A DNA stretch of 40,503 nucleotides from an uncultured bacterium (GTDB lineage: Bacteria; CSSED10-310; CAZUFC01). The notes below the pieces were generated by a model. The model ran no database searches. It saw only the letters and a list, made by a program, of their open reading frames with translations, and had not been told where the DNA came from. How positions within the stretch are numbered: the stretch's first letter is position 1; each line of letters begins with the position of its first letter. The stretch covers positions 1 through 40,503 of the forward strand of contig CAZUFC010000079.1 of NCBI GenBank assembly GCA_964619725.1. The letters run 5' to 3'. Both the position numbers and the translations under genes were made by a program. Positions 1-40,503 of the stretch are shown here, piece after piece.

Positions 1-312
1 GGGGTATTTATTATACGTTGATTGAGTAAATCCGCAGCCTGACGCAGTACTGGGGGAAATTCGCCGTTTATGGACAAAAACTGGTTAGAAACTTGAAACT
101 GCTGAAACGCCTTTGTGTTCCATTGCTGCCGTGGTTTTCAACTGAAATATATGGACATTCGCAACAGGTTTTATATGAGAAATGCGGGCAATAAACTTAA
201 GGTTACACCTTTGAATGAGACAAGATGCCGCTTCTGCTTCACTCCTCTCATTGTTGTTGATTTTCCTCGGTAAAAATCGTTCCTTCGAAAGCAGACGCAG
301 TATCCAGCACGA

Positions 313-981
313 TCAGAACATCAAATAATCTTCCCATATTCCCAGCAGCGCTGCGGTGGCTTTCACGTCTTTCATGCAATATTCCGCAATTTCACGATAT
401 TTTTTCTCTTCGTAAAGCCTGGCTATGTCTTCGCCGCTTATCCCGTCATCCTTGGAACTGGGTATCCCGAAACTCCTGCAATAAAAATCCAGGCTGAAAC
501 GGCGAAAAGCTCCGTAATAACTGAACTGATCGAGCAAATCACAATGTTTTTTCGGATCATACCTGTAAGTCATCAGGTTCCTGGTCGGCTTTATTCGGAG
601 CACGGCTGATCTCATATGCAAGAAGGGTCCGTCAAACGTCCTTCCGTTGAACGTTACAAGACGATCGAACGAAGCCGCTGTTTCCCAGAAACTCTTGATC
701 ACCTGCTCTTCCGTTCCCGGAATATATTTTATCATCCCATCCTCATCATCCCATGCATCCGTTTCATCGCTTATGTAAAAAACCCGGCCTTGCCGTGTCT
801 GCGGATTGAACGCTCCTACAGCCGCCACCTTCCCCGTAAAAGGATAAAAATTCAAACTCTTCTTTACCTCTTCCTCCTTTTCCGGAGTATCCGCATACTT
901 CAATAAAGACGACTGACGAGCGTCGTCCAGTTCATTCCATTCCATACCCACCGTCTCAATATCGTAAACTAATGTGTTCAT
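313..981 (-). CDS. DnaQ/PolB-like 3'-5' exonuclease (RNase H-like fold, DEDDy type)
   Basis: ExoI 'YDIETVG', ExoII 'FNGRTFDGPFL', ExoIII 'YCMKDV' motifs. Confidence 0.85.
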   Translation of the reverse strand: MNTLVYDIETVGMEWNELDDARQSSLLKYADTPEKEEEVKKSLNFYPFTGKVAAVGAFNPQTRQGRVFYISDETDAWDDEDGMIKYIPGTEEQVIKSFWETAASFDRLVTFNGRTFDGPFLHMRSAVLRIKPTRNLMTYRYDPKKHCDLLDQFSYYGAFRRFSLDFYCRSFGIPSSKDDGISGEDIARLYEEKKYREIAEYCMKDVKATAALLGIWEDYLMF

Positions 982-1091
982 AATGTTTCACCGTCGTAAA
1001 AAAATGTTGTGCATCTGAACCGAATTCAACGCCGGAGATTCTTCAGGATCGCTCCGCAGGCCATACGAAAAAAGAGTCACTTGAAATATAA

Positions 1092-1165
<74 letters not shown>

Positions 1166-1178
1166 ATTAGACCGTCCA

Positions 1179-1207
1179 AACATAACAGCTTATTTCAACG
1201 GGGTCAA
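1179..1207 (-). promoter_or_regulatory. sigma70-type promoter for the tRNA
   Basis: TTGACC-17 nt-TATGTT on the minus strand just upstream of the tRNA 5' end. Confidence 0.6.
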
Positions 1208-1480
1208 GTTTAAAAGACTTCTGAAAACTTTTTATATCTTCTCTCTGATCATCTCATTATTTGAAATAAAGGAATTCCCTGCAAACGGTTATCTTACATT
1301 GTATGAAAACAGACGGTATCATCCTGCGGGACTGATCAAACGGGGTTACACTTCATCATAAAACGCTTGAATGATTGCAATCTCCTGTTTCTTTTCATCG
1401 AGGGCCGTGTAATTCGGGGTCAGAGTCGGTATCAGGGTCGGTGTCGCAACAAAATAACTGCCCTCCCCCGGGACTGATAA

Positions 1481-2584
1481 TCATGCTCCTGCGAGCCTGT
1501 CCGCCATAGATTGGGCGCTGCAGCCCAGGTAATCGAACAGCGAGGCTATGCCGTATGCCGTTCCTGAGATGAGGATTAACGTTCCCGATAAAGTCCGGGC
1601 CAGACCGGTCAGGATGGCGCCTCCGGTTATAAATGCTGCACCTTTCGCGTAATCAACGGGTCCGCCGGATTCTTTGTATTCTTGACCCTTTGCTGTCCAT
1701 TCTTCAGCCCGTTTCAGCAGTGCGTTCACCCAGTCGTTTATCTTCATGGCAGCTTTGCCTGCTGCAGAGGAAATGCCGCCGCTGATGCTCAGCCCCAGCG
1801 CAGCGAAACCTTTGCCGTTTTCTTTCAATGTCTGAGCATACTCTTTGTCGCTTTCCCCTTTCAATAAAGTTTCTATCGGTTTCAAGCTTCTGTCGTTACG
1901 GCTTTTGGGCAACTGCATGTTTTCCGGGGCTACGACCACGTAAAAACAGTTGTAAGGCGTTTCCTTGCCCCTGATGGAGACGTCGGCCCACCGTAAACCG
2001 AACTCCTGCTCGGTCATCTTCTTCGGTTCGGACTGCGAGGGATCATTGACGATGATTAGTTTCTCAAGCGTTCCCGCTTTTAAATCCACATTTTCCTGTT
2101 CCCCTCTGACGACCATCCAGACGGGCATTTCCGCATCGCCCGCTTCCGGACGCATCAGCGTCATTACCGGCAGGTCGCTGTTGACGAAACTCTTTACCTC
2201 CTGTAGCGTCCCGTTGTTAAAACTTGCAAATTTGAATCCCTGTTCTCCGGCGGCTTTCATCATTCTGCTCGGCGAAAGAAACATGTCGCCCGACGACTTC
2301 AAAAGATTGCTCATCATGGCTTCTGATATGTCTTTACCGAAAAACATGAAAATCATCCTCAACCCCGCATGTCCGCCGCCGCCCTTTTTTCCCTGAAGGT
2401 GGTACTTGTCCATTGGAATGTTGCGAGTAGGCGGCTTATCTCCTACATACCTGTCCTTAAACTGACGGTTGAGGCCCTGCGGAGCTTCTTTTGCACCGCC
2501 GATACTCCCTGCGTCCCCGGCTTTTTCCGTATGAACGGGAAATGATTTGCCTATTCCGGGCGGTTTTTGAGGATTAACTTTCAT
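1481..2584 (-). CDS. Degenerate peptidase C39-like domain protein with Gly/Ala-rich hydrophobic C-terminus
   Basis: C39-like pattern 'Q.....GGHAGLRMIFMFFG', 'PVWMVVRG', 'IIVNDPS', 'EEF..RW'-like 'EQEFGLRW'; catalytic Cys and His positions are Gly and Val. Confidence 0.6.
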   Translation of the reverse strand: MKVNPQKPPGIGKSFPVHTEKAGDAGSIGGAKEAPQGLNRQFKDRYVGDKPPTRNIPMDKYHLQGKKGGGGHAGLRMIFMFFGKDISEAMMSNLLKSSGDMFLSPSRMMKAAGEQGFKFASFNNGTLQEVKSFVNSDLPVMTLMRPEAGDAEMPVWMVVRGEQENVDLKAGTLEKLIIVNDPSQSEPKKMTEQEFGLRWADVSIRGKETPYNCFYVVVAPENMQLPKSRNDRSLKPIETLLKGESDKEYAQTLKENGKGFAALGLSISGGISSAAGKAAMKINDWVNALLKRAEEWTAKGQEYKESGGPVDYAKGAAFITGGAILTGLARTLSGTLILISGTAYGIASLFDYLGCSAQSMADRLAGA

Positions 2585-2615
2585 CCGTTAAATTCCTTCG
2601 ATTCGCTCTGATTTC

Positions 2616-2644
2616 ATTGTATTATTGAACTTCTCACTTTTCAA
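2616..2644 (-). promoter_or_regulatory. sigma70-type promoter for 1481..2584
   Basis: TTGAAA-17 nt-TACAAT on the minus strand. Confidence 0.5.
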
Positions 2645-2767
2645 GACGTTCAAAAGGCGCTATGAAAGGGTTTGTCAAAAGGCTCCCTCTTCTTCTATAA
2701 TAATTGACGGGGCTTAAAATGGACAGAAAAGCTTATTTTGATCCATCGATAATCGTTTTCTTGAAAG

Positions 2768-3952
2768 GTGTCGATTATGAATAGAGAAAAACCGTTACGG
2801 CATATTTTTCCTGTTTTCATCGGAATACTGCTTCTGACGGCGGGATGCGCAAAGAATCCGCCGCCTGAGCTTATGGTCGATCATAACGACCTGGGCGTCA
2901 ATTATTTGGAACGCAACGAATATGATAAGGCGATTGAAGAATTTCTGACTGCGCTTGAATTCACCGATCCTGAACCTGAAGTGTACAATAACCTGGGGCT
3001 GGCTCATTATCGGAAAGAGGAATACCAGAAGGCGACAAAGGCGTTTGAATCCGCTCTGGAGCTGAACGGGCGCTATGCCCAGGCGTTGAATAACCTGGGA
3101 CTGGTCTACATGGAGCTGGATAAATCGAGGAAGGCTGAAGATTATTTTGAAGATGCCGCTGCGTCTGACCCCTCCTTCGCCGATCCCCACAACAATATGG
3201 GTTATCTCTACATGACGATGAAGGATTACCCCAAGGCCCTCTATTCGTTGAACAAGGCGGTTCAGTTGAACCCTAATCACGTGGATGCGCATACTCATAT
3301 CGGGTTTATCTATACGGAAAAGGGGGAATACGATAAAGCCCGCCGCCGCTTCAGAATAGCGCTGGAGATTGACCCGAGGAATGAAGCGGCCCTGTTCAAC
3401 AGAGGGTCGCTCTATTTACGTGAAGGGGAATACGACAAAGCCTTGGGCGATTTTCAGTCCGTATTGGAAGTGAATCCCGGCAATTCCGATGCTTACAACA
3501 ATATCGGTCAAATTTTTCTGTTGAAAGACGACGTCGAATCCGCTCAACTCCAATTTGAAAAAACCCTCGGCGTTGATCCGGAAAACGCCTATGCCCATTA
3601 TAATCTGGGTATTGTTTTCAGCCGGTTGGGAAACGAACGCAAAGCCATGGAATATTACCTGAAAAGCGTGGAGCTGAAGCCGGATTTCACCGAAGCGCTT
3701 TATACTCTCGGTTTGATTTATCTTCAGAACGGCCTGTATAACGAAGCCTTCAATCAAATGAATCAAATCATAGAAACTGACCCTGATTTCATTGAAGCCT
3801 ATGGCTATGCCGGAGTAGCGCTTTATGAACAGGGCAAGCGACGTGATGCAATCCCCTACTTCGAAACTTTCGTGAAAAAAGCGCCGGCAGGGATGTCCGA
3901 TATGGTCCGGGAAGCTGAAACCATCCTTAAAGAACTAAAAATGGGCGTTTGA
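2768..3952 (+). CDS. TPR-repeat lipoprotein (PilF/Tgl-like architecture)
   Basis: Lipobox 'LLLTAGC'; about 10 tandem 34-aa TPR units (YNNLG...A...F..AL..P). Confidence 0.85.
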   Translation: MSIMNREKPLRHIFPVFIGILLLTAGCAKNPPPELMVDHNDLGVNYLERNEYDKAIEEFLTALEFTDPEPEVYNNLGLAHYRKEEYQKATKAFESALELNGRYAQALNNLGLVYMELDKSRKAEDYFEDAAASDPSFADPHNNMGYLYMTMKDYPKALYSLNKAVQLNPNHVDAHTHIGFIYTEKGEYDKARRRFRIALEIDPRNEAALFNRGSLYLREGEYDKALGDFQSVLEVNPGNSDAYNNIGQIFLLKDDVESAQLQFEKTLGVDPENAYAHYNLGIVFSRLGNERKAMEYYLKSVELKPDFTEALYTLGLIYLQNGLYNEAFNQMNQIIETDPDFIEAYGYAGVALYEQGKRRDAIPYFETFVKKAPAGMSDMVREAETILKELKMGV

Positions 3953-3974
3953 TAACCGGAAGGATGATTCGATT

Positions 3975-5153
3975 TTGCCAGTCAAGCTGATAGTAAAAAG
4001 CCTGGTTGATGAGGACCGGAACAGCGAACCGGAAGAATACGTTTTCGATCAGAAACTCATCAAAATCGGCAGAAGAAAAGAAAACGACGTCTGTATCAAA
4101 GACGGTTTCATTTCAGGACTGCATTTGAAAATCTTTCAGACGCCGAACGGTTATCAGATCGAAGATCAGAAGAGCGTAAACGGATCGAAGCTTAATGATT
4201 CGGAATTGCAGAACGGGCACCCGCAGGATTTGAAAACCGGCGATATTATTGAAATACCTAATTTCCAGATCACCGTAGAAATGCTGCCGGAAGAAAAAAA
4301 AGAAGATGAAGCGCCGGAATCACCGCAAAAAGAAGAAGAAACCGGTTCCGTAAGTCCTTCCAGAATCCAGAGTCTTCTGGGCGGCGTCAGAACAGAAACT
4401 CCCTGGTTCGTCGTAACGGGTGAAGGACCCGACAAAGGCCGGCAGCTTCGATTGCAAGAAATGGGACAGGTCCTCATAATAGGTCGTCATCGGAATTCCG
4501 ATCTCACCCTGAGACATCAAAGCGTATCAAAAAAACACGCAAAAGTGCATTGGAATATCTCCGGTATTTCCATTTCCGATCTGGGTTCTCTGAACGGCAT
4601 ATTCGTCAACAAAAAAAAGGTTGAAGGCAGCGCTTACCTGAAAGACCAGGATGTCGTTCGCATCGGCTCTGAACGACTCCTCTTTATGAATCCTTTAGGC
4701 TCCGATGATGTTGATGAAAAAAGAGACCAGGAAGACAGCCTTAAGGAAGCGCCGGAAAATGGCGCCTTAGAAACTCCCGAACAATATTCAGATAACCGAG
4801 GAAATGAACAATCCCTCAATTTGGAAAAACAGGAACCTCTGAAAAAACAAGGGGAAGAAAAGGAATTAGAGAAAAAAACCCCTTCGCCCGAAAAAAGGGG
4901 GAAAGATAGTGACGTAAAGGTATCTGAAGAGATTCCGTTGGATGAAAAGCCTGCTGATAAACAGGAAGAGGGAGCAGAGGTCGAAGCAGCCGAATCGGAT
5001 GTGGAAAGCCGAAGCGGAGAAAACCTCAAGAAGGGCGCCGGAGGTATCCCTTCTGTCCTTATCTATATGAGTATGGGATTAGGACTGCTGATTCTGATCG
5101 CCGCCGTTATTTTTCTCGCTTTCATACTCTTTAATGACGAATTATTTCAATAA
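3975..5153 (+). CDS. Dual-FHA-domain protein with acidic linker and C-terminal transmembrane helix
   Basis: Two FHA signatures (IGRR..D..I.D..ISGLH..SVNG; IGRH..DL.L....VSKKHA..DLGSLNG); terminal hydrophobic segment 'LGLLILIAAVIFLAFILF'. Confidence 0.85.
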   Translation: MPVKLIVKSLVDEDRNSEPEEYVFDQKLIKIGRRKENDVCIKDGFISGLHLKIFQTPNGYQIEDQKSVNGSKLNDSELQNGHPQDLKTGDIIEIPNFQITVEMLPEEKKEDEAPESPQKEEETGSVSPSRIQSLLGGVRTETPWFVVTGEGPDKGRQLRLQEMGQVLIIGRHRNSDLTLRHQSVSKKHAKVHWNISGISISDLGSLNGIFVNKKKVEGSAYLKDQDVVRIGSERLLFMNPLGSDDVDEKRDQEDSLKEAPENGALETPEQYSDNRGNEQSLNLEKQEPLKKQGEEKELEKKTPSPEKRGKDSDVKVSEEIPLDEKPADKQEEGAEVEAAESDVESRSGENLKKGAGGIPSVLIYMSMGLGLLILIAAVIFLAFILFNDELFQ

Positions 5154-5479
5154 CTCAGGGCTTAATCGGGTCAGCCGGCGACCTTCCACGTCTCATTTTT
5201 AACTCGTTATGCCGAGGCGGACAGTCAGTTTGATTTTCTAATCGTAAAGAAAGCAAATCAATATCTTCTCTGACGGTCCCGGATGGTAAATTAATAATTG
5301 AATTGGACATAATCCCGTGCAGGGTAAAGTCAAACAAGAGTTTTATATTTGTGATTTATTGCTTTTATGTTAAGGCCTATGGGTCTGCATTATCTTTCAT
5401 AAGAGTTTGTCCGGATTCGTGCTATGCGCTTTTTACTCCACTGAGCGGGTGATAAAGCATTTCACATCGACGATATTTC

Positions 5480-5741
5480 ACTGGGAGCGCAGGCTTCCAG
5501 CCTGCCTTGGGCACAACAGATATTTAAGGCAAACATCAGCTTTCTATGCCCCCGCGGCGGATATGGAAGTTTATTTCTTTGTCCGACTCTGATCGGCTTT
5601 AATTTTTTATGCGGCGTTTTTCAACTGAACATGCTGAATTCTCTTTTACGGGTTATTTTGCGATTTTCGCCCGGGATTTTACCCGCATCGTTCCTTACAC
5701 TTTCTCGATACGAAGGCAGGCTGGAAGCCTGCGGTCCCAGT
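5480..5741. repeat. REP-like inverted doublet (29-bp arms)
   Basis: 5480-5508 ACTGGGAGCGCAGGCTTCCAGCCTGCCTT and an inverted copy at 5713-5741 (28/29 identical); each contains the palindrome GCAGGCT-TCC-AGCCTGC. Confidence 0.8.
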
Positions 5742-5779
5742 ATCCCTCTTATGGGCTTCAAAAAGGCATCTGATGACCA

Positions 5780-7060
5780 TCATAATTTGATGCGCGACAT
5801 CAAATGATTCAAATATAGCGACTTGATCTGTTTGCCGGCCGCTATCTGTTTTATCGGAGGCAATTTCAGAATGACTCCCAGTACGGCAGCCATGGCCCTG
5901 TGATTCCACATGGCCTGGTTGTCGAAAATGAGATTCTGAAGTTTACCCCGCTCAATCGCCATAAGCACTAGCCGGTGTAAGGAATTGACGGGCGTGACGG
6001 TCCTGCTTTCCCTTGGAATCAATTTTAAACATTCAAGAGGGCAATTACGGACGCATACGCCGCAACCCAGGCATATTTCTTCATTAATTCGGACGATTTT
6101 TCCGGTTTTATTGTTAGGATCAAGCGAAGAAACCAGAGAAACGGCTTGTACGGGGCATACTTCTACGCATTTTCCGCATCCTCTGCACTTTTGTTCGTTA
6201 ACTTCAGGAATAAAATTGGCGGTATGAATGGGATTGAGAAAGGCGAACTTTCTTGCCGCGCTTAAAGCTTCGCAACAGCAACTGCAGCAATTGCAGATGA
6301 AGGTGACTCTTTTCTGGACGTTCTCCCCGAACTGCACCAGGTTATACTCGTAAGCCTTGTTAAGCAGCTCCAGGCATTCCTGCTTTTCAACTTTCCGCGC
6401 AATGCCATGCCTGGTGAGGGAGGCCGCTACACCGTTAAAGGTCATGCATATTTCCATCGGTGCGTTGCAAGCCCTACCCAAATGCTGAGCGATATGCCGG
6501 CAATAACACATTCCGATTCCTATATGAGTCGCGGTTTCAATCACTTCACTCGCCCGTTCGTAGTCCAGAACTTCCAGAGCGTTGTCGCTGTCTACGGCCG
6601 GTTCATTGACGAAAATGCGACCTTGCTGAGTCTCTCCACCAGCAAAAAGCTGCCTGATGAATTCCTCCTCCACATTCAAATATTCATCAAACAATGCCGC
6701 CAATACATTCTGATCCACATCTTTTCTTATCCTCATCATCGAAAACTCAAAAAAACCGGCCATAGGCGGAGGCAGAACGTAAATGGAGCGCCCTTTTTTC
6801 TCAATATCCAGAAGTATCCCGCGTGATGCCAGATTCTTCAGCGCTTTTTCAGCTTCTTTTACTTCAACTTTCCAGATGCCCGCTGCTTTCTTTGCCGTGA
6901 AAGGCTTTATCGGTATACGGGAGACTAGCTCGGCTTCCTTTTCTGAAAAAAGCAGCTTCAGAATCTTATAAAGGAGCTCAGAAGCGGGCGCTCCCTGAGG
7001 AAATTTATTTAAACGGTCAACGAGGTTCCTGTAACCTGATTTGACAGTCATATGAGCCAT
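5780..7060 (-). CDS. 4Fe-4S dicluster (ferredoxin-domain) protein
   Basis: CRGCGKCVEVCP and CLGCGVCVRNCP, plus CYCRH and CNCCSCCC clusters. Confidence 0.85.
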   Translation of the reverse strand: MAHMTVKSGYRNLVDRLNKFPQGAPASELLYKILKLLFSEKEAELVSRIPIKPFTAKKAAGIWKVEVKEAEKALKNLASRGILLDIEKKGRSIYVLPPPMAGFFEFSMMRIRKDVDQNVLAALFDEYLNVEEEFIRQLFAGGETQQGRIFVNEPAVDSDNALEVLDYERASEVIETATHIGIGMCYCRHIAQHLGRACNAPMEICMTFNGVAASLTRHGIARKVEKQECLELLNKAYEYNLVQFGENVQKRVTFICNCCSCCCEALSAARKFAFLNPIHTANFIPEVNEQKCRGCGKCVEVCPVQAVSLVSSLDPNNKTGKIVRINEEICLGCGVCVRNCPLECLKLIPRESRTVTPVNSLHRLVLMAIERGKLQNLIFDNQAMWNHRAMAAVLGVILKLPPIKQIAAGKQIKSLYLNHLMSRIKL

Positions 7061-7070
7061 TTATCGCTCC

Positions 7071-7478
7071 TTACTCTCGCCTTAACCACCTGACAGCCTC
7101 ATCCCGGTCGTCGAAAAAACGAGCCGGGATTCCCCGGTTTGCAGCAATGTCAGAAAAGAAATCTGCATTCTCCCATGACGCGTCAGACTTGCTTATCAAC
7201 ATGGCATGCCTGGTTCCCAAAGGGAAAACATCGGCATGACCTGCTGTGACTTCAAAAATATCCGCAGGCTCTGCAGTAACTTTTCCTTCTCGTAAATCGA
7301 CCAAAATGCCCTTGCAGTTTAGCTCTCTGCATAATTCGGACGTTTCTTTCTGAGCCTGCCGTCCCTCATCTCCCGACCAGTTTCCAGATATCTTGATGAC
7401 TATTATATCATGATCTGTCGTAATCCTGTACGGCATTACACCATCCTCCATCCCGGAAAACTGAACGTTTGCATTCAT
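7071..7478 (-). CDS. STAS/SpoIIAA-like small protein (true start may be the later 'MPYRIT')
   Basis: 'ILVDLRE' core and C-terminal 'RFFDDRDEAVRWL' motif. Confidence 0.65.
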   Translation of the reverse strand: MNANVQFSGMEDGVMPYRITTDHDIIVIKISGNWSGDEGRQAQKETSELCRELNCKGILVDLREGKVTAEPADIFEVTAGHADVFPLGTRHAMLISKSDASWENADFFSDIAANRGIPARFFDDRDEAVRWLRRE

Positions 7479-7770
7479 GAAAAGCAGCAGCCCTTGAATA
7501 GCATCGCCTGTAAATCGTCTCGATATTTTTCTCCTTATTCATATGATCAACACTGCGACGCAAATGCTAATAATATTGAAACAAAAATTATTTTTCAAGC
7601 AACGCACGAAAGAATGATTTCAAGGACTGATCAAACAGGGCTTACTATTTTTGCGAACCAAGTTTTCTTTTAACCCTGATAATTCGTATTATCCGCGGTT
7701 TCGGGATATTTGCAGTCGTTTCCCCAAAATTCATGTATTTTGATCGCCGCAGATTTTTCCTGTAAAAATT

Positions 7771-7803
7771 AAAAAGCCCCTCCTGCAACAGGAAGGGCTT
7801 TTT
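7771..7803 (-). terminator. Intrinsic terminator downstream of the S8 peptidase
   Basis: AAAAAGCCCTTCCTG-TTG-CAGGAGGGGCTTTTT hairpin with T-tract (minus strand). Confidence 0.8.
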
Positions 7804-7851
7804 CACGAAACATCGCCGAATTCGGCAGCGTATCGCCGCTGTCAGACAGGT

Positions 7852-9954
7852 TTATTCCTCTTCATATTCGAAGTAATCTCCTTCAGCTTCAACATTGTCT
7901 CCCAGAAGAAACAATTCTTCGTTAAGCGAGGTATCCGCAATAATGCCGTCGCTCCATAATATAGCCGGAGAGCCGCCGAGAGTGGAATCGCTCCAGAATA
8001 TTCCGTCACTCCAGAGTATGGCGGGGTTGGCTACATTGGCGCCTTCGAGGATGTCTCCCTGCCCCAGTGCAGCAGTTTGTTGCCAGGCGCTTGATACAGC
8101 CAGATAACCGCCGCTCCAGTTATCGGCATTGGCCGCATCGATCAGCGAGTTGTCCGACCAGAGAATGGCCGTATCTCCTCCGCCGGTCAGGGATGCTCCG
8201 AAAACGATATCGTCCGCAAATTGGAGCGCTTCAATGAAATAAATACCGTCGGGTGTAAGCAGCAAGTCATCCAGGAAGAGAGCGCCGCCGACAAGTTCCC
8301 AGGAACCGCTGTCGTAAACGTATGTTTTTCCGGCAGCCCATGAAAAACTTTCGCCGCCGATAGATGACGTCGGCGAAGGAACTGCAGACTGGAAAAGATT
8401 GATGCCGAAATCTACCGTGTCATAATATCCCTCGTACTCGGAAGGGTCCTGAACGTCCGGTTTAATGGCTTCGGCTAATCTTACGGCCCCTTCAAGGTTT
8501 AAAATGCCGGCTCCCTGCTCATAAGCGGAAGTGTCGGGTATGAGATAAGCCGTATACATCATTATTGCTTTAATCATTTGCGGAGTTAAGGCAGGATTGG
8601 CCTCATACAGTAAAGCTGCAGCGCCGGCGACGATCGGAGCAGACATTGATGTGCCGGAAAGCTTTAAATACCTTTTCAACATTCCGCCGGCATCCAGCTT
8701 GTGAAGAAGAAAAGGATATTTGTTGAGTAAGGAATTAATAAGGCTGCTTACGGATACGATGTGACATCCGGGCGCTGTAATGTCGGGTTTTATACAGTTA
8801 TCGAAAACGTGCTCATTAAAATCATATCCTCTGGTCGGGCCGCGTGAGCTGAACCGTGCAATAGTATCATCGCTTAAATATTCCGTACCGTGAGGATTAC
8901 AAGCCCCGACCGTTACAGCATAGGGAGAAATACCGGGATTCCCTATGCTGCCGTAAACCTTGCCGCCGAACAATCCCCTTCCCCTGTTGCCTGCGGAACA
9001 TACCACAACGATCCCGCTTTGAACCAAATCTTTCACTGCCAGGCACAAAGGGTCTGTCTTGTAAGATTCGCATGGACGTCCGCTTAACGACATATTAACG
9101 ACTTTTATGTTATACACCTCGTGATTCACAAGGATGTCGTCCAGGGCCGACAGGACCCAACTGCTGTACCCTCGTCCGTTTCCCTTCAATACCTTGAATC
9201 CCGCCAGATTGCATTTGGGAGCTATTCCCGTCAGGTTCTTTTCATAGGCTCGAGCTGAAGTGCCGTTTCCGCCCGCTATTCCGGCGACATGGGTGCCGTG
9301 ACCATGATTATCCGCATTCTCAGATTCATTCGTATAGTTGGAATAATGGATGATTCGCGAAACAGAACTTTCCGTAAAAAAATCCTCGCTGGCCGTATAC
9401 AATCCCGAATCCACTATAGCTACGGTTATGCCTTCTCCCTCATATGATGTTACTCCAGTCATACCTGTAGCTCCCTGAATAAAGCTGTGATCCGGCACCG
9501 AAGAATAGGCCACGGGACGGTCCGGCGAAATCCAGGCGACATCCCTCTCATCGGATAATTCTATTACTCCGTCGAGACTCAAAGTCGCCGCCACAAACGG
9601 AAGCTCCGAATATTCCTCGTTTACGATTCCTCCTAATTCCTCAATATCACGATGATCAGCGCTCTTTATCCTGTCTTTATACCTGATGATATAACGTTCC
9701 GGCCTGTTCAAAGTCTCCGCTTCTGAATCTGAAAGCAGGGTCTTTTCCCCGCCCGAAAGTCCTTCTGACGCTGCTCTCCCTGAATCGCTGTTTTTCAGTA
9801 TCTCCTCCCGCAAATCCGGAGCCATTTTCGATAAATCCCCTGCGTAGCAGAACCGCACGATCCCGGCGGACAGGATCAAGAACAAAAATACCTTTGCAAC
9901 TAATACAATTTTGGACCGCTTGTCCCGACTCAGATTCCTGACTGTTCGATACAT
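7852..9954 (-). CDS. Secreted S8 (subtilisin/AprX-like) serine protease with propeptide and C-terminal W-S-D repeats
   Basis: Triad motifs 'VAIVDSG', 'HGHGTHVAG', 'GTSMSAP'; oxyanion 'SAGN'; N-terminal signal/TM; repeated 'ILWSD'. Confidence 0.92.
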   Translation of the reverse strand: MYRTVRNLSRDKRSKIVLVAKVFLFLILSAGIVRFCYAGDLSKMAPDLREEILKNSDSGRAASEGLSGGEKTLLSDSEAETLNRPERYIIRYKDRIKSADHRDIEELGGIVNEEYSELPFVAATLSLDGVIELSDERDVAWISPDRPVAYSSVPDHSFIQGATGMTGVTSYEGEGITVAIVDSGLYTASEDFFTESSVSRIIHYSNYTNESENADNHGHGTHVAGIAGGNGTSARAYEKNLTGIAPKCNLAGFKVLKGNGRGYSSWVLSALDDILVNHEVYNIKVVNMSLSGRPCESYKTDPLCLAVKDLVQSGIVVVCSAGNRGRGLFGGKVYGSIGNPGISPYAVTVGACNPHGTEYLSDDTIARFSSRGPTRGYDFNEHVFDNCIKPDITAPGCHIVSVSSLINSLLNKYPFLLHKLDAGGMLKRYLKLSGTSMSAPIVAGAAALLYEANPALTPQMIKAIMMYTAYLIPDTSAYEQGAGILNLEGAVRLAEAIKPDVQDPSEYEGYYDTVDFGINLFQSAVPSPTSSIGGESFSWAAGKTYVYDSGSWELVGGALFLDDLLLTPDGIYFIEALQFADDIVFGASLTGGGDTAILWSDNSLIDAANADNWSGGYLAVSSAWQQTAALGQGDILEGANVANPAILWSDGIFWSDSTLGGSPAILWSDGIIADTSLNEELFLLGDNVEAEGDYFEYEEE

Positions 9955-10112
9955 TTTTTTCTCTCCTTCCTGATATATATTTTGCTAATTACATTCCGGC
10001 AAACTATCATGCTTTCGTATCAATCCTTTTCATGATTGAACCGACTCTTTATTTTATTGTAACCTCCTGCATCAGCATGCGAGTCACTTTCGGCTGAACC
10101 CGTTCCAATGAG

Positions 10113-10129
10113 AGCAAATACCGTTCCAA
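10113..10129 (-). promoter_or_regulatory. sigma54 (-24/-12) promoter upstream of the S8 protease
   Basis: TTGGAACGGTATTTGCT versus consensus TGGCACG-N4-TTGCW. Confidence 0.65.
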
Positions 10130-10316
10130 TTCTATAAATATCCTGAATTCAATATCCTCAGTCGTTCTGAGCCTATTATGATCATCCGCAGGTGTTTAGA
10201 TTTTTTACAGAATGAAACAAGATATGTTAATTTTATTGAATTCGAGACGCCTTGCATCCGGCGAGCGCCCCTCCATTATTTCATCCCACCATAATTGATG
10301 AGGTTATGGACATGCG

Positions 10317-13300
10317 CTAACCGGCTTTTTTTTCCAGGCCTTCCAGTCTGTAAAGCAGTTGCGCTTTGACTTTCAGATACCTTTTTCGCAACTCTATTCT
10401 TCTTTCATCCGATAAGTATTTATCCATATACCGGGAGGGTACGTTTCCAGCCAGCTCTCTCACTATATCAACGGCTTTTTGATAGTTGCGCGCCGAAAGA
10501 ACCAGCATGCCGGCCTGGTGGTATACTTTACCTGCCTCCAGATGAATCTGCCATAGTGTTTCCGGGTCGTTCGCCGCAAGTTCAGCAGATTTTCGCAGTA
10601 GTCCCATCGCTTTTTTAGGATCGGTCAGTTTAGCCTCTAATAAATACAGTTGAGCATCAAACAAAGATGAACTTTGAGATTTCAGGACGGATTTTGCCTT
10701 TTCCAGCAATTGTTCGCTTCGTTTTAACCGTTTATTTTCTATATTCCAGAAAGCATAACTGATATACAGATTGCCGATGTTGAGAGCTGCATGAAGCTTT
10801 GAATAGATATCCTCTGCTTCTTTGAAGCTTTTTTCGGCTTCAATGAAATTTCCTCTTCTTCCTGCAATCATGGTCAGAATGTGGTATCCCCAGGCTGTTT
10901 GACTCTCCAGGTTTTTATTGCGCGCTATTTCCAGTGCAGACCTGGCGGAACGTTCGGCGGAATCGAGTTTGCCGATCAGATAATGATAAAACGCCAGGTT
11001 CAATCTGGTTCTTATCTGCTGGGAATCGCCGTGCGAACTGGAAATTTCCAGACTTTCTCTCCAGAATCGACTGCAATCTTTGTAATTTCCTTTTCTGAGA
11101 TGTATCGAACCAAGACTGTCCAGCGAGCCCGTCAAAATATAGGAATTACCGATCCTCCGTGCGAGGGCGTAAGCTTCCTGATAATATTTTAGCGCTCTTT
11201 CCAGACGATTGTTTGACATATGAATATGTCCGGTATTGTGCAGACACATGGCGATTCCGTTCTGATGACCGCATTTGCGGTGATGCTTTAAACCCTCAAG
11301 ATAATACTCCAGCGCTTTTCCTGTTTCTCCCTCAATATAGTGCATATTGCCGAGGTTCAGGAACGTTCCGCCAAGGTGCATGACGTCGTTAATTTTCTTG
11401 CGAATTTCAAGACTCGCATTAAACTGCTCAATTGCCTCGCTTCTTTTTCCGAGAAACTGAAAGGACATTCCCAATATATTATATAAAGATGCCCTGGTTT
11501 CATCACTCTTTTCCCTTTCGAGAATATTCAGTCCCTCCTGGCAGGCATTGACGGCCTCTTCGAATCGACCCTGTTTGTTAAGGACGACCGCAAGTCTGTC
11601 CAATATAATGGCCTTCTCTTGAATGATCTCATTTTTACACAATGATAAAGCCTGCCTGTACGCGTTTTCGCTCTCCCTGAATGACCCCAATTTTTCATAT
11701 ACGTCGCCTGAATGCTTGTAAATAGACACTTCCGGCAATTCATGACTGTTCTCCGCGCCTATCTTCTCCAGTTCCAGACATAAAGCCAATGCGTCACTGT
11801 ACTTGCCCCCGACGGATAATGTCTCGATTAATTTCAGCATTATTTCTGCCTTGAGCTTCCTCGATTCCAAAGGCATCAACAGCAGAGTCTTGTAAAATTC
11901 TTCGGCCGAGGAATTGTCAAAATTTTCCCTGGCGTTATCAGCCGCCGTCAGTCCGTAATGAAGAGCTTTATCGAAATTTGATGAGCTGAGATAATGCCGG
12001 GCTGTGTTCTGCAGATATTTTTTATTCGCTCTCAAGTACCTTTTCTCAAAGATTTTCGCTGCTTCAAGATGACAAATTTCCCTGAATTCCGCGTCACATG
12101 ATCCATACACGTAACGCCTGGTGTAAGGATGATCAAAACATAATCCTTCGGAGCGCTTCCGCAATAGTTCCTTGTTGAGCAGCTCCGAAAGATGCCTATC
12201 CTCTTTAATTCCTACAGCAGCGGCATATTCTTTGAAAATTTCCATATCGACGGTTTCCGCAAAAATGGAAACGGCCTGCAATATCCTGAGCTCAGAAAAA
12301 CGCAATTTCTTCAGTCTCATTTCCAGGGCCGATTCCATCGACTCAGGAGCATCAACCGTTATTCCTGCCTGCTCATCAACCTTCCATCCTTCGGCTGTTC
12401 GAGCCAGCACATGTAAATCGATCAAAGCTCGCAACCAAACCTCAATATAGAGCGGATTCCCCCGGGTTTCCTTTTCCAGATTCGAGAATATGGGATATTG
12501 AGAACTTTGCAGTCCGAGCATCTTGAATATAAAATTTTTCAGCTCTTCAGACTCCAGCGGTTTCAGGTTTATTTCACTGCAATGTTTTATTTTTCTGAAA
12601 CGTGATATCCAACTCCCCCCATTTTCATAATCGAGGTCATTCTCCTCCCCGGTAAAAATGAAAACAATCCCGGCATCCCGTAAATTCAGCGCTAAATATT
12701 CTAAAAGAGGCAACTCTTCGGGAGATGCGCTATGCATATCATCCAGACAGATGACAAGTGATTTTTGTCCGGAAAATTCATCCAAAAAGGCTCGCAGCGT
12801 CTCGAAAATTTTTAGTTTTTCCTCTTTAGCAGCAAAATTCGCCGATGCTTCAATTCCATATTTCGCCTTCAAGTCAGGGATTAGTTTAACCAGGTCTTTC
12901 ACGGGACTGTCTTTTCTTTTGAGAAGGGATTCCGCCTCTTTTTTCATGACGATTCGTCGCAGAATATCTTTGAAGCCGTCCAAATCCGAATGCCTGTCCT
13001 CCTTATATTCTCCTGACAAAAACAGCACGCCGTCCATTTTGGCCCTGTATTGAAGTTCATTGATGAAACGGGTTTTGCCGATTCCGATTTCCCCTGTAAT
13101 TGCAAACAAGTTTGTCTCCGGTACCGATTCTTCAGTATTCAGTCCAAAACTGTTTTTTATCGACTCGAGTATGAAATTCAGTTCATCCCGTCTTCCGATA
13201 TAAGGAGACTGCCCCAGTTGTCGCTGAGCCGATTCCGTTTCCATGATAAAAGTCGTGGAACTGACTTTGTTTAACTTTGCTGCAGCCTGTAAAGCGCCGG

Positions 13301-14033
13301 CTATTCTTTTGTCAGGGTCTTTTTCGAGAAGTCCTGCCAATATGCCGCGGTATTCCCCGAAGTCATCCCAGCTTATATTCTCTTTGATCCTGCCGTCTGG
13401 AGTTCTCTCAGGCAGATGCTCTTTTATCGTTTGAAATATGGTAACTCCCAATGAAAACAGGTCTGCTTTCTCATCCGGTCGGCCGCCGGCCAGAACTTCC
13501 GGAGCTGAATAGGCCGGCGTGCCGCTGAAATCGCTTGTCCCTCTTTTCGATATTTCGCTCATCAGACCGAGATCGGTGAGTTTAATTTTTATTTCGCCTT
13601 CGACCTCAGCGGACAATATATTCGAAGGTTTAAGGTCGCAATGCACATAATTTTTACTGTGAATGTAATCCAAAACCTGTAAGACCTGCATAACGGCCGG
13701 TAATATTTCCTCAAAACTTCTGCCCCTGCCGTATTCAAACAGATCGTTGCCTTTTACCAGTTCCATCACGAAAAAAGGTTCTTCATGATCGGAGATGTCG
13801 AAATCATATACTTTAACAAGATTCGGATGACTCAGCTTCATCATGTTGCGGTATTCTTTACGTAAATTGTCCAGCAATCCGGGATCATGAATCCTGAGAG
13901 TCTTTAGAGCGTATTCATTGCTTTCCAAAAGGTCTTCGACATGATAGACGCGTCCCATTCCTCCTTCGCCTAGAAGGCGGATTATTCGATAGCGGCCTGC
14001 TATTTCGCTTTTTTGCTTATTCTGTTTGATGAT
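10317..14033 (-). CDS. Ser/Thr protein kinase - P-loop (STAND-like) ATPase - TPR protein; start uncertain (ORF track 13958; probable ATC start near 14033)
   Basis: 'HCDLKPSN', 'DLG', 'GTPAYSAPE'; Walker A 'GEIGIGKT', Walker B 'VICLDDMH'; TPRs. The frame continues upstream of 13958 through 'IAGRYRIIRLLGEGG'. Confidence 0.88.
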   Translation of the reverse strand: MIKQNKQKSEIAGRYRIIRLLGEGGMGRVYHVEDLLESNEYALKTLRIHDPGLLDNLRKEYRNMMKLSHPNLVKVYDFDISDHEEPFFVMELVKGNDLFEYGRGRSFEEILPAVMQVLQVLDYIHSKNYVHCDLKPSNILSAEVEGEIKIKLTDLGLMSEISKRGTSDFSGTPAYSAPEVLAGGRPDEKADLFSLGVTIFQTIKEHLPERTPDGRIKENISWDDFGEYRGILAGLLEKDPDKRIAGALQAAAKLNKVSSTTFIMETESAQRQLGQSPYIGRRDELNFILESIKNSFGLNTEESVPETNLFAITGEIGIGKTRFINELQYRAKMDGVLFLSGEYKEDRHSDLDGFKDILRRIVMKKEAESLLKRKDSPVKDLVKLIPDLKAKYGIEASANFAAKEEKLKIFETLRAFLDEFSGQKSLVICLDDMHSASPEELPLLEYLALNLRDAGIVFIFTGEENDLDYENGGSWISRFRKIKHCSEINLKPLESEELKNFIFKMLGLQSSQYPIFSNLEKETRGNPLYIEVWLRALIDLHVLARTAEGWKVDEQAGITVDAPESMESALEMRLKKLRFSELRILQAVSIFAETVDMEIFKEYAAAVGIKEDRHLSELLNKELLRKRSEGLCFDHPYTRRYVYGSCDAEFREICHLEAAKIFEKRYLRANKKYLQNTARHYLSSSNFDKALHYGLTAADNARENFDNSSAEEFYKTLLLMPLESRKLKAEIMLKLIETLSVGGKYSDALALCLELEKIGAENSHELPEVSIYKHSGDVYEKLGSFRESENAYRQALSLCKNEIIQEKAIILDRLAVVLNKQGRFEEAVNACQEGLNILEREKSDETRASLYNILGMSFQFLGKRSEAIEQFNASLEIRKKINDVMHLGGTFLNLGNMHYIEGETGKALEYYLEGLKHHRKCGHQNGIAMCLHNTGHIHMSNNRLERALKYYQEAYALARRIGNSYILTGSLDSLGSIHLRKGNYKDCSRFWRESLEISSSHGDSQQIRTRLNLAFYHYLIGKLDSAERSARSALEIARNKNLESQTAWGYHILTMIAGRRGNFIEAEKSFKEAEDIYSKLHAALNIGNLYISYAFWNIENKRLKRSEQLLEKAKSVLKSQSSSLFDAQLYLLEAKLTDPKKAMGLLRKSAELAANDPETLWQIHLEAGKVYHQAGMLVLSARNYQKAVDIVRELAGNVPSRYMDKYLSDERRIELRKRYLKVKAQLLYRLEGLEKKAG

Positions 14034-14082
14034 TGAGAACCCTGAGAACCCACAAGCCGGGTAGCTATCCGCGGCAAGCGTT

Positions 14083-14110
14083 ATTATAAGAAATTTGCTG
14101 TAAAATGCAA
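14083..14110 (-). promoter_or_regulatory. sigma70-type promoter for the kinase gene
   Basis: TTGCAT-16 nt-TATAAT on the minus strand. Confidence 0.55.
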
Positions 14111-14114
14111 ATTT

Positions 14115-15173
14115 CTATTCCTCCTGCTGGGCCATGCGATACACGACCTGGAGGATTTCCGCTACGGCTTCATATAATTCTTCGGGAATCTCCGAGCCTA
14201 TCTCCATCTTGTTAAGGGCCTGAGCCAACGAAATATTACGGAAAACAGGAATATCATTTTCTTTTGCAATCGCTTTGATCTTTTCTGCCCACAATCTTTG
14301 TCCTTTTGCCGTGATTTGCGGGGCATTCATTTTGTCGGCATCATATTTTATCGCAACTGCGATTTCGTCCGGGTTGGTTATTACCGCATCAGCGTTTTTA
14401 ACTTCATTGACCATATTGTTCATCGCCAGCTCCTGATGCATGGCTTTTCTCTTGCTCTTATAGGTGGGGTCGCCCTCTTCCTGTTTATATTCTCTTTTGA
14501 CTTCGTCTTTTGTCATTCTCATATCTTTTTTGTACTGCCATTTCTGATAGTAAAAATCTGCGCCTGCCACCGCTATGAAAATGAAACCGATTCGCATGAC
14601 CAGCTTTACGATCAGGTGTCCCGTCAAAGCTATGGTCTGATCGAGAGAGGAGGTCACGGTCAGGTAAATGTCTCTGAATGCGCCCTTGAAGATCAGGTAA
14701 GCCATAAGGAAAGCGAGTGAAAGCTTAATGGAAGATTTAAGGAATTCGATGAAGCTTTTAAGCGAGAATATATTTTTTACGCCTTTTATGGGATTGAGTT
14801 TGTCGAGGGAGGGTTTGAGAGGTTCCAGGGCGAATAAGGAGCCGACCTGGAGGTAGCTTCCGACCAGGGCTATGATGAATACTCCGGCCAGGAGCGGAGC
14901 CAGGATTTTCACCTGTGCGCTCAAGGCGCCTGAGAGAATGCTGAATATGACCGTTTCATCAATGTTTCTGGCTGTTGATTCAAAAATGAAATTCATATAC
15001 TCCATGAGGACTTTGCCTGAGTTTCCGGCAGTAACGGCGACGATGGCGAAGGCCGATATGAACAAAGCGGCAGTGGTCATGTCTTTGCTTTTGGCTATCT
15101 GCCCTTTCCGCCTGGCCTCCCTCATCTTTTTCGGGGTTGCTTCTTCAGTTTTTTCGCCGGCGCTTTCGGCCAT
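14115..15173 (-). CDS. sctU: T3SS export apparatus switch protein SctU (FlhB/YscU family)
   Basis: 'EKTEEATPKKMREARRKGQIAKS', TM region, 'RMTKDEVKREYKQEEGDP', 'IPEELYEAVAEIL'. Confidence 0.95.
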   Translation of the reverse strand: MAESAGEKTEEATPKKMREARRKGQIAKSKDMTTAALFISAFAIVAVTAGNSGKVLMEYMNFIFESTARNIDETVIFSILSGALSAQVKILAPLLAGVFIIALVGSYLQVGSLFALEPLKPSLDKLNPIKGVKNIFSLKSFIEFLKSSIKLSLAFLMAYLIFKGAFRDIYLTVTSSLDQTIALTGHLIVKLVMRIGFIFIAVAGADFYYQKWQYKKDMRMTKDEVKREYKQEEGDPTYKSKRKAMHQELAMNNMVNEVKNADAVITNPDEIAVAIKYDADKMNAPQITAKGQRLWAEKIKAIAKENDIPVFRNISLAQALNKMEIGSEIPEELYEAVAEILQVVYRMAQQEE

Positions 15174-15187
15174 ATCTTGTAATTCAC

Positions 15188-16006
15188 CTACCTTTTAAGA
15201 AGCTCCAAGACAGTATCCAGGTGATAGATCGACTCCCACAGCTTCACTTTAATCTGTGCGACCAGCAATGAAAGAATAAGAAGAACCATGAGTGTGCCGA
15301 CCATCATTTTAATGGGTAAGCTGAGCATAAAAACGTTGATTTGGGGGGCGACGCGATTGGCTATGCCCATGGTCAGGTCTGTAAAAAAAATGGCGAGGAA
15401 GGCGGGAGCGAACAACTGGATGGCGACGGAAAAAAGGGTTCCGGCATATTTTGCAATCCATTCAATAAAAGGAGATAAACCGGGTTTGAAGACGGGAAAG
15501 GATGTAATGGGAATAATCTGGAAACTCGTCATAAGAGCTTTCAAAAAGTAAATATGCCCGTTCATCAGGAGAAAAAGGACTATGGTGAGCTGCAGGTTCA
15601 GTTGCCCGAAAAGGGATACCTGGGCTTTCATCTGCGGAGCGTGCAGACTGGCTGTGCCCATGCCCCTGTGCGTATCCAGAACCCGGCCTGCGGCTTCTAC
15701 TATGTAAAAAAACATAGCCGCTATAAATCCCATCACCAGGCCCAGGAAAACCTCTTTACCCAGCAACGAGACCATAGGCAGGACTTCCAGAGGCGGCGGA
15801 CTCTCCAACGCTGAACTGACAGGGAAATAAAGAACGATGACCAGAGCGACGCCCGTCCCTATTTTTACTCTTGCGGGGACCATCTGCCCGCCGAGGAAAG
15901 GCGCCAGGAAGACGGCGGGAATCAGGCGGGCGAAGATCAGGCCGCTGATGGCCAGAGTGACGTAGAAATCAATATTTATGCCTAAATCTTTGAGAATTTC
16001 GTTCAC
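15188..16006 (-). CDS. sctT: T3SS export gate SctT (FliR/YscT family)
   Basis: 'APFLGGQMVPARVK', 'NRVAPQINVFMLSLPIK'; position in R-S-T-U block. Confidence 0.93.
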   Translation of the reverse strand: MNEILKDLGINIDFYVTLAISGLIFARLIPAVFLAPFLGGQMVPARVKIGTGVALVIVLYFPVSSALESPPPLEVLPMVSLLGKEVFLGLVMGFIAAMFFYIVEAAGRVLDTHRGMGTASLHAPQMKAQVSLFGQLNLQLTIVLFLLMNGHIYFLKALMTSFQIIPITSFPVFKPGLSPFIEWIAKYAGTLFSVAIQLFAPAFLAIFFTDLTMGIANRVAPQINVFMLSLPIKMMVGTLMVLLILSLLVAQIKVKLWESIYHLDTVLELLKR

Positions 16007-16045
16007 GGCGGTCGATGTAATGCAAGATTGATTAAATTGAAGCCG

Positions 16046-16312
16046 TTATCGAATCATGTTCGGAAAACTTGTGAGAAGGTTGTGAGCGAATCTCACTATA
16101 AGACCTGTCGTCCAGGAAGCCAGAGCGACTATCAGGCCATATACGACGATTAATTTGGGCACGAAGCTGAGCGTCTGTTCCTGTATCTGCGTAGTGGCCT
16201 GGAACAAACTTACGGCGAGACCCACGATAAGACTGCCCAGGACCGGCGGACCGGATAACATAAGCACCAGTATCAGTGCTTCTTTTGTAATGCGTAGAAC
16301 GAATTCTTCCAT
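16046..16312 (-). CDS. sctS: T3SS export gate SctS (FliQ/YscS family)
   Basis: 'VGLAVSLFQATTQIQEQTLSFVPKL'. Confidence 0.95.
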   Translation of the reverse strand: MEEFVLRITKEALILVLMLSGPPVLGSLIVGLAVSLFQATTQIQEQTLSFVPKLIVVYGLIVALASWTTGLIVRFAHNLLTSFPNMIR

Positions 16313-16357
16313 TTTTTCACCTCATTCCGCCAACGGCAGCAGAGCATCGGCCTGATT

Positions 16358-17125
16358 CTACAGGTAACCCATGATCAGCCCCTTTGTGATGACGTACCAG
16401 CCGTCGACGAGAACGAATAGCAGCAATTTGAACGGCAATGATATCATGGTGGGCGAAAGCATGAACATGCCCATGGACATCAGAACATTGGCGACGACCA
16501 TATCCACGACCAGGAAGGGTACAAATATGATGAACCCTATCTGAAAAGCTTCTTTCAACTCGCTGATCACAAACGCCGGAATAAGCACAGTAGCATCTCT
16601 TTCCTTCAGGTTCTCCCGGTCTTCCTGTTTGCGCATTTTTCTGCCCATGGACAAAAAAAGTCTTCTTTCGTTGGAATGCGAATGCTTGTAAAGAAAATCG
16701 AAAATAGGCGTTTTACCCTTTTTCACGGCTTCACCCAGCAAATCCAGGCTGGCTTCTGAAAGCAGCGGTTTACCCGTCCGTTGCTGTACCGTTTCCTGTG
16801 TTTCCCGGTATACTTCCAGTCCTACCGGAACCATAATATGAATAGTCAGAATAACGGCCAATCCTATGACTACCTGGTTGGGCGGCACCTGCTGAGTCCC
16901 CAGAGCGCTGCGGATAATCGACAACACCACCGCTATTTTGACGAAGGAAGTTATCATGATGAGCACGAACGGAACCAGGGCCAATGCGCCCAAAGCAGCC
17001 ATAAGAAGCAGGGGACGCTGACTGACCTGTACAGGATATGCCGCTGCTTCAGTCGTCTCGATCAAAAGGAACCACTCGCACACCAGGACCGCCAAAACTA
17101 CAGGAAAACGGAGCCTTCTATTCAT
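16358..17125 (-). CDS. sctR: T3SS export gate SctR (FliP/YscR family); start placed at MNRRLRF overlapping the upstream stop
   Basis: 'TSFVKIAVVLSIIRSALGTQQVPPN', 'LIPAFVISELKEAFQIGF', 'ISLPFKLLLFVLVDGW'. Confidence 0.95.
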   Translation of the reverse strand: MNRRLRFPVVLAVLVCEWFLLIETTEAAAYPVQVSQRPLLLMAALGALALVPFVLIMITSFVKIAVVLSIIRSALGTQQVPPNQVVIGLAVILTIHIMVPVGLEVYRETQETVQQRTGKPLLSEASLDLLGEAVKKGKTPIFDFLYKHSHSNERRLFLSMGRKMRKQEDRENLKERDATVLIPAFVISELKEAFQIGFIIFVPFLVVDMVVANVLMSMGMFMLSPTMISLPFKLLLFVLVDGWYVITKGLIMGYL

Positions 17126-17600
17126 TCTCTTTTTTCCTCTGCTCGCTTTTAAGTTTGTTGAAAATACGGCTGAATCCCGAACCTGGTTCATCTAAAGAGG
17201 TGACTGACGCTCCCGGCGAATCCTCTATGTTCTCCTCTTCCATCTCCCAGCGGCTTAATACGCTGATATTCTGTTCTGATGTTCCGATCAGCATCTCCTC
17301 TTCGCCTATCCTGATGATGTGAAGGTTCTTCCTGGGCTCCAGACGTTTCGATTCCATTATCCTTATACGCCCGAACCTGAATTGTCCCGCTCCGTATATT
17401 TTCGGCAGCACGATTTTCAAGATGATATAAATCAGAAGTATGACTATGAACAACGCTATAATCGTGGTAATGATCTGCGACAGGAACCCGTTGTCGTCAA
17501 AGTTCGTTCCAAACCCTGAAGCATCTGCAGGAGTAAAAGTCGGGACGGCTGTTTTCGCCGATACATTGAAAAACATCTGTAAAAAATTCACAATGAACAT
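17118..17600 (-). CDS. fliO: FliO-like export-gate assembly protein
   Basis: TM helix followed by 'IRIMESKRLEPRKNLHIIRIGEEEMLIGTSEQNISVL'; lies directly before the fliP/sctR homologue. Confidence 0.8.
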   Translation of the reverse strand: MFIVNFLQMFFNVSAKTAVPTFTPADASGFGTNFDDNGFLSQIITTIIALFIVILLIYIILKIVLPKIYGAGQFRFGRIRIMESKRLEPRKNLHIIRIGEEEMLIGTSEQNISVLSRWEMEEENIEDSPGASVTSLDEPGSGFSRIFNKLKSEQRKKENE

Positions 17601-17606
17601 CCCGGA

Positions 17607-19214
17607 TCAACCTGAACCTAATTTAATGATCTTTACGCCGATTTTGCCCTGGAGGTCCACCAGCTTGCCCTTTGCGATTACCTTGTCGTCTGCGGTAAGG
17701 TCCACCGGCTCGATCGGACTCTTCTCAAGACTCATCGTCTCACCCTCCTTCAATCTTATAATATCCCGCAAGGGCATCTGAATGCGTCCCAATTCTACTA
17801 CAACCGGAACCGTTACATTATCCGCAACGAACCGCGCCGTCTCCGTCATCTTTAACGCACTTTCCCCCGTTACTCTTTCCTTCTTTTTTTCCTCTATTTC
17901 TTCGCTCATGCTCCTCTCTCCTTTGGAGAACCTCTCTTTAAGGGTCACATTTATCTCTCCCGAATTTACAGCAGCATCAATCGAATACCCCCCGTTCGAC
18001 CGGGCTCCGCAATATAATGTCGCCTCACCGCTTAATCCATCTTCTCCGAAAAACATCTTCGTGTTTTCAACCGCAATGATGTTGTCTCTTTCAAGCGAGG
18101 ATATCTCCACGAGAGATAAAGGAGTATATCCCATATCGCATATAAGCGGAATCCTTATCTCATCGATCGATCGAAAGCGCGACATTAAGAATTCATTCTC
18201 CTTTGCCGTATCGCTGTAACCCGTCTCGCCGGGGATCAAATCATATTTTTCAAGCAGAAGGTCAGGTAAAAAAAGCTTCACGAACCCGGACGCCCTGCCG
18301 AGATTGACCGTGTAATCAGACTCTATGTAGGGCACAGAAAAATCAACCTCCTTGTCCAGCTCGCTTCTGCTTCGGATCATCTTCTCCAGCCGGGGATGTA
18401 CCGGCGGATTCGATCCGAATTTCTCCGTCAGTAAATTGAGGATTTTTAATACTAAAAATTGCACTGCGCCTTCTTCCATGGCCGTGAAAGCACGAAATAC
18501 CCTGACGTCGCCGCTGCCTCCCAGCAGATGATCATACAGCGCAAACCCCAGCATCAGGTCGATTTCTATAAAACACTTATGCTCAACCGGATGAAGATTG
18601 AATACCAATACGCTGCAGGGTTCCGATATCGTTTCTCTTATCCCCTTATACAACTTCTGTTTTCGACGGGTCAGCCTGATTCCTATCGATTCCGTCTTTT
18701 TCTCTTCAACCTCAATCGTCAACGATAACTTCGTATTCGCCAGGGTTATCTCATCTCCGTTCGATATTTCCTGGTCCTCCCCCGGACGCAAGATTCTGCC
18801 GTTTAAATATGTATTGTTGACGGAATTTAAATCAGACAGAAAAAATTTATCCGCTTTTCTGTATACCTTGGCGTGCTTACCCGAAATATAACCGTCAGGT
18901 ATTCTGAAATCAGTATCTTTGTGTCTGCCTAAAATAATCTCTTCGCTGTCGAATTTCTTCTCGATTATTTCACGTATCCGACCCGGTTTCTTTAATACCC
19001 CGCTTAAGCCTATCCTGTATTTTTTTTCCACTGCAGGAGGAAAAATCCCCTGCAACATCTCTTTTATCTCAGAGTAACATTCTCCGGGAAATATTGAATC
19101 CGGCAGATACCGAAAAACCTTGCCTGTCAGCTCAGCTTCTGCAGCATCTACTTTTTCCAGAGGTTTCAGTATAAAGTGTGCAGCCTCTTTCGTTTTCTTT
19201 TTCCGTTCATCCAT
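17607..19214 (-). CDS. sctQ: C-ring/sorting platform protein SctQ (FliM-FliN-like) with inserted FHA domain
   Basis: FHA at about aa 65-168; FliM-middle-like 'DHLLGGSG...RAFTAMEE'; two SPOA-like segments, the last 'VVVELGRIQMPL...IAKGKLVDLQGKIGVKI'. Confidence 0.88.
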   Translation of the reverse strand: MDERKKKTKEAAHFILKPLEKVDAAEAELTGKVFRYLPDSIFPGECYSEIKEMLQGIFPPAVEKKYRIGLSGVLKKPGRIREIIEKKFDSEEIILGRHKDTDFRIPDGYISGKHAKVYRKADKFFLSDLNSVNNTYLNGRILRPGEDQEISNGDEITLANTKLSLTIEVEEKKTESIGIRLTRRKQKLYKGIRETISEPCSVLVFNLHPVEHKCFIEIDLMLGFALYDHLLGGSGDVRVFRAFTAMEEGAVQFLVLKILNLLTEKFGSNPPVHPRLEKMIRSRSELDKEVDFSVPYIESDYTVNLGRASGFVKLFLPDLLLEKYDLIPGETGYSDTAKENEFLMSRFRSIDEIRIPLICDMGYTPLSLVEISSLERDNIIAVENTKMFFGEDGLSGEATLYCGARSNGGYSIDAAVNSGEINVTLKERFSKGERSMSEEIEEKKKERVTGESALKMTETARFVADNVTVPVVVELGRIQMPLRDIIRLKEGETMSLEKSPIEPVDLTADDKVIAKGKLVDLQGKIGVKIIKLGSG

Positions 19215-19283
19215 ATCGCTTGTCGCTTCCTCGTTTGTCCGGCGAGAATGCTGAATCAGGACAATAAATTATTAACTCATCGT

Positions 19284-20204
19284 CTACGCTTCGTAATCCG
19301 TGCTGCTGATCTTCCCTATCCTGGGCTTCGACGGCGGGATTGGCGATAAAGGCTCCTCTGTCGATTCAGCGCCCTCATCCGCTATTCCCGATATGTCGAT
19401 GATCTCCGTTTCACTCTCTTGCGAACCGCCCTGACCCGAAGCATCAGAACCAACGGCAACGCTGAGCTGCGCCAAATCGAGACCTTTGCCGTCAAGCGCT
19501 TTCACCAGTTCTGCTGCTTTGGTCTGTATGATTTCCTTAACCGCATCCGATTCGGTGATGAAATGAACATTTATCTCTCCGTTTTTATCCGCGCTGACGT
19601 TCAACTTCAATCCGCCTAGAAACTCCGAGTTAAACTGGAATTGCATCTCGGTCTGACCCGCTTTATTCACTCCTACCCTCACCTGATCAACGATACTGGT
19701 CAATATCTCATCAGGAATGATCTTCGATGCAGAAACATTTGAAATATCCATGGGTTGCGGACCCGTTTGAGGGCTCTGCTGCACAGCATCAGGAACCCCC
19801 TGGAATTTGACTTCCCGGTCCAACTTTTTCTTTAAATTATCGACCGGCGGTCCTTCGCTTCCCTTTAATTTCAAATCTTTCATACTCTTTTTATCCGGGA
19901 ATAACTTGCCCGGTCCCCTCTTCTGATCCGGCGGCTCAAATTTCTTCGGCATCTTCTTGGGACGTTTGGAGTCCGGAAAATAGGAAAAAGCTTCTTCCGG
20001 CTTCTCCCCCCTCCGTTCGCCTTCTTTCTCCTTTACCGGCTCTTTGGTTGACTTCGATTGAGACGAACCGGACTTGTCCGGTTCCTCCTTTTTTTTGCCG
20101 AAAATTTCAGAAAACGATCTTTCAGCCGAAGAAGCGGAATGATCCTTTTTTTCCATTGAATCGCCGATTTTCTTTGATCCTCCGGCGACCGGTTTTATAT
20201 CCAT
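19284..20204 (-). CDS. sctP: Length-control ruler SctP/FliK-like protein
   Basis: Disordered N-terminus; FliK-C-like 'EMQFQFNSEFLGGLKLNVS...INVHF..ESDAVKEII....ELVKAL..KGL'; O-P-Q synteny. Confidence 0.78.
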   Translation of the reverse strand: MDIKPVAGGSKKIGDSMEKKDHSASSAERSFSEIFGKKKEEPDKSGSSQSKSTKEPVKEKEGERRGEKPEEAFSYFPDSKRPKKMPKKFEPPDQKRGPGKLFPDKKSMKDLKLKGSEGPPVDNLKKKLDREVKFQGVPDAVQQSPQTGPQPMDISNVSASKIIPDEILTSIVDQVRVGVNKAGQTEMQFQFNSEFLGGLKLNVSADKNGEINVHFITESDAVKEIIQTKAAELVKALDGKGLDLAQLSVAVGSDASGQGGSQESETEIIDISGIADEGAESTEEPLSPIPPSKPRIGKISSTDYEA

Positions 20205-20251
20205 TGCTTTCTCCTTTTTAAGATAGCTGGTAAACCGTCACGGAACTCCAT

Positions 20252-20749
20252 TCAAGTATCCTTTTCCTTAAATGAATAAAGCACATTGCCTATTTCATCC
20301 AGGGTTTTCTGTTCCTCCCGCGCCTGTTCCTTTTTTATTTTACTGATCCATTTCTCCCGATGCATCTCTATCGCTTTGACGGCTTTCACCGCTTCTACCA
20401 GCAAACCTTTTGCTTCAGCAACATCATCCTTCGCTTTATTAATCGCGTCGTCCTGCTCTCTGATCTCCTGAATCTTATCGCTTTCATCGTCTCGTAATCG
20501 CTCCAGGTAACGATCATACTGCTTCAGTTTCTGAAGCGTGAGCTTTCCTGAACCAGGATTCGCCTTCTCTTTTTTGGCTCTTTTCTGTTCTTCGATTATC
20601 TGATTGAGTTCCTGCTTTAATTGATCCTTGTATTCAATTTGCTTCTGTAATTCGTCTTCTTTTTTTTTCAGATATTCCAGCGCTTCATCGCGTTTTCTTT
20701 CGCGCATCTCCAAAACAGGCTGCAATTTATAAGGCGGTAATTTAGCCAT
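20252..20749 (-). CDS. sctO: Stalk protein SctO/FliJ-like
   Basis: Coiled coil with 'YKLQPVLEMRE' and 'REEQKTLDEIG'; directly after the ATPase; SD GGAG before ATG at 20749. Confidence 0.8.
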   Translation of the reverse strand: MAKLPPYKLQPVLEMRERKRDEALEYLKKKEDELQKQIEYKDQLKQELNQIIEEQKRAKKEKANPGSGKLTLQKLKQYDRYLERLRDDESDKIQEIREQDDAINKAKDDVAEAKGLLVEAVKAVKAIEMHREKWISKIKKEQAREEQKTLDEIGNVLYSFKEKDT

Positions 20750-20835
20750 GCGCCTTCTCCCGGATTGAAGCATCCTTTTCAATGCAGCGTGAAATAACCG
20801 AAGATGTGATCATGACGAATTCTCTTTCCTTGAGC

Positions 20836-22185
20836 CTAATTTTTAAACAGGTCGTTCAACTTGATGACGGTATCGTCAAAAGTAATTTGTTCGAAAACCT
20901 CCTGTTTCAGAAAAGAATTAACCGCGTCGATCTTTTCAATGGCATAGTCGATATTCTTGTCCGACCCTTTCTTGTATGCGCCGATATTAATTAAATCTCT
21001 CTCTTTTTCATAAACAGCCAGGACTTCTCTTAATTTTCTGGCGGCCCGGCTGTGTTCGTCATTGACAATTTCCGACATAACGCGGCTGACGCTTTCCGAA
21101 ACGTCGATAGCGGGATAATGATTTCTGGCGGCTAAATTTCGCGACAAAATGATATGCCCGTCAAGAATACCTCTCACTTCATCGGCTACCGGCTCGTTCA
21201 TGTCGTCTCCCGCCACGAGTACGGTATAAAAAGCGGTTATGGAGCCTTTATCCGAATTGCCCGATCTTTCAAGCAGGCGGGGCAGTTCAGAAAACACGGA
21301 TGGAGTATATCCGGCTCTGGCCGGGGGTTCGCCGACGGCCAGGCCCACTTCTCTCTGGGCACGGGCGAATCTCGTAACGGAATCCATCATGAGCATAACT
21401 TTTTTGCCTGCATCCCTGAAATATTCGGCGATGGAAGTAGCGACATGAGCGGCTTTCAATCTGACAAGAGCGGGTTGATCTGACGTGGCGACGACTACGA
21501 CAGACTTTTTCATGCCTTCTTCGCCGAGATTGCCTTCCAGAAAATCGCGAACTTCCCGTCCCCTTTCTCCGATCAGCGCGATAACGTTAATTTCGGCTTC
21601 CGTGTTTCTGGCGATCATTCCCATAATGGTGCTCTTGCCCACGCCTGCAGCCGCAAAAAATCCTATTCTTTGACCTTCTCCGACGGTCAGCGTGCCGTCT
21701 ATCGCACGAATGCCTACAGCCAGCGTGTTTTTTATCCGGCGCCTTTTCAGAGGATCGGGAGGCGGACTGTGCACAGGATACTCCACCGTATCCTGCAGCT
21801 CTCCCTTCTCTTCAACGTCGAGCGGCTCTCCCAATCCGTCCAGGACCCTTCCCAGCAGACTCTCTCCTACTTTTATAGTCATTGAATTGCCCGTCGGGAG
21901 AATCTCGCTGTCCGTACCTATGCCCTCCAATTCGCCCAGAGGCATCAACATGACGTGATCGCCTTTGAATCCGATGACTTCGGCTTTCAGCGGCTTTCCC
22001 GCATTGTGCGACTGTATCAGACATAGTTCGCCGACCCTTACTCCGGGAACAGCCGCTTTAATCACCAGTCCCACAATTTCCACGACGCGGCCCCGCGCTT
22101 TCAACGGACTTATGTCGTCTATAATCCTTAAATACCTGCTTAATTCAATTTTGTTCCCGGATTGAGCCACTGCCTCTCTCCTCAA
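20836..22185 (-). CDS. sctN: T3SS ATPase SctN (FliI/YscN family); start may be GTG at 22170
   Basis: Walker A 'AAAGVGKST', 'LIGERGREV', '[10 protein letters not shown]', '[10 protein letters not shown]'. Confidence 0.97.
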
Positions 22186-22952
22186 ACGCTTGTGTTCTTC
22201 ACGGCCAACAATTTCCTGGCCAAAAATATGACGATGGCCCAGGGGACCAAAAAGAGAACTACGCCGCCGATCAGCAGCATCCGCAAGGGTTTTTTTGAAT
22301 TCTGAGTCAACGTCAGAGGCCCGAAATGAAAAAGTTTTTCCGATTCTCTTTTTTCTATGATTTTTTCCGTTGAAATTATAATAACGTTGGAAGTCGTCAG
22401 GTTCTCTACAGCCCTGGACACCAGGCTCTTTATCTCTTCATCGCTATAAGGCTTTTCTCCTCCCGGCTCAGGCCTGTATTTGATCAAAACCGATGCCGTA
22501 GGGTCCGGTATGGTTTCATCCGGCAAATAGGCATCCTTGTTGGGCATCACAACATGAACGCGAACATCCACCACACCGTCAATTCTTTCTATCGTTTCAG
22601 CTATTTCACCCTGATAAGCCTGAATGAGTTTCGCTTGTTCCTCCAGTTGGGTGGGCATAAGACCGGATTGCTGAAAAACGTCTTTGAATCCCGTCCCCTT
22701 GGGTCGCGGCAGGTCCATATCCAGTAATACTTTTCTCGCCTTTACCGCATCCGCTTCATCGATAAGTATCGTCCAGGTACGGTTTCTGTCATCACCCGCT
22801 GCTGCCTTTTCGCCTTTTATGCCGTACTGGTCCAGTATCACCAGAATCTCATTCGCTTCCCGCTCCTCAAGATCGTGCAATAATTCTATCTTGCAACCCG
22901 TCAGGAATAAAACCGCCGTCGCCAGAAAAATAAGCGCCGCCCGTCGCCTCAT
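22182..22952 (-). CDS. sctJ: Inner-membrane ring lipoprotein SctJ (YscJ/PrgK family)
   Basis: Lipobox 'FLTGC', '[10 protein letters not shown]', '[12 protein letters not shown]', 'PTASVLIKY', C-terminal TM; SD AAGGAG before ATG 22952. Confidence 0.92.
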
Positions 22953-23125
22953 CCTAGCTCCTTTCATAAATAAACCTTTCAACTGTCTTAAATGAGGAAT
23001 AAAAATGTCGACTTTTTATCCCGCAATTACCTCTTGAATTAAACTTTTCCGTTAACTTCCCCGTCAATTCACGCATGCTCCGCAATTGATTCCCTCAGAA
23101 GAAAAGACGGATTTCTCCTGCACCG

Positions 23126-23548
23126 TCATACCTGAGTATTCATCGTCGTTTTTATGCCCGAAACAGCCTGCTCGACCACTTTGCTGGTCAATTCCAGCTC
23201 CTGAGTGAACCGATAGACGCCTGTCTGAATGACCATGAGTTCCTGGGGAGAAAATTTTTTCCCGCTCAGCGCCATGTCCATGATCTTATCCACCTTGTGC
23301 TGTCCCTCGACTATGCCGTTAAGAACATCCTTGATGGAATTGCCTCTGGAAATGGACATATCGACCTGTCCCACTTCAGTCGCCTGCATCGATTCCGTCT
23401 TTCCCATCTCAGCATTCTGATCCATCATCTGGTTCATCACCTGGTCGAACTTGCCGACTTGTTCCGATGCTTTTACGCTTTCTTCGGCCAGCTTCTTGGC
23501 TATATTGGCAGCCGTCTGGCCGGCGCCTGTAATCATTGGTCCCGCCAT
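23126..23548 (-). CDS. sctI: Inner rod SctI-like protein
   Basis: 'SPQELMVIQ...ELELTSKVVEQ...TTMNTQ' YscI-like C-terminus; directly upstream of sctJ. Confidence 0.7.
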   Translation of the reverse strand: MAGPMITGAGQTAANIAKKLAEESVKASEQVGKFDQVMNQMMDQNAEMGKTESMQATEVGQVDMSISRGNSIKDVLNGIVEGQHKVDKIMDMALSGKKFSPQELMVIQTGVYRFTQELELTSKVVEQAVSGIKTTMNTQV

Positions 23549-23589
23549 GACGATACCCTCCTTTCTGCAAAAATGCAGAGTTATTCCGG

Positions 23590-24297
23590 TTAAGTGACTT
23601 CGTCCGGCGTCTTAACGCCGAAACCCGCCAGTATTTCTTTCAATTCCATCAATATTTTCGTGTGCAGTCGCGACAGCCAGCTTTTCGACAAATTCATAAT
23701 GCGTCCGATTTCTATAAGGGTCTTATTCTCATAATAATACATGTAAATAAACCGTCGATCCTGGTCTTTCAACCTGTCCAGCATCTTCCTGATTAGTTCT
23801 CGCTTCTGTATCTTACCGTAAGCCCTCTCAGGATCGACGTCGTTCTGATCCTTCGGCTCAAGCTCGACCGCCGCATCCAGAGAAATAATGTAGATTGGAA
23901 TCAATGCGGAAATGACCTGTTCCAATTCATTCGCTTCCTCTTCAGCCCCCATGTCAGAAGGACTCTTGCCGCTTGAAACGAACTCGTTCATAAACTCATT
24001 AGCCGATTCCTCAAATTTCTGTTTGGCGTATTGATTGCGATTGAGCCAGCCGAATTCCCTTAAACCGTCGAATATGGCGCCTCTGATCCTGTAATAAGCG
24101 AACGTTTTAAAACTTATTCCCTTGGCCGGATCGAAACGTTCCGCAGCTTGAACCAGTCCGAGGTGACCATAAGCGACCAAATCTTCTTTGTCGACCCAAG
24201 GAGCGATCGTTTTGGAAATATTGGAGGCTAACTTCTGCACGTAGGTTATATTTTTCTTTATCAGAATCTCTTTTTGCGTAGCGGCGACGGATTTCAT
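23590..24297 (-). CDS. fliA: FliA/WhiG-family (sigma28) RNA polymerase sigma factor
   Basis: 'GLVQAAERFDPAKGISFKTFAYYRIRGAIFDGLR'; region 4 'TLIEIGRIMNLSKSWLSRLH'. Confidence 0.85.
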   Translation of the reverse strand: MKSVAATQKEILIKKNITYVQKLASNISKTIAPWVDKEDLVAYGHLGLVQAAERFDPAKGISFKTFAYYRIRGAIFDGLREFGWLNRNQYAKQKFEESANEFMNEFVSSGKSPSDMGAEEEANELEQVISALIPIYIISLDAAVELEPKDQNDVDPERAYGKIQKRELIRKMLDRLKDQDRRFIYMYYYENKTLIEIGRIMNLSKSWLSRLHTKILMELKEILAGFGVKTPDEVT

Positions 24298-24486
24298 GAT
24301 ATAATTTCCAACCTGAAGCCTGATAAGCAGAAAATGAAAACCATAAGTCGACCGTACTTATCCAGGAGCCTTTCGTAATATTTCAATATAACAGATTCAA
24401 GCCGACAACGGCAAATTTCATTCACCGACCGCAGCAGCCTTATGTTCATCATTGAATCTTTTAATACTTTGAATCTGCGCATTCTA

Positions 24487-27400
24487 TCAACCTCGACGTT
24501 TCTGACCGTCATTTTGATCTCTTCCGTCACTGCCGCCCTGCTCTCGAGAGCCGTCCTCGGTACTTCCCTCAGCAGGTTTTATCCTGGTTTGGGCGATCGG
24601 AATTTCCAGCTTAGCCGTCACCAAAGCTCCGAATCCTCCGGGTAAATTAATTTTTTCTTTATGATCCGGGGCCTGGGTGAAAGAACTGACGGAATGCAGA
24701 TAGGACAGGTAAATGATGTTTTCAGCAGGATTAAATCGGGCAGCCAAGATAAGCGCGGGATAGGGAATGCCGTCGAACAACATGAATCCGCCCGGCGCAA
24801 AACGTCTGACGACAGGTTCCGGCAAACTCCGTGGATAATTCTTCATATTGAAAGAAATGCCGGGCTCTTCAAATTCCCCTTCCGTCGCAAGCGCGGCCTG
24901 AAGCCGCGGCTCTGAAGCGCTTTCTGCTCCTCTCCCGAAAATAGTCAATTTTGCTCCATCCGCAACAGGAACGGTATGAACGGAATATTGTCCCGGCAGA
25001 CCGGGAGTATCCCCAGTCTTCCGATACCCCTTATCAAAATCGCTATCATTGACTTTCCTCTGCGACTTATCCCCTTCCCTGAACTTGAAATCACGTTGAT
25101 TGCTTTCCCGCACTTTGGACGCTTCGCTCTCCGAGAAATAACCTGCAGGAGCCAGGTCAGAAAAAACCGTATCGGGAGGTAACGGCATTACCGCGGGATC
25201 ATCGAAGTCCGGCGAGGCATTTGCCGCATTCATCGCCTGTGCGTCAACCGGTTTGAGCCTCCGGGTGAGGGAGTAGATGAAGTCCTTTGAAAGCTCAATC
25301 AAGCCGGCCTTATCGGCGTCAGTAACGGGATAACCCGCTTCCTGATTGATTCGAATCTTCGGGGCTTCAGTTGGCGATGTCATTGCGGGTGAAGACGATG
25401 CCGGTAAGGTACCCGCTGGAATTATCCCATATAAGCGTTCTCTCAGAGCATGCCCCCTGGGATCAAACCATACGCCCTGCTTGATCAATCCCACCGCCTG
25501 GCTGTCTTCCTGAATGTCGAGAGCCATTTTTTCGAGTGTGGCGACATCCAGCATGCCGGTTTGCTTTAATCCTTTAAAGCTTTGATATGTCATAAGGACC
25601 GTTTTGATTTCATCCGGAGACATTCCGGAAAAAATGTTCTGTATCGATTTCCTTCCGGCGAATCCAAGGACCGGTTCCGTCATGCCGCTCGCCTGATTTC
25701 CTTCGACTGATTTCGCCACGGCCCGGAACAAGACTGCGGGTAAAGCCGCATGCTGCTCAATAATCCGGGCCGCTGCGGGCGTTTTCGACAAATAACTTTT
25801 CAAATTCTGAGGATTCACAGGCAACCGGTCAATCAGATCAAACTTTTCCCTGCCCGTCAGGTCGAACAGGACATTGGAAAAAACCATCCTGCTGATGGGC
25901 GCTCTTCTTATCTTCTGAAGAATCCCGAATGTCTTCATATCCAATATTCCGTCGGAAAATTCCAATCCCAGGTCCTCCTGAACGGCAGTCACGGCGCTCG
26001 ACAACCATTCCGCCGTTCTTTTGCCTCCGTCCATTACCGAAAGACCCATACGCGCTAAAATGTCCCCCATTATTTTTTCGGAAAATTTCAGCGACCGGTC
26101 GTCATATTTTGAGAAAGGAACCTTACGGGCCAGCCCTGACTCAAATGAAAGCAGGGATGCCCCAAGCTCGTCAATCATCACTCCGTCAGGCGTATTTCTT
26201 AACAGTCCTTCTACGGCTCTCATCGTCTGCAGGTCAAGTATTCCGTGTTGCGGCATTCCGAAGGATTTTTGCACGGTTTTTAAAAATCCCTGTATGTTGA
26301 AGTCGCTGCCGGTTTTAAGGTCGACCGGAGTATCGGCTTGAACCGCGTCAATCTGTTGTGACGACAATTTTCTTATCTTCGCCGCCTGACTGAATTTATT
26401 CATGAACAGGTTAACGGTCGAATCGGCAATTTTTCCCCCGCCGCGATACATCGCTTCGATTAAACTCCTGTTCGTCTTCGCATCGCCGCCGGTCAAGAGT
26501 CCATTCAAATCGTTCAAATTCAAACCCGCATGCCTCATTTTGCCCAGTAAGGACAGGACGTCTTTGTTCAATAATGCGTCTGGTTTCAAACCGGTCAATT
26601 TCTTGAATAACCTTATACCTCGCGCGTCGCCTTCAAATCCGGACTCGATTCCCGCTTCTTTCGCAAGCAATGCTATGCGATGCCCATCGATCGGCAGAAG
26701 TTCGTCCCTTATCTCGGTCAGCTTCATTCCATGCCAGGTTCGTGAAACGGCGCCGGCGAAATCATTCAAATCAAGCGCTTTCATTATCTCCGGAGGAAAC
26801 AAAACATTTGCTTCTTTCGTTATTTGCAGGGCTTGCGCCGGCGTTCCCTTTTTTCCTATAATATGTGAAAAATCATTCAGAAAACTCTTTATCGAAACCT
26901 CATCGAAGGCGCCGTACATTCTTGAAATAAAATTTTTTCCTTCCACCGATCTTCCTAACTCGTCCCGGATGGAATCAACAAAAGCAGGAGAAAAAAATCG
27001 CTCCGGCTTCCCTGAACGTGCATCCGGCTTAAACCCGGAGAATTCGGTTGCCCTGGCTCTTTTACCGGTTCCTTCCCGTGAAACAAAACGGTTCTCTGTA
27101 TTTAACCCCCGGCCTGATGTTGCCGGTCCAGCAGCATTCTTGTCTGCGGATTTTTGCAAAACTCTGCCGGTTAATGCCTGCAAAGTTGCCCTGTTCAATC
27201 TCCCGTTCGATTCTAATCCCTCGCTTCGTTGAAATTGCCTCAGCAAAACCGACAGATCACCGTCCGTACCACCGGCTGTTCCGCCTTCCATCAGCAATTG
27301 CCCCACGAAATTTTTCAGTACGGGCCCGAAACGGGAATCTTTCACTTCGACGCCGGCATCACCTGAAATTTCCTGTTTCAAAGGATGCCTTTCCAGGATA

Positions 27401-28494
27401 GGGAATTCAGCCGGATTCGAAACGGGATGCTGCATCTCCTGCAAAAACTGCAGAGTCTCACGGTTTAATACTCCGTCAGCTTTGAATCCGAATTCGCTCT
27501 GCAAAACCATTAAATCGCTTTTAATCCGGCTTACGTCAGAAACATCACGGTTTTCCCTGCCGGCATTCAGATCGGAAGCGGCAGAATCTCCCAGGACAGC
27601 ATTTTTATTCGTCTTTTCTGAATTGTGTTCCAGCCCCCCTAAATTTGACAGCGTCCCTCTCTTGGCCGGCATTTCCGTTAAAACAGTCTCTCCTCGTTCG
27701 CTGGAGATAAACTGCGCTGACTTTTGAGCAATACCTAAACGGGGCAGTATATTCTTTAAAAAATCAATCGTCTCAGTACGTTGACCGGCGGGAAGCTCGT
27801 CTAAATCCGTCAACTGTTCCGACGTTTTCATTACTTCAGGCATTATCAGTTTATCTTTTAAGACGCTTTTCGATCTCATGCCCCTGTTTGTGCTCAGAGG
27901 TTCCCCCCTGATCGAGCCTGACCCGGCAGAATCCCCCAGACTCATGCGCGTATGCACAGGTTTCCCCGACGCCTTTTCTTTGGTCTGGTCCGCTTTCAGG
28001 GCATGGTTTACTACACCTCTGCTCTTCAGTCTTCCCGAAGACTTCTCCCCTGAATCACCTGCAGGATAAGACCCCTTGCGCTTTCCCGAAAATTCTGCCG
28101 AACGCCCTTCTTCTCTGCTTGAAACCTTTTTGTCGCCCGACCAGGTTTTTGACCGCTCGCCGCCGCCAGTCAGACCGCTTCCTTCTTTTCCTTCCGCTGA
28201 TTCGACCTCTGCAGCAATCCTCCCGGACTCCAGTCCGCCGATGCTGTCCAGGAAATTTTCGCGTACGGATGACTCACGTCCCATGAAAATATCTTCCGAA
28301 GAATAACTTTTTGCGGGAATTGACTGTTTAGCCTTGCCGGTACCAGCCCCCTCCGTACCGGTCCTCCCGGTAAGATTTCCCGGACCGGCCCGTTCCTGTA
28401 TTGATTCGGAAGAACCCTCAAGCCCGGAAAGCGCCTTTTTTCCTCCGCGTAAAAAAAGCGGTAACCATTGAATTTTTTGAAAGCGGCCAATCAT
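24487..28494 (-). CDS. Large protein with six peptidoglycan-binding (PG_binding_1-like) motifs, no signal peptide
   Basis: Recurrent '(F/Y)Q...G(L/F)...G.L(D/N)..T...L' motifs; long low-complexity N-terminus. Confidence 0.7.
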   Translation of the reverse strand: MIGRFQKIQWLPLFLRGGKKALSGLEGSSESIQERAGPGNLTGRTGTEGAGTGKAKQSIPAKSYSSEDIFMGRESSVRENFLDSIGGLESGRIAAEVESAEGKEGSGLTGGGERSKTWSGDKKVSSREEGRSAEFSGKRKGSYPAGDSGEKSSGRLKSRGVVNHALKADQTKEKASGKPVHTRMSLGDSAGSGSIRGEPLSTNRGMRSKSVLKDKLIMPEVMKTSEQLTDLDELPAGQRTETIDFLKNILPRLGIAQKSAQFISSERGETVLTEMPAKRGTLSNLGGLEHNSEKTNKNAVLGDSAASDLNAGRENRDVSDVSRIKSDLMVLQSEFGFKADGVLNRETLQFLQEMQHPVSNPAEFPILERHPLKQEISGDAGVEVKDSRFGPVLKNFVGQLLMEGGTAGGTDGDLSVLLRQFQRSEGLESNGRLNRATLQALTGRVLQKSADKNAAGPATSGRGLNTENRFVSREGTGKRARATEFSGFKPDARSGKPERFFSPAFVDSIRDELGRSVEGKNFISRMYGAFDEVSIKSFLNDFSHIIGKKGTPAQALQITKEANVLFPPEIMKALDLNDFAGAVSRTWHGMKLTEIRDELLPIDGHRIALLAKEAGIESGFEGDARGIRLFKKLTGLKPDALLNKDVLSLLGKMRHAGLNLNDLNGLLTGGDAKTNRSLIEAMYRGGGKIADSTVNLFMNKFSQAAKIRKLSSQQIDAVQADTPVDLKTGSDFNIQGFLKTVQKSFGMPQHGILDLQTMRAVEGLLRNTPDGVMIDELGASLLSFESGLARKVPFSKYDDRSLKFSEKIMGDILARMGLSVMDGGKRTAEWLSSAVTAVQEDLGLEFSDGILDMKTFGILQKIRRAPISRMVFSNVLFDLTGREKFDLIDRLPVNPQNLKSYLSKTPAAARIIEQHAALPAVLFRAVAKSVEGNQASGMTEPVLGFAGRKSIQNIFSGMSPDEIKTVLMTYQSFKGLKQTGMLDVATLEKMALDIQEDSQAVGLIKQGVWFDPRGHALRERLYGIIPAGTLPASSSPAMTSPTEAPKIRINQEAGYPVTDADKAGLIELSKDFIYSLTRRLKPVDAQAMNAANASPDFDDPAVMPLPPDTVFSDLAPAGYFSESEASKVRESNQRDFKFREGDKSQRKVNDSDFDKGYRKTGDTPGLPGQYSVHTVPVADGAKLTIFGRGAESASEPRLQAALATEGEFEEPGISFNMKNYPRSLPEPVVRRFAPGGFMLFDGIPYPALILAARFNPAENIIYLSYLHSVSSFTQAPDHKEKINLPGGFGALVTAKLEIPIAQTRIKPAEGSTEDGSREQGGSDGRDQNDGQKRRG

Positions 28495-28545
28495 GATGTC
28501 TTCGTCCGAAAACGTATGTTTTTTTCAGTTCAGTTCAAACCGAAA

Positions 28546-28950
28546 CTAAAGATTCTCTATACTGGAAAGCTGATTAAGGATTTTTGTTATTTTTGAGGTC
28601 ATTTCAGGGTCCTTGCCGACAAAATCTTTAATCCTGTCCTTCATTTCCGATAATCCCTTTTCATCCAGAACTTCAGGCGACAATTTTTCTCTTATTATCC
28701 TGTCCACGGCCAATTCAATGAATTTTTCCCTGCCGGTTTCATCCTGTTCCAGTTTTTTCCCGTCCATTTCCTTTTTTATCGCTTCAAGCAAAGCCGAATC
28801 CATCTTTTTAGCTTCTATTCCCTTTTTATCTTCGACCGCTCCTTTATCTTTTTCCAGGGCGAAATCTTCCGCTTTTTCCGCTTTTTTTCGTTGAATTTCC
28901 CGGATATTTTCCAGATTCCGCGGAGATTTAACCGACGGATCGATCTTCAT
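28546..28950 (-). CDS. Hypothetical T3SS-cluster protein
   Basis: 134-aa helical, charged ORF with SD GAGGTG; co-oriented inside the cluster. Confidence 0.7.
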   Translation of the reverse strand: MKIDPSVKSPRNLENIREIQRKKAEKAEDFALEKDKGAVEDKKGIEAKKMDSALLEAIKKEMDGKKLEQDETGREKFIELAVDRIIREKLSPEVLDEKGLSEMKDRIKDFVGKDPEMTSKITKILNQLSSIENL

Positions 28951-29050
28951 TTTTGCACCTCACATCATACAAAGCATACTGCCTGTTTCAGAAGTAAAAA
29001 ACCTATTATGGCACTGAGATTCGAAAAGCAATCGCTGAAATAGAATGATC

Positions 29051-29452
29051 CTATTCCAATTCTTCATAGAATTGTTTCAGAGACCTGGCAAAATCGCCGA
29101 ACGGTCCCGTGGGGTCATTCCTCAAAGCTTTATTTATCAGCTCTTCTCCTTCATCCTTACGATTGCTGAAATAAAGAAACTCAGCGTATGCGGTTTGAGC
29201 GAAGGGGCTTTCCGGATTGATTTTCAACGCTTTTTTGAAAGATTCTTCGGCTTTGTCCATTTCGTCCCTGGCAAAGTACAGGTTGCCCAGCGCCACCTGA
29301 GGATGCTCCATGTGCGGAATCAGGGGACTCAACCCGGTAAAAACTTTTTCAGCTTCTTCGTCTCGTTTCATATAAGCCAGCAATTGCCCGGCTTCCAGCA
29401 ACATCTTTATCTCATCCGTGCTGATCGGAACTAACGGTTGTGCAGAATTCAC
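29051..29452 (-). CDS. TPR chaperone (YscG/SycD-like)
   Basis: About 3 TPR units; directly downstream of the needle-like gene. Confidence 0.72.
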   Translation of the reverse strand: MNSAQPLVPISTDEIKMLLEAGQLLAYMKRDEEAEKVFTGLSPLIPHMEHPQVALGNLYFARDEMDKAEESFKKALKINPESPFAQTAYAEFLYFSNRKDEGEELINKALRNDPTGPFGDFARSLKQFYEELE

Positions 29453-29501
29453 GATATATACTCCCTTTATCTTGCTGTCTCAGGTCTGTCGTCCATTAAA
29501 T

Positions 29502-29933
29502 CTACTTGATGTTCCTGACGGCTGACATCGTAGCATCATGACGGGCTTTTGATACGTTGGACAATGCGGTATAAGTCATCACCTGCTTCTGAATACGATA
29601 TTGCAGCATCAACATATCCGTCATGCTCATGTCAGGCATATCGCCATCCATCATGTTTCCGTCGCCCGGAAATTCTCCGCCGCCGCCTGCACCCTCAGCG
29701 CCTATGGCATTTCCTGCAGTCGCAGCCGCAGCCCCGGCGCCCATGACGGCAGCCTTTACCACTGTACCGCCCGGAACGAAACCTGCCGCCACGCCTCCGA
29801 CAGTCCCCAGCGTCTTACCAGCAGCCCGCATGAAACTGCCGAACTTTCCGGACGTGCCGGCCGACTGCTGCGCTCTCATATAATCCGCTCTGTTATAAGT
29901 CTGAATTCCTATACGGGATATTGGAGTCGACAT
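29502..29933 (-). CDS. Needle/filament subunit SctF-like protein with Gly/Ala-rich N-terminal extension
   Basis: C-terminal 'MLMLQYRIQKQVMTYTALSNVSKARHDATMSAVRNIK' resembles needle C-terminal helices; SD AAGGAGG before ATG 29933; E-F-G synteny. Confidence 0.62.
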   Translation of the reverse strand: MSTPISRIGIQTYNRADYMRAQQSAGTSGKFGSFMRAAGKTLGTVGGVAAGFVPGGTVVKAAVMGAGAAAATAGNAIGAEGAGGGGEFPGDGNMMDGDMPDMSMTDMLMLQYRIQKQVMTYTALSNVSKARHDATMSAVRNIK

Positions 29934-29992
29934 GATTTTCCTCCTTGAATTGATATTGAGAAAGCCCCAACGGCTTTCGACTTTCATCCCTG

Positions 29993-30019
29993 TTATCGGT
30001 GAAAATATAAAAAAGTTTC
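29993..30019 (-). promoter_or_regulatory. sigma28-type promoter for the needle-like gene
   Basis: GAAACTTT-N11-ACCGATAA versus consensus TAAAGTTT-N11-GCCGATAA. Confidence 0.7.
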
Positions 30020-30050
30020 GCTCAGATTCAAAAACTTCTCCGCAGCTCCC

Positions 30051-30398
30051 CTATTTCTCTTTTATTTCTTCCGTCATAGCTCCCCGGATATTCACCAGTT
30101 CCTGAATCAGAGAAATCGATTTTTCATAAGCCGCGAGAGCCGCTTCAGCTTTTTCGATGATCTCAGGGTCCTTTTCCCGCGTAATGATCTCCTCCAGCTT
30201 CCCGCACGTAGCCTTGTATTTTTCATTGATTAATTCAAAATTCTCGCTCTCGATTAAATTTTCAATAAAATCAAATCCAAGCGAATCGCTCTTTTTGCTG
30301 CCTTCCGGAGGCACATAAGGCCCGCCGACGACACGCGATCCCGCCCTGAACGGTTTCATCTGCTTATCTTTCCCACCGCTATCTTTATCGGCCATCAT
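30051..30398 (-). CDS. Small helical protein in the YscE co-chaperone position
   Basis: 115 aa, C-terminal amphipathic helices, SD GAGGAGG; function inferred from position only. Confidence 0.55.
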   Translation of the reverse strand: MMADKDSGGKDKQMKPFRAGSRVVGGPYVPPEGSKKSDSLGFDFIENLIESENFELINEKYKATCGKLEEIITREKDPEIIEKAEAALAAYEKSISLIQELVNIRGAMTEEIKEK

Positions 30399-30433
30399 TT
30401 CCTCCTCTCGCCCTCAGCCTTTCAGTGCAAGGC

Positions 30434-31087
30434 TTAATTTTTCAAAAGAAATTCCTGTATCGTTTTCAACTGGGTATTCAGTTTTGCGTCAATCTGCCCG
30501 ATCTCCGTATCAATGATACAACCGCCCCGCGGTATGTTCTCATCCCCCCGGAAACTGAGCGATTTAGCACGTCCCAGCATTCCCATCAATTGCTTCTCTT
30601 TCCCGATCAAATACTCCAACTCCCCGGGATGAACCCTGACGATAATCTCCTGCTGCTGCCTGACCGCTCCAACTGCCTGCGTCACTATTTTTAAAATGGT
30701 CCTGGGATTCATCTTCAACTCATAACCGATGATTTTTTTCGCCACTCGCATCGACAACTTGATAATATCTGATTTTCCCTTCTCCAACAGCTTTCCGTAT
30801 TCGCGACGCGCTTCCAGCATGATCGACGTCACTTCCGATTTGCCGGCTTCATATCCCTCTTCGTATCCTCGCTTACGCTCCTCCTCCTTTTCCTCTTCCG
30901 CCTCCCGCTTTATCCTCGCCGCTTCCGACTCCGCCGCTTCCAATAGAGAACGCGCCTTTTCCGCCGCTGAATACATCGCTCCATCGATTATTTTGCCCTT
31001 TCCCGATAATACCTTCTCTATGTCGCCGCGAATATCCGGCTTGCCCTTCTCCTTCTTCCAGTCATCCAAATTTTTGATTATCTTCAT
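30434..31087 (-). CDS. sctL: Stator protein SctL (FliH/YscL family)
   Basis: 'RGYEEGYEAG' GxxxG repeats, 'IIVRVHP', 'RGGCIIDTEIGQIDAKL'. Confidence 0.92.
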   Translation of the reverse strand: MKIIKNLDDWKKEKGKPDIRGDIEKVLSGKGKIIDGAMYSAAEKARSLLEAAESEAARIKREAEEEKEEERKRGYEEGYEAGKSEVTSIMLEARREYGKLLEKGKSDIIKLSMRVAKKIIGYELKMNPRTILKIVTQAVGAVRQQQEIIVRVHPGELEYLIGKEKQLMGMLGRAKSLSFRGDENIPRGGCIIDTEIGQIDAKLNTQLKTIQEFLLKN

Positions 31088-31102
31088 GAACGCCCCCGAT
31101 TA

Positions 31103-31660
31103 TTACTCTGCTTGCCTTGCCTCTTCTAACGACCGGCCTTTTCCATGCGGCCCCGATATTCTTTCAATATATACTTTTTTAAAAGAAAAGCGAATATGAT
31201 TGATCACTTCTTTCGGCACGTCCGCCAGCGAAGAAACGCCCGGCAGACGCTTCTTTATCTTCGGCGGAAGCTCCTGCAAAATGCGCCTGGAAATTTCCTC
31301 CGGCATGTAACGCAGCATCAATGCTATCGTTCTCGGCGACTCGTTCTTCAATATATCCAGAATGACGTCCGCATTATCCAGCTTTATCCCCGCATATTCC
31401 CCGGCAAATAAATACTTCTTTACGCTGCTCAATACCATGTCGAACCTTTTTTTCGCAGGAAGCTGCGATAAATCCTCTATCTGTTTTTCCAGATACGAGG
31501 CATCCTCTTCAGGAAGATATTTCAGCAAACCTTTGTACCGCTCCTTTTCATACAGCAAAAGCAGAAGCAGCAAAGTGTTTTGTCTTTTTACCGACTCATC
31601 CATTCGTCGTCCGATCGAGGATAAGAAATTCTCCCGGATTAAAGCGCTTTGAATCCTCAA
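31103..31660 (-). CDS. Truncated FliG-like protein (N and middle domains only); start may be ATG 31603
   Basis: 'LKNESPRTIALMLRYMPEEISRRILQELP' matches the FliG-M 'EHPQTIALIL..L....A..IL..LP' pattern; precedes fliH/sctL as fliG does. Confidence 0.7.
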   Translation of the reverse strand: MRIQSALIRENFLSSIGRRMDESVKRQNTLLLLLLLYEKERYKGLLKYLPEEDASYLEKQIEDLSQLPAKKRFDMVLSSVKKYLFAGEYAGIKLDNADVILDILKNESPRTIALMLRYMPEEISRRILQELPPKIKKRLPGVSSLADVPKEVINHIRFSFKKVYIERISGPHGKGRSLEEARQAE

Positions 31661-31671
31661 ACTCTTCTTTA

Positions 31672-31699
31672 ATCATAAAATCATAACTCAAATTGTCAA
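31672..31699 (-). promoter_or_regulatory. sigma70-type promoter at the head of the T3SS cluster
   Basis: TTGACA-16 nt-TATGAT on the minus strand. Confidence 0.6.
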
Positions 31700-31885
31700 G
31701 CCTGTTGAAAAAATGCACGCGGCGCCGACGTCTTAACTTTCTCGAACGGGAACAGTATCGGGCAGTGTTCATTATCCTCCGATACAGCAAGTTTTTCCTT
31801 TTTTTTTGACATTTATCTTTTTTTCCGTAAATTATGCTAACAGTGTGAAGTTTAAAGGGATCAACTTAACAAAGGAGGGAAACTA

Positions 31886-33640
31886 TTGAATATCTTTGAA
31901 GCGCTGAAGCGCATCCGGTTAAATTATTTATGGTTTCTGGCGGTCATTCTGATCGTAAGCGGTCAGGTTCATGCCGTTCCGGGAATGATCAACTACCAGG
32001 GAAAAGTCGAAGTGGATGATGTACCTTTTACGGGTACCGGGTATTTTCATTTCGCCATCGTCCATAACGACACGGTATACTGGACCAATGACGGGAATGA
32101 CCCTGTGTTGACGGACGTCGAGCTTGAGGTCATGAACGGACTTTACCATGTCATGCTCGGTCACACGGGAGGCATGGTCCCGATTCCCTCATCCGTTTTT
32201 GAAAACGATGAGCTTTATTTAAGGGTCTGGTTCGATGACGGCGTGACGGGTATGCAACAGCTCGTTCCGGACCAGATGATCAGCAGTACGAGCTATGCTT
32301 TTCAGGCAGCAGACGTCTATGACCAGGATATAAATCCAGCCAGCGTCAGCATCACCGGATATGCAAAGGGAATGGTCATTAATGCTGATGGCCAGTGGGT
32401 CGGCGATCCAACAGGTCTGACCGGTCCTCAGGGCGATACCGGGCCGATGGGGCCGCAGGGCGATACAGGACCGATGGGTCCCCAGGGCGATACCGGGCCG
32501 ATGGGGCCGCAGGGCGACACAGGACCGATGGGACCGCAAGGCGACACAGGACCGATGGGACCGCACGGCGACACAGGACCGATGGGACCGCAAGGCAATA
32601 CCGGGCCGATGGGTCCCCAGGGCGATACAGGACCGATGGGACCGCAGGGTAATACCGGACCGGTGGGACCGCAGGGCGACACAGGACCGATGGGACCGCA
32701 AGGCGACACAGGACCGATGGGACCGCACGGCGATACCGGACCGATGGGGCCGCAGGGCGATACCGGACCGATGGGGCCGCAAGGCGATACAGGGCCGATG
32801 GGGCCGCAAGGCGATACAGGGCCGATGGGGCCGCAAGGCGACACAGGGCCTACTGGTCCCATTGCCGGTTCAGATATGCAGCTCATCTACAACGACGGCG
32901 GAATTGCGGGCGGCGCTCAGATTTACTATGACGACACATCACATTTTCTCGGAGTCGGAACTTCAAGCCCAGCCAGAAAACTGCACATATCTGAGGCCTT
33001 AAGGCTTGAACCCTCTTCGGCTCCATCAAATCCTTCTAATGGGGATATGTATTTCGACGTGACCGGCGCCCTTTGCTTCCGGGTCGACGACGCATGGACC
33101 AAGCTCGCAGGCGACGGAATTTGCGGAATGATTCTATATGACGATTTTGAAGATAATTCAATCAATACAGCTCTCTGGTATCCCTATACCGCCTACGGAG
33201 GACAGACAATGGAGACAAATGGTCAGTTGCAGACATGGGGTCATACGGGAGGCTGGACTGGCCTTGGAACTGTGGAAACGGTCCTGCTCAAGCAAGGATG
33301 GAAATTTGAACTCGCCGAAGCTTATCAGAATGGCGGACCCGGTTGCCAGGGATGGCACATCCGCGCGATCAACAGCGCTGACGGAAACAATATTGAAATA
33401 TTGAATAACGTCACATCAGGCTGCACAAATCCGCCGAATTTCGGAGATACCGCTGGAACGTACATTGTTCACGTCGATACGGACGCCGATCTAATCAATA
33501 TCTACAAGAACGACATCTTTTTGCGAAGTCTCTCAGCACAAGGATCAACCGAATTCAAAATTCATTTTCGCTGCGATAATGTTTATGGCTCAGGTAACTA
33601 CAGCCACCTGTTTCTGGAAAACATGTGGTGCGTCGATTAA
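31886..33640 (+). CDS. Secreted collagen-like fibre/adhesin protein
   Basis: SD AAGGAGG with TTG start; signal peptide; 'INYQG' N-terminal domain; Gly-X-Y tract; fibre-type '[13 protein letters not shown]'; beta-rich C-terminal domain. Confidence 0.85.
32423..32854 (+). repeat. 16 x 27-bp coding tandem repeat (GPQGDTGPM)
   Basis: Counted directly: 432 nt = 16 units with mostly synonymous variation. Confidence 0.95.
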
Positions 33641-33728
33641 TTACCGTCGTTCACTTTTTCTATTCATGGAGACGCGTAAAAACATTCAACTGAAAAGAAC
33701 CTGAACATAACGAATCAGAGTCAATCAC

Positions 33729-33782
33729 GAACCGGTCGAAAAGGCATATCATCGTAAGCCTTTTTGACCGGTTCCTGTTTTT
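33729..33782 (+). terminator. Long hairpin, probable terminator after the collagen gene
   Basis: GAACCGGTCGAAAAGGC-12 nt-GCCTTTTTGACCGGTTC followed by CTGTTTTT. Confidence 0.6.
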
Positions 33783-34265
33783 CACCTTTATTTTCAGTGA
33801 ATGTTCAAGCAACTGCTGCAATTCGCATGAATAAAGAAAAAATCGGCATATTGAAATTCCGGGACTGATCAGAAGAGGGTAACGAATTGTATTCTTCTTC
33901 AAGCCTCTTGTAGAAGCGCAGCGCCCTTTTTCAAGACAGCGAGCGCAACCGGGCGGTTGATTTCGCTCAAGTTCATGCTTGACGTATAAATTGATGAAAA
34001 TTATAACGACTACGAATCTACAATTATTCAGCGCCTTTCCAAAAACACAATCCGATTTGAAGTTAACTCCTTTACAGGCGCTCGTCAATCGTCCCCTGAA
34101 ATCGCAAGCGCCGGGAACGGACATGAGCCATAAATACATGCTCCATGGAGGCAGTTTGTACTTGTAATCGCTTTTGGTATCGGTATCGCAATCGAGACAA
34201 ATAAAAAACGGGAGTTTCCACAAAGCGGAGAGTATCAGACATTGTTAAAGTTTGTTGTCCGAGCG

Positions 34266-35603
34266 TTAGTTTTTCAGATTAGGCAACGGCGAAGTCGTCC
34301 TTCCATATTTTGAACCTCCAGCCTTTTCAGGATCGAGCGTATCAATCAGCTCACTGATATTTTTCATGAGAACGGGAACGGCGTCCCAGCCGGGGCTGAG
34401 GCTTTCCTCGTAGTGTTCGCCGGAAGAGGCGGCGTTTGAAGGGTAATCGTAATTGTCCGGGTCGACCAGGTAGCCCATTTCTGCGTTTCCGAGACCTATC
34501 AGGAATGGGTAAGTGCAACGCATGTCCTGCTTGATGACCAGGCCGATTTCGGGGAACAATTCACCGGGAAGAGTGGCGAATCGAAGCTGATCGTCCAATT
34601 GAAAAACGCATAATTCTATCCCGATATGGGAAGCGTAGTAGAGCCTGATCAATTCCAGTTCGATCAGTCCGTATGTGCTTGCCGCCCAGAAGAGGGGATT
34701 CCGGTTGGGAATCAGGATGGTTTTCGTTAATATCTGCAGATCGGGGCTTTCCAGAACAAAGGCGTTTTCAAGCGCTTCCATCGCGTATTGCCCTATGGTA
34801 TGTCCGACTCTTTCCGCTTCTTCCCAGGTATGCCCGGAGACTCTGGGCGATATAAGGCCTCCCAGGGCGCCGCTGATGAACACGGTATTGCCGACGAAAT
34901 GTGAGTCCATATATTCGTAAACCCACTGGCAATAATCAGCGGTGATCTCTTGATTGGCGGCGCCGAGGACTTCCGGATGCGATCCGTAATTGATCAACGT
35001 GCCGATGGGCAGGCCTTCCGGCGTTTCGGCTGCCAGAACCAGGACTTCTTCATCAACAATGTAAGGCGGACGGGAGTCTCGGGAAAGTTCCGGAATAACA
35101 TTCGACGCTGTTTTTATTACGGCTTCCTGTGCTGTATTTTCCGCTTCCAGGGCCGCCTGGACCGCCTGATCTATGACGAACGCAAAATATTCGGGATTGA
35201 TGCCCGAAGAAAAGAGGTTGGGACCCCATAGCCCCAGAGTATCCGGCGCTTCGTGATTATGGGTGCAGCACACGATAACGTGCTGCGGAAGGAATCCGTT
35301 TTCCGCCAGCCTGTCCTTTATTTCCTTCACCCGGTTCGGAAGCATTCCGATCAAATCGAATGAAAGGACAGTTATTTTTTGCGCGCCGTTGTCCAAATGA
35401 ATGCAATTGACGTATATATCGTCGTGTATGCCTTCAGCCGGCCTGTTGATATCGTATCCCGCCAGGTAAATATCTTCCAGGCTCTCCGGCGTAATGACCT
35501 TTCTGCAGGAGCCTGCCGAAATCGTCCCCTGTCCGTTTGCAACCCACGTAAAAACGTGAAAAACCAATAATAACGTTATGATGCTTTTAATCCATATTTT
35601 CAT
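34266..35603 (-). CDS. Secreted neutral/alkaline ceramidase-like metallohydrolase
   Basis: Signal peptide; 'ITP', 'GIHDDIY', 'THNHEAPD', 'NYGSHPE', 'LPGELFPE', 'GLGNAEMGY'. Confidence 0.8.
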   Translation of the reverse strand: MKIWIKSIITLLLVFHVFTWVANGQGTISAGSCRKVITPESLEDIYLAGYDINRPAEGIHDDIYVNCIHLDNGAQKITVLSFDLIGMLPNRVKEIKDRLAENGFLPQHVIVCCTHNHEAPDTLGLWGPNLFSSGINPEYFAFVIDQAVQAALEAENTAQEAVIKTASNVIPELSRDSRPPYIVDEEVLVLAAETPEGLPIGTLINYGSHPEVLGAANQEITADYCQWVYEYMDSHFVGNTVFISGALGGLISPRVSGHTWEEAERVGHTIGQYAMEALENAFVLESPDLQILTKTILIPNRNPLFWAASTYGLIELELIRLYYASHIGIELCVFQLDDQLRFATLPGELFPEIGLVIKQDMRCTYPFLIGLGNAEMGYLVDPDNYDYPSNAASSGEHYEESLSPGWDAVPVLMKNISELIDTLDPEKAGGSKYGRTTSPLPNLKN

Positions 35604-35636
35604 GATGCAAATCCCCTGTCATTCAATGTTTCTCGA

Positions 35637-38159
35637 TTAATAAAAGGAGAAGCGTCGCCGATCGTACCGGCACAACAAAACATCGGAGTCCGGAGCCAGC
35701 AGTGCGGCCCAGAAATATAATCCGTCTCCCTGTCCGGCATCTTCCGGCCATATAAAATCCAGGAGCGTCTCCGAGGTCCTCTCGCAGGGAGCCATTGTTT
35801 TCCTTGTCGACCCGGGGATTTCCTGCCATTCGGGATTGAAATAATAAGTTCCCCAGACATCCAATATGACGTATTGATCAGCTTCGACCGGTTCCGGCAG
35901 ATGATTTTCCGTCGTTACTTCGAGCGTGAATCTGTCTCCCTCCGTATAACTGTCCATATTCATCTCTAAGGATATTCCCAATTTTTCCGGGGCCGGCGGG
36001 GAGTCCGGGTCGAAATTCCAATAAAACATTCCGATATGGGCCCCAAATACAAGCTCCGGCAAATTGTCGCCGTTGCTGTCCAGGACTTTCATTCCATTGT
36101 GATGCCCCAGCGCTTCGGCATATGGACCCGATGCCCATAGCTGTGTTCTATCTCCTGCGCTGAAAACACGAATAACGTCTGTGCCTGTGAAAACAAAAAC
36201 TTCGTTATTAATCGTAAACGTTTCAATACCGTATATTTCCTGATTATCCGCCTGGAAATTCCATTCCGCTTCGAGAGTCGTTCCGTCGAAGCAGACAACT
36301 TCACCGTGCAGGGTTCCTGCGAGCAAAGCAGGTTTCCGGTCGTTCCGGTTCATCAAGGCCAGACTGCTCAATTCATATTCCGGTCCGCATGTTCGTTCTA
36401 CCTGCCGGGAGAATCCATCAATAACGTAAAGTTTTTCTCCCCGTGCAACTGCCGCTATTTCCATCTGGGCATCCTCATCCACATCGCAACACTCCATATC
36501 GATGATCACACCGTCGCCGAGAGTTATTTCTTCTTCATCAGCATATTCATCGCCTGACAAAACAAGTATGTTGCCGTATTCATCGCCGAGAAAAATTTCG
36601 GATGCGCCGTTTCCGTCTGCATCACAAAGCAGGACTGAATGAAAAATCCGTAAACTGTATTCCTCCGAAGACCATTCTATTGTATGTTCTTCACCCATAT
36701 CGACGATTATTACACGGCCGTCGCCGTACTGGGGCAGGCGATCATGTCCCGTGATCACCAGTTCCGGTTCGCCGTCCGCATCAGCATCTCCCGTGGTGAC
36801 GGCATCGAGATAAATTTCCTGCAATAGCGGCTCTTCCGGCAACCATACAGGCTCGAATTCCGGCATCTTCCATATCATGATTCTGCCGCCCCGGGGATGC
36901 CTGCAACTGTCGAAACTTATCGCCGGCAGAAGAGATTCCCCGCTGCATTCCGTTAATGGACCAAAAACATAAGGACCCTGGCGTGACGGTTCGTTCCAGA
37001 CCGTCATATCGTCATCGCCGTTTTTGTGGATATGCATGGCTCCCGTGGTTGACGTAATTGATGAAACGACTGCATCGAAACAACAGGGGCGGCGCGATCC
37101 CGCCAAGATTCGGCCGAAGGAACTGTATTCTTTCGTTTTGACCTGCCAGGTCATATCATGAGTCGACGGATCGAAGGCTTTCAAATAACCATACATGCCG
37201 GCCAGCAGCTCCGCCGGCCGCTCGCCGTAAGCCGGCACGGCAAGCAGTCTGCTGACGAAAGAACCGGCATCGAATTCCCATTTTAATCTCTTCATATCCG
37301 CATCATATAACCGGATATGCGCTCCATAAGCTGAAGCCGGCTCCGGCAGCCCATCGCCGTCCATATCTGCAGCGCACAGAGAATACCCGAATCCTTCTGA
37401 ATTCGTCCAATCTTCCTCCCCGGTCAAACCGTCAACCACATGACCGACATTCTCCCACAACTCATTCACAATGATCTCGGCTGCGCCGTCGCCGTCAACA
37501 TCCGCCACGACATATTCGCCGATGCTCGGATAACTCAATTCCCATACAAACTCGAACGTATTGCCGTCAACGATCTTCAACGGCTCTGATTCATTCTGTT
37601 TGACTACAATGTCATTGATCCCGTCCCCGTCCAGGTCCCCTGTTCTCACTGATTCGCATGCCTTTAAAAACGTCATGTCATGAACAGCGACCCGAACCAA
37701 GTCGGTTCCATTAAGCTCATCGACATAGCCGTCGGTTCGGAATACCAGTACATTTCCACCCGGTCCCGAATGAGGAAACGGAACAACATCGCATATTCCG
37801 GCCTCCCCATAATACCGCGAAAACTTTTTTATGCTTATTCCATCTATTCCTGTCTGATAAAGCGCAACATGACCGGCGCCGTCAAACGAAAAGCCTGTTG
37901 ATGCCGCCAGCAGCTCCTCTATGCCGTCGCCGTCGAAATCGGTCATGTAACCGCCCCGGCTGCCGAAATCATTCCCCATATCGATATAAACCCAGTCTGC
38001 CGGCCTATCATCACCATAAGCCCGGCCTGAAAAAAGTAAAATAAACGCTATCGCCCATAAAATTAAAAACCGCAATCCTAAAATGGAAATACTTTTTGAA
38101 TGTCCTCCAGTTATTCTGATTAAACGCCTCATCAGGTACCTCCTCAACAATGCCTTCAT
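35637..38159 (-). CDS. Secreted FG-GAP/VCBS-repeat beta-propeller protein with distinct C-terminal domain
   Basis: Many D.DGDG..E/D motifs (DFDGDGIEE, DLDGDGIND, DVDGDGAAE, DMDGDGLPE, DADADGEPE); N-terminal signal. Confidence 0.82.
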   Translation of the reverse strand: MKALLRRYLMRRLIRITGGHSKSISILGLRFLILWAIAFILLFSGRAYGDDRPADWVYIDMGNDFGSRGGYMTDFDGDGIEELLAASTGFSFDGAGHVALYQTGIDGISIKKFSRYYGEAGICDVVPFPHSGPGGNVLVFRTDGYVDELNGTDLVRVAVHDMTFLKACESVRTGDLDGDGINDIVVKQNESEPLKIVDGNTFEFVWELSYPSIGEYVVADVDGDGAAEIIVNELWENVGHVVDGLTGEEDWTNSEGFGYSLCAADMDGDGLPEPASAYGAHIRLYDADMKRLKWEFDAGSFVSRLLAVPAYGERPAELLAGMYGYLKAFDPSTHDMTWQVKTKEYSSFGRILAGSRRPCCFDAVVSSITSTTGAMHIHKNGDDDMTVWNEPSRQGPYVFGPLTECSGESLLPAISFDSCRHPRGGRIMIWKMPEFEPVWLPEEPLLQEIYLDAVTTGDADADGEPELVITGHDRLPQYGDGRVIIVDMGEEHTIEWSSEEYSLRIFHSVLLCDADGNGASEIFLGDEYGNILVLSGDEYADEEEITLGDGVIIDMECCDVDEDAQMEIAAVARGEKLYVIDGFSRQVERTCGPEYELSSLALMNRNDRKPALLAGTLHGEVVCFDGTTLEAEWNFQADNQEIYGIETFTINNEVFVFTGTDVIRVFSAGDRTQLWASGPYAEALGHHNGMKVLDSNGDNLPELVFGAHIGMFYWNFDPDSPPAPEKLGISLEMNMDSYTEGDRFTLEVTTENHLPEPVEADQYVILDVWGTYYFNPEWQEIPGSTRKTMAPCERTSETLLDFIWPEDAGQGDGLYFWAALLAPDSDVLLCRYDRRRFSFY

Positions 38160-38401
38160 TTATAAATCCTCACGCCGCTATTTCCTCCTGAAAGTATTTT
38201 CGTCCAGCCCCCTGCTCCATTGCGCATCCCGCACTGCTCAAAATCAACCTAAAAAACGGCCCTCCTGTCCTATCCATCATTTCCCCTGTTTCCGGGCTGC
38301 GTGAGATTCCTTTTAGATTCTTCATTGTAATGCCTTTTATTAATCCTGGCAACTGCTTCCTGCAGCTTGACTTTGGACGCGAAATAAAGAAATATTGAGT
38401 C

Positions 38402-39340
38402 ATGATACGCCTAGGATTATGCTGCATATTCGTCAAACAGCCGATAAAGTTCAGACGGACGACCGCGAAAGCGCTGCAAAAGTCATCACGGGCGGAAGCA
38501 TTGCTGAAGTTATCTGAACTGGCGCTTCATAATGCGAAATCGCTTCAAAAAGCCCTGCATTTCTGCCGCCAAAATCGAATCGGGGCCTTTCGAGTTTTAA
38601 GCCAGGTTCTGCCTTTGAAAACTCATCCTGATGCCGGTTATGCAATGGAGGAACTTCCGAATTACGAGGAAATAATTCATGAATTCAAAATATGCGGAAG
38701 CACGGCACGCGAGGCGGATATAAGATTGTCGTTTCATCCCGACCAGTTTATTCTGCTCAATTCTCCGAGGGCGGAGGTCGTTGATTCGTCGGTGAAGGAA
38801 CTGGAATACCAGGCGGAAGTCGCTGACTGGATAGGCGGAGATGTTTTGAATATCCACGGCGGCGGGGGTTACGGCGACAAAGCTGCAGCGCTTGACCGGT
38901 TAAAAAAGTCCATAGAAAAGCTTCCTGATCGGATTCGTCAAAAACTGTCACTGGAAAACGACGACAGGGTGTATTCTCCTTCCGAATTGCTGCCGGTATG
39001 CCGTCAGATGAATATTCCTTTCGTTTACGACGTTCATCATCATCGCTGTCTGCCGGACGGTAAAACGATCGCAGAAACAACGGATGAAGCCGTAAAGAGC
39101 TGGAATAGCGAGCCGCTATTTCACATTTCAAGTCCGATTAAAGGGTGGGAAGGACCAAAACCAAACCGCCATCACGACTACATCGACATTAATGATTTCC
39201 CCCCGGAATGGCGGGAAATTGACTTAACCGTCGAGGTGGAAGCCAAGGCCAAGGAACTGGCCGTGATAAAACTGAGAAAAGACCTGGAGCGGCTGGGCAT
39301 AGAAATCAAAACGCGGAAAACGGAAAATCCGGGGCATTGA
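38402..39340 (+). CDS. uvsE: UV DNA damage endonuclease UvsE
   Basis: 'RLSFHPDQF', 'NIHGGG.YGDK', 'LSLENDD', 'YDVHHH', 'VEVEAKAKELA'. Confidence 0.95.
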   Translation: MIRLGLCCIFVKQPIKFRRTTAKALQKSSRAEALLKLSELALHNAKSLQKALHFCRQNRIGAFRVLSQVLPLKTHPDAGYAMEELPNYEEIIHEFKICGSTAREADIRLSFHPDQFILLNSPRAEVVDSSVKELEYQAEVADWIGGDVLNIHGGGGYGDKAAALDRLKKSIEKLPDRIRQKLSLENDDRVYSPSELLPVCRQMNIPFVYDVHHHRCLPDGKTIAETTDEAVKSWNSEPLFHISSPIKGWEGPKPNRHHDYIDINDFPPEWREIDLTVEVEAKAKELAVIKLRKDLERLGIEIKTRKTENPGH

Positions 39341-39360
39341 ACCGATTCATGCCTGACGTT

Positions 39361-40377
39361 TCATTGGCCGGGCTGAAGCAAACTGTAATCCTGGGTCTGG
39401 TTGAATTTTTCCAGAGTTTCCACCAGCCGTTCATCGCCCGGCCGAATAAATGAACCCCCTTCAACAGCCAGATTCTCATCAGACAATCCCACGAAAATGG
39501 AAAGCGGTTTTCCCCTTCCGTGACGCACGGCTGCAGCCACATCACGAAGATAGGGAGGAACATATTTTCCGTCTGCAAAAAATTGCTCCAACAGCGTACC
39601 CCTGGCGACGAAAGTAGGGTTCAAGTGCATATTAATCCGTATATCATACTTCGCAGAGGTTCGACTTAAATAATCAATCGCCCGCCGGACGTCTTCCTTC
39701 GCCTCTTCATCGCTCATCCCCGGAACAGGTTTCTGCATAAAATAACATTTCAGCCTGTAACCGTAAGGCGCAGCCTTTCTTACAAGCCCTTCAAACATTT
39801 CCAGAGTCAGACCTTTCCCGAACACATCATTGCGAACGCCATCGTCAAAAGCTTCAAAACCGACGGCAATTTCCAGTTGGGTAGGCGTTTCGTTTTCGGA
39901 CAATCCTCGCGATAAAAATTCAAGTTCAGCAAAATCCGCAAATTCCGCCCGAGTTTCAATAGTCAGGACATTCAGGTCAGGAAAATGAAAATTAATCATG
40001 GCTATCAGGTACATCAAAGCCGTTGAAGAAAAAGTAACCTCATCAAGAACCGAACCATTATTACTGACAATGACCTTCCGGATATCTTGACCGCAACGCA
40101 CAACATCAGGATGACGGAACACGTTATCGATCTGAGCCATTAAATCACGGTAAGATACATGATCCCGCGACATCTTGGCCGGCAGATTGCACCCCAGGCA
40201 TCGAGACCACCGGCAAGCCTGAGTATAAAAAACAATAAACAAAATCAAACCTTCATCAGACCGTTGAAACCACATGTCCGCCGGCTGTGTGGAATCATGA
40301 GTCTCATCAAACTCATAAGTCTTTCCCGCTTTCCGTGACAGCAGTTCAATCTGTTCGGCAATTTTATCAGAATTCAT
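39361..40377 (-). CDS. Radical SAM protein, RaSEA/TIGR01210-like
   Basis: 'TQACRWSRCLGC' (Cx4Cx2C), 'NNGSVLD', 'IETRAEF', 'LEIAVGFE', 'LKCYFMQKP', 'LNPTFVARGT'. Confidence 0.7.
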   Translation of the reverse strand: MNSDKIAEQIELLSRKAGKTYEFDETHDSTQPADMWFQRSDEGLILFIVFYTQACRWSRCLGCNLPAKMSRDHVSYRDLMAQIDNVFRHPDVVRCGQDIRKVIVSNNGSVLDEVTFSSTALMYLIAMINFHFPDLNVLTIETRAEFADFAELEFLSRGLSENETPTQLEIAVGFEAFDDGVRNDVFGKGLTLEMFEGLVRKAAPYGYRLKCYFMQKPVPGMSDEEAKEDVRRAIDYLSRTSAKYDIRINMHLNPTFVARGTLLEQFFADGKYVPPYLRDVAAAVRHGRGKPLSIFVGLSDENLAVEGGSFIRPGDERLVETLEKFNQTQDYSLLQPGQ

Positions 40378-40503
40378 TGAAGCATCCTTCCCTTATCTCC
40401 GCAATAGAATTGTAAACGGAATTGAAAGAGTTTTCAACGACAGCCAGGAAAGAGCTTTTTCCGCTGTGCAGGATTTTGGAGAAAAATTTTTCCAAGTATT
40501 CCA
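40367..40503 (-). CDS. 3' end of an unidentified upstream gene (partial)
   Basis: Open frame from the window edge (...EYLEKFFSKIL...REGCFNEF*) whose TGA overlaps the start of the radical SAM gene. Confidence 0.4.
   Translation of the reverse strand, partial: EYLEKFFSKILHSGKSSFLAVVENSFNSVYNSIAEIREGCFNEF

Follow-up and report, generated by a model that had tools for sequence, protein, structure and literature searches.

What kind of machine is encoded by a block of type III secretion system (T3SS) genes that combines injectisome and flagellar parts? The window analysed here (40,503 nucleotides, the whole of contig CAZUFC010000079.1 from an uncultured bacterium) carries such a block at 14115-31660, which the original prediction had described as a flagellum-injectisome hybrid without secretin, motor or flagellin. 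ORF calls combined with Pfam and NCBIfam models revealed 19 intact genes in a single orientation on the minus strand, plus one doubtful ORF. All of the genes predicted for this block were recovered, with the SctI, needle-like and E-like calls being the weaker ones. In gene order, the features are:

31103..31660, minus strand, FliG-like protein, 185 aa (Pfam FliG_M, E 1.3e-9, 38.6 bits, cut-off 25)
30434..31087, minus strand, SctL/FliH stator protein (Pfam FliH, E 8e-21; T3SS_SCTL, E 2e-9)
30051..30398, minus strand, E-like small protein, 115 aa (no Pfam family; conserved family)
29993..30019, minus strand, sigma-28-type promoter, GAAACTTT-N11-ACCGATAA (motif read from the sequence)
29502..29933, minus strand, needle-like (SctF-like) protein, 143 aa (hhalign against YscF and MxiH, P 4e-4)
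29051..29452, minus strand, TPR protein, 133 aa (Pfam TPR)
28546..28950, minus strand, Lys/Glu-rich protein, 134 aa (no Pfam family, no relative in 80 related loci)
24487..28494, minus strand, giant protein, 1335 aa, with repeated PG_binding_1 motifs (Pfam, 73 bits)
24294..24530, minus strand, doubtful 78-aa ORF overlapping the end of the giant gene (no Pfam family, 0 relatives in 80 related loci)
23590..24297, minus strand, FliA/WhiG-like sigma factor (Sigma70 regions 2 and 4)
23126..23548, minus strand, SctI inner-rod-like protein (Pfam T3SS_basalb_I, E 0.0015, below threshold)
22182..22982, minus strand, SctJ lipoprotein ring protein (YscJ_FliF, E 3e-28)
20836..22185, minus strand, SctN ATPase (Pfam T3SS ATPase and NCBIfam; Walker A AAAGVGKS)
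20252..20782, minus strand, SctO/FliJ stalk (YscO-like, E 1.5e-22)
19284..20204, minus strand, SctP/FliK-like ruler (Flg_hook, the FliK C-terminal domain, E 3.4e-13)
17607..19214, minus strand, SctQ as an FHA-FliM-FliN fusion, 535 aa (FHA 94-158, FliM 166-322, FliMN_C 466-531)
17118..17600, minus strand, FliO (Pfam FliO, E 5e-11; one TM segment)
16358..17191, minus strand, SctR/FliP (Pfam FliP and NCBIfam)
16046..16312, minus strand, SctS/FliQ (Pfam Bac_export_3 and NCBIfam)
15188..16006, minus strand, SctT/FliR (Pfam Bac_export_1 and NCBIfam)
14115..15173, minus strand, SctU/FlhB (Pfam Bac_export_2 and NCBIfam)

The genome thus encodes the export gate (SctR/S/T/U in the window and SctV on another contig, C16), FliO, SctL/N/O and the SctJ ring, and the cluster further encodes a SctI-like rod protein, a FliK-type ruler and a FliG_M-, FliM- and FliN-like platform with a fused FHA domain. 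SctJ scored 153 bits on the SctJ model vs 70 on fliF. It has an LTGC lipobox and, at its C-terminus, a TM segment, while the C-terminal domain of FliF is absent. SctV scored 795 bits on hrcV vs 697 on FlhA, and SctU carries NPDE where NPTH is usual. The FliG-like protein consists of an N-terminal part and the FliG middle domain, and its gene adjoins sctL, which is the place of SctK in Ysc. All 12 top Foldseek matches of its AF2 model (pLDDT 77) in the PDB were FliG, with TMt values of 0.73-0.76 for FliG_M chains, yet every E value was at least 0.085. Longer relatives (321-422 aa) stand between sctI and sctL in 12 of 80 related loci, and both of those tested matched FliG_C, one of them (L048) above the cut-off. 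The FHA-FliM-FliN fusion recurs in acidobacterial relatives. The cluster keeps more flagellar switch parts than canonical injectisomes, as had been predicted, although FliO has been reported before in non-flagellar T3SS, those of Myxococcota among them (PMC12403147). A true SctD could not be recognised, nor could a gatekeeper, a tip protein or a translocon protein, and rod, hook, FliE, flagellin and Mot genes were not found on the 40.5-kb contig.

The axial proteins were assigned by comparing family profiles, with pairwise hhalign probabilities of only 32-36%. The needle-like family aligned its C-terminus with that of YscF and MxiH over 35-40 columns and did not match SctI, while the SctI family matched YscI/MxiI/HrpB2 (P 4.8e-4) and not the needle proteins; the SctI-like gene is present in 59 of the 80 loci. 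The needle-like protein, which probably starts at the ATG at 29933 downstream of AGGAGG (the ORF is open to 29987), matched neither Pfam nor any PDB sequence, and its AF2 model is confident only in the C-terminal helix (102-142) and poor outside it. It has at least 247 relatives; among the 120 listed, every source name present was 'hypothetical' and none had a Pfam domain. The E-like family, assigned by its conservation and its position directly upstream of the needle-like gene, is a candidate co-chaperone, and the adjoining TPR protein (in 20 of 80 loci) a candidate G-like chaperone. The needle-like gene and its chaperone-like neighbours are conserved in related loci, and so is the order of the three. 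Complex prediction for the TPR protein, the E-like protein and the needle-like C-terminus weakly supported such a trio, with a score of 0.50 against 0.00 for the best of three controls (at least 96% of contacts in agreement between runs, partner pLDDT at least 50). Among solved complexes, 58 of 80 had attained the mark used, as had 2 of 110 mismatched pairs; at scores of 0.60 or below, just 7 of the 80 solved complexes attained it, together with both passing mismatches. As the YscE-F-G complex, which the trio resembles, has already been solved, the pass may reflect this likeness only.

The sigma-factor gene, present in 69 of 80 loci, scored best on FliA_WhiG (138.7 bits, under the cut-off of 189.6). 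The sigma-28-type promoter motif stands ahead of needle-like genes across phyla: in 81 sequences, six of which had served to derive the pattern, it matched 89 times on the coding strand and 8 times on the opposite strand, against a mean of 1.4 in shuffles. Its –35 element reads AACTT vs AAGTT in flagellar promoters, and the host's own flagellin promoter has the canonical TAAAGTTT-N11-GCCGATAT. The same motif precedes a C39-like peptidase gene unlinked to the cluster and the DUF1521 gene beside SctV on C16. The C-terminus of this DUF1521 protein matched the needle-like family (P 8.8e-5), the two having a C-terminal helix in common. Finally, genes of the window outside the block include:

10317..13958, minus strand, Ser/Thr kinase-AAA-TPR protein (Pfam; recurrent neighbour, tblastn match in 24 of 80 loci)
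3975..5153, plus strand, protein with two FHA domains (Pfam FHA and Yop-YscD_cpl, 81 bits)
2768..3952, plus strand, TPR lipoprotein, 394 aa (Pfam TPR; lipobox LTAGC; recurrent neighbour, 35 of 80 loci)

The two-FHA protein resembles the cytoplasmic domain of YscD and has a single C-terminal TM segment (355-392) without a periplasmic domain.

The predicted absence of secretin, motor and flagellin holds for the contig but not for the genome, which contains seven secretins, MotAB within a flagellar cluster on C7 and flagellin on C178. These flagellar genes, a possible refutation of the original prediction, belong to a separate complete system with its own full set of export paralogues. None of the seven secretins scored best as SctC or reached the cut-off of that model, and none lies on the contig; two are in Tad/type IV filament loci. 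Among 80 relatives, a secretin gene no more than 10 kb away from SctN was found in the chlamydial locus, a positive control, and in 0 of 79 non-chlamydial loci. SctV itself lies in 25 of these 80 related loci, and relatives of the TPR protein that adjoins it on C16 lie in 33.

At least 515 relatives were confirmed among genome contigs. The family occurs in Acidobacteriota, in the host's own phylum and, within a phylum of small genomes, in 88 of 93. The host, predicted to be of a different lineage, is the only species of its class in the genome set compared, but the system is not peculiar to this lineage. A tree of SctN, R, S, T, U and V (36 rows, 2102 columns; LG+C20 PMSF quick search, SH-aLRT only; long branches and compositional warnings; no named Myxococcus sequence) separated four flagellar systems, the host's own included, from the rest (SH-aLRT 100). 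Chlamydiae and four classical injectisomes (Ysc, Hrp2, Mxi-Spa and Rhc) formed a clade (SH-aLRT 99) with the window's family of 27 rows outside it (SH-aLRT 93, not starred). Within this family, the window grouped with two relatives from the same phylum, G002 and G004 (SH-aLRT 90). The same three groups appeared in an LG+F+G4 run that was not completed. The cluster is thus deep-branching, as had been proposed, and an early-branching family is a better reading than a 'hybrid'.

We consider it probable that the cluster belongs to a secretin-less T3SS family beside, and not within, the clade that unites Chlamydiae with the classical injectisomes. The main alternative is that the host has, besides its flagellum, a further export apparatus of flagellar origin that is non-motile, either a relic or a co-opted core such as an inner-membrane structure related to the flagellar T3SS or a nanotube platform; structures of this kind have reportedly been described (PMC9380563 and PMC6456723). 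The FliG_M, FliM, FliN, FliO, FliK-type and FliA-type parts would fit this, as would the almost equal flagellar and non-flagellar NCBIfam scores of SctN, R, S, T and U and the ATPase's best score on FliI_clade2 (664 vs 643 bits). Moreover, a tree of SctN only, rooted on F1-like ATPases and with long-branch warnings, joined the family to FliI and placed the classical injectisomes outside. However, the six-protein split from flagella, the short SctJ lipoprotein in place of FliF, the hrcV-type SctV, the SctI- and SctF-like proteins on a contig free of rod, hook, FliE, flagellin and Mot genes, and intact genes in an order kept across phyla make such an origin unlikely.

An ordinary host-directed injectisome with its secretin, translocon and effectors encoded elsewhere, as in the scattered loci of Chlamydia, also appears rather improbable. 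The missing linked and SctC-type secretins, the unrecognised tip and translocon proteins and the position outside the chlamydial and classical clade all argue against it, despite the needle-like gene with its chaperone-like neighbours, the ruler, the unlinked SctV and a SctN 64-65% identical to that of Chlamydiae. Further points in its favour are one secretin of 845 aa on C12, whose gene context is uninformative, a weak match of one candidate cargo to Peptidase_C70 (AvrRpt2-type), and the protein adjoining SctV with its DUF1521, a domain of rhizobial NopE effectors. That the contig was mis-binned from another organism in the sample is very improbable: the assembly has 344 contigs, an estimated contamination of 6.5%, and SctV, SctN and the flagellar genes on different contigs, but the contig's GC content (44-52% in 2-kb windows) fits the genome mean of 47.1%, G002 and G004 have the closest orthologues, likewise divided into separate N, R-U and V modules, and the neighbour of SctV on C16 has the promoter of the window's needle-like gene.

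A secretin-less T3SS of this kind might build a short axial structure from SctI, the 143-aa needle-like protein and possibly the DUF1521 protein, with the TPR and E-like proteins holding the needle-like protein until export. The cluster's FliA-like sigma factor would act through the sigma-28-type promoter to turn on the genes for the needle-like protein and for further substrates, much as flagellin is switched on in flagella, and the FHA domains and neighbouring Ser/Thr kinase may add control by threonine phosphorylation. Since no dedicated secretin was found, export would end in the periplasm or lead across it. The unlinked C39-like peptidase and the PG-binding giant are candidates for the cargo; the latter has neither signal peptide nor TM segment in its sequence, 0 relatives in the 80 loci and, in a search of 5.8 billion proteins, itself as the only match. 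By analogy with the needleless T3SS* of Myxococcus xanthus, one of the Myxo T3SS, which acts in this way together with a Tad pilus, contact-dependent action on neighbouring cells is conceivable. Beyond the original prediction, the analysis adds the conserved E/F/G-like genes, the kept FliG-FliM-FliN-type platform and a sigma-28-type promoter shared across phyla. The machines of this widespread, largely unannotated family are intermediate between flagella and the needles by which pathogens inject, and might reveal how one of these arose from the other.

Among known systems, Ysc (Yersinia pYV) has the same N-O-P-Q-R-S-T-U order, an E-F-G-like trio and a SctK-position protein beside SctL, but the window is without SctC, SctD, SctW, tip and translocon, and its core proteins are only 30-58% identical. 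The flagellar apparatus shares the platform type, FliO, the FliK-type ruler, the FliA-type sigma factor and a sigma-28-type promoter ahead of a filament-like gene, whereas the window differs in SctJ, the –35 element, the absent motility genes and the tree split. Chlamydial T3SS resembles the window in its SctN, its scattered loci and its association with FHA domains and a Ser/Thr kinase; in Chlamydia, PknD and CdsD link such a kinase to the T3SS. However, it has a linked secretin and groups with the classical injectisomes, and its SctQ is not known to carry a fused FHA, the FHA domains being on true SctD.

The closest likeness is to the Myxo T3SS (Abby & Rocha 2012), as described in the available parts of the reports on related systems (PMC3459982, PMC12075869, PMC10849154 and PMC12403147). 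Unlike the window, these come from myxobacteria, the present host having 47% GC and another affiliation, and are described without FliG and SctF, where the window encodes a FliG_M-like protein and, among chaperone-like neighbours, a needle-like one. Like the window, they have no secretin; the export apparatus, ATPase, SctJ and SctI are likewise shared, as is FliO, which is reported in Myxococcota systems (PMC12403147). A Tad-type locus co-occurs in the present genome. Their position in PMC3459982 (section 9), as sister to all secretin-bearing non-flagellar systems, matches that of the window's family in our tree. The system may best be read as a variant form of the secretin-less T3SS that is known as 'Myxo-type'.

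The cluster occupies 14115–31660 on the minus strand of a contig (C79) that the window covers entirely, in an assembly of 9.17 Mb and 344 contigs (47.1% GC, completeness 90.9%, contamination 6.5%). Its 20 successive ORFs are separated by short gaps, 19 of them look real and most could be named with Pfam or NCBIfam, so that the co-oriented type III secretion system (T3SS) block of the original prediction was confirmed. The features are as follows.

31103–31660, minus strand: FliG-like protein of 185 aa, with a FliG middle domain (38.6 bits; cut-off 25)
30051–30398, minus strand: E-like ORF of 115 aa
29502–29987, minus strand: needle-like ORF of 161 aa
Within the cluster, minus strand: SctL/FliH and a TPR protein (Pfam/NCBIfam)
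24487–28494, minus strand: giant protein of 1335 aa, with repeated PG_binding_1 motifs as its sole recognisable feature
Within the cluster, minus strand: sigma factor, best family FliA/WhiG (TIGR02479) at 138.7 bits, under the curated cut-off of 189.6
Within the cluster, minus strand: SctI (g10), a weak family match
Within the cluster, minus strand: SctJ lipoprotein (153 bits on the SctJ model versus 70 on fliF) with lipobox LTGC and without the FliF C-terminal domain
Within the cluster, minus strand: SctN, SctO and a protein with a FliK C-terminal domain (Pfam/NCBIfam)
Within the cluster, minus strand: FHA, FliM and FliN fused in one protein of 535 aa
Within the cluster, minus strand: FliO, SctR, SctS, SctT and SctU (Pfam/NCBIfam), with SctU at 14115–15173

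SctN, R, S, T and U scored almost equally on flagellar and non-flagellar NCBIfam models (ATPase: FliI_clade2 664 bits versus SctN 643; SctU: SctU model 358 bits versus FlhB 345), which is the signature of a family distant from both reference sets. A genome search for sctV, as the original prediction had proposed, located it outside the window on contig C16, so that the non-flagellar core set of sctJ, N, Q, R, S, T, U and V is complete with SctV unlinked. This SctV, which scored 795 bits on the hrcV model versus 697 on FlhA and is preceded by a DUF1521 protein and a 185-aa TPR protein, is one of two FHIPEP genes in the genome. The other is flagellar and lies on contig C7 in a complete flagellar cluster (FlgB/C, FliF, FliG, FlgD, FlgE, MotA, MotB, FliL) with its own FliH/I/P/Q/R, FlhB, FlhA and FliA, while flagellin is located on contig C178; the organism therefore very probably also makes an ordinary flagellum. 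No FliF with a C-terminal domain, rod, hook or filament gene or MotAB was found on the window's contig. Of the seven secretins in the genome, two scored as GspD, one as PilQ and the rest under every cut-off; SctC was the best-scoring model for none of the seven, none reached its cut-off, and the contig carries no secretin. Three of the seven were examined as unassigned: one lies after an RcpC/CpaB gene (and was hence assigned to a Tad-type locus), one after a T2SSE-family ATPase, and one between TPR and TldD/PmbA genes. The first two, small secretins on contigs C52 and C20 (extracted as L124 and L125), thus have Tad/type IV filament-like surroundings. The predicted absence of secretin, motor and flagellin thus holds for the cluster and its contig, but not for the genome, given MotA/MotB on C7, flagellin on C178 and the seven secretins.

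A scan for SctN in 185,579 species genomes gave at least 596 pattern matches; tblastn confirmed at least 515, of which the best 80 (63–70% identity) served as comparison loci. Among these best 80, relatives in Acidobacteriota comprised Terriglobia, Bryobacteraceae and the cultured Edaphobacter modestus and Silvibacterium bohemicum; the others belonged to MAGs labelled Deltaproteobacteria, Myxococcota or Pseudomonadota, to Eisenbacteria and to two Chlamydiota. The recurrent gene order was sigma, SctI, SctJ, SctL, SctN, O, P, Q, FliO, R, S, T (U, V), and matches among the best 80 of at least 515 were distributed as follows.

Loci with a match, among the best 80 of at least 515 SctN relatives
Sigma factor: 69/80
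SctI: 59/80
SctJ: 66/80
SctL: 78/80
SctQ: 65/80
FliO: 42/80
SctR: 64/80
SctU: 38/80
SctV: 25/80
TPR protein of the C16 type: 33/80

A secretin within 10 kb of SctN was present in a single one of these 80 loci, a chlamydial chromosome that served as positive control. No true SctD was found in the window, and tblastn queries with YscD, F, I, E, G and MxiG, H, I, K retrieved nothing in the window (E ≤ 0.1) or in the best 80 loci (E ≤ 1e-3). In the window's SctU, NPDE replaces the NPTH autocleavage motif; close relatives carry NPNH, NPIH or NPTR, and most others keep NPTH. Around the cluster, a 584-aa protein with collagen triple-helix repeats (31886–33640, plus strand) is divergent from the T3SS operon and had no relative in the best 80 loci. 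A 700-aa S8 subtilase (7852–9954, minus strand) and a 135-aa protein with weak SpoIIAA/STAS likeness (7071–7478, minus strand) both lie between kinase and FHA genes, and neither is conserved among related loci.

The loci labelled Deltaproteobacteria, Myxococcales or Myxococcota proved to stem from a phylum of 93 species genomes of 1.1–4.6 Mb (G031, G033, G035–G125), some of whose MAG names carry the tag UBA10199. SctN was 65–73% identical to that of the window in 88 of these 93 genomes and a second, FliI-like match (49–53% identity) occurred in only 11, suggesting that the lifestyle of this small-genome phylum depends on its T3SS; SctU had no tblastn match in the seven loci of this phylum used for the trees. 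Closer to home, no relative of the window's organism in the same class was found among 199,900 species genomes. Its closest orthologues came from G002 and G004, two of 13 genomes retrieved from its own phylum, where the T3SS genes lie in the same three modules (N, Q-to-U, V). Six other loci of this phylum (L101–L106, from G003, G005, G006, G008, G009 and G010) have a more distant arrangement with SctI and SctJ directly beside an SctN of 52–55% identity, and the SctN tree places them in a clade of their own (starred at 99). Literature searches found no report of an SctN-type T3SS in Acidobacteriota or of type III secretion in UBA10199.

The placement of this family was examined with two trees. 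In an SctN-only tree (102 rows, LG+G4, quick search, rooted on F1-like ATPases of the genome), a clade starred at 99 united the window's family with the flagellar FliI and chlamydial rows, with Shigella, Yersinia, Ralstonia and Sinorhizobium outside. This tree came with explicit long-branch warnings and is ambiguous on the split between flagellar and non-flagellar proteins; its rooting was distrusted. The second tree used concatenated SctN, R, S, T, U and V (36 rows, 2102 columns, each column filled in at least 60% of the gene's rows; Salmonella SctR and Ralstonia SctS dropped for odd length) under LG+C20+F+G4 by PMSF with quick search and SH-aLRT support. Here, four flagellar systems split from all others (SH-aLRT 100), Chlamydiae grouped with Ysc, Hrp2, Mxi-Spa and Rhc (99), and the window's family of 27 rows was recovered at 93, without a star, with the window joining G004 and G002 at 90. 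An incomplete LG+F+G4 run gave the same three groups. When rooted on the flagellar side, the window's family is sister to all sampled secretin-bearing non-flagellar systems. The deep-branching position that had been proposed is thereby supported as far as it was testable, being apart from flagella (100) and outside the clade of Chlamydiae and classical systems (99). The secretin-less myxobacterial group ('Myxo') of Abby & Rocha is described in the same sister position (PMC3459982); the window's family may contain that group, be its sister or be distinct from it.

The FliG-like protein was modelled with AF2 (pLDDT 77). Its 12 best Foldseek matches in the PDB were all FliG, every one at E ≥ 0.085, and it superposed on FliG middle-domain chains from FliG-FliM complexes with TMt 0.73–0.76 and rmsd 1.8–2.7 Å; its 50 rows contained no structure of SctK, and none reached E ≤ 0.001. 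Longer relatives (321–422 aa) lie between sctI and sctL in 12 of the best 80 of at least 515 loci, and FliG_C scored 31.2 bits in one of two tested (L048; Pfam cut-off 23.3) and 20.9, below the cut-off, in the other (L039). Loci with these long relatives have separate FliM-like (312–316 aa) and FliN-like (177–179 aa) genes rather than a fusion. Acidobacterial loci have an FHA-SctQ fusion, and the two examined (L077, L028) have no FliG-like gene. The window holds both the FHA fusion and a FliG-like protein reduced to N-terminal and middle parts. After sctT, the loci L039 (16357–17547) and L048 (12271–13494) of the small-genome phylum carry a 377–407-aa ORF without Pfam family, which in L039 has a sigma-28-type promoter upstream. 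A preprint places FliG, YscK, OrgA_MxiK and HrpB4 in one Pfam clan (10.1101/2025.03.14.643159), so the SctK-FliG link itself is not new.

The only YscD-like candidate in the window is a two-FHA protein with a C-terminal TM anchor, while the small-genome phylum has a protein of about 700 aa with FHA/YscD_cpl, TPR and PEGA domains. A Ser/Thr kinase gene adjoins the system in the window and in 24 of the best 80 of at least 515 loci, and threonine phosphorylation may control the system.

The needle-like ORF had no Pfam match, and PDB sequence searches (single sequence, 7-row and 75-row profiles) returned no needle or rod protein, the best hits (E 0.056–0.22) being unrelated. It is nevertheless part of a family: at least 247 relatives were obtained with a profile, and of the 120 listed, none carries a Pfam domain and all those named in their source are 'hypothetical protein'. 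In the small-genome phylum, E-like (91–120 aa, related to the window's 115-aa ORF), needle-like (166–206 aa, rich in Gly/Ala in the middle and conserved in a stretch at the C-terminus) and TPR (about 150 aa) relatives lie upstream of sctJ. When compared by hhalign with YscF+MxiH, the needle-like family aligned end to end over the last 35–40 columns, with P 4.1e-4 (7 rows) or 3.7e-4 (75 rows) and a probability of 35–36%, and had no match with the SctI set; conversely, the g10 family matched YscI/MxiI/HrpB2 over the last 39 columns (P 4.8e-4) and not the needle set. At the level of profiles, the two comparisons thus appear reciprocal and specific.

Complex prediction for the TPR protein, E-like (55–115) and needle-like (105–161) gave weak support, with a score of 0.50 versus 0.00 for the best of three controls, at least 96% contact agreement between runs and partner pLDDT of at least 50. 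The mark applied was passed by 58/80 solved complexes and 2/110 mismatched pairs, but at scores up to 0.60 only 7/80 solved complexes passed and both passing mismatches fell in that range. A similar YscE-F-G complex has already been solved structurally, and likeness to it may therefore be all that the pass reflects. For the needle-like protein itself, the AF2 model (75 rows; pLDDT 55.8) was confident only in helix 102–142. We have moderate confidence that the needle-like protein is a real SctF-like subunit with chaperone-like neighbours.

Upstream of the needle-like ORF lies GAAACTTT-N11-ACCGATAA (30019–29993), and the same motif occupies the same place in five of six other loci inspected. Since only 5 nt separate the end of the motif from the ORF's first ATG, translation most probably starts at the ATG at 29933, where AGGAGG stands 7 nt upstream and the resulting protein is 143 aa long. 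The pattern AACT[TC]-N14-16-CGATAA was counted over the best 80 of at least 515 loci plus the window, six of these 81 sequences being those from which it was built: the coding strand of the T3SS had 89 matches and the opposite strand 8, versus 20 block shuffles that averaged 1.4 and never exceeded 3, and the pattern was present in 54/81 sequences. Most of the matches precede genes for needle-like proteins, SctI or other small proteins whose C-termini are similar. These conserved promoters of matching type support a sigma-28-like specificity of the cluster's sigma factor. The flagellin gene has a canonical TAAAGTTT-N11-GCCGATAT promoter, and the differing -35 elements (AACTT versus AAGTT) could separate the targets of the two sigma-28 paralogues. 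Among the papers listed by a literature search, none described, by title and abstract start, a cluster-encoded sigma-28 regulon in a non-flagellar T3SS.

The extended motif also lies 78 nt upstream of the DUF1521 gene on C16, whose product resembles the needle-like family in its last 42 residues (P 8.8e-5) and could be a larger axial or tip-like substrate. This SctV neighbour (C16:26176–27609; L010:7177–8610) combines the DUF1521 match with long Gly runs and a needle-like C-terminal helix. A further copy lies 71 nt upstream of a gene for a 409-aa Peptidase_C39_2 protein (C6:110402–111631; L126:6403–7632). A 367-aa paralogue of the latter (BLASTP E 2e-15) is encoded in the window at 1481–2584 on the minus strand; as GGGG replaces the NGCG that holds the presumed catalytic Cys in the C6 protein, it may be inactive as a peptidase.

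Some parts of the cluster stand alone. The giant, a 134-aa charged protein and a 78-aa ORF had no tblastn relative in the best 80 of at least 515 loci. Residues 320–1335 of the giant retrieved only itself from 5.8 billion proteins (lengths of 734–2337 aa searched), and an ESM Atlas search gave no usable match. The giant may be a peptidoglycan-binding T3SS substrate, which would fit its lack of a signal peptide and TM segment and its long, disordered N-terminus.

The genes for gate, ATPase complex, inner ring, rod-like and needle-like proteins, ruler and platform are intact and conserved. Their products might assemble a basal body in the inner membrane on a FliG/FliM/FliN-type platform, and then export SctI, followed by the needle-like protein, whose expression would be driven by the sigma-28-type promoter and which its chaperones would hold. 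Length control of the FliK type would come next, together with SctU switching, and cargo would end up in the periplasm or further out; as there is no secretin, the outer membrane would have to be crossed in some other way. We consider it possible, although rather unlikely, that the system is a living flagellum-injectisome intermediate building a short needle for contact-dependent attack on other bacteria without a secretin. Such an intermediate would have retained the FliG-FliM-FliN ring, FliO, the FliK ruler and the sigma-28 late-gene switch from the flagellum, with the SctJ ring, SctI rod and chaperoned needle subunit of the injectisome already there. If true, its presence in 88/93 genomes (1–4.6 Mb) would mark a whole phylum as predatory or epibiotic. 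The family also gives a hint of an unrecognised contact-dependent weapon in soil Acidobacteriota and this candidate phylum.

Until now, the evidence for the transition from flagellum to injectisome has come from a single small myxobacterial group, which is described as being needleless and degenerate. An intact family of wide occurrence would supply concrete parts (switch parts, sigma-28 hierarchy, needle, no secretin) for testing the order of events, and bears on whether needle or secretin came first and on the origin of SctK from FliG. Edaphobacter modestus and Silvibacterium bohemicum, as carriers, offer cultured entry points.

Secretin-less early-branching T3SSs (2012) and FliO in such systems (2025) are already known. 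The window and its family vary on these in their FliG/FliM-type platform, chaperoned needle-like subunit, conserved sigma-28-type regulon and spread beyond myxobacteria, four features of which we found no description in the papers covered by our literature searches. The needleless T3SS* of Myxococcus is described as being recruited by a Tad-like pilus and required for prey lysis (PMC12075869, PMC10849154); the window's genome likewise has Tad-type loci, whose products might be candidate partners here. The window shares the lack of a dedicated secretin with the 'Myxo' group. Whereas that group is described as being without SctF and FliG (PMC3459982), the window has a FliG_M-like protein and, with moderate support, a needle-like one, and it is in this needle-like subunit that it departs from the description of myxobacterial systems as needleless.

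What the first reader, a model, noticed from the sequence alone, without database searches (positions are those of the whole stretch)
17607..19214. FHA domain inserted into the FliM/FliN-like C-ring protein: a phospho-switch on the sorting platform
Seen: aa ~65-168 (nt ~18711-19022) are an FHA domain with phosphothreonine-binding residues intact (G96-R97, S111-x-x-H114, N133). It sits between an N-terminal helical segment and a FliM-middle-like region (GGSG at 232-235), followed by SPOA domains. Known: T3SS FHA domains normally occur in SctD, not SctQ/FliM. FliM receives CheY-P at its N-terminus; kinase/FHA control is known for T6SS (PpkA/Fha). Inference: pThr input replaces CheY input, and the Ser/Thr kinase encoded right after sctU is the obvious candidate writer.
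Basis: partly seen in the sequence, partly recalled or inferred. Interest (0 to 1): 0.82.

Follow-up and report, generated by a model that had tools for sequence, protein, structure and literature searches.

The report
Phosphothreonine reader inside a secretion-ring protein
The ring protein under the membrane of a flagellum-like protein secretion machine in an uncultured mat bacterium carries a built-in phosphothreonine-reading (FHA) domain, an old and conserved but unstudied design that suggests kinase control of secretion.

Summary
ORF 17607-19214(-) (535 aa) has an N-terminal SctQ-type peptide, an FHA domain, a FliM-middle domain with LGGSG, and two SPOA domains. Against 38 FHA-less homologues the FHA is a clean insertion at residues 58-172. 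Its pThr-binding residues are kept in 25-28 of 28 homologues that share only about 20% identity.

The gene lies in a second, non-flagellar T3SS cluster. The genome has a separate true flagellar cluster with its own FliM. The architecture is not unique:
- 8 of 13 same-phylum genomes and 2 of 387 other genomes carry it.
- 22 further metagenomic clusters carry it.
- Three Atlas clusters, mostly Acidobacteriota, carry it.
- Six literature searches found no paper on it.

A conserved internal Shine-Dalgarno sequence plus ATG predicts a separate SctQ-C product.

- "Replaces CheY input": FHA-less sisters keep the same N-terminal peptide.
- "The neighbouring kinase is the writer": 0 of 10 related loci have a kinase nearby, and this kinase's first canonical start codon lies inside its glycine-rich loop.

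Verdict: a new variant of a known kind, probably a pThr-dependent docking site on the sorting platform.

The parts
17607..19214 (-). FHA-bearing SctQ/FliM-like cytoplasmic ring gene (535 aa, P0001)
   Evidence: ORF and translation; Pfam FHA + FliM + FliMN_C; AF2 model and Foldseek
19044..19214 (-). N-terminal peptide, aa 1-57, with the motif shared with FHA-less homologues (consensus F.x..LP, then a helix)
   Evidence: Occupancy 0.9 of the 38 FHA-less rows over residues 8-57; the aligned N-termini are printed
18699..19043 (-). FHA domain insertion, aa 58-172 (G96-R97, S111, H114, S131, N133, T135)
   Evidence: Gap in all 38 FHA-less rows; Pfam FHA 94-158; alignment to 3po8 and GarA; Foldseek FHA hits with TMt 0.8
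18225..18698 (-). FliM-middle-like domain, aa 173-330, with LLGGSG at 230-235
   Evidence: Pfam FliM 166-322; Foldseek 4fq0_A, 3soh_A, 4fhr_A at TMt about 0.7 and rmsd 2.5-2.7; G232 is nearly invariant in A2
17925..18155 (-). First SPOA-like domain, aa about 354-430
   Evidence: Strands E354-367 to E420-429 in the model; the FliM(SPOA)::FliN match 4yxb covers two SPOA units; the TIGR02551 match covers 351-532
17907..17924 (-). Internal Shine-Dalgarno-like stretch (aaaggagagaggagc) plus in-frame ATG (M436), the predicted start of a separate 100-aa SctQ-C product
   Evidence: The same feature occurs in 12 of 13 homologous genes, and it is the only internal ATG with such a motif in 10 of these 12
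17622..17819 (-). Second SPOA domain (FliMN_C), aa 466-531
   Evidence: Pfam FliMN_C, E 2.8e-19; whole-genome match at C79:17619-17819
31103..31660 (-). Short FliG-middle-like protein (185 aa, no FliG C-terminal domain), the candidate partner of the FliM-middle domain
   Evidence: Pfam FliG_M, E 1.3e-9; TIGR00207 fliG 98-153; complex prediction gave weak support, 0.45 against a best control of 0.00
14115..31087 (-). The rest of the non-flagellar T3SS cluster. In order: sctL 30434-31087; three small ORFs and a TPR protein; a 1335-aa PG_binding protein 24487-28494; sigma factor 23590-24297; sctI-like 23126-23548; sctJ 22182-22982; sctN 20836-22185; sctO 20252-20782; sctP/fliK-like 19284-20204; fliO 17118-17600; sctR 16358-17191; sctS 16046-16312; sctT 15188-16006; sctU 14115-15173
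   Evidence: Pfam; NCBIfam; synteny with related loci
10317..14114 (-). Ser/Thr kinase-AAA_16-TPR gene directly after sctU. The listed ORF is 10317-13958, and the frame stays open upstream to the sctU stop codon
   Evidence: Pfam Pkinase 2-199 matched to profile positions 13-212; the upstream open frame holds the Gly-rich loop GEGGMGRVY with no ATG/GTG/TTG before it
3975..5153 (+). Tail-anchored protein with two FHA domains (392 aa, C-terminal transmembrane segment), a possible membrane partner
   Evidence: Pfam FHA in 2 stretches; sequence with a hydrophobic C-terminus; a protein of the same build sits before the sigma gene in locus L040

Best explanation
The gene encodes the SctQ-type cytoplasmic ring (sorting platform) subunit of a second, non-flagellar T3SS that keeps many flagellar traits. 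The protein has a FliM-middle domain with a GGXG motif, which probably binds a short FliG-like protein encoded in the cluster. It has two SPOA domains, and an internal start codon probably yields a separate SctQ-C (SPOA2) product, as in injectisome SctQ.

A complete FHA domain with the canonical phosphothreonine-binding residues is inserted between the N-terminal SctQ peptide and the FliM-middle domain. I infer that this domain docks a threonine-phosphorylated partner on the platform, or docks the platform on a phosphorylated membrane component. Assembly or substrate loading of this machine would then depend on Ser/Thr kinase signalling, in the manner of Fha in type VI secretion.

Shown: the domain architecture, the fold, the conservation of the binding residues, the cluster context, and the spread of the architecture.
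Inferred: pThr binding, the identity of the partner, and the effect on secretion. The writer kinase is unknown; the neighbouring kinase is only one candidate among at least 34 Pkinase matches in the genome.

Identity: about 0.95. pThr-dependent mechanism: about 0.55.
For: Architecture and fold.

Clean insertion at residues 58-172 against 38 FHA-less homologues.

Binding residues in the 28 FHA-bearing rows of A2:
- G96 28/28, R97 26/28, S111 27/28, H114 28/28.
- S131 27/28, N133 27/28, T135 25/28.
These rows are only 14-32% identical to P0001. In six same-phylum proteins, 10 of the 19 invariant columns are FHA signature positions.

By contrast, SctD FHA folds have lost these residues (bioRxiv 10.1101/2020.09.22.308627, passages).

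Non-flagellar context:
- YscO-like, SctI-like, a short SctJ lipoprotein and SctL/N/P/R/S/T/U in the cluster.
- A separate flagellar cluster on contig C7 with FliM, FliN/Y-type SPOA genes, FlgE, MotB and FliL.

Conservation:
- 7 of 7 same-phylum candidates have FHA + FliMN_C by Pfam, all in syntenic T3SS clusters.
- 8 of 13 same-phylum genomes and 2 of 387 others have full-length matches.
- 29 of 34 rows of A1 carry FHA.
- Three Atlas clusters of 131, 64 and 83 members have FHA on 100% of members and FliMN_C on 99-100%.

Trees built on the core without the FHA columns:
- FHA and no-FHA rows are separated by one change, SH-aLRT 93, 0 of 500 shuffles as low.
- Rooted on 3 flagellar FliM, the 37 FHA-less rows form one clade (SH-aLRT 90) nested among FHA-bearing rows.

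Internal start: SD 5-mer plus in-frame ATG 82-110 codons from the C-terminus in 12 of 13 genes.

The genome is rich in the signalling parts: 34 Pkinase matches and 16 FHA matches.
Against: - No pThr ligand, kinase or phosphatase is conserved next to the gene. 0 of 10 related loci have a kinase hit, and no PP2C-type domain turned up in the window ORFs I scanned.
- The pThr-binding arginine is replaced in some lineages: T in P0017 and P0025, K in the G177 protein. Some members may therefore act without phosphate.
- FHA domains can also make phosphate-independent contacts (stated in the passages).
- The FliG-like/FliM-middle complex prediction gave only weak support: score 0.45, best control 0.00, partner pLDDT at least 62, runs agree in at least 94% of contacts. 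Solved FliG-FliM complexes exist, so the pass may be from likeness.
- The GGXG motif is degenerate in most FHA-bearing homologues.
- SctD and SctK were not found, but the profile searches had silent or uninformative controls, so their absence is not shown.
Confidence: 0.6

Rival explanations
1. Phosphate-independent adaptor. The FHA fold is a structural docking module that plays the part of the cytoplasmic FHA-like domain of SctD in injectisomes. It ties the platform to the membrane rings without any kinase input.
For: - No SctD was detected in the genome by TIGR02500 or PF16693.
- The domain also scores on Yop-YscD_cpl, 33.7 bits against a cut-off of 33.2.
- No kinase or phosphatase is conserved in 10 related loci.
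- The arginine is lost in P0017, P0025 and G177.
- SctD FHA folds work without pThr (passages).
Against: - The full pThr signature (GR, SxxH, SxNxT) is kept in 25-28 of 28 rows at about 20% overall identity. That is hard to explain without selection on phosphate binding.
- SctD domains that work without phosphate did lose these residues.
- The best sequence and fold matches are true pThr binders: FhaA, GarA, OdhI, DgcB.
Confidence: 0.2
2. The Ser/Thr kinase encoded right after sctU is the dedicated writer. It phosphorylates a T3SS component that the SctQ FHA reads, forming a closed kinase-FHA switch like PpkA-Fha in type VI secretion.
For: - The kinase is on the same strand, 156 bases after the sctU stop.
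- The frame is open across the whole gap.
- With 34 Pkinase matches in 9.17 Mb, direct adjacency by chance is unlikely.
- A 2xFHA tail-anchored protein lies in the same window.
Against: - 0 of 10 related FHA-SctQ loci have a kinase hit by tblastn at E <= 1e-4. Past sctU lie unrelated genes in G004 and an FHA-GGDEF gene in G177.
- The kinase belongs to a large paralogous family of Pkinase-AAA_16-TPR proteins in this genome (43 tblastn segments).
- Its first ATG/GTG/TTG lies inside the Gly-rich loop.
- The best sigma-70-like site of the 14.8-kb region lies between sctU and the kinase. This is a consensus match only; the region holds fewer such sites than its shuffles do.
- No phosphatase gene was seen.
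Confidence: 0.15
3. Self-contained switch. The FHA binds a phosphothreonine in SctQ itself (the N-terminal peptide or a linker) or in the neighbouring SctQ subunit. This would control oligomerisation of the ring, as GarA/OdhI and Bdellovibrio DgcB do with their own phosphorylated tails.
For: - The closest solved FHA domains are those of GarA/OdhI and DgcB.
- The FHA sits next to a flexible, lower-confidence N-terminal segment, with 10-residue block mean pLDDT of 49-74 over residues 1-50.
Against: No threonine is conserved in the FHA-bearing rows outside the FHA itself. The only column with T in at least 40% of FHA-bearing rows is T135.
Confidence: 0.08
4. It is the flagellar switch protein FliM with a regulatory FHA domain, and it controls rotation.
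For: - A FliM-middle domain with GGXG.
- FliO and a FliG-like gene in the cluster.
- NCBI and JGI label relatives as FliM/FliN family.
Against: - A complete separate flagellar cluster has its own FliM (116 bits on PF02154, against 45 bits here), plus FlgE, MotB and FliL.
- The TIGR01397 score is 60.3, below the cut-off of 219.6.
- This cluster has YscO-like and SctI-like genes and a short SctJ. No rod, hook or stator gene appeared among the ORFs of at least 100 aa scanned.
- The FliG-like protein lacks the C-terminal torque domain.
Confidence: 0.02

Closest known systems
Injectisome SctQ (YscQ/SpaO/Spa33; NCBIfam TIGR02551)
   Same: - Tandem SPOA domains at the C-terminus.
- Position between sctP and sctR in a non-flagellar T3SS cluster.
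- A conserved internal SD plus ATG before the last SPOA domain. That this is a known trait of YscQ/SpaO/Spa33 is recalled, not read here.
   Different: - Scores 64.5 bits, below the cut-off of 100.8.
- The N-terminal half is a recognisable FliM-middle domain with GGXG.
- Carries an FHA insertion.
- No SctK gene was recognised.
Flagellar FliM with FliN (PF02154, TIGR01397; C-ring structures 8wo5, 8umd)
   Same: - FliM-middle fold (TMt about 0.7, rmsd 2.5) and a GGXG motif.
- A FliG-middle-like gene and fliO in the cluster.
- Gene order in the related loci L040 and L045 follows fliF-G-H-I-J-K...M/N-O-P-Q-R-flhB. That this is the flagellar order is recalled.
   Different: - Below the TIGR01397 cut-off.
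- No N-terminal motif like that of the genome's own FliM.
- Two SPOA domains in one chain.
- Not in the flagellar cluster.
- Carries an FHA insertion.
Cytoplasmic FHA-fold domain of SctD (YscD, PrgH, MxiG, PscD; PF16697)
   Same: An FHA fold at the interface between the membrane rings and the sorting platform of a T3SS.
   Different: - In SctD the domain is on the inner-membrane ring protein and lacks the pThr-binding Arg and Ser (bioRxiv 10.1101/2020.09.22.308627, passages).
- Here it is on the platform protein and keeps them.
Type VI secretion threonine-phosphorylation pathway (PpkA kinase, Fha, TssL)
   Same: An FHA domain reads a pThr on a secretion-machine component to activate secretion (PMC3953482, title and abstract in the listing).
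   Different: - Fha is a separate accessory protein. That the kinase and phosphatase are encoded in the T6SS cluster is recalled.
- Here the reader domain is part of a core subunit, and no kinase or phosphatase is conserved nearby.
Early-branching 'Myxo' non-flagellar T3SS (Abby and Rocha 2012, PMC3459982, passages)
   Same: - A non-flagellar T3SS with no secretin gene in the cluster. The genome has 7 secretin matches, none on this contig.
- Flagellum-like traits.
   Different: - Membership was not tested by a phylogeny with named references.
- The paper holds no occurrence of 'FHA'.
- The lineages here are labelled Schekmanbacteria, Acidobacteriota and a Deltaproteobacteria MAG by the sources.
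Chlamydial CdsD (SctD with two FHA domains) and kinase PknD
   Same: Ser/Thr kinase signalling linked to a T3SS through FHA domains.
   Different: There the FHA domains are on SctD, not on SctQ.

Membership tests
Canonical pThr-binding FHA domain (PF00498) | Profile score above the curated cut-off | tested here: met
   61.5 bits against a cut-off of 20.7, E 1.1e-16
Canonical pThr-binding FHA domain (PF00498) | Conserved Gly-Arg, Ser-x-x-His and Asn (with Ser/Thr) in the binding loops | tested here: met
   G96-R97, S111, H114, S131, N133 and T135 align to the same residues of 3po8 and GarA. They are kept in 25-28 of 28 homologues.
Canonical pThr-binding FHA domain (PF00498) | Beta-sandwich FHA fold | tested here: met
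   Block mean pLDDT 84-98 over residues 61-170; Foldseek TMt 0.75-0.85 to FhaA, GarA, OdhI and DgcB
Canonical pThr-binding FHA domain (PF00498) | Binds phosphothreonine peptides | not testable with these tools
   Needs a binding assay.
Injectisome SctQ (TIGR02551) | Equivalog score above the cut-off | tested here: not met
   64.5 bits against 100.8; only residues 351-532 match.
Injectisome SctQ (TIGR02551) | Two C-terminal SPOA domains | tested here: met
Injectisome SctQ (TIGR02551) | Internal translation start giving SctQ-C | tested here: inconclusive
   The sequence signal is present and conserved in 12 of 13 genes. Translation itself was not observed.
Injectisome SctQ (TIGR02551) | Encoded in a non-flagellar T3SS cluster between sctP and sctR | tested here: met
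Flagellar FliM (PF02154, TIGR01397) | FliM-middle domain with a GGXG motif | tested here: met
   43 bits against a cut-off of 27; LLGGSG; fold match
Flagellar FliM (PF02154, TIGR01397) | Equivalog score, including the N-terminal CheY-binding segment | tested here: not met
   60.3 bits against 219.6, and the match starts at profile position 64. The N-terminus is unlike that of the genome's own FliM.
Flagellar FliM (PF02154, TIGR01397) | Part of a flagellar gene set with rod, hook and stator | tested here: not met
   Those genes lie on contig C7, with another FliM.
SctD (TIGR02500, PF16697 + PF16693) | FHA-fold domain followed by a membrane segment and periplasmic ring-building domains | tested here: not met
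   No membrane segment was noticed in the printed sequence and the model is all soluble domains; the hydropathy scan did not include this protein. PF16697 scores only 33.7 against 33.2. The rest of the protein is FliM/SPOA.
Kinase-FHA-phosphatase secretion switch (T6SS PpkA/Fha/PppA type) | Kinase and phosphatase genes conserved with the FHA gene | tested here: not met
   A kinase is adjacent only in this genome, 0 of 10 related loci. No phosphatase domain appeared in the scanned ORFs.

The most novel reading that the evidence does not exclude
In a whole, old branch of non-flagellar type III secretion systems (Schekmanbacteria, Acidobacteriota and others), the sorting platform itself reads a phosphothreonine mark. 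Docking of the platform on the export gate would then be gated by eukaryote-like Ser/Thr kinases.

The rooted tree further allows that the FHA was present at the base of this SctQ family and was lost once. That would make the phosphate-blind FHA fold of injectisome SctD a possible relic of the same ancestral phospho-docking interface.
Probability: 0.12. Interest if true: 0.85.

Novelty: new variant of a known kind. Interest (0 to 1): 0.6.

Why it matters
T3SS sorting platforms are thought to be controlled by host contact, chaperones and gatekeepers. A built-in pThr reader in the core platform subunit, conserved across phyla, would add post-translational kinase control of the kind known for type VI secretion.

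It also gives a handle on a little-known, flagellum-like class of T3SS in uncultured bacteria, one with a FliG-like protein, FliO, a FliM-like SctQ and no recognisable SctD, SctK or secretin in the cluster. That class bears on how injectisomes arose from flagella.

The claim is directly testable with a recombinant domain and phosphopeptides.

Tried and rejected
Searches that returned little or failed:
- The word-index homologue search found only the protein itself and two weak FliM proteins. The exhaustive search was needed.
- The search for related loci with alignments A1 and A3 failed for lack of a conserved stretch.
- With P0001 alone it found nothing in genome contigs.
- With a relative's protein it returned only that relative's own contig, titled 'uncultured bacterium'.
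- The metagenome scan for the closest homologue, P0004, gave two contigs of 5.4 and 5.7 kb. They are too short to reach past sctU, so kinase synteny in the nearest relative is untested.

SctD searches: PF16693 gave no match and none of its controls rang. TIGR02500 matched only FHA parts on another contig. Absence is not shown.

Other:
- Expression: no RNA holder listed.
- Earlier findings of this scan: nothing relevant.
- Complex prediction of the FliM-middle domain with the FliG-like protein gave weak support only. It is used as a weak lead, not as proof.
- A conserved phospho-acceptor threonine outside the FHA was not found.
- In one search one locus (L016) was given wrong coordinates and dropped, and L039 was not examined.
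- In the rooted tree I left out one fragment (P0007) and the five longest rows (L015, L016, P0150, P0087, P0065). Injectisome SctQ references could not be included because none was obtainable from a tool.
- I rejected misassembly or chance fusion, because the architecture recurs in many independent assemblies.
Full report
**What is in the sequence**

The ORF at 17607-19214 on the minus strand encodes 535 residues.

Pfam finds three domains above their cut-offs:
- FHA, residues 94-158, E 1.1e-16.
- FliM, residues 166-322, E 6.1e-11.
- FliMN_C, residues 466-531, E 2.8e-19.

NCBIfam matches SctQ (TIGR02551, 64.5 bits, cut-off 100.8) and FliM (TIGR01397, 60.3 bits, cut-off 219.6), both below cut-off. 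The protein is therefore related to both and an equivalog of neither.

A phmmer search of residues 59-175 against solved structures puts the M. tuberculosis FhaA (TB39.8) and GarA FHA domains first (E 2.5e-7 to 2e-6). The GR, SxxH and SxNxT positions are aligned.

An AlphaFold2 model built on a 66-row alignment has mean pLDDT 86.8 and pTM 0.60. Its Foldseek matches fall into three sets:
- Salmonella FliM in the C ring, and isolated FliM middle domains (TMt about 0.7, rmsd 2.5).
- The FliM(SPOA)::FliN fusion.
- pThr-binding FHA domains (TMt 0.75-0.85).

**The FHA is a true insertion**

The exhaustive search of 1.84 billion representatives gave 12,483 hits at E <= 1e-3, 609 at E <= 1e-10 and 8 at E <= 1e-30. 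Among the best 150 are many proteins that align over the whole length. Many others, of about 420 aa, align only from residue about 195 onward.

In alignment A2 (66 rows), the 38 rows without FHA cover P0001 residues 8-57 and 173-535 and are gapped over 58-172. Both groups share the N-terminal peptide (consensus F.x..LP, then a helix). The FHA domain therefore sits between a conserved N-terminal peptide and the FliM-middle domain. Nothing was displaced by it.

**Conservation of the binding site**

In the 28 FHA-bearing rows of A2:
- G96 is kept in 28, R97 in 26, S111 in 27, H114 in 28.
- S131 is kept in 27, N133 in 27, T135 in 25.

These rows are 14-32% identical to P0001. In six same-phylum proteins, which are 17-50% identical to the first row, 10 of the 19 invariant columns are FHA signature positions.

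Exceptions exist. P0017 and P0025 have T for the arginine, and the G177 protein has K.

The contrast with SctD matters. The passages I read of the PscK/PscD preprint state that SctD cytoplasmic FHA folds lack the arginine and serine and are thought to bind SctK without phosphate.

**Which machine it belongs to**

On the same strand lie these genes:
- A FliG-middle-like gene (185 aa, no C-terminal domain).
- sctL/fliH.
- Three small ORFs and a TPR protein.
- A 1335-aa protein with peptidoglycan-binding repeats.
- A sigma-70 family factor.
- A weak SctI match.
- A short SctJ lipoprotein with one C-terminal membrane segment.
- sctN, a YscO-like gene, a FliK/SctP-like gene, the target gene, fliO, and sctR, S, T and U.

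No sctV, secretin or SctD gene is in the window. The genome has two FlhA/SctV genes:
- One is in a true flagellar cluster on contig C7. That cluster has FliF, FliI, FliP-R, FlhB, FlgE, MotB, FliL, its own FliM (116 bits) and three further SPOA matches.
- The other is on contig C16, beside a TPR protein and a DUF1521 protein.

The target is thus the ring protein of a second, non-flagellar system that keeps flagellar traits. A complex prediction of its FliM-middle domain with the FliG-like protein gave weak support. The score was 0.45 against a best control of 0.00, the partner pLDDT was at least 62, and the runs agreed in at least 94% of contacts. Solved FliG-FliM complexes exist, so the pass may reflect likeness.

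**How widespread it is**

- All 7 candidate proteins from same-phylum genomes have FHA + FliMN_C by Pfam. All sit in syntenic sctL...sctJ-sctN...sctQ-sctRST clusters.
- A profile search of 401 genomes at E <= 1e-25 found full-length matches in 8 of 13 same-phylum genomes. It found them in 2 of 387 others, both of one genus. At least 14 genomes have the FHA-less form.
- Of the 34 rows of A1, 29 carry FHA and all 34 carry FliMN_C.
- The ESM Atlas lists three clusters of 131, 64 and 83 members with FHA on 100% of members and FliMN_C on 99-100%. The commonest phylum is Acidobacteriota.
- Source names for relatives are 'FliM/FliN family flagellar motor switch protein' from a Candidatus Schekmanbacteria MAG and from an Acidobacteriota MAG. 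One JGI name mentions both FliN and a pSer/pThr-binding protein.
- Six full-text searches found no paper on an FHA domain in SctQ or FliM. Subscription journals and supplements are not covered.

**History of the insertion**

I built a tree on the core only, with the FHA columns removed: 65 rows, one fragment left out. It separates FHA-bearing from FHA-less rows by a single change (SH-aLRT 93, 0 of 500 label shuffles as low).

I then rooted on three flagellar FliM proteins and left out the five longest rows. The 37 FHA-less rows form one clade (SH-aLRT 90) nested among FHA-bearing rows, and P0001 with P0004 branches first (88-90). This fits an FHA present early in the family and lost once.

Three cautions apply. 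The rows were picked by likeness to P0001. The branches are long. No injectisome SctQ could be included.

**An internal start**

Fifteen bases of purine-rich Shine-Dalgarno-like sequence precede an in-frame ATG at M436 (window 17907-17909). It lies in the low-confidence linker before the last SPOA domain.

The same signal lies 82-110 codons from the C-terminus in 12 of 13 homologous genes examined. In 10 of these 12 it is the only internal ATG with such a motif. Kin are not independent. Still, the signal survives at about 20% protein identity and also occurs in FHA-less members. It predicts a separate SctQ-C product, as I recall for YscQ, SpaO and Spa33.

**The kinase**

A 1213-aa Pkinase-AAA_16-TPR gene follows sctU after 156 bases on the same strand. 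Five observations count against it as 'the obvious writer':
- None of 10 related FHA-SctQ loci has a kinase hit by tblastn at E <= 1e-4.
- Where sequence extends several kb past sctU, it holds sugar and polysaccharide genes (G004), or a glycosyltransferase and an FHA-GGDEF gene (G177).
- The genome has 34 Pkinase matches and many paralogues of this architecture.
- The first ATG/GTG/TTG of the frame falls inside the Gly-rich loop (GEGGMGRVY). Upstream, the open frame has only ATC or ATA as possible starts.
- The best sigma-70-like match of the region lies between the two genes. This is a consensus match only.

The adjacency is still unlikely by chance, so the kinase remains a candidate.

Other FHA proteins do accompany some of these clusters:
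- A tail-anchored 2xFHA protein lies at 3975-5153 in the window.
- A tail-anchored FHA protein of the same build lies before the sigma gene in G177.

**Verdict**

The most likely function is a phosphothreonine-dependent docking site built into the sorting platform of a flagellum-like, non-flagellar T3SS. The partner and the kinase are unknown.

It is a new variant of a known kind. It is conserved and old, present in databases under generic names, and uncharacterised as far as my searches reach.

Noticed in passing
window 13958-14114 (-): The Ser/Thr kinase ORF starts, by ATG/GTG/TTG, in the middle of its glycine-rich loop. The frame stays open back to the sctU stop and encodes the missing strand and loop, but with only ATC or ATA as possible starts. 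This could be a non-canonical start, an assembly error or a decaying gene.
   Followed up: partly
window 3975-5153 (+); L040:2307-3233: A protein with two FHA domains, an acidic linker and a single C-terminal membrane segment (tail-anchored). A protein of the same build sits just before the sigma factor of the T3SS cluster in an unrelated genome (G177). It could be a minimal membrane anchor for the platform.
   Followed up: partly
L020 (G000:C16) 6177-10818: The second FlhA/SctV gene lies on another contig, preceded by a TPR (chaperone-like) protein and a 477-aa protein with a DUF1521 match. It may be the export gate of this system together with a secreted substrate.
   Followed up: partly
window 29502-29987 (-): A 161-aa protein with a Gly/Ala-rich middle and a C-terminus that resembles needle or rod proteins. 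It is conserved next to a TPR protein in all 8 same-phylum clusters compared (7, L039). No family match.
   Followed up: partly
window 24487-28494 (-): A 1335-aa protein with repeated peptidoglycan-binding (PG_binding_1) units sits inside the T3SS cluster between the small ORFs and the sigma factor. It has no paralogue in the genome by tblastn.
   Followed up: no
window 31103-31660 (-); L040:5285-6232; L045 about 16665-17060: A short FliG-middle-like gene without the C-terminal torque domain stands where sctK stands in injectisome operons (before sctL, as I recall) and where fliG stands in flagellar operons. This is a lead on the origin of SctK.
   Followed up: partly
alignment A2, column of P0001 residues 231-235: The GGXG motif is kept in nearly all FHA-less homologues but is degenerate in most FHA-bearing ones. 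Only P0001, P0004, P0005, P0017 and P0025 keep LGG.
   Followed up: no
L040:15856-16812: An FHA-GGDEF protein (the build of Bdellovibrio DgcB) lies about 1.8 kb after sctU in the G177 cluster.
   Followed up: no
window 31886-33640 (+): A 584-aa protein with collagen triple-helix repeats lies on the opposite strand right next to the T3SS cluster.
   Followed up: no
window 7852-9954 (-): A 700-aa subtilase (Peptidase_S8) gene follows the kinase on the same strand.
   Followed up: no

Follow-up and report, generated by a model that had tools for sequence, protein, structure and literature searches.

The window analysed here is a stretch of 40,503 nucleotides from an uncultured bacterium, and its minus strand, from position 31660 down to 14115, holds a non-flagellar type III secretion system (T3SS) cluster recognised by Pfam and NCBIfam scans of 22 ORFs. 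The components found among these ORFs are SctJ, SctL, SctN, SctO, SctP, SctQ, SctR, SctT and SctU, together with FliO and a FliA-like sigma factor. At one end of the cluster lies a short FliG-like gene (31103..31603, minus strand), recognised by Pfam FliG_M and an AF2 model, which encodes 166 residues from an ATG and terminates with a stop codon at 31105..31103. The enclosing ORF, 31103..31660(-), is real and can be read either as 185 residues from a TTG at 31660 or as 166 residues from the ATG at 31603. The ATG is favoured as the start because alignments with homologues begin at residue 1 and P0001, the database record, contains 166 residues. The possible 19-codon extension from the TTG (31604..31660(-)), with homologues and P0001 beginning at the ATG, is probably a 5' leader rather than coding. 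Residue numbers given below follow the 166-residue form unless 185-residue numbering is stated. A sigma-70-like promoter match, TTGACA-16-TATGAT, is located at 31672..31699(-) and agrees with the consensus at 11 of 12 positions, as a consensus match only. The reading frame of the short gene is intact, and a 9,344-bp contig from X1, which is probably the source run, covers positions 30400-31900 with 0 differences. Similarly, pieces from X3 cover most of the short gene with 0 differences and leave the junction with sctL unbridged, while an X2 contig covers sctL up to 31097, also with 0 differences; among X1, X2 and X3, only X1 bridges the junction. A look for RNA runs returned none.

The gene that follows is the sctL/fliH homologue (30434..31087(-), 217 aa; FliH 74.7 bits, T3SS_SCTL 37.7 bits), which starts 15 nt past the stop of the short gene. 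Four small genes come after sctL (28546..30398(-)), encoding proteins of 115 aa and 161 aa, a TPR chaperone-like protein of 133 aa and a protein of 134 aa. The first three of them, at 30051..30398, 29502..29987 and 29051..29452 (the TPR gene), stand in an order like that of yscE-yscF-yscG. The 161-aa protein (29502..29987(-)) is rich in Gly and Ala and has no Pfam or NCBIfam match; its C-terminal helix resembles needle or rod subunits. A 1335-aa protein with repeated peptidoglycan-binding domains (24487..28494(-)) separates the sctL block from the sigma/sctI/sctJ block, the latter comprising a FliA-like sigma factor and a weak SctI-like protein (23126..24297(-); Pfam, NCBIfam) and an SctJ-type inner-ring lipoprotein of 266 aa (22182..22982(-); YscJ_FliF 99.1 bits, TIGR02544 153.3 bits). 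These are followed by the SctN ATPase (20836..22185(-)), which shares 57.8% identity with YscN, and by SctO (YscO-like), an SctP/FliK-like protein, SctQ, FliO, SctR, SctT and SctU (14115..20782(-); Pfam), the gap in this last region where sctS is expected being outside the ORF scan. The FliO homologue (17118..17600(-), Pfam 42.9 bits) thus sits in a cluster of non-flagellar type, and the related genome G005 has one too. No MotA/MotB or other stator family was detected among the 31 window ORFs scanned, and no secretin was found in the window. Two further genes border the cluster: a divergently transcribed gene at 31886..33640(+) encodes a 584-aa protein with a long collagen-like GDTGPMGPQ repeat, and a 1213-aa protein combining Ser/Thr kinase, AAA and TPR regions (10317..13958(-)) adjoins the T3SS core genes.

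The bin that contains the window comprises 9.17 Mb in 344 contigs, with 90.9% completeness and 6.5% contamination. Its contig C7 encodes a flagellar FlhA and a canonical FliG whose torque-helix motif is intact; the open frame of this FliG is 339 aa long, and counting from its ATG gives 338 aa. The placement of the short gene directly before sctL in a cluster of non-flagellar type, as originally proposed, is accompanied by a separate, canonical 338-aa FliG elsewhere in the same bin. A second FlhA/SctV of 706 aa is not part of the cluster but lies on contig C16 (G000:C16:26176-30817; L036 7177-11818), where a TPR chaperone-like gene and a 477-aa protein with a DUF1521 stretch come before it. DUF1521 is a domain known in a secreted rhizobial T3SS substrate.

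The short protein is a relative of FliG that lacks the C-terminal domain and ends where FliG-C would begin, in agreement with the original prediction. Pfam FliG_M matches it over residues 98-156 in 185-residue numbering (E 1.3e-9, 38.6 bits against a cut-off of 25), and the middle (ARM) domain extends from about residue 70 to residue 152 (31148..31396(-)). The predicted FliG-M-like segment is likewise borne out, the motif ESPRTIALMLRYMP (E88-S-P-R91; 31331..31342(-), read from 31342 to 31331) aligning with the EHPQ of canonical FliG. The E and P of EHPQ are retained as E88 and P90, while H126 is replaced by S and Q128 by R. Within the short clade described below the fourth position of the motif is variable (R, A, A, T and F). 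The position of R160, the mapping of which is uncertain, is variable too. The protein stops about 15-25 residues past the M domain, and, with the stop codon at 31105..31103 and the sctL ATG at 31087, there is no room for a C domain. An AF2 model built from a 37-sequence alignment is compact, with a pLDDT of 85.4; compared with 48,161 representative chains, its top eight matches are all FliG, and its M domain superposes on solved FliG-M structures with an rmsd of 1.9-2.5 Å. The equivalog profile for FliG, NCBIfam TIGR00207, scores below its cut-off (27.4 against 226.7 bits), and so does Pfam MgtE_N (16.3 against 25.9 bits). With FliG_M above its cut-off, a protein matching MgtE_N or FliG_C only is not what was found. 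Identity to the canonical FliG of the same bin is 24% (E 0.007), and a word-based homologue search with the single short protein as query recovered only the protein itself.

The N part, residues 1-69 (31397..31603(-)), contributes four helices akin to those in the first half of FliG_N, as indicated by hhalign and the AF2 model, and bears a clade-conserved LLLLL..(F/Y)EKE....LLKYL motif. For residues 1-65 the structure searches gave no clear match. The FliG-N-like start that had been predicted stands at the level of the family, in the hhalign comparison and for the first half of the domain only; the Pfam FliG_N match on the short protein itself was rejected as a cross-match, since it falls on the M stretch.

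By its sequence the short protein is a member of a divergent, unnamed FliG-like family, here labelled ESPR after its motif. A HMMER search of 1.84 billion representatives returned 100 matches at E up to 1e-3, 86 of which are at least 300 aa long. Most carry ES/TPR.I..ILRYLP near residue 88, whereas the lowest-ranking matches include a few canonical FliGs, with EHPQ near residue 127; in the short protein, as in the family, an ESPR-type motif at about residue 88 precedes ILRYLP...LP...LP. In the source databases the members are nameless or termed 'hypothetical protein', although JGI calls one short member 'flagellar motor switch protein FliG'. The E of the motif is kept in 75 and the P in 71 of 76 full-length members. 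A quick tree, computed without bootstrap, separates the ESPR family from canonical FliG with an SH-aLRT value of 99.

Alignment of the family with canonical FliG by hhalign (probability 99.25%, E 5.5e-20) defines what has been kept and what has been lost. Family columns 8-59 correspond to FliG 10-60, that is, to the first half of FliG_N only; about 37 residues of FliG_N are then absent, followed by the N-M helix and the M domain. A further 40 residues or so are absent between M and C (canonical FliG about 195-235), columns 160-240 match the C-terminal domain (FliG 240-319), and about 90 further residues follow. Searched against the PDB, the family profile gives significant matches to FliG chains only, with E down to 2.5e-18. 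The FliG_C-like domain and the extension of about 90 aa are missing from the short protein and from the four other members of its clade. The four charge positions of the torque helix (R281, D288, D289 and R297 in E. coli naming), which were mapped via the bin's own FliG, are not conserved in the 76 full-length members, the D289 position being R in 25 and A in 18. The family has thus given up the stator signature. The expected loss of stator contact consequently stands as far as the C domain is absent from the window's protein, but it does not set this gene apart, since conserved torque-helix charges are missing from the family as a whole.

The short form is shared by five proteins of 166, 154, 154, 161 and 153 aa, two of which were added by a profile search with three short sequences. 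The four other proteins are 27-35% identical to the window's protein; at 20 positions all five are invariant, and their ends, past a conserved F...Y motif, lie no more than about 20 residues apart. In a 106-row tree of the shared N+M columns, computed by a quick method without bootstrap and after P0075, P0098 and P0100 were dropped before alignment, they form one clade with an SH-aLRT of 93 (an earlier 99-row tree gave 91 for three short sequences). L034, an independent metagenome contig of 3,010 bp, encodes a 154-aa short gene whose stop lies 14 nt before an sctL homologue, followed by homologues of the window's 115-aa and 161-aa genes in the same order as in the window. The truncation is old and conserved, not a recent accident. 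P0004, P0012, P0034 and P0037 were considered as further members and rejected, as they run beyond the M domain and then break off, and so look like fragments; the sub-295-aa matches P0068, P0072, P0075, P0079 and P0083 were left out of the one-by-one inspection. A three-sequence alignment search of genome contigs and of metagenome contigs for related loci returned nothing. Within the phylum, the short form occurs in one of 14 genomes, the window's own, and the clear orthologues, in G002 (337 aa) and G004 (333 aa), are both full length. Whether homologues share the truncation, a point raised with the original prediction, thus receives a divided answer: a clade of five does, with the same gene order on L034, but 86 of the 100 matches are full length. 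A third state is seen in G005 (C29; L032 479..1249), where a 256-aa relative occupies the same slot and gene order as in the window; it lacks the N part, begins near an HPDWI/ERPQ motif and has no Pfam match. Its architecture and length are SctK-like. Since G005 has the same gene order with a different truncation, the component is plastic and might be dispensable.

The FliG-like gene is found directly upstream of sctL/fliH in the window, in G002, G004 and G005, and on L020, L023 and L034. The order in G002 and G004 is sigma, SctI-like (scanned in G002 only), SctJ, FliG-like, SctL, SctN, SctO and SctP. Their FliG-like gene therefore sits between sctJ and sctL, which is the yscK slot when compared with yscI-J-K-L of pYV. 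A four-sequence alignment search fetched four named MAG contigs, and Pfam was run on two of them, L020 and L023. FliG-like proteins of 330 and 321 aa are encoded on L020 (uncultured Pseudomonadota) and L023 (Myxococcota), respectively, in the order TPR, SctJ, two small genes, sigma, one small gene, FliG-like, FliH, SctN, SctO, FliK-like, FliM and FliN, and L021 (Bdellovibrio) and L022 ('bacterium') present a similar pattern judged from ORF sizes alone. By gene order, this arrangement on Myxococcota and Bdellovibrio MAGs (TPR-SctJ-..-sigma-..-FliG-like-FliH-SctN-SctO-FliK-FliM-FliN) can be likened to the 'Myxo' needle-less non-flagellar T3SS (PMC3459982) and to the T3SS* of M. xanthus (PMC12075869). 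Abby & Rocha (2012) describe the Myxo systems as lacking FliG (PMC3459982). Canonical profiles would easily miss the divergent ESPR family.

The presumed partner of the short protein is an SctQ-like fusion of FHA, FliM-middle and FliN domains, 535 aa in length (17607..19214(-); Pfam, NCBIfam). Inside the Pfam FliM stretch, between the FHA and FliN domains, this protein carries LLGGSGDV, and the GGSG motif that the partner had been said to keep is indeed present in the FliM-like domain as G232-G235 (18510..18521(-)). Orthologues of the fusion measure 548 aa in G004 and 533 aa in G005, and GGxG is found in four of six aligned SctQ/FliM-like proteins, with degenerate versions in G004 and G005. 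The FHA domain that injectisomes have at this interface is part of SctD. On the membrane side, SctJ displays only about 10 residues beyond its C-terminal membrane helix, thus leaving no FliF-like tail for the N part of the short protein to hold. Elsewhere in the window, the gene at 3975..5153(+) encodes a protein of 392 aa in which two FHA/YscD-cytoplasmic-like domains are accompanied by an acidic linker and only one membrane helix, at the C terminus; the protein has no periplasmic domain and is SctD/CdsD-like on the cytoplasmic side only. The kinase protein at 10317..13958, together with the FHA domains, suggests control by phosphorylation.

With moderate confidence, the short protein is best explained as a functional, naturally short ESPR member, consisting of half of the N domain and the M domain, from a family that replaced canonical FliG in non-flagellar T3SSs in the SctK slot, and serving as an M-domain adaptor to the FliM-like ring protein. 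The binding partners and the adaptor role are inferred by analogy. The M (ARM) domain would use the ESPR surface to dock onto the GGSG loop in the FliM-like domain of the FHA-FliM-FliN protein, in the way that FliG-M engages FliM-M in flagella, while the clade-conserved N-terminal helices may connect the pod with either the membrane ring or an FHA domain. Torque would not be generated, the stator-contacting domain being absent here and its conserved charges already lost in the full-length relatives. Two published observations fit the adaptor reading: the FliM-like N-terminal domain of SpaO binds OrgA (PMC9907115), and in Chlamydiaceae a FliF fused to a FliG-M domain is proposed to bind SctQ (Bergeron 2016, PMC4768692).

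A different function for the same N+M protein is rather unlikely, although several features of the locus speak for it. The protein might act as a regulator or assembly factor that caps or chaperones the FliM-like (or an FHA) domain and times the assembly of the sorting platform, perhaps under nearby Ser/Thr-kinase and FHA signalling. Such a role would agree with the FHA domain of the partner, with the presence of the kinase-AAA-TPR protein and of the tail-anchored double-FHA protein in the window, and with an SctJ tail too short for a FliF-type anchor. Head-to-tail FliG contacts are known from flagella, and without the C domain contacts of this type cannot form. The short gene nevertheless keeps the conserved structural slot before sctL. 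A structural part is what its relatives in this position point to, since they are FliG-like proteins of full length whose clusters encode FliM and FliN separately. It is also quite improbable that the gene is one half of a split gene, with the C domain supplied in trans by another protein and the full FliG-like function kept. The C part could sit on unassembled DNA, given a bin that is 90.9% complete, and sctL is followed by several small proteins that belong to no known family. However, an HMM of the family's C part finds the canonical flagellar FliG alone among the 113,111 six-frame ORFs of the bin, Pfam FliG_C gives nothing in the 31 window ORFs scanned beyond a weak cross-match on the M domain, and on L034 the short gene is followed by sctL and the same small genes.

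The proposal that the gene is a recent truncation or a decaying, pseudogene-like remnant of a full-length member, without a function of its own, is already largely refuted and has very little probability left. It draws on the predominance of homologues of at least 300 aa, on the full-length orthologues in G002 and G004 and on the different truncation in G005. Against it stand five diverged short proteins that form one clade with a common end point and 20 invariant residues, the intact frame with a strong promoter-like site upstream, a compact and confident AF2 model, and L034, where the short gene again stops 14 nt before sctL, so that at least that one is no assembly fragment. Equally implausible is a flagellar cross-talk in which the protein is not a T3SS part but a decoy or brake acting on the organism's own flagellar FliM or FliF. 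The bin does have flagellar FliG and FlhA on C7, and the N and M domains of FliG are its FliF- and FliM-binding parts. The short gene, however, opens the T3SS operon at a distance of 15 nt from sctL, a linkage conserved on L034; the protein is only 24% identical to the bin's FliG, and the ESPR family co-occurs with FliM-like genes of its own.

Compared with FliG, the short protein is homologous over the first half of N and over M, with C also represented in the full-length family members, and its gene, like fliG, is located just upstream of a fliH/sctL homologue. In contrast, FliG has a complete N domain that holds FliF's C-terminal tail, of which the short protein has half, and a C domain with a charged torque helix, which the short protein lacks and which has no conserved charges in its full-length relatives. 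FliG is, in addition, encoded with flagellar genes, whereas the short gene belongs to a SctJ/SctN/YscO-type cluster without stator genes in the scan. The Chlamydiaceae fusion resembles the short protein in presenting a FliG M-like domain without C in a non-motile T3SS setting. In that fusion, however, M is joined to a membrane ring protein, while in the window M belongs to a free protein with its own N part. NF004606 scores 17.2 bits on the short protein against a cut-off of 297, over profile positions 294-334 only, and the protein is a non-member without any ring or membrane part. A putative Chlamydiota SctK (A0A0U5EPG3), encoded between sctJ and sctL, is reported in the SPfast preprint (10.1101/2025.03.14.643159) to be similar in structure to both FliG and SctK Pfam families. 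It expresses the same bridging idea as the full-length ESPR family, the two being compared by description only, but its C-terminal lobe is the part reported there to bind SctQ, and the window's protein has no C part at all. These two, the Chlamydiaceae fusion and the SPfast preprint, are the only instances of a FliG-like part of a non-flagellar T3SS that the literature searches brought up.

SctK (YscK/PscK/OrgA/MxiK) occupies the same slot as the ESPR genes, sctI-sctJ-X-sctL in G002 and G004, and its presumed role, linking the ring to SctQ, is the one also presumed for the short protein; on the other hand, SctK lacks the N part that the short protein has, and there is no sequence signal between the two. 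A 2014 review gives the flagellar counterpart of SctK only as 'FliG (?)' (PMC4045390), and SctK is presented as a novel fold in a preprint (bioRxiv 10.1101/2020.09.22.308627). The profile comparison proposed with the original prediction relates the family to FliG at a probability of 99.25% and to the YscK relatives at 2.2% (E 0.021, not significant, over 36 columns), the YscK alignment used for hhalign being shallow, with Yersinia and Aeromonas sequences only. Those 36 columns pair family 245-280 with YscK 141-176, which is roughly the register that the ends of the structural alignment would lead one to expect. Pfam YscK/OrgA_MxiK gave no match on the short protein at E up to 0.1, and a PF06578 search matched none of 401 genomes, the controls likewise remaining without a match, so that this search carries no information. 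SctK is absent from the best 50 structural matches of the short model. For the full-length G002 protein, a model (pLDDT 90.1, pTM 0.85) has PscK as its best non-FliG chain, by the VIA aligner only; in Foldseek, PscK is not among the best 50 matches of this model, and only FliG comes near significance (E 6e-4 to 2e-2). The PscK-like span comprises M, C and the extension (residues 73-324 of the G002 model), and the short protein has the first third of it. As most of this span is missing, the window's gene is a side branch rather than an intermediate between FliG and SctK. The transition originally proposed for the gene itself thus has to be given up for the window's protein, although the idea fits the full-length members of the family.

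It is possible, if doubtful, that the ESPR family represents a surviving link between FliG and SctK, in which one small phylum keeps three decay states in the same slot, namely the full N-M-C-extension form (G002 and G004), a form of about 256 aa without the N part (G005) and the N+M form of the window. If this is true, SctK, published as a novel fold, would be a remodelled FliG M+C, and the window's clade would have arrived independently at a minimal solution, the contact with the ring having passed to an FHA domain that is fused to the FliM-like protein. The ESPR family is a more interesting object than the short gene, since it may connect FliG and SctK: it is FliG by sequence, lies in the sctK slot and has PscK as its best non-FliG structural match by the VIA aligner, which makes the FliG/SctK question testable. 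The family also corrects the view, found in PMC3459982, that early-type non-flagellar T3SSs lack FliG. What is new at the locus itself is a conserved short variant inside an unnamed FliG-derived family of non-flagellar T3SSs. The window's clade is a natural deletion experiment, a machine keeping only the FliM-docking half, and it reveals the portion of the rotor protein that is still indispensable after rotation has been lost.
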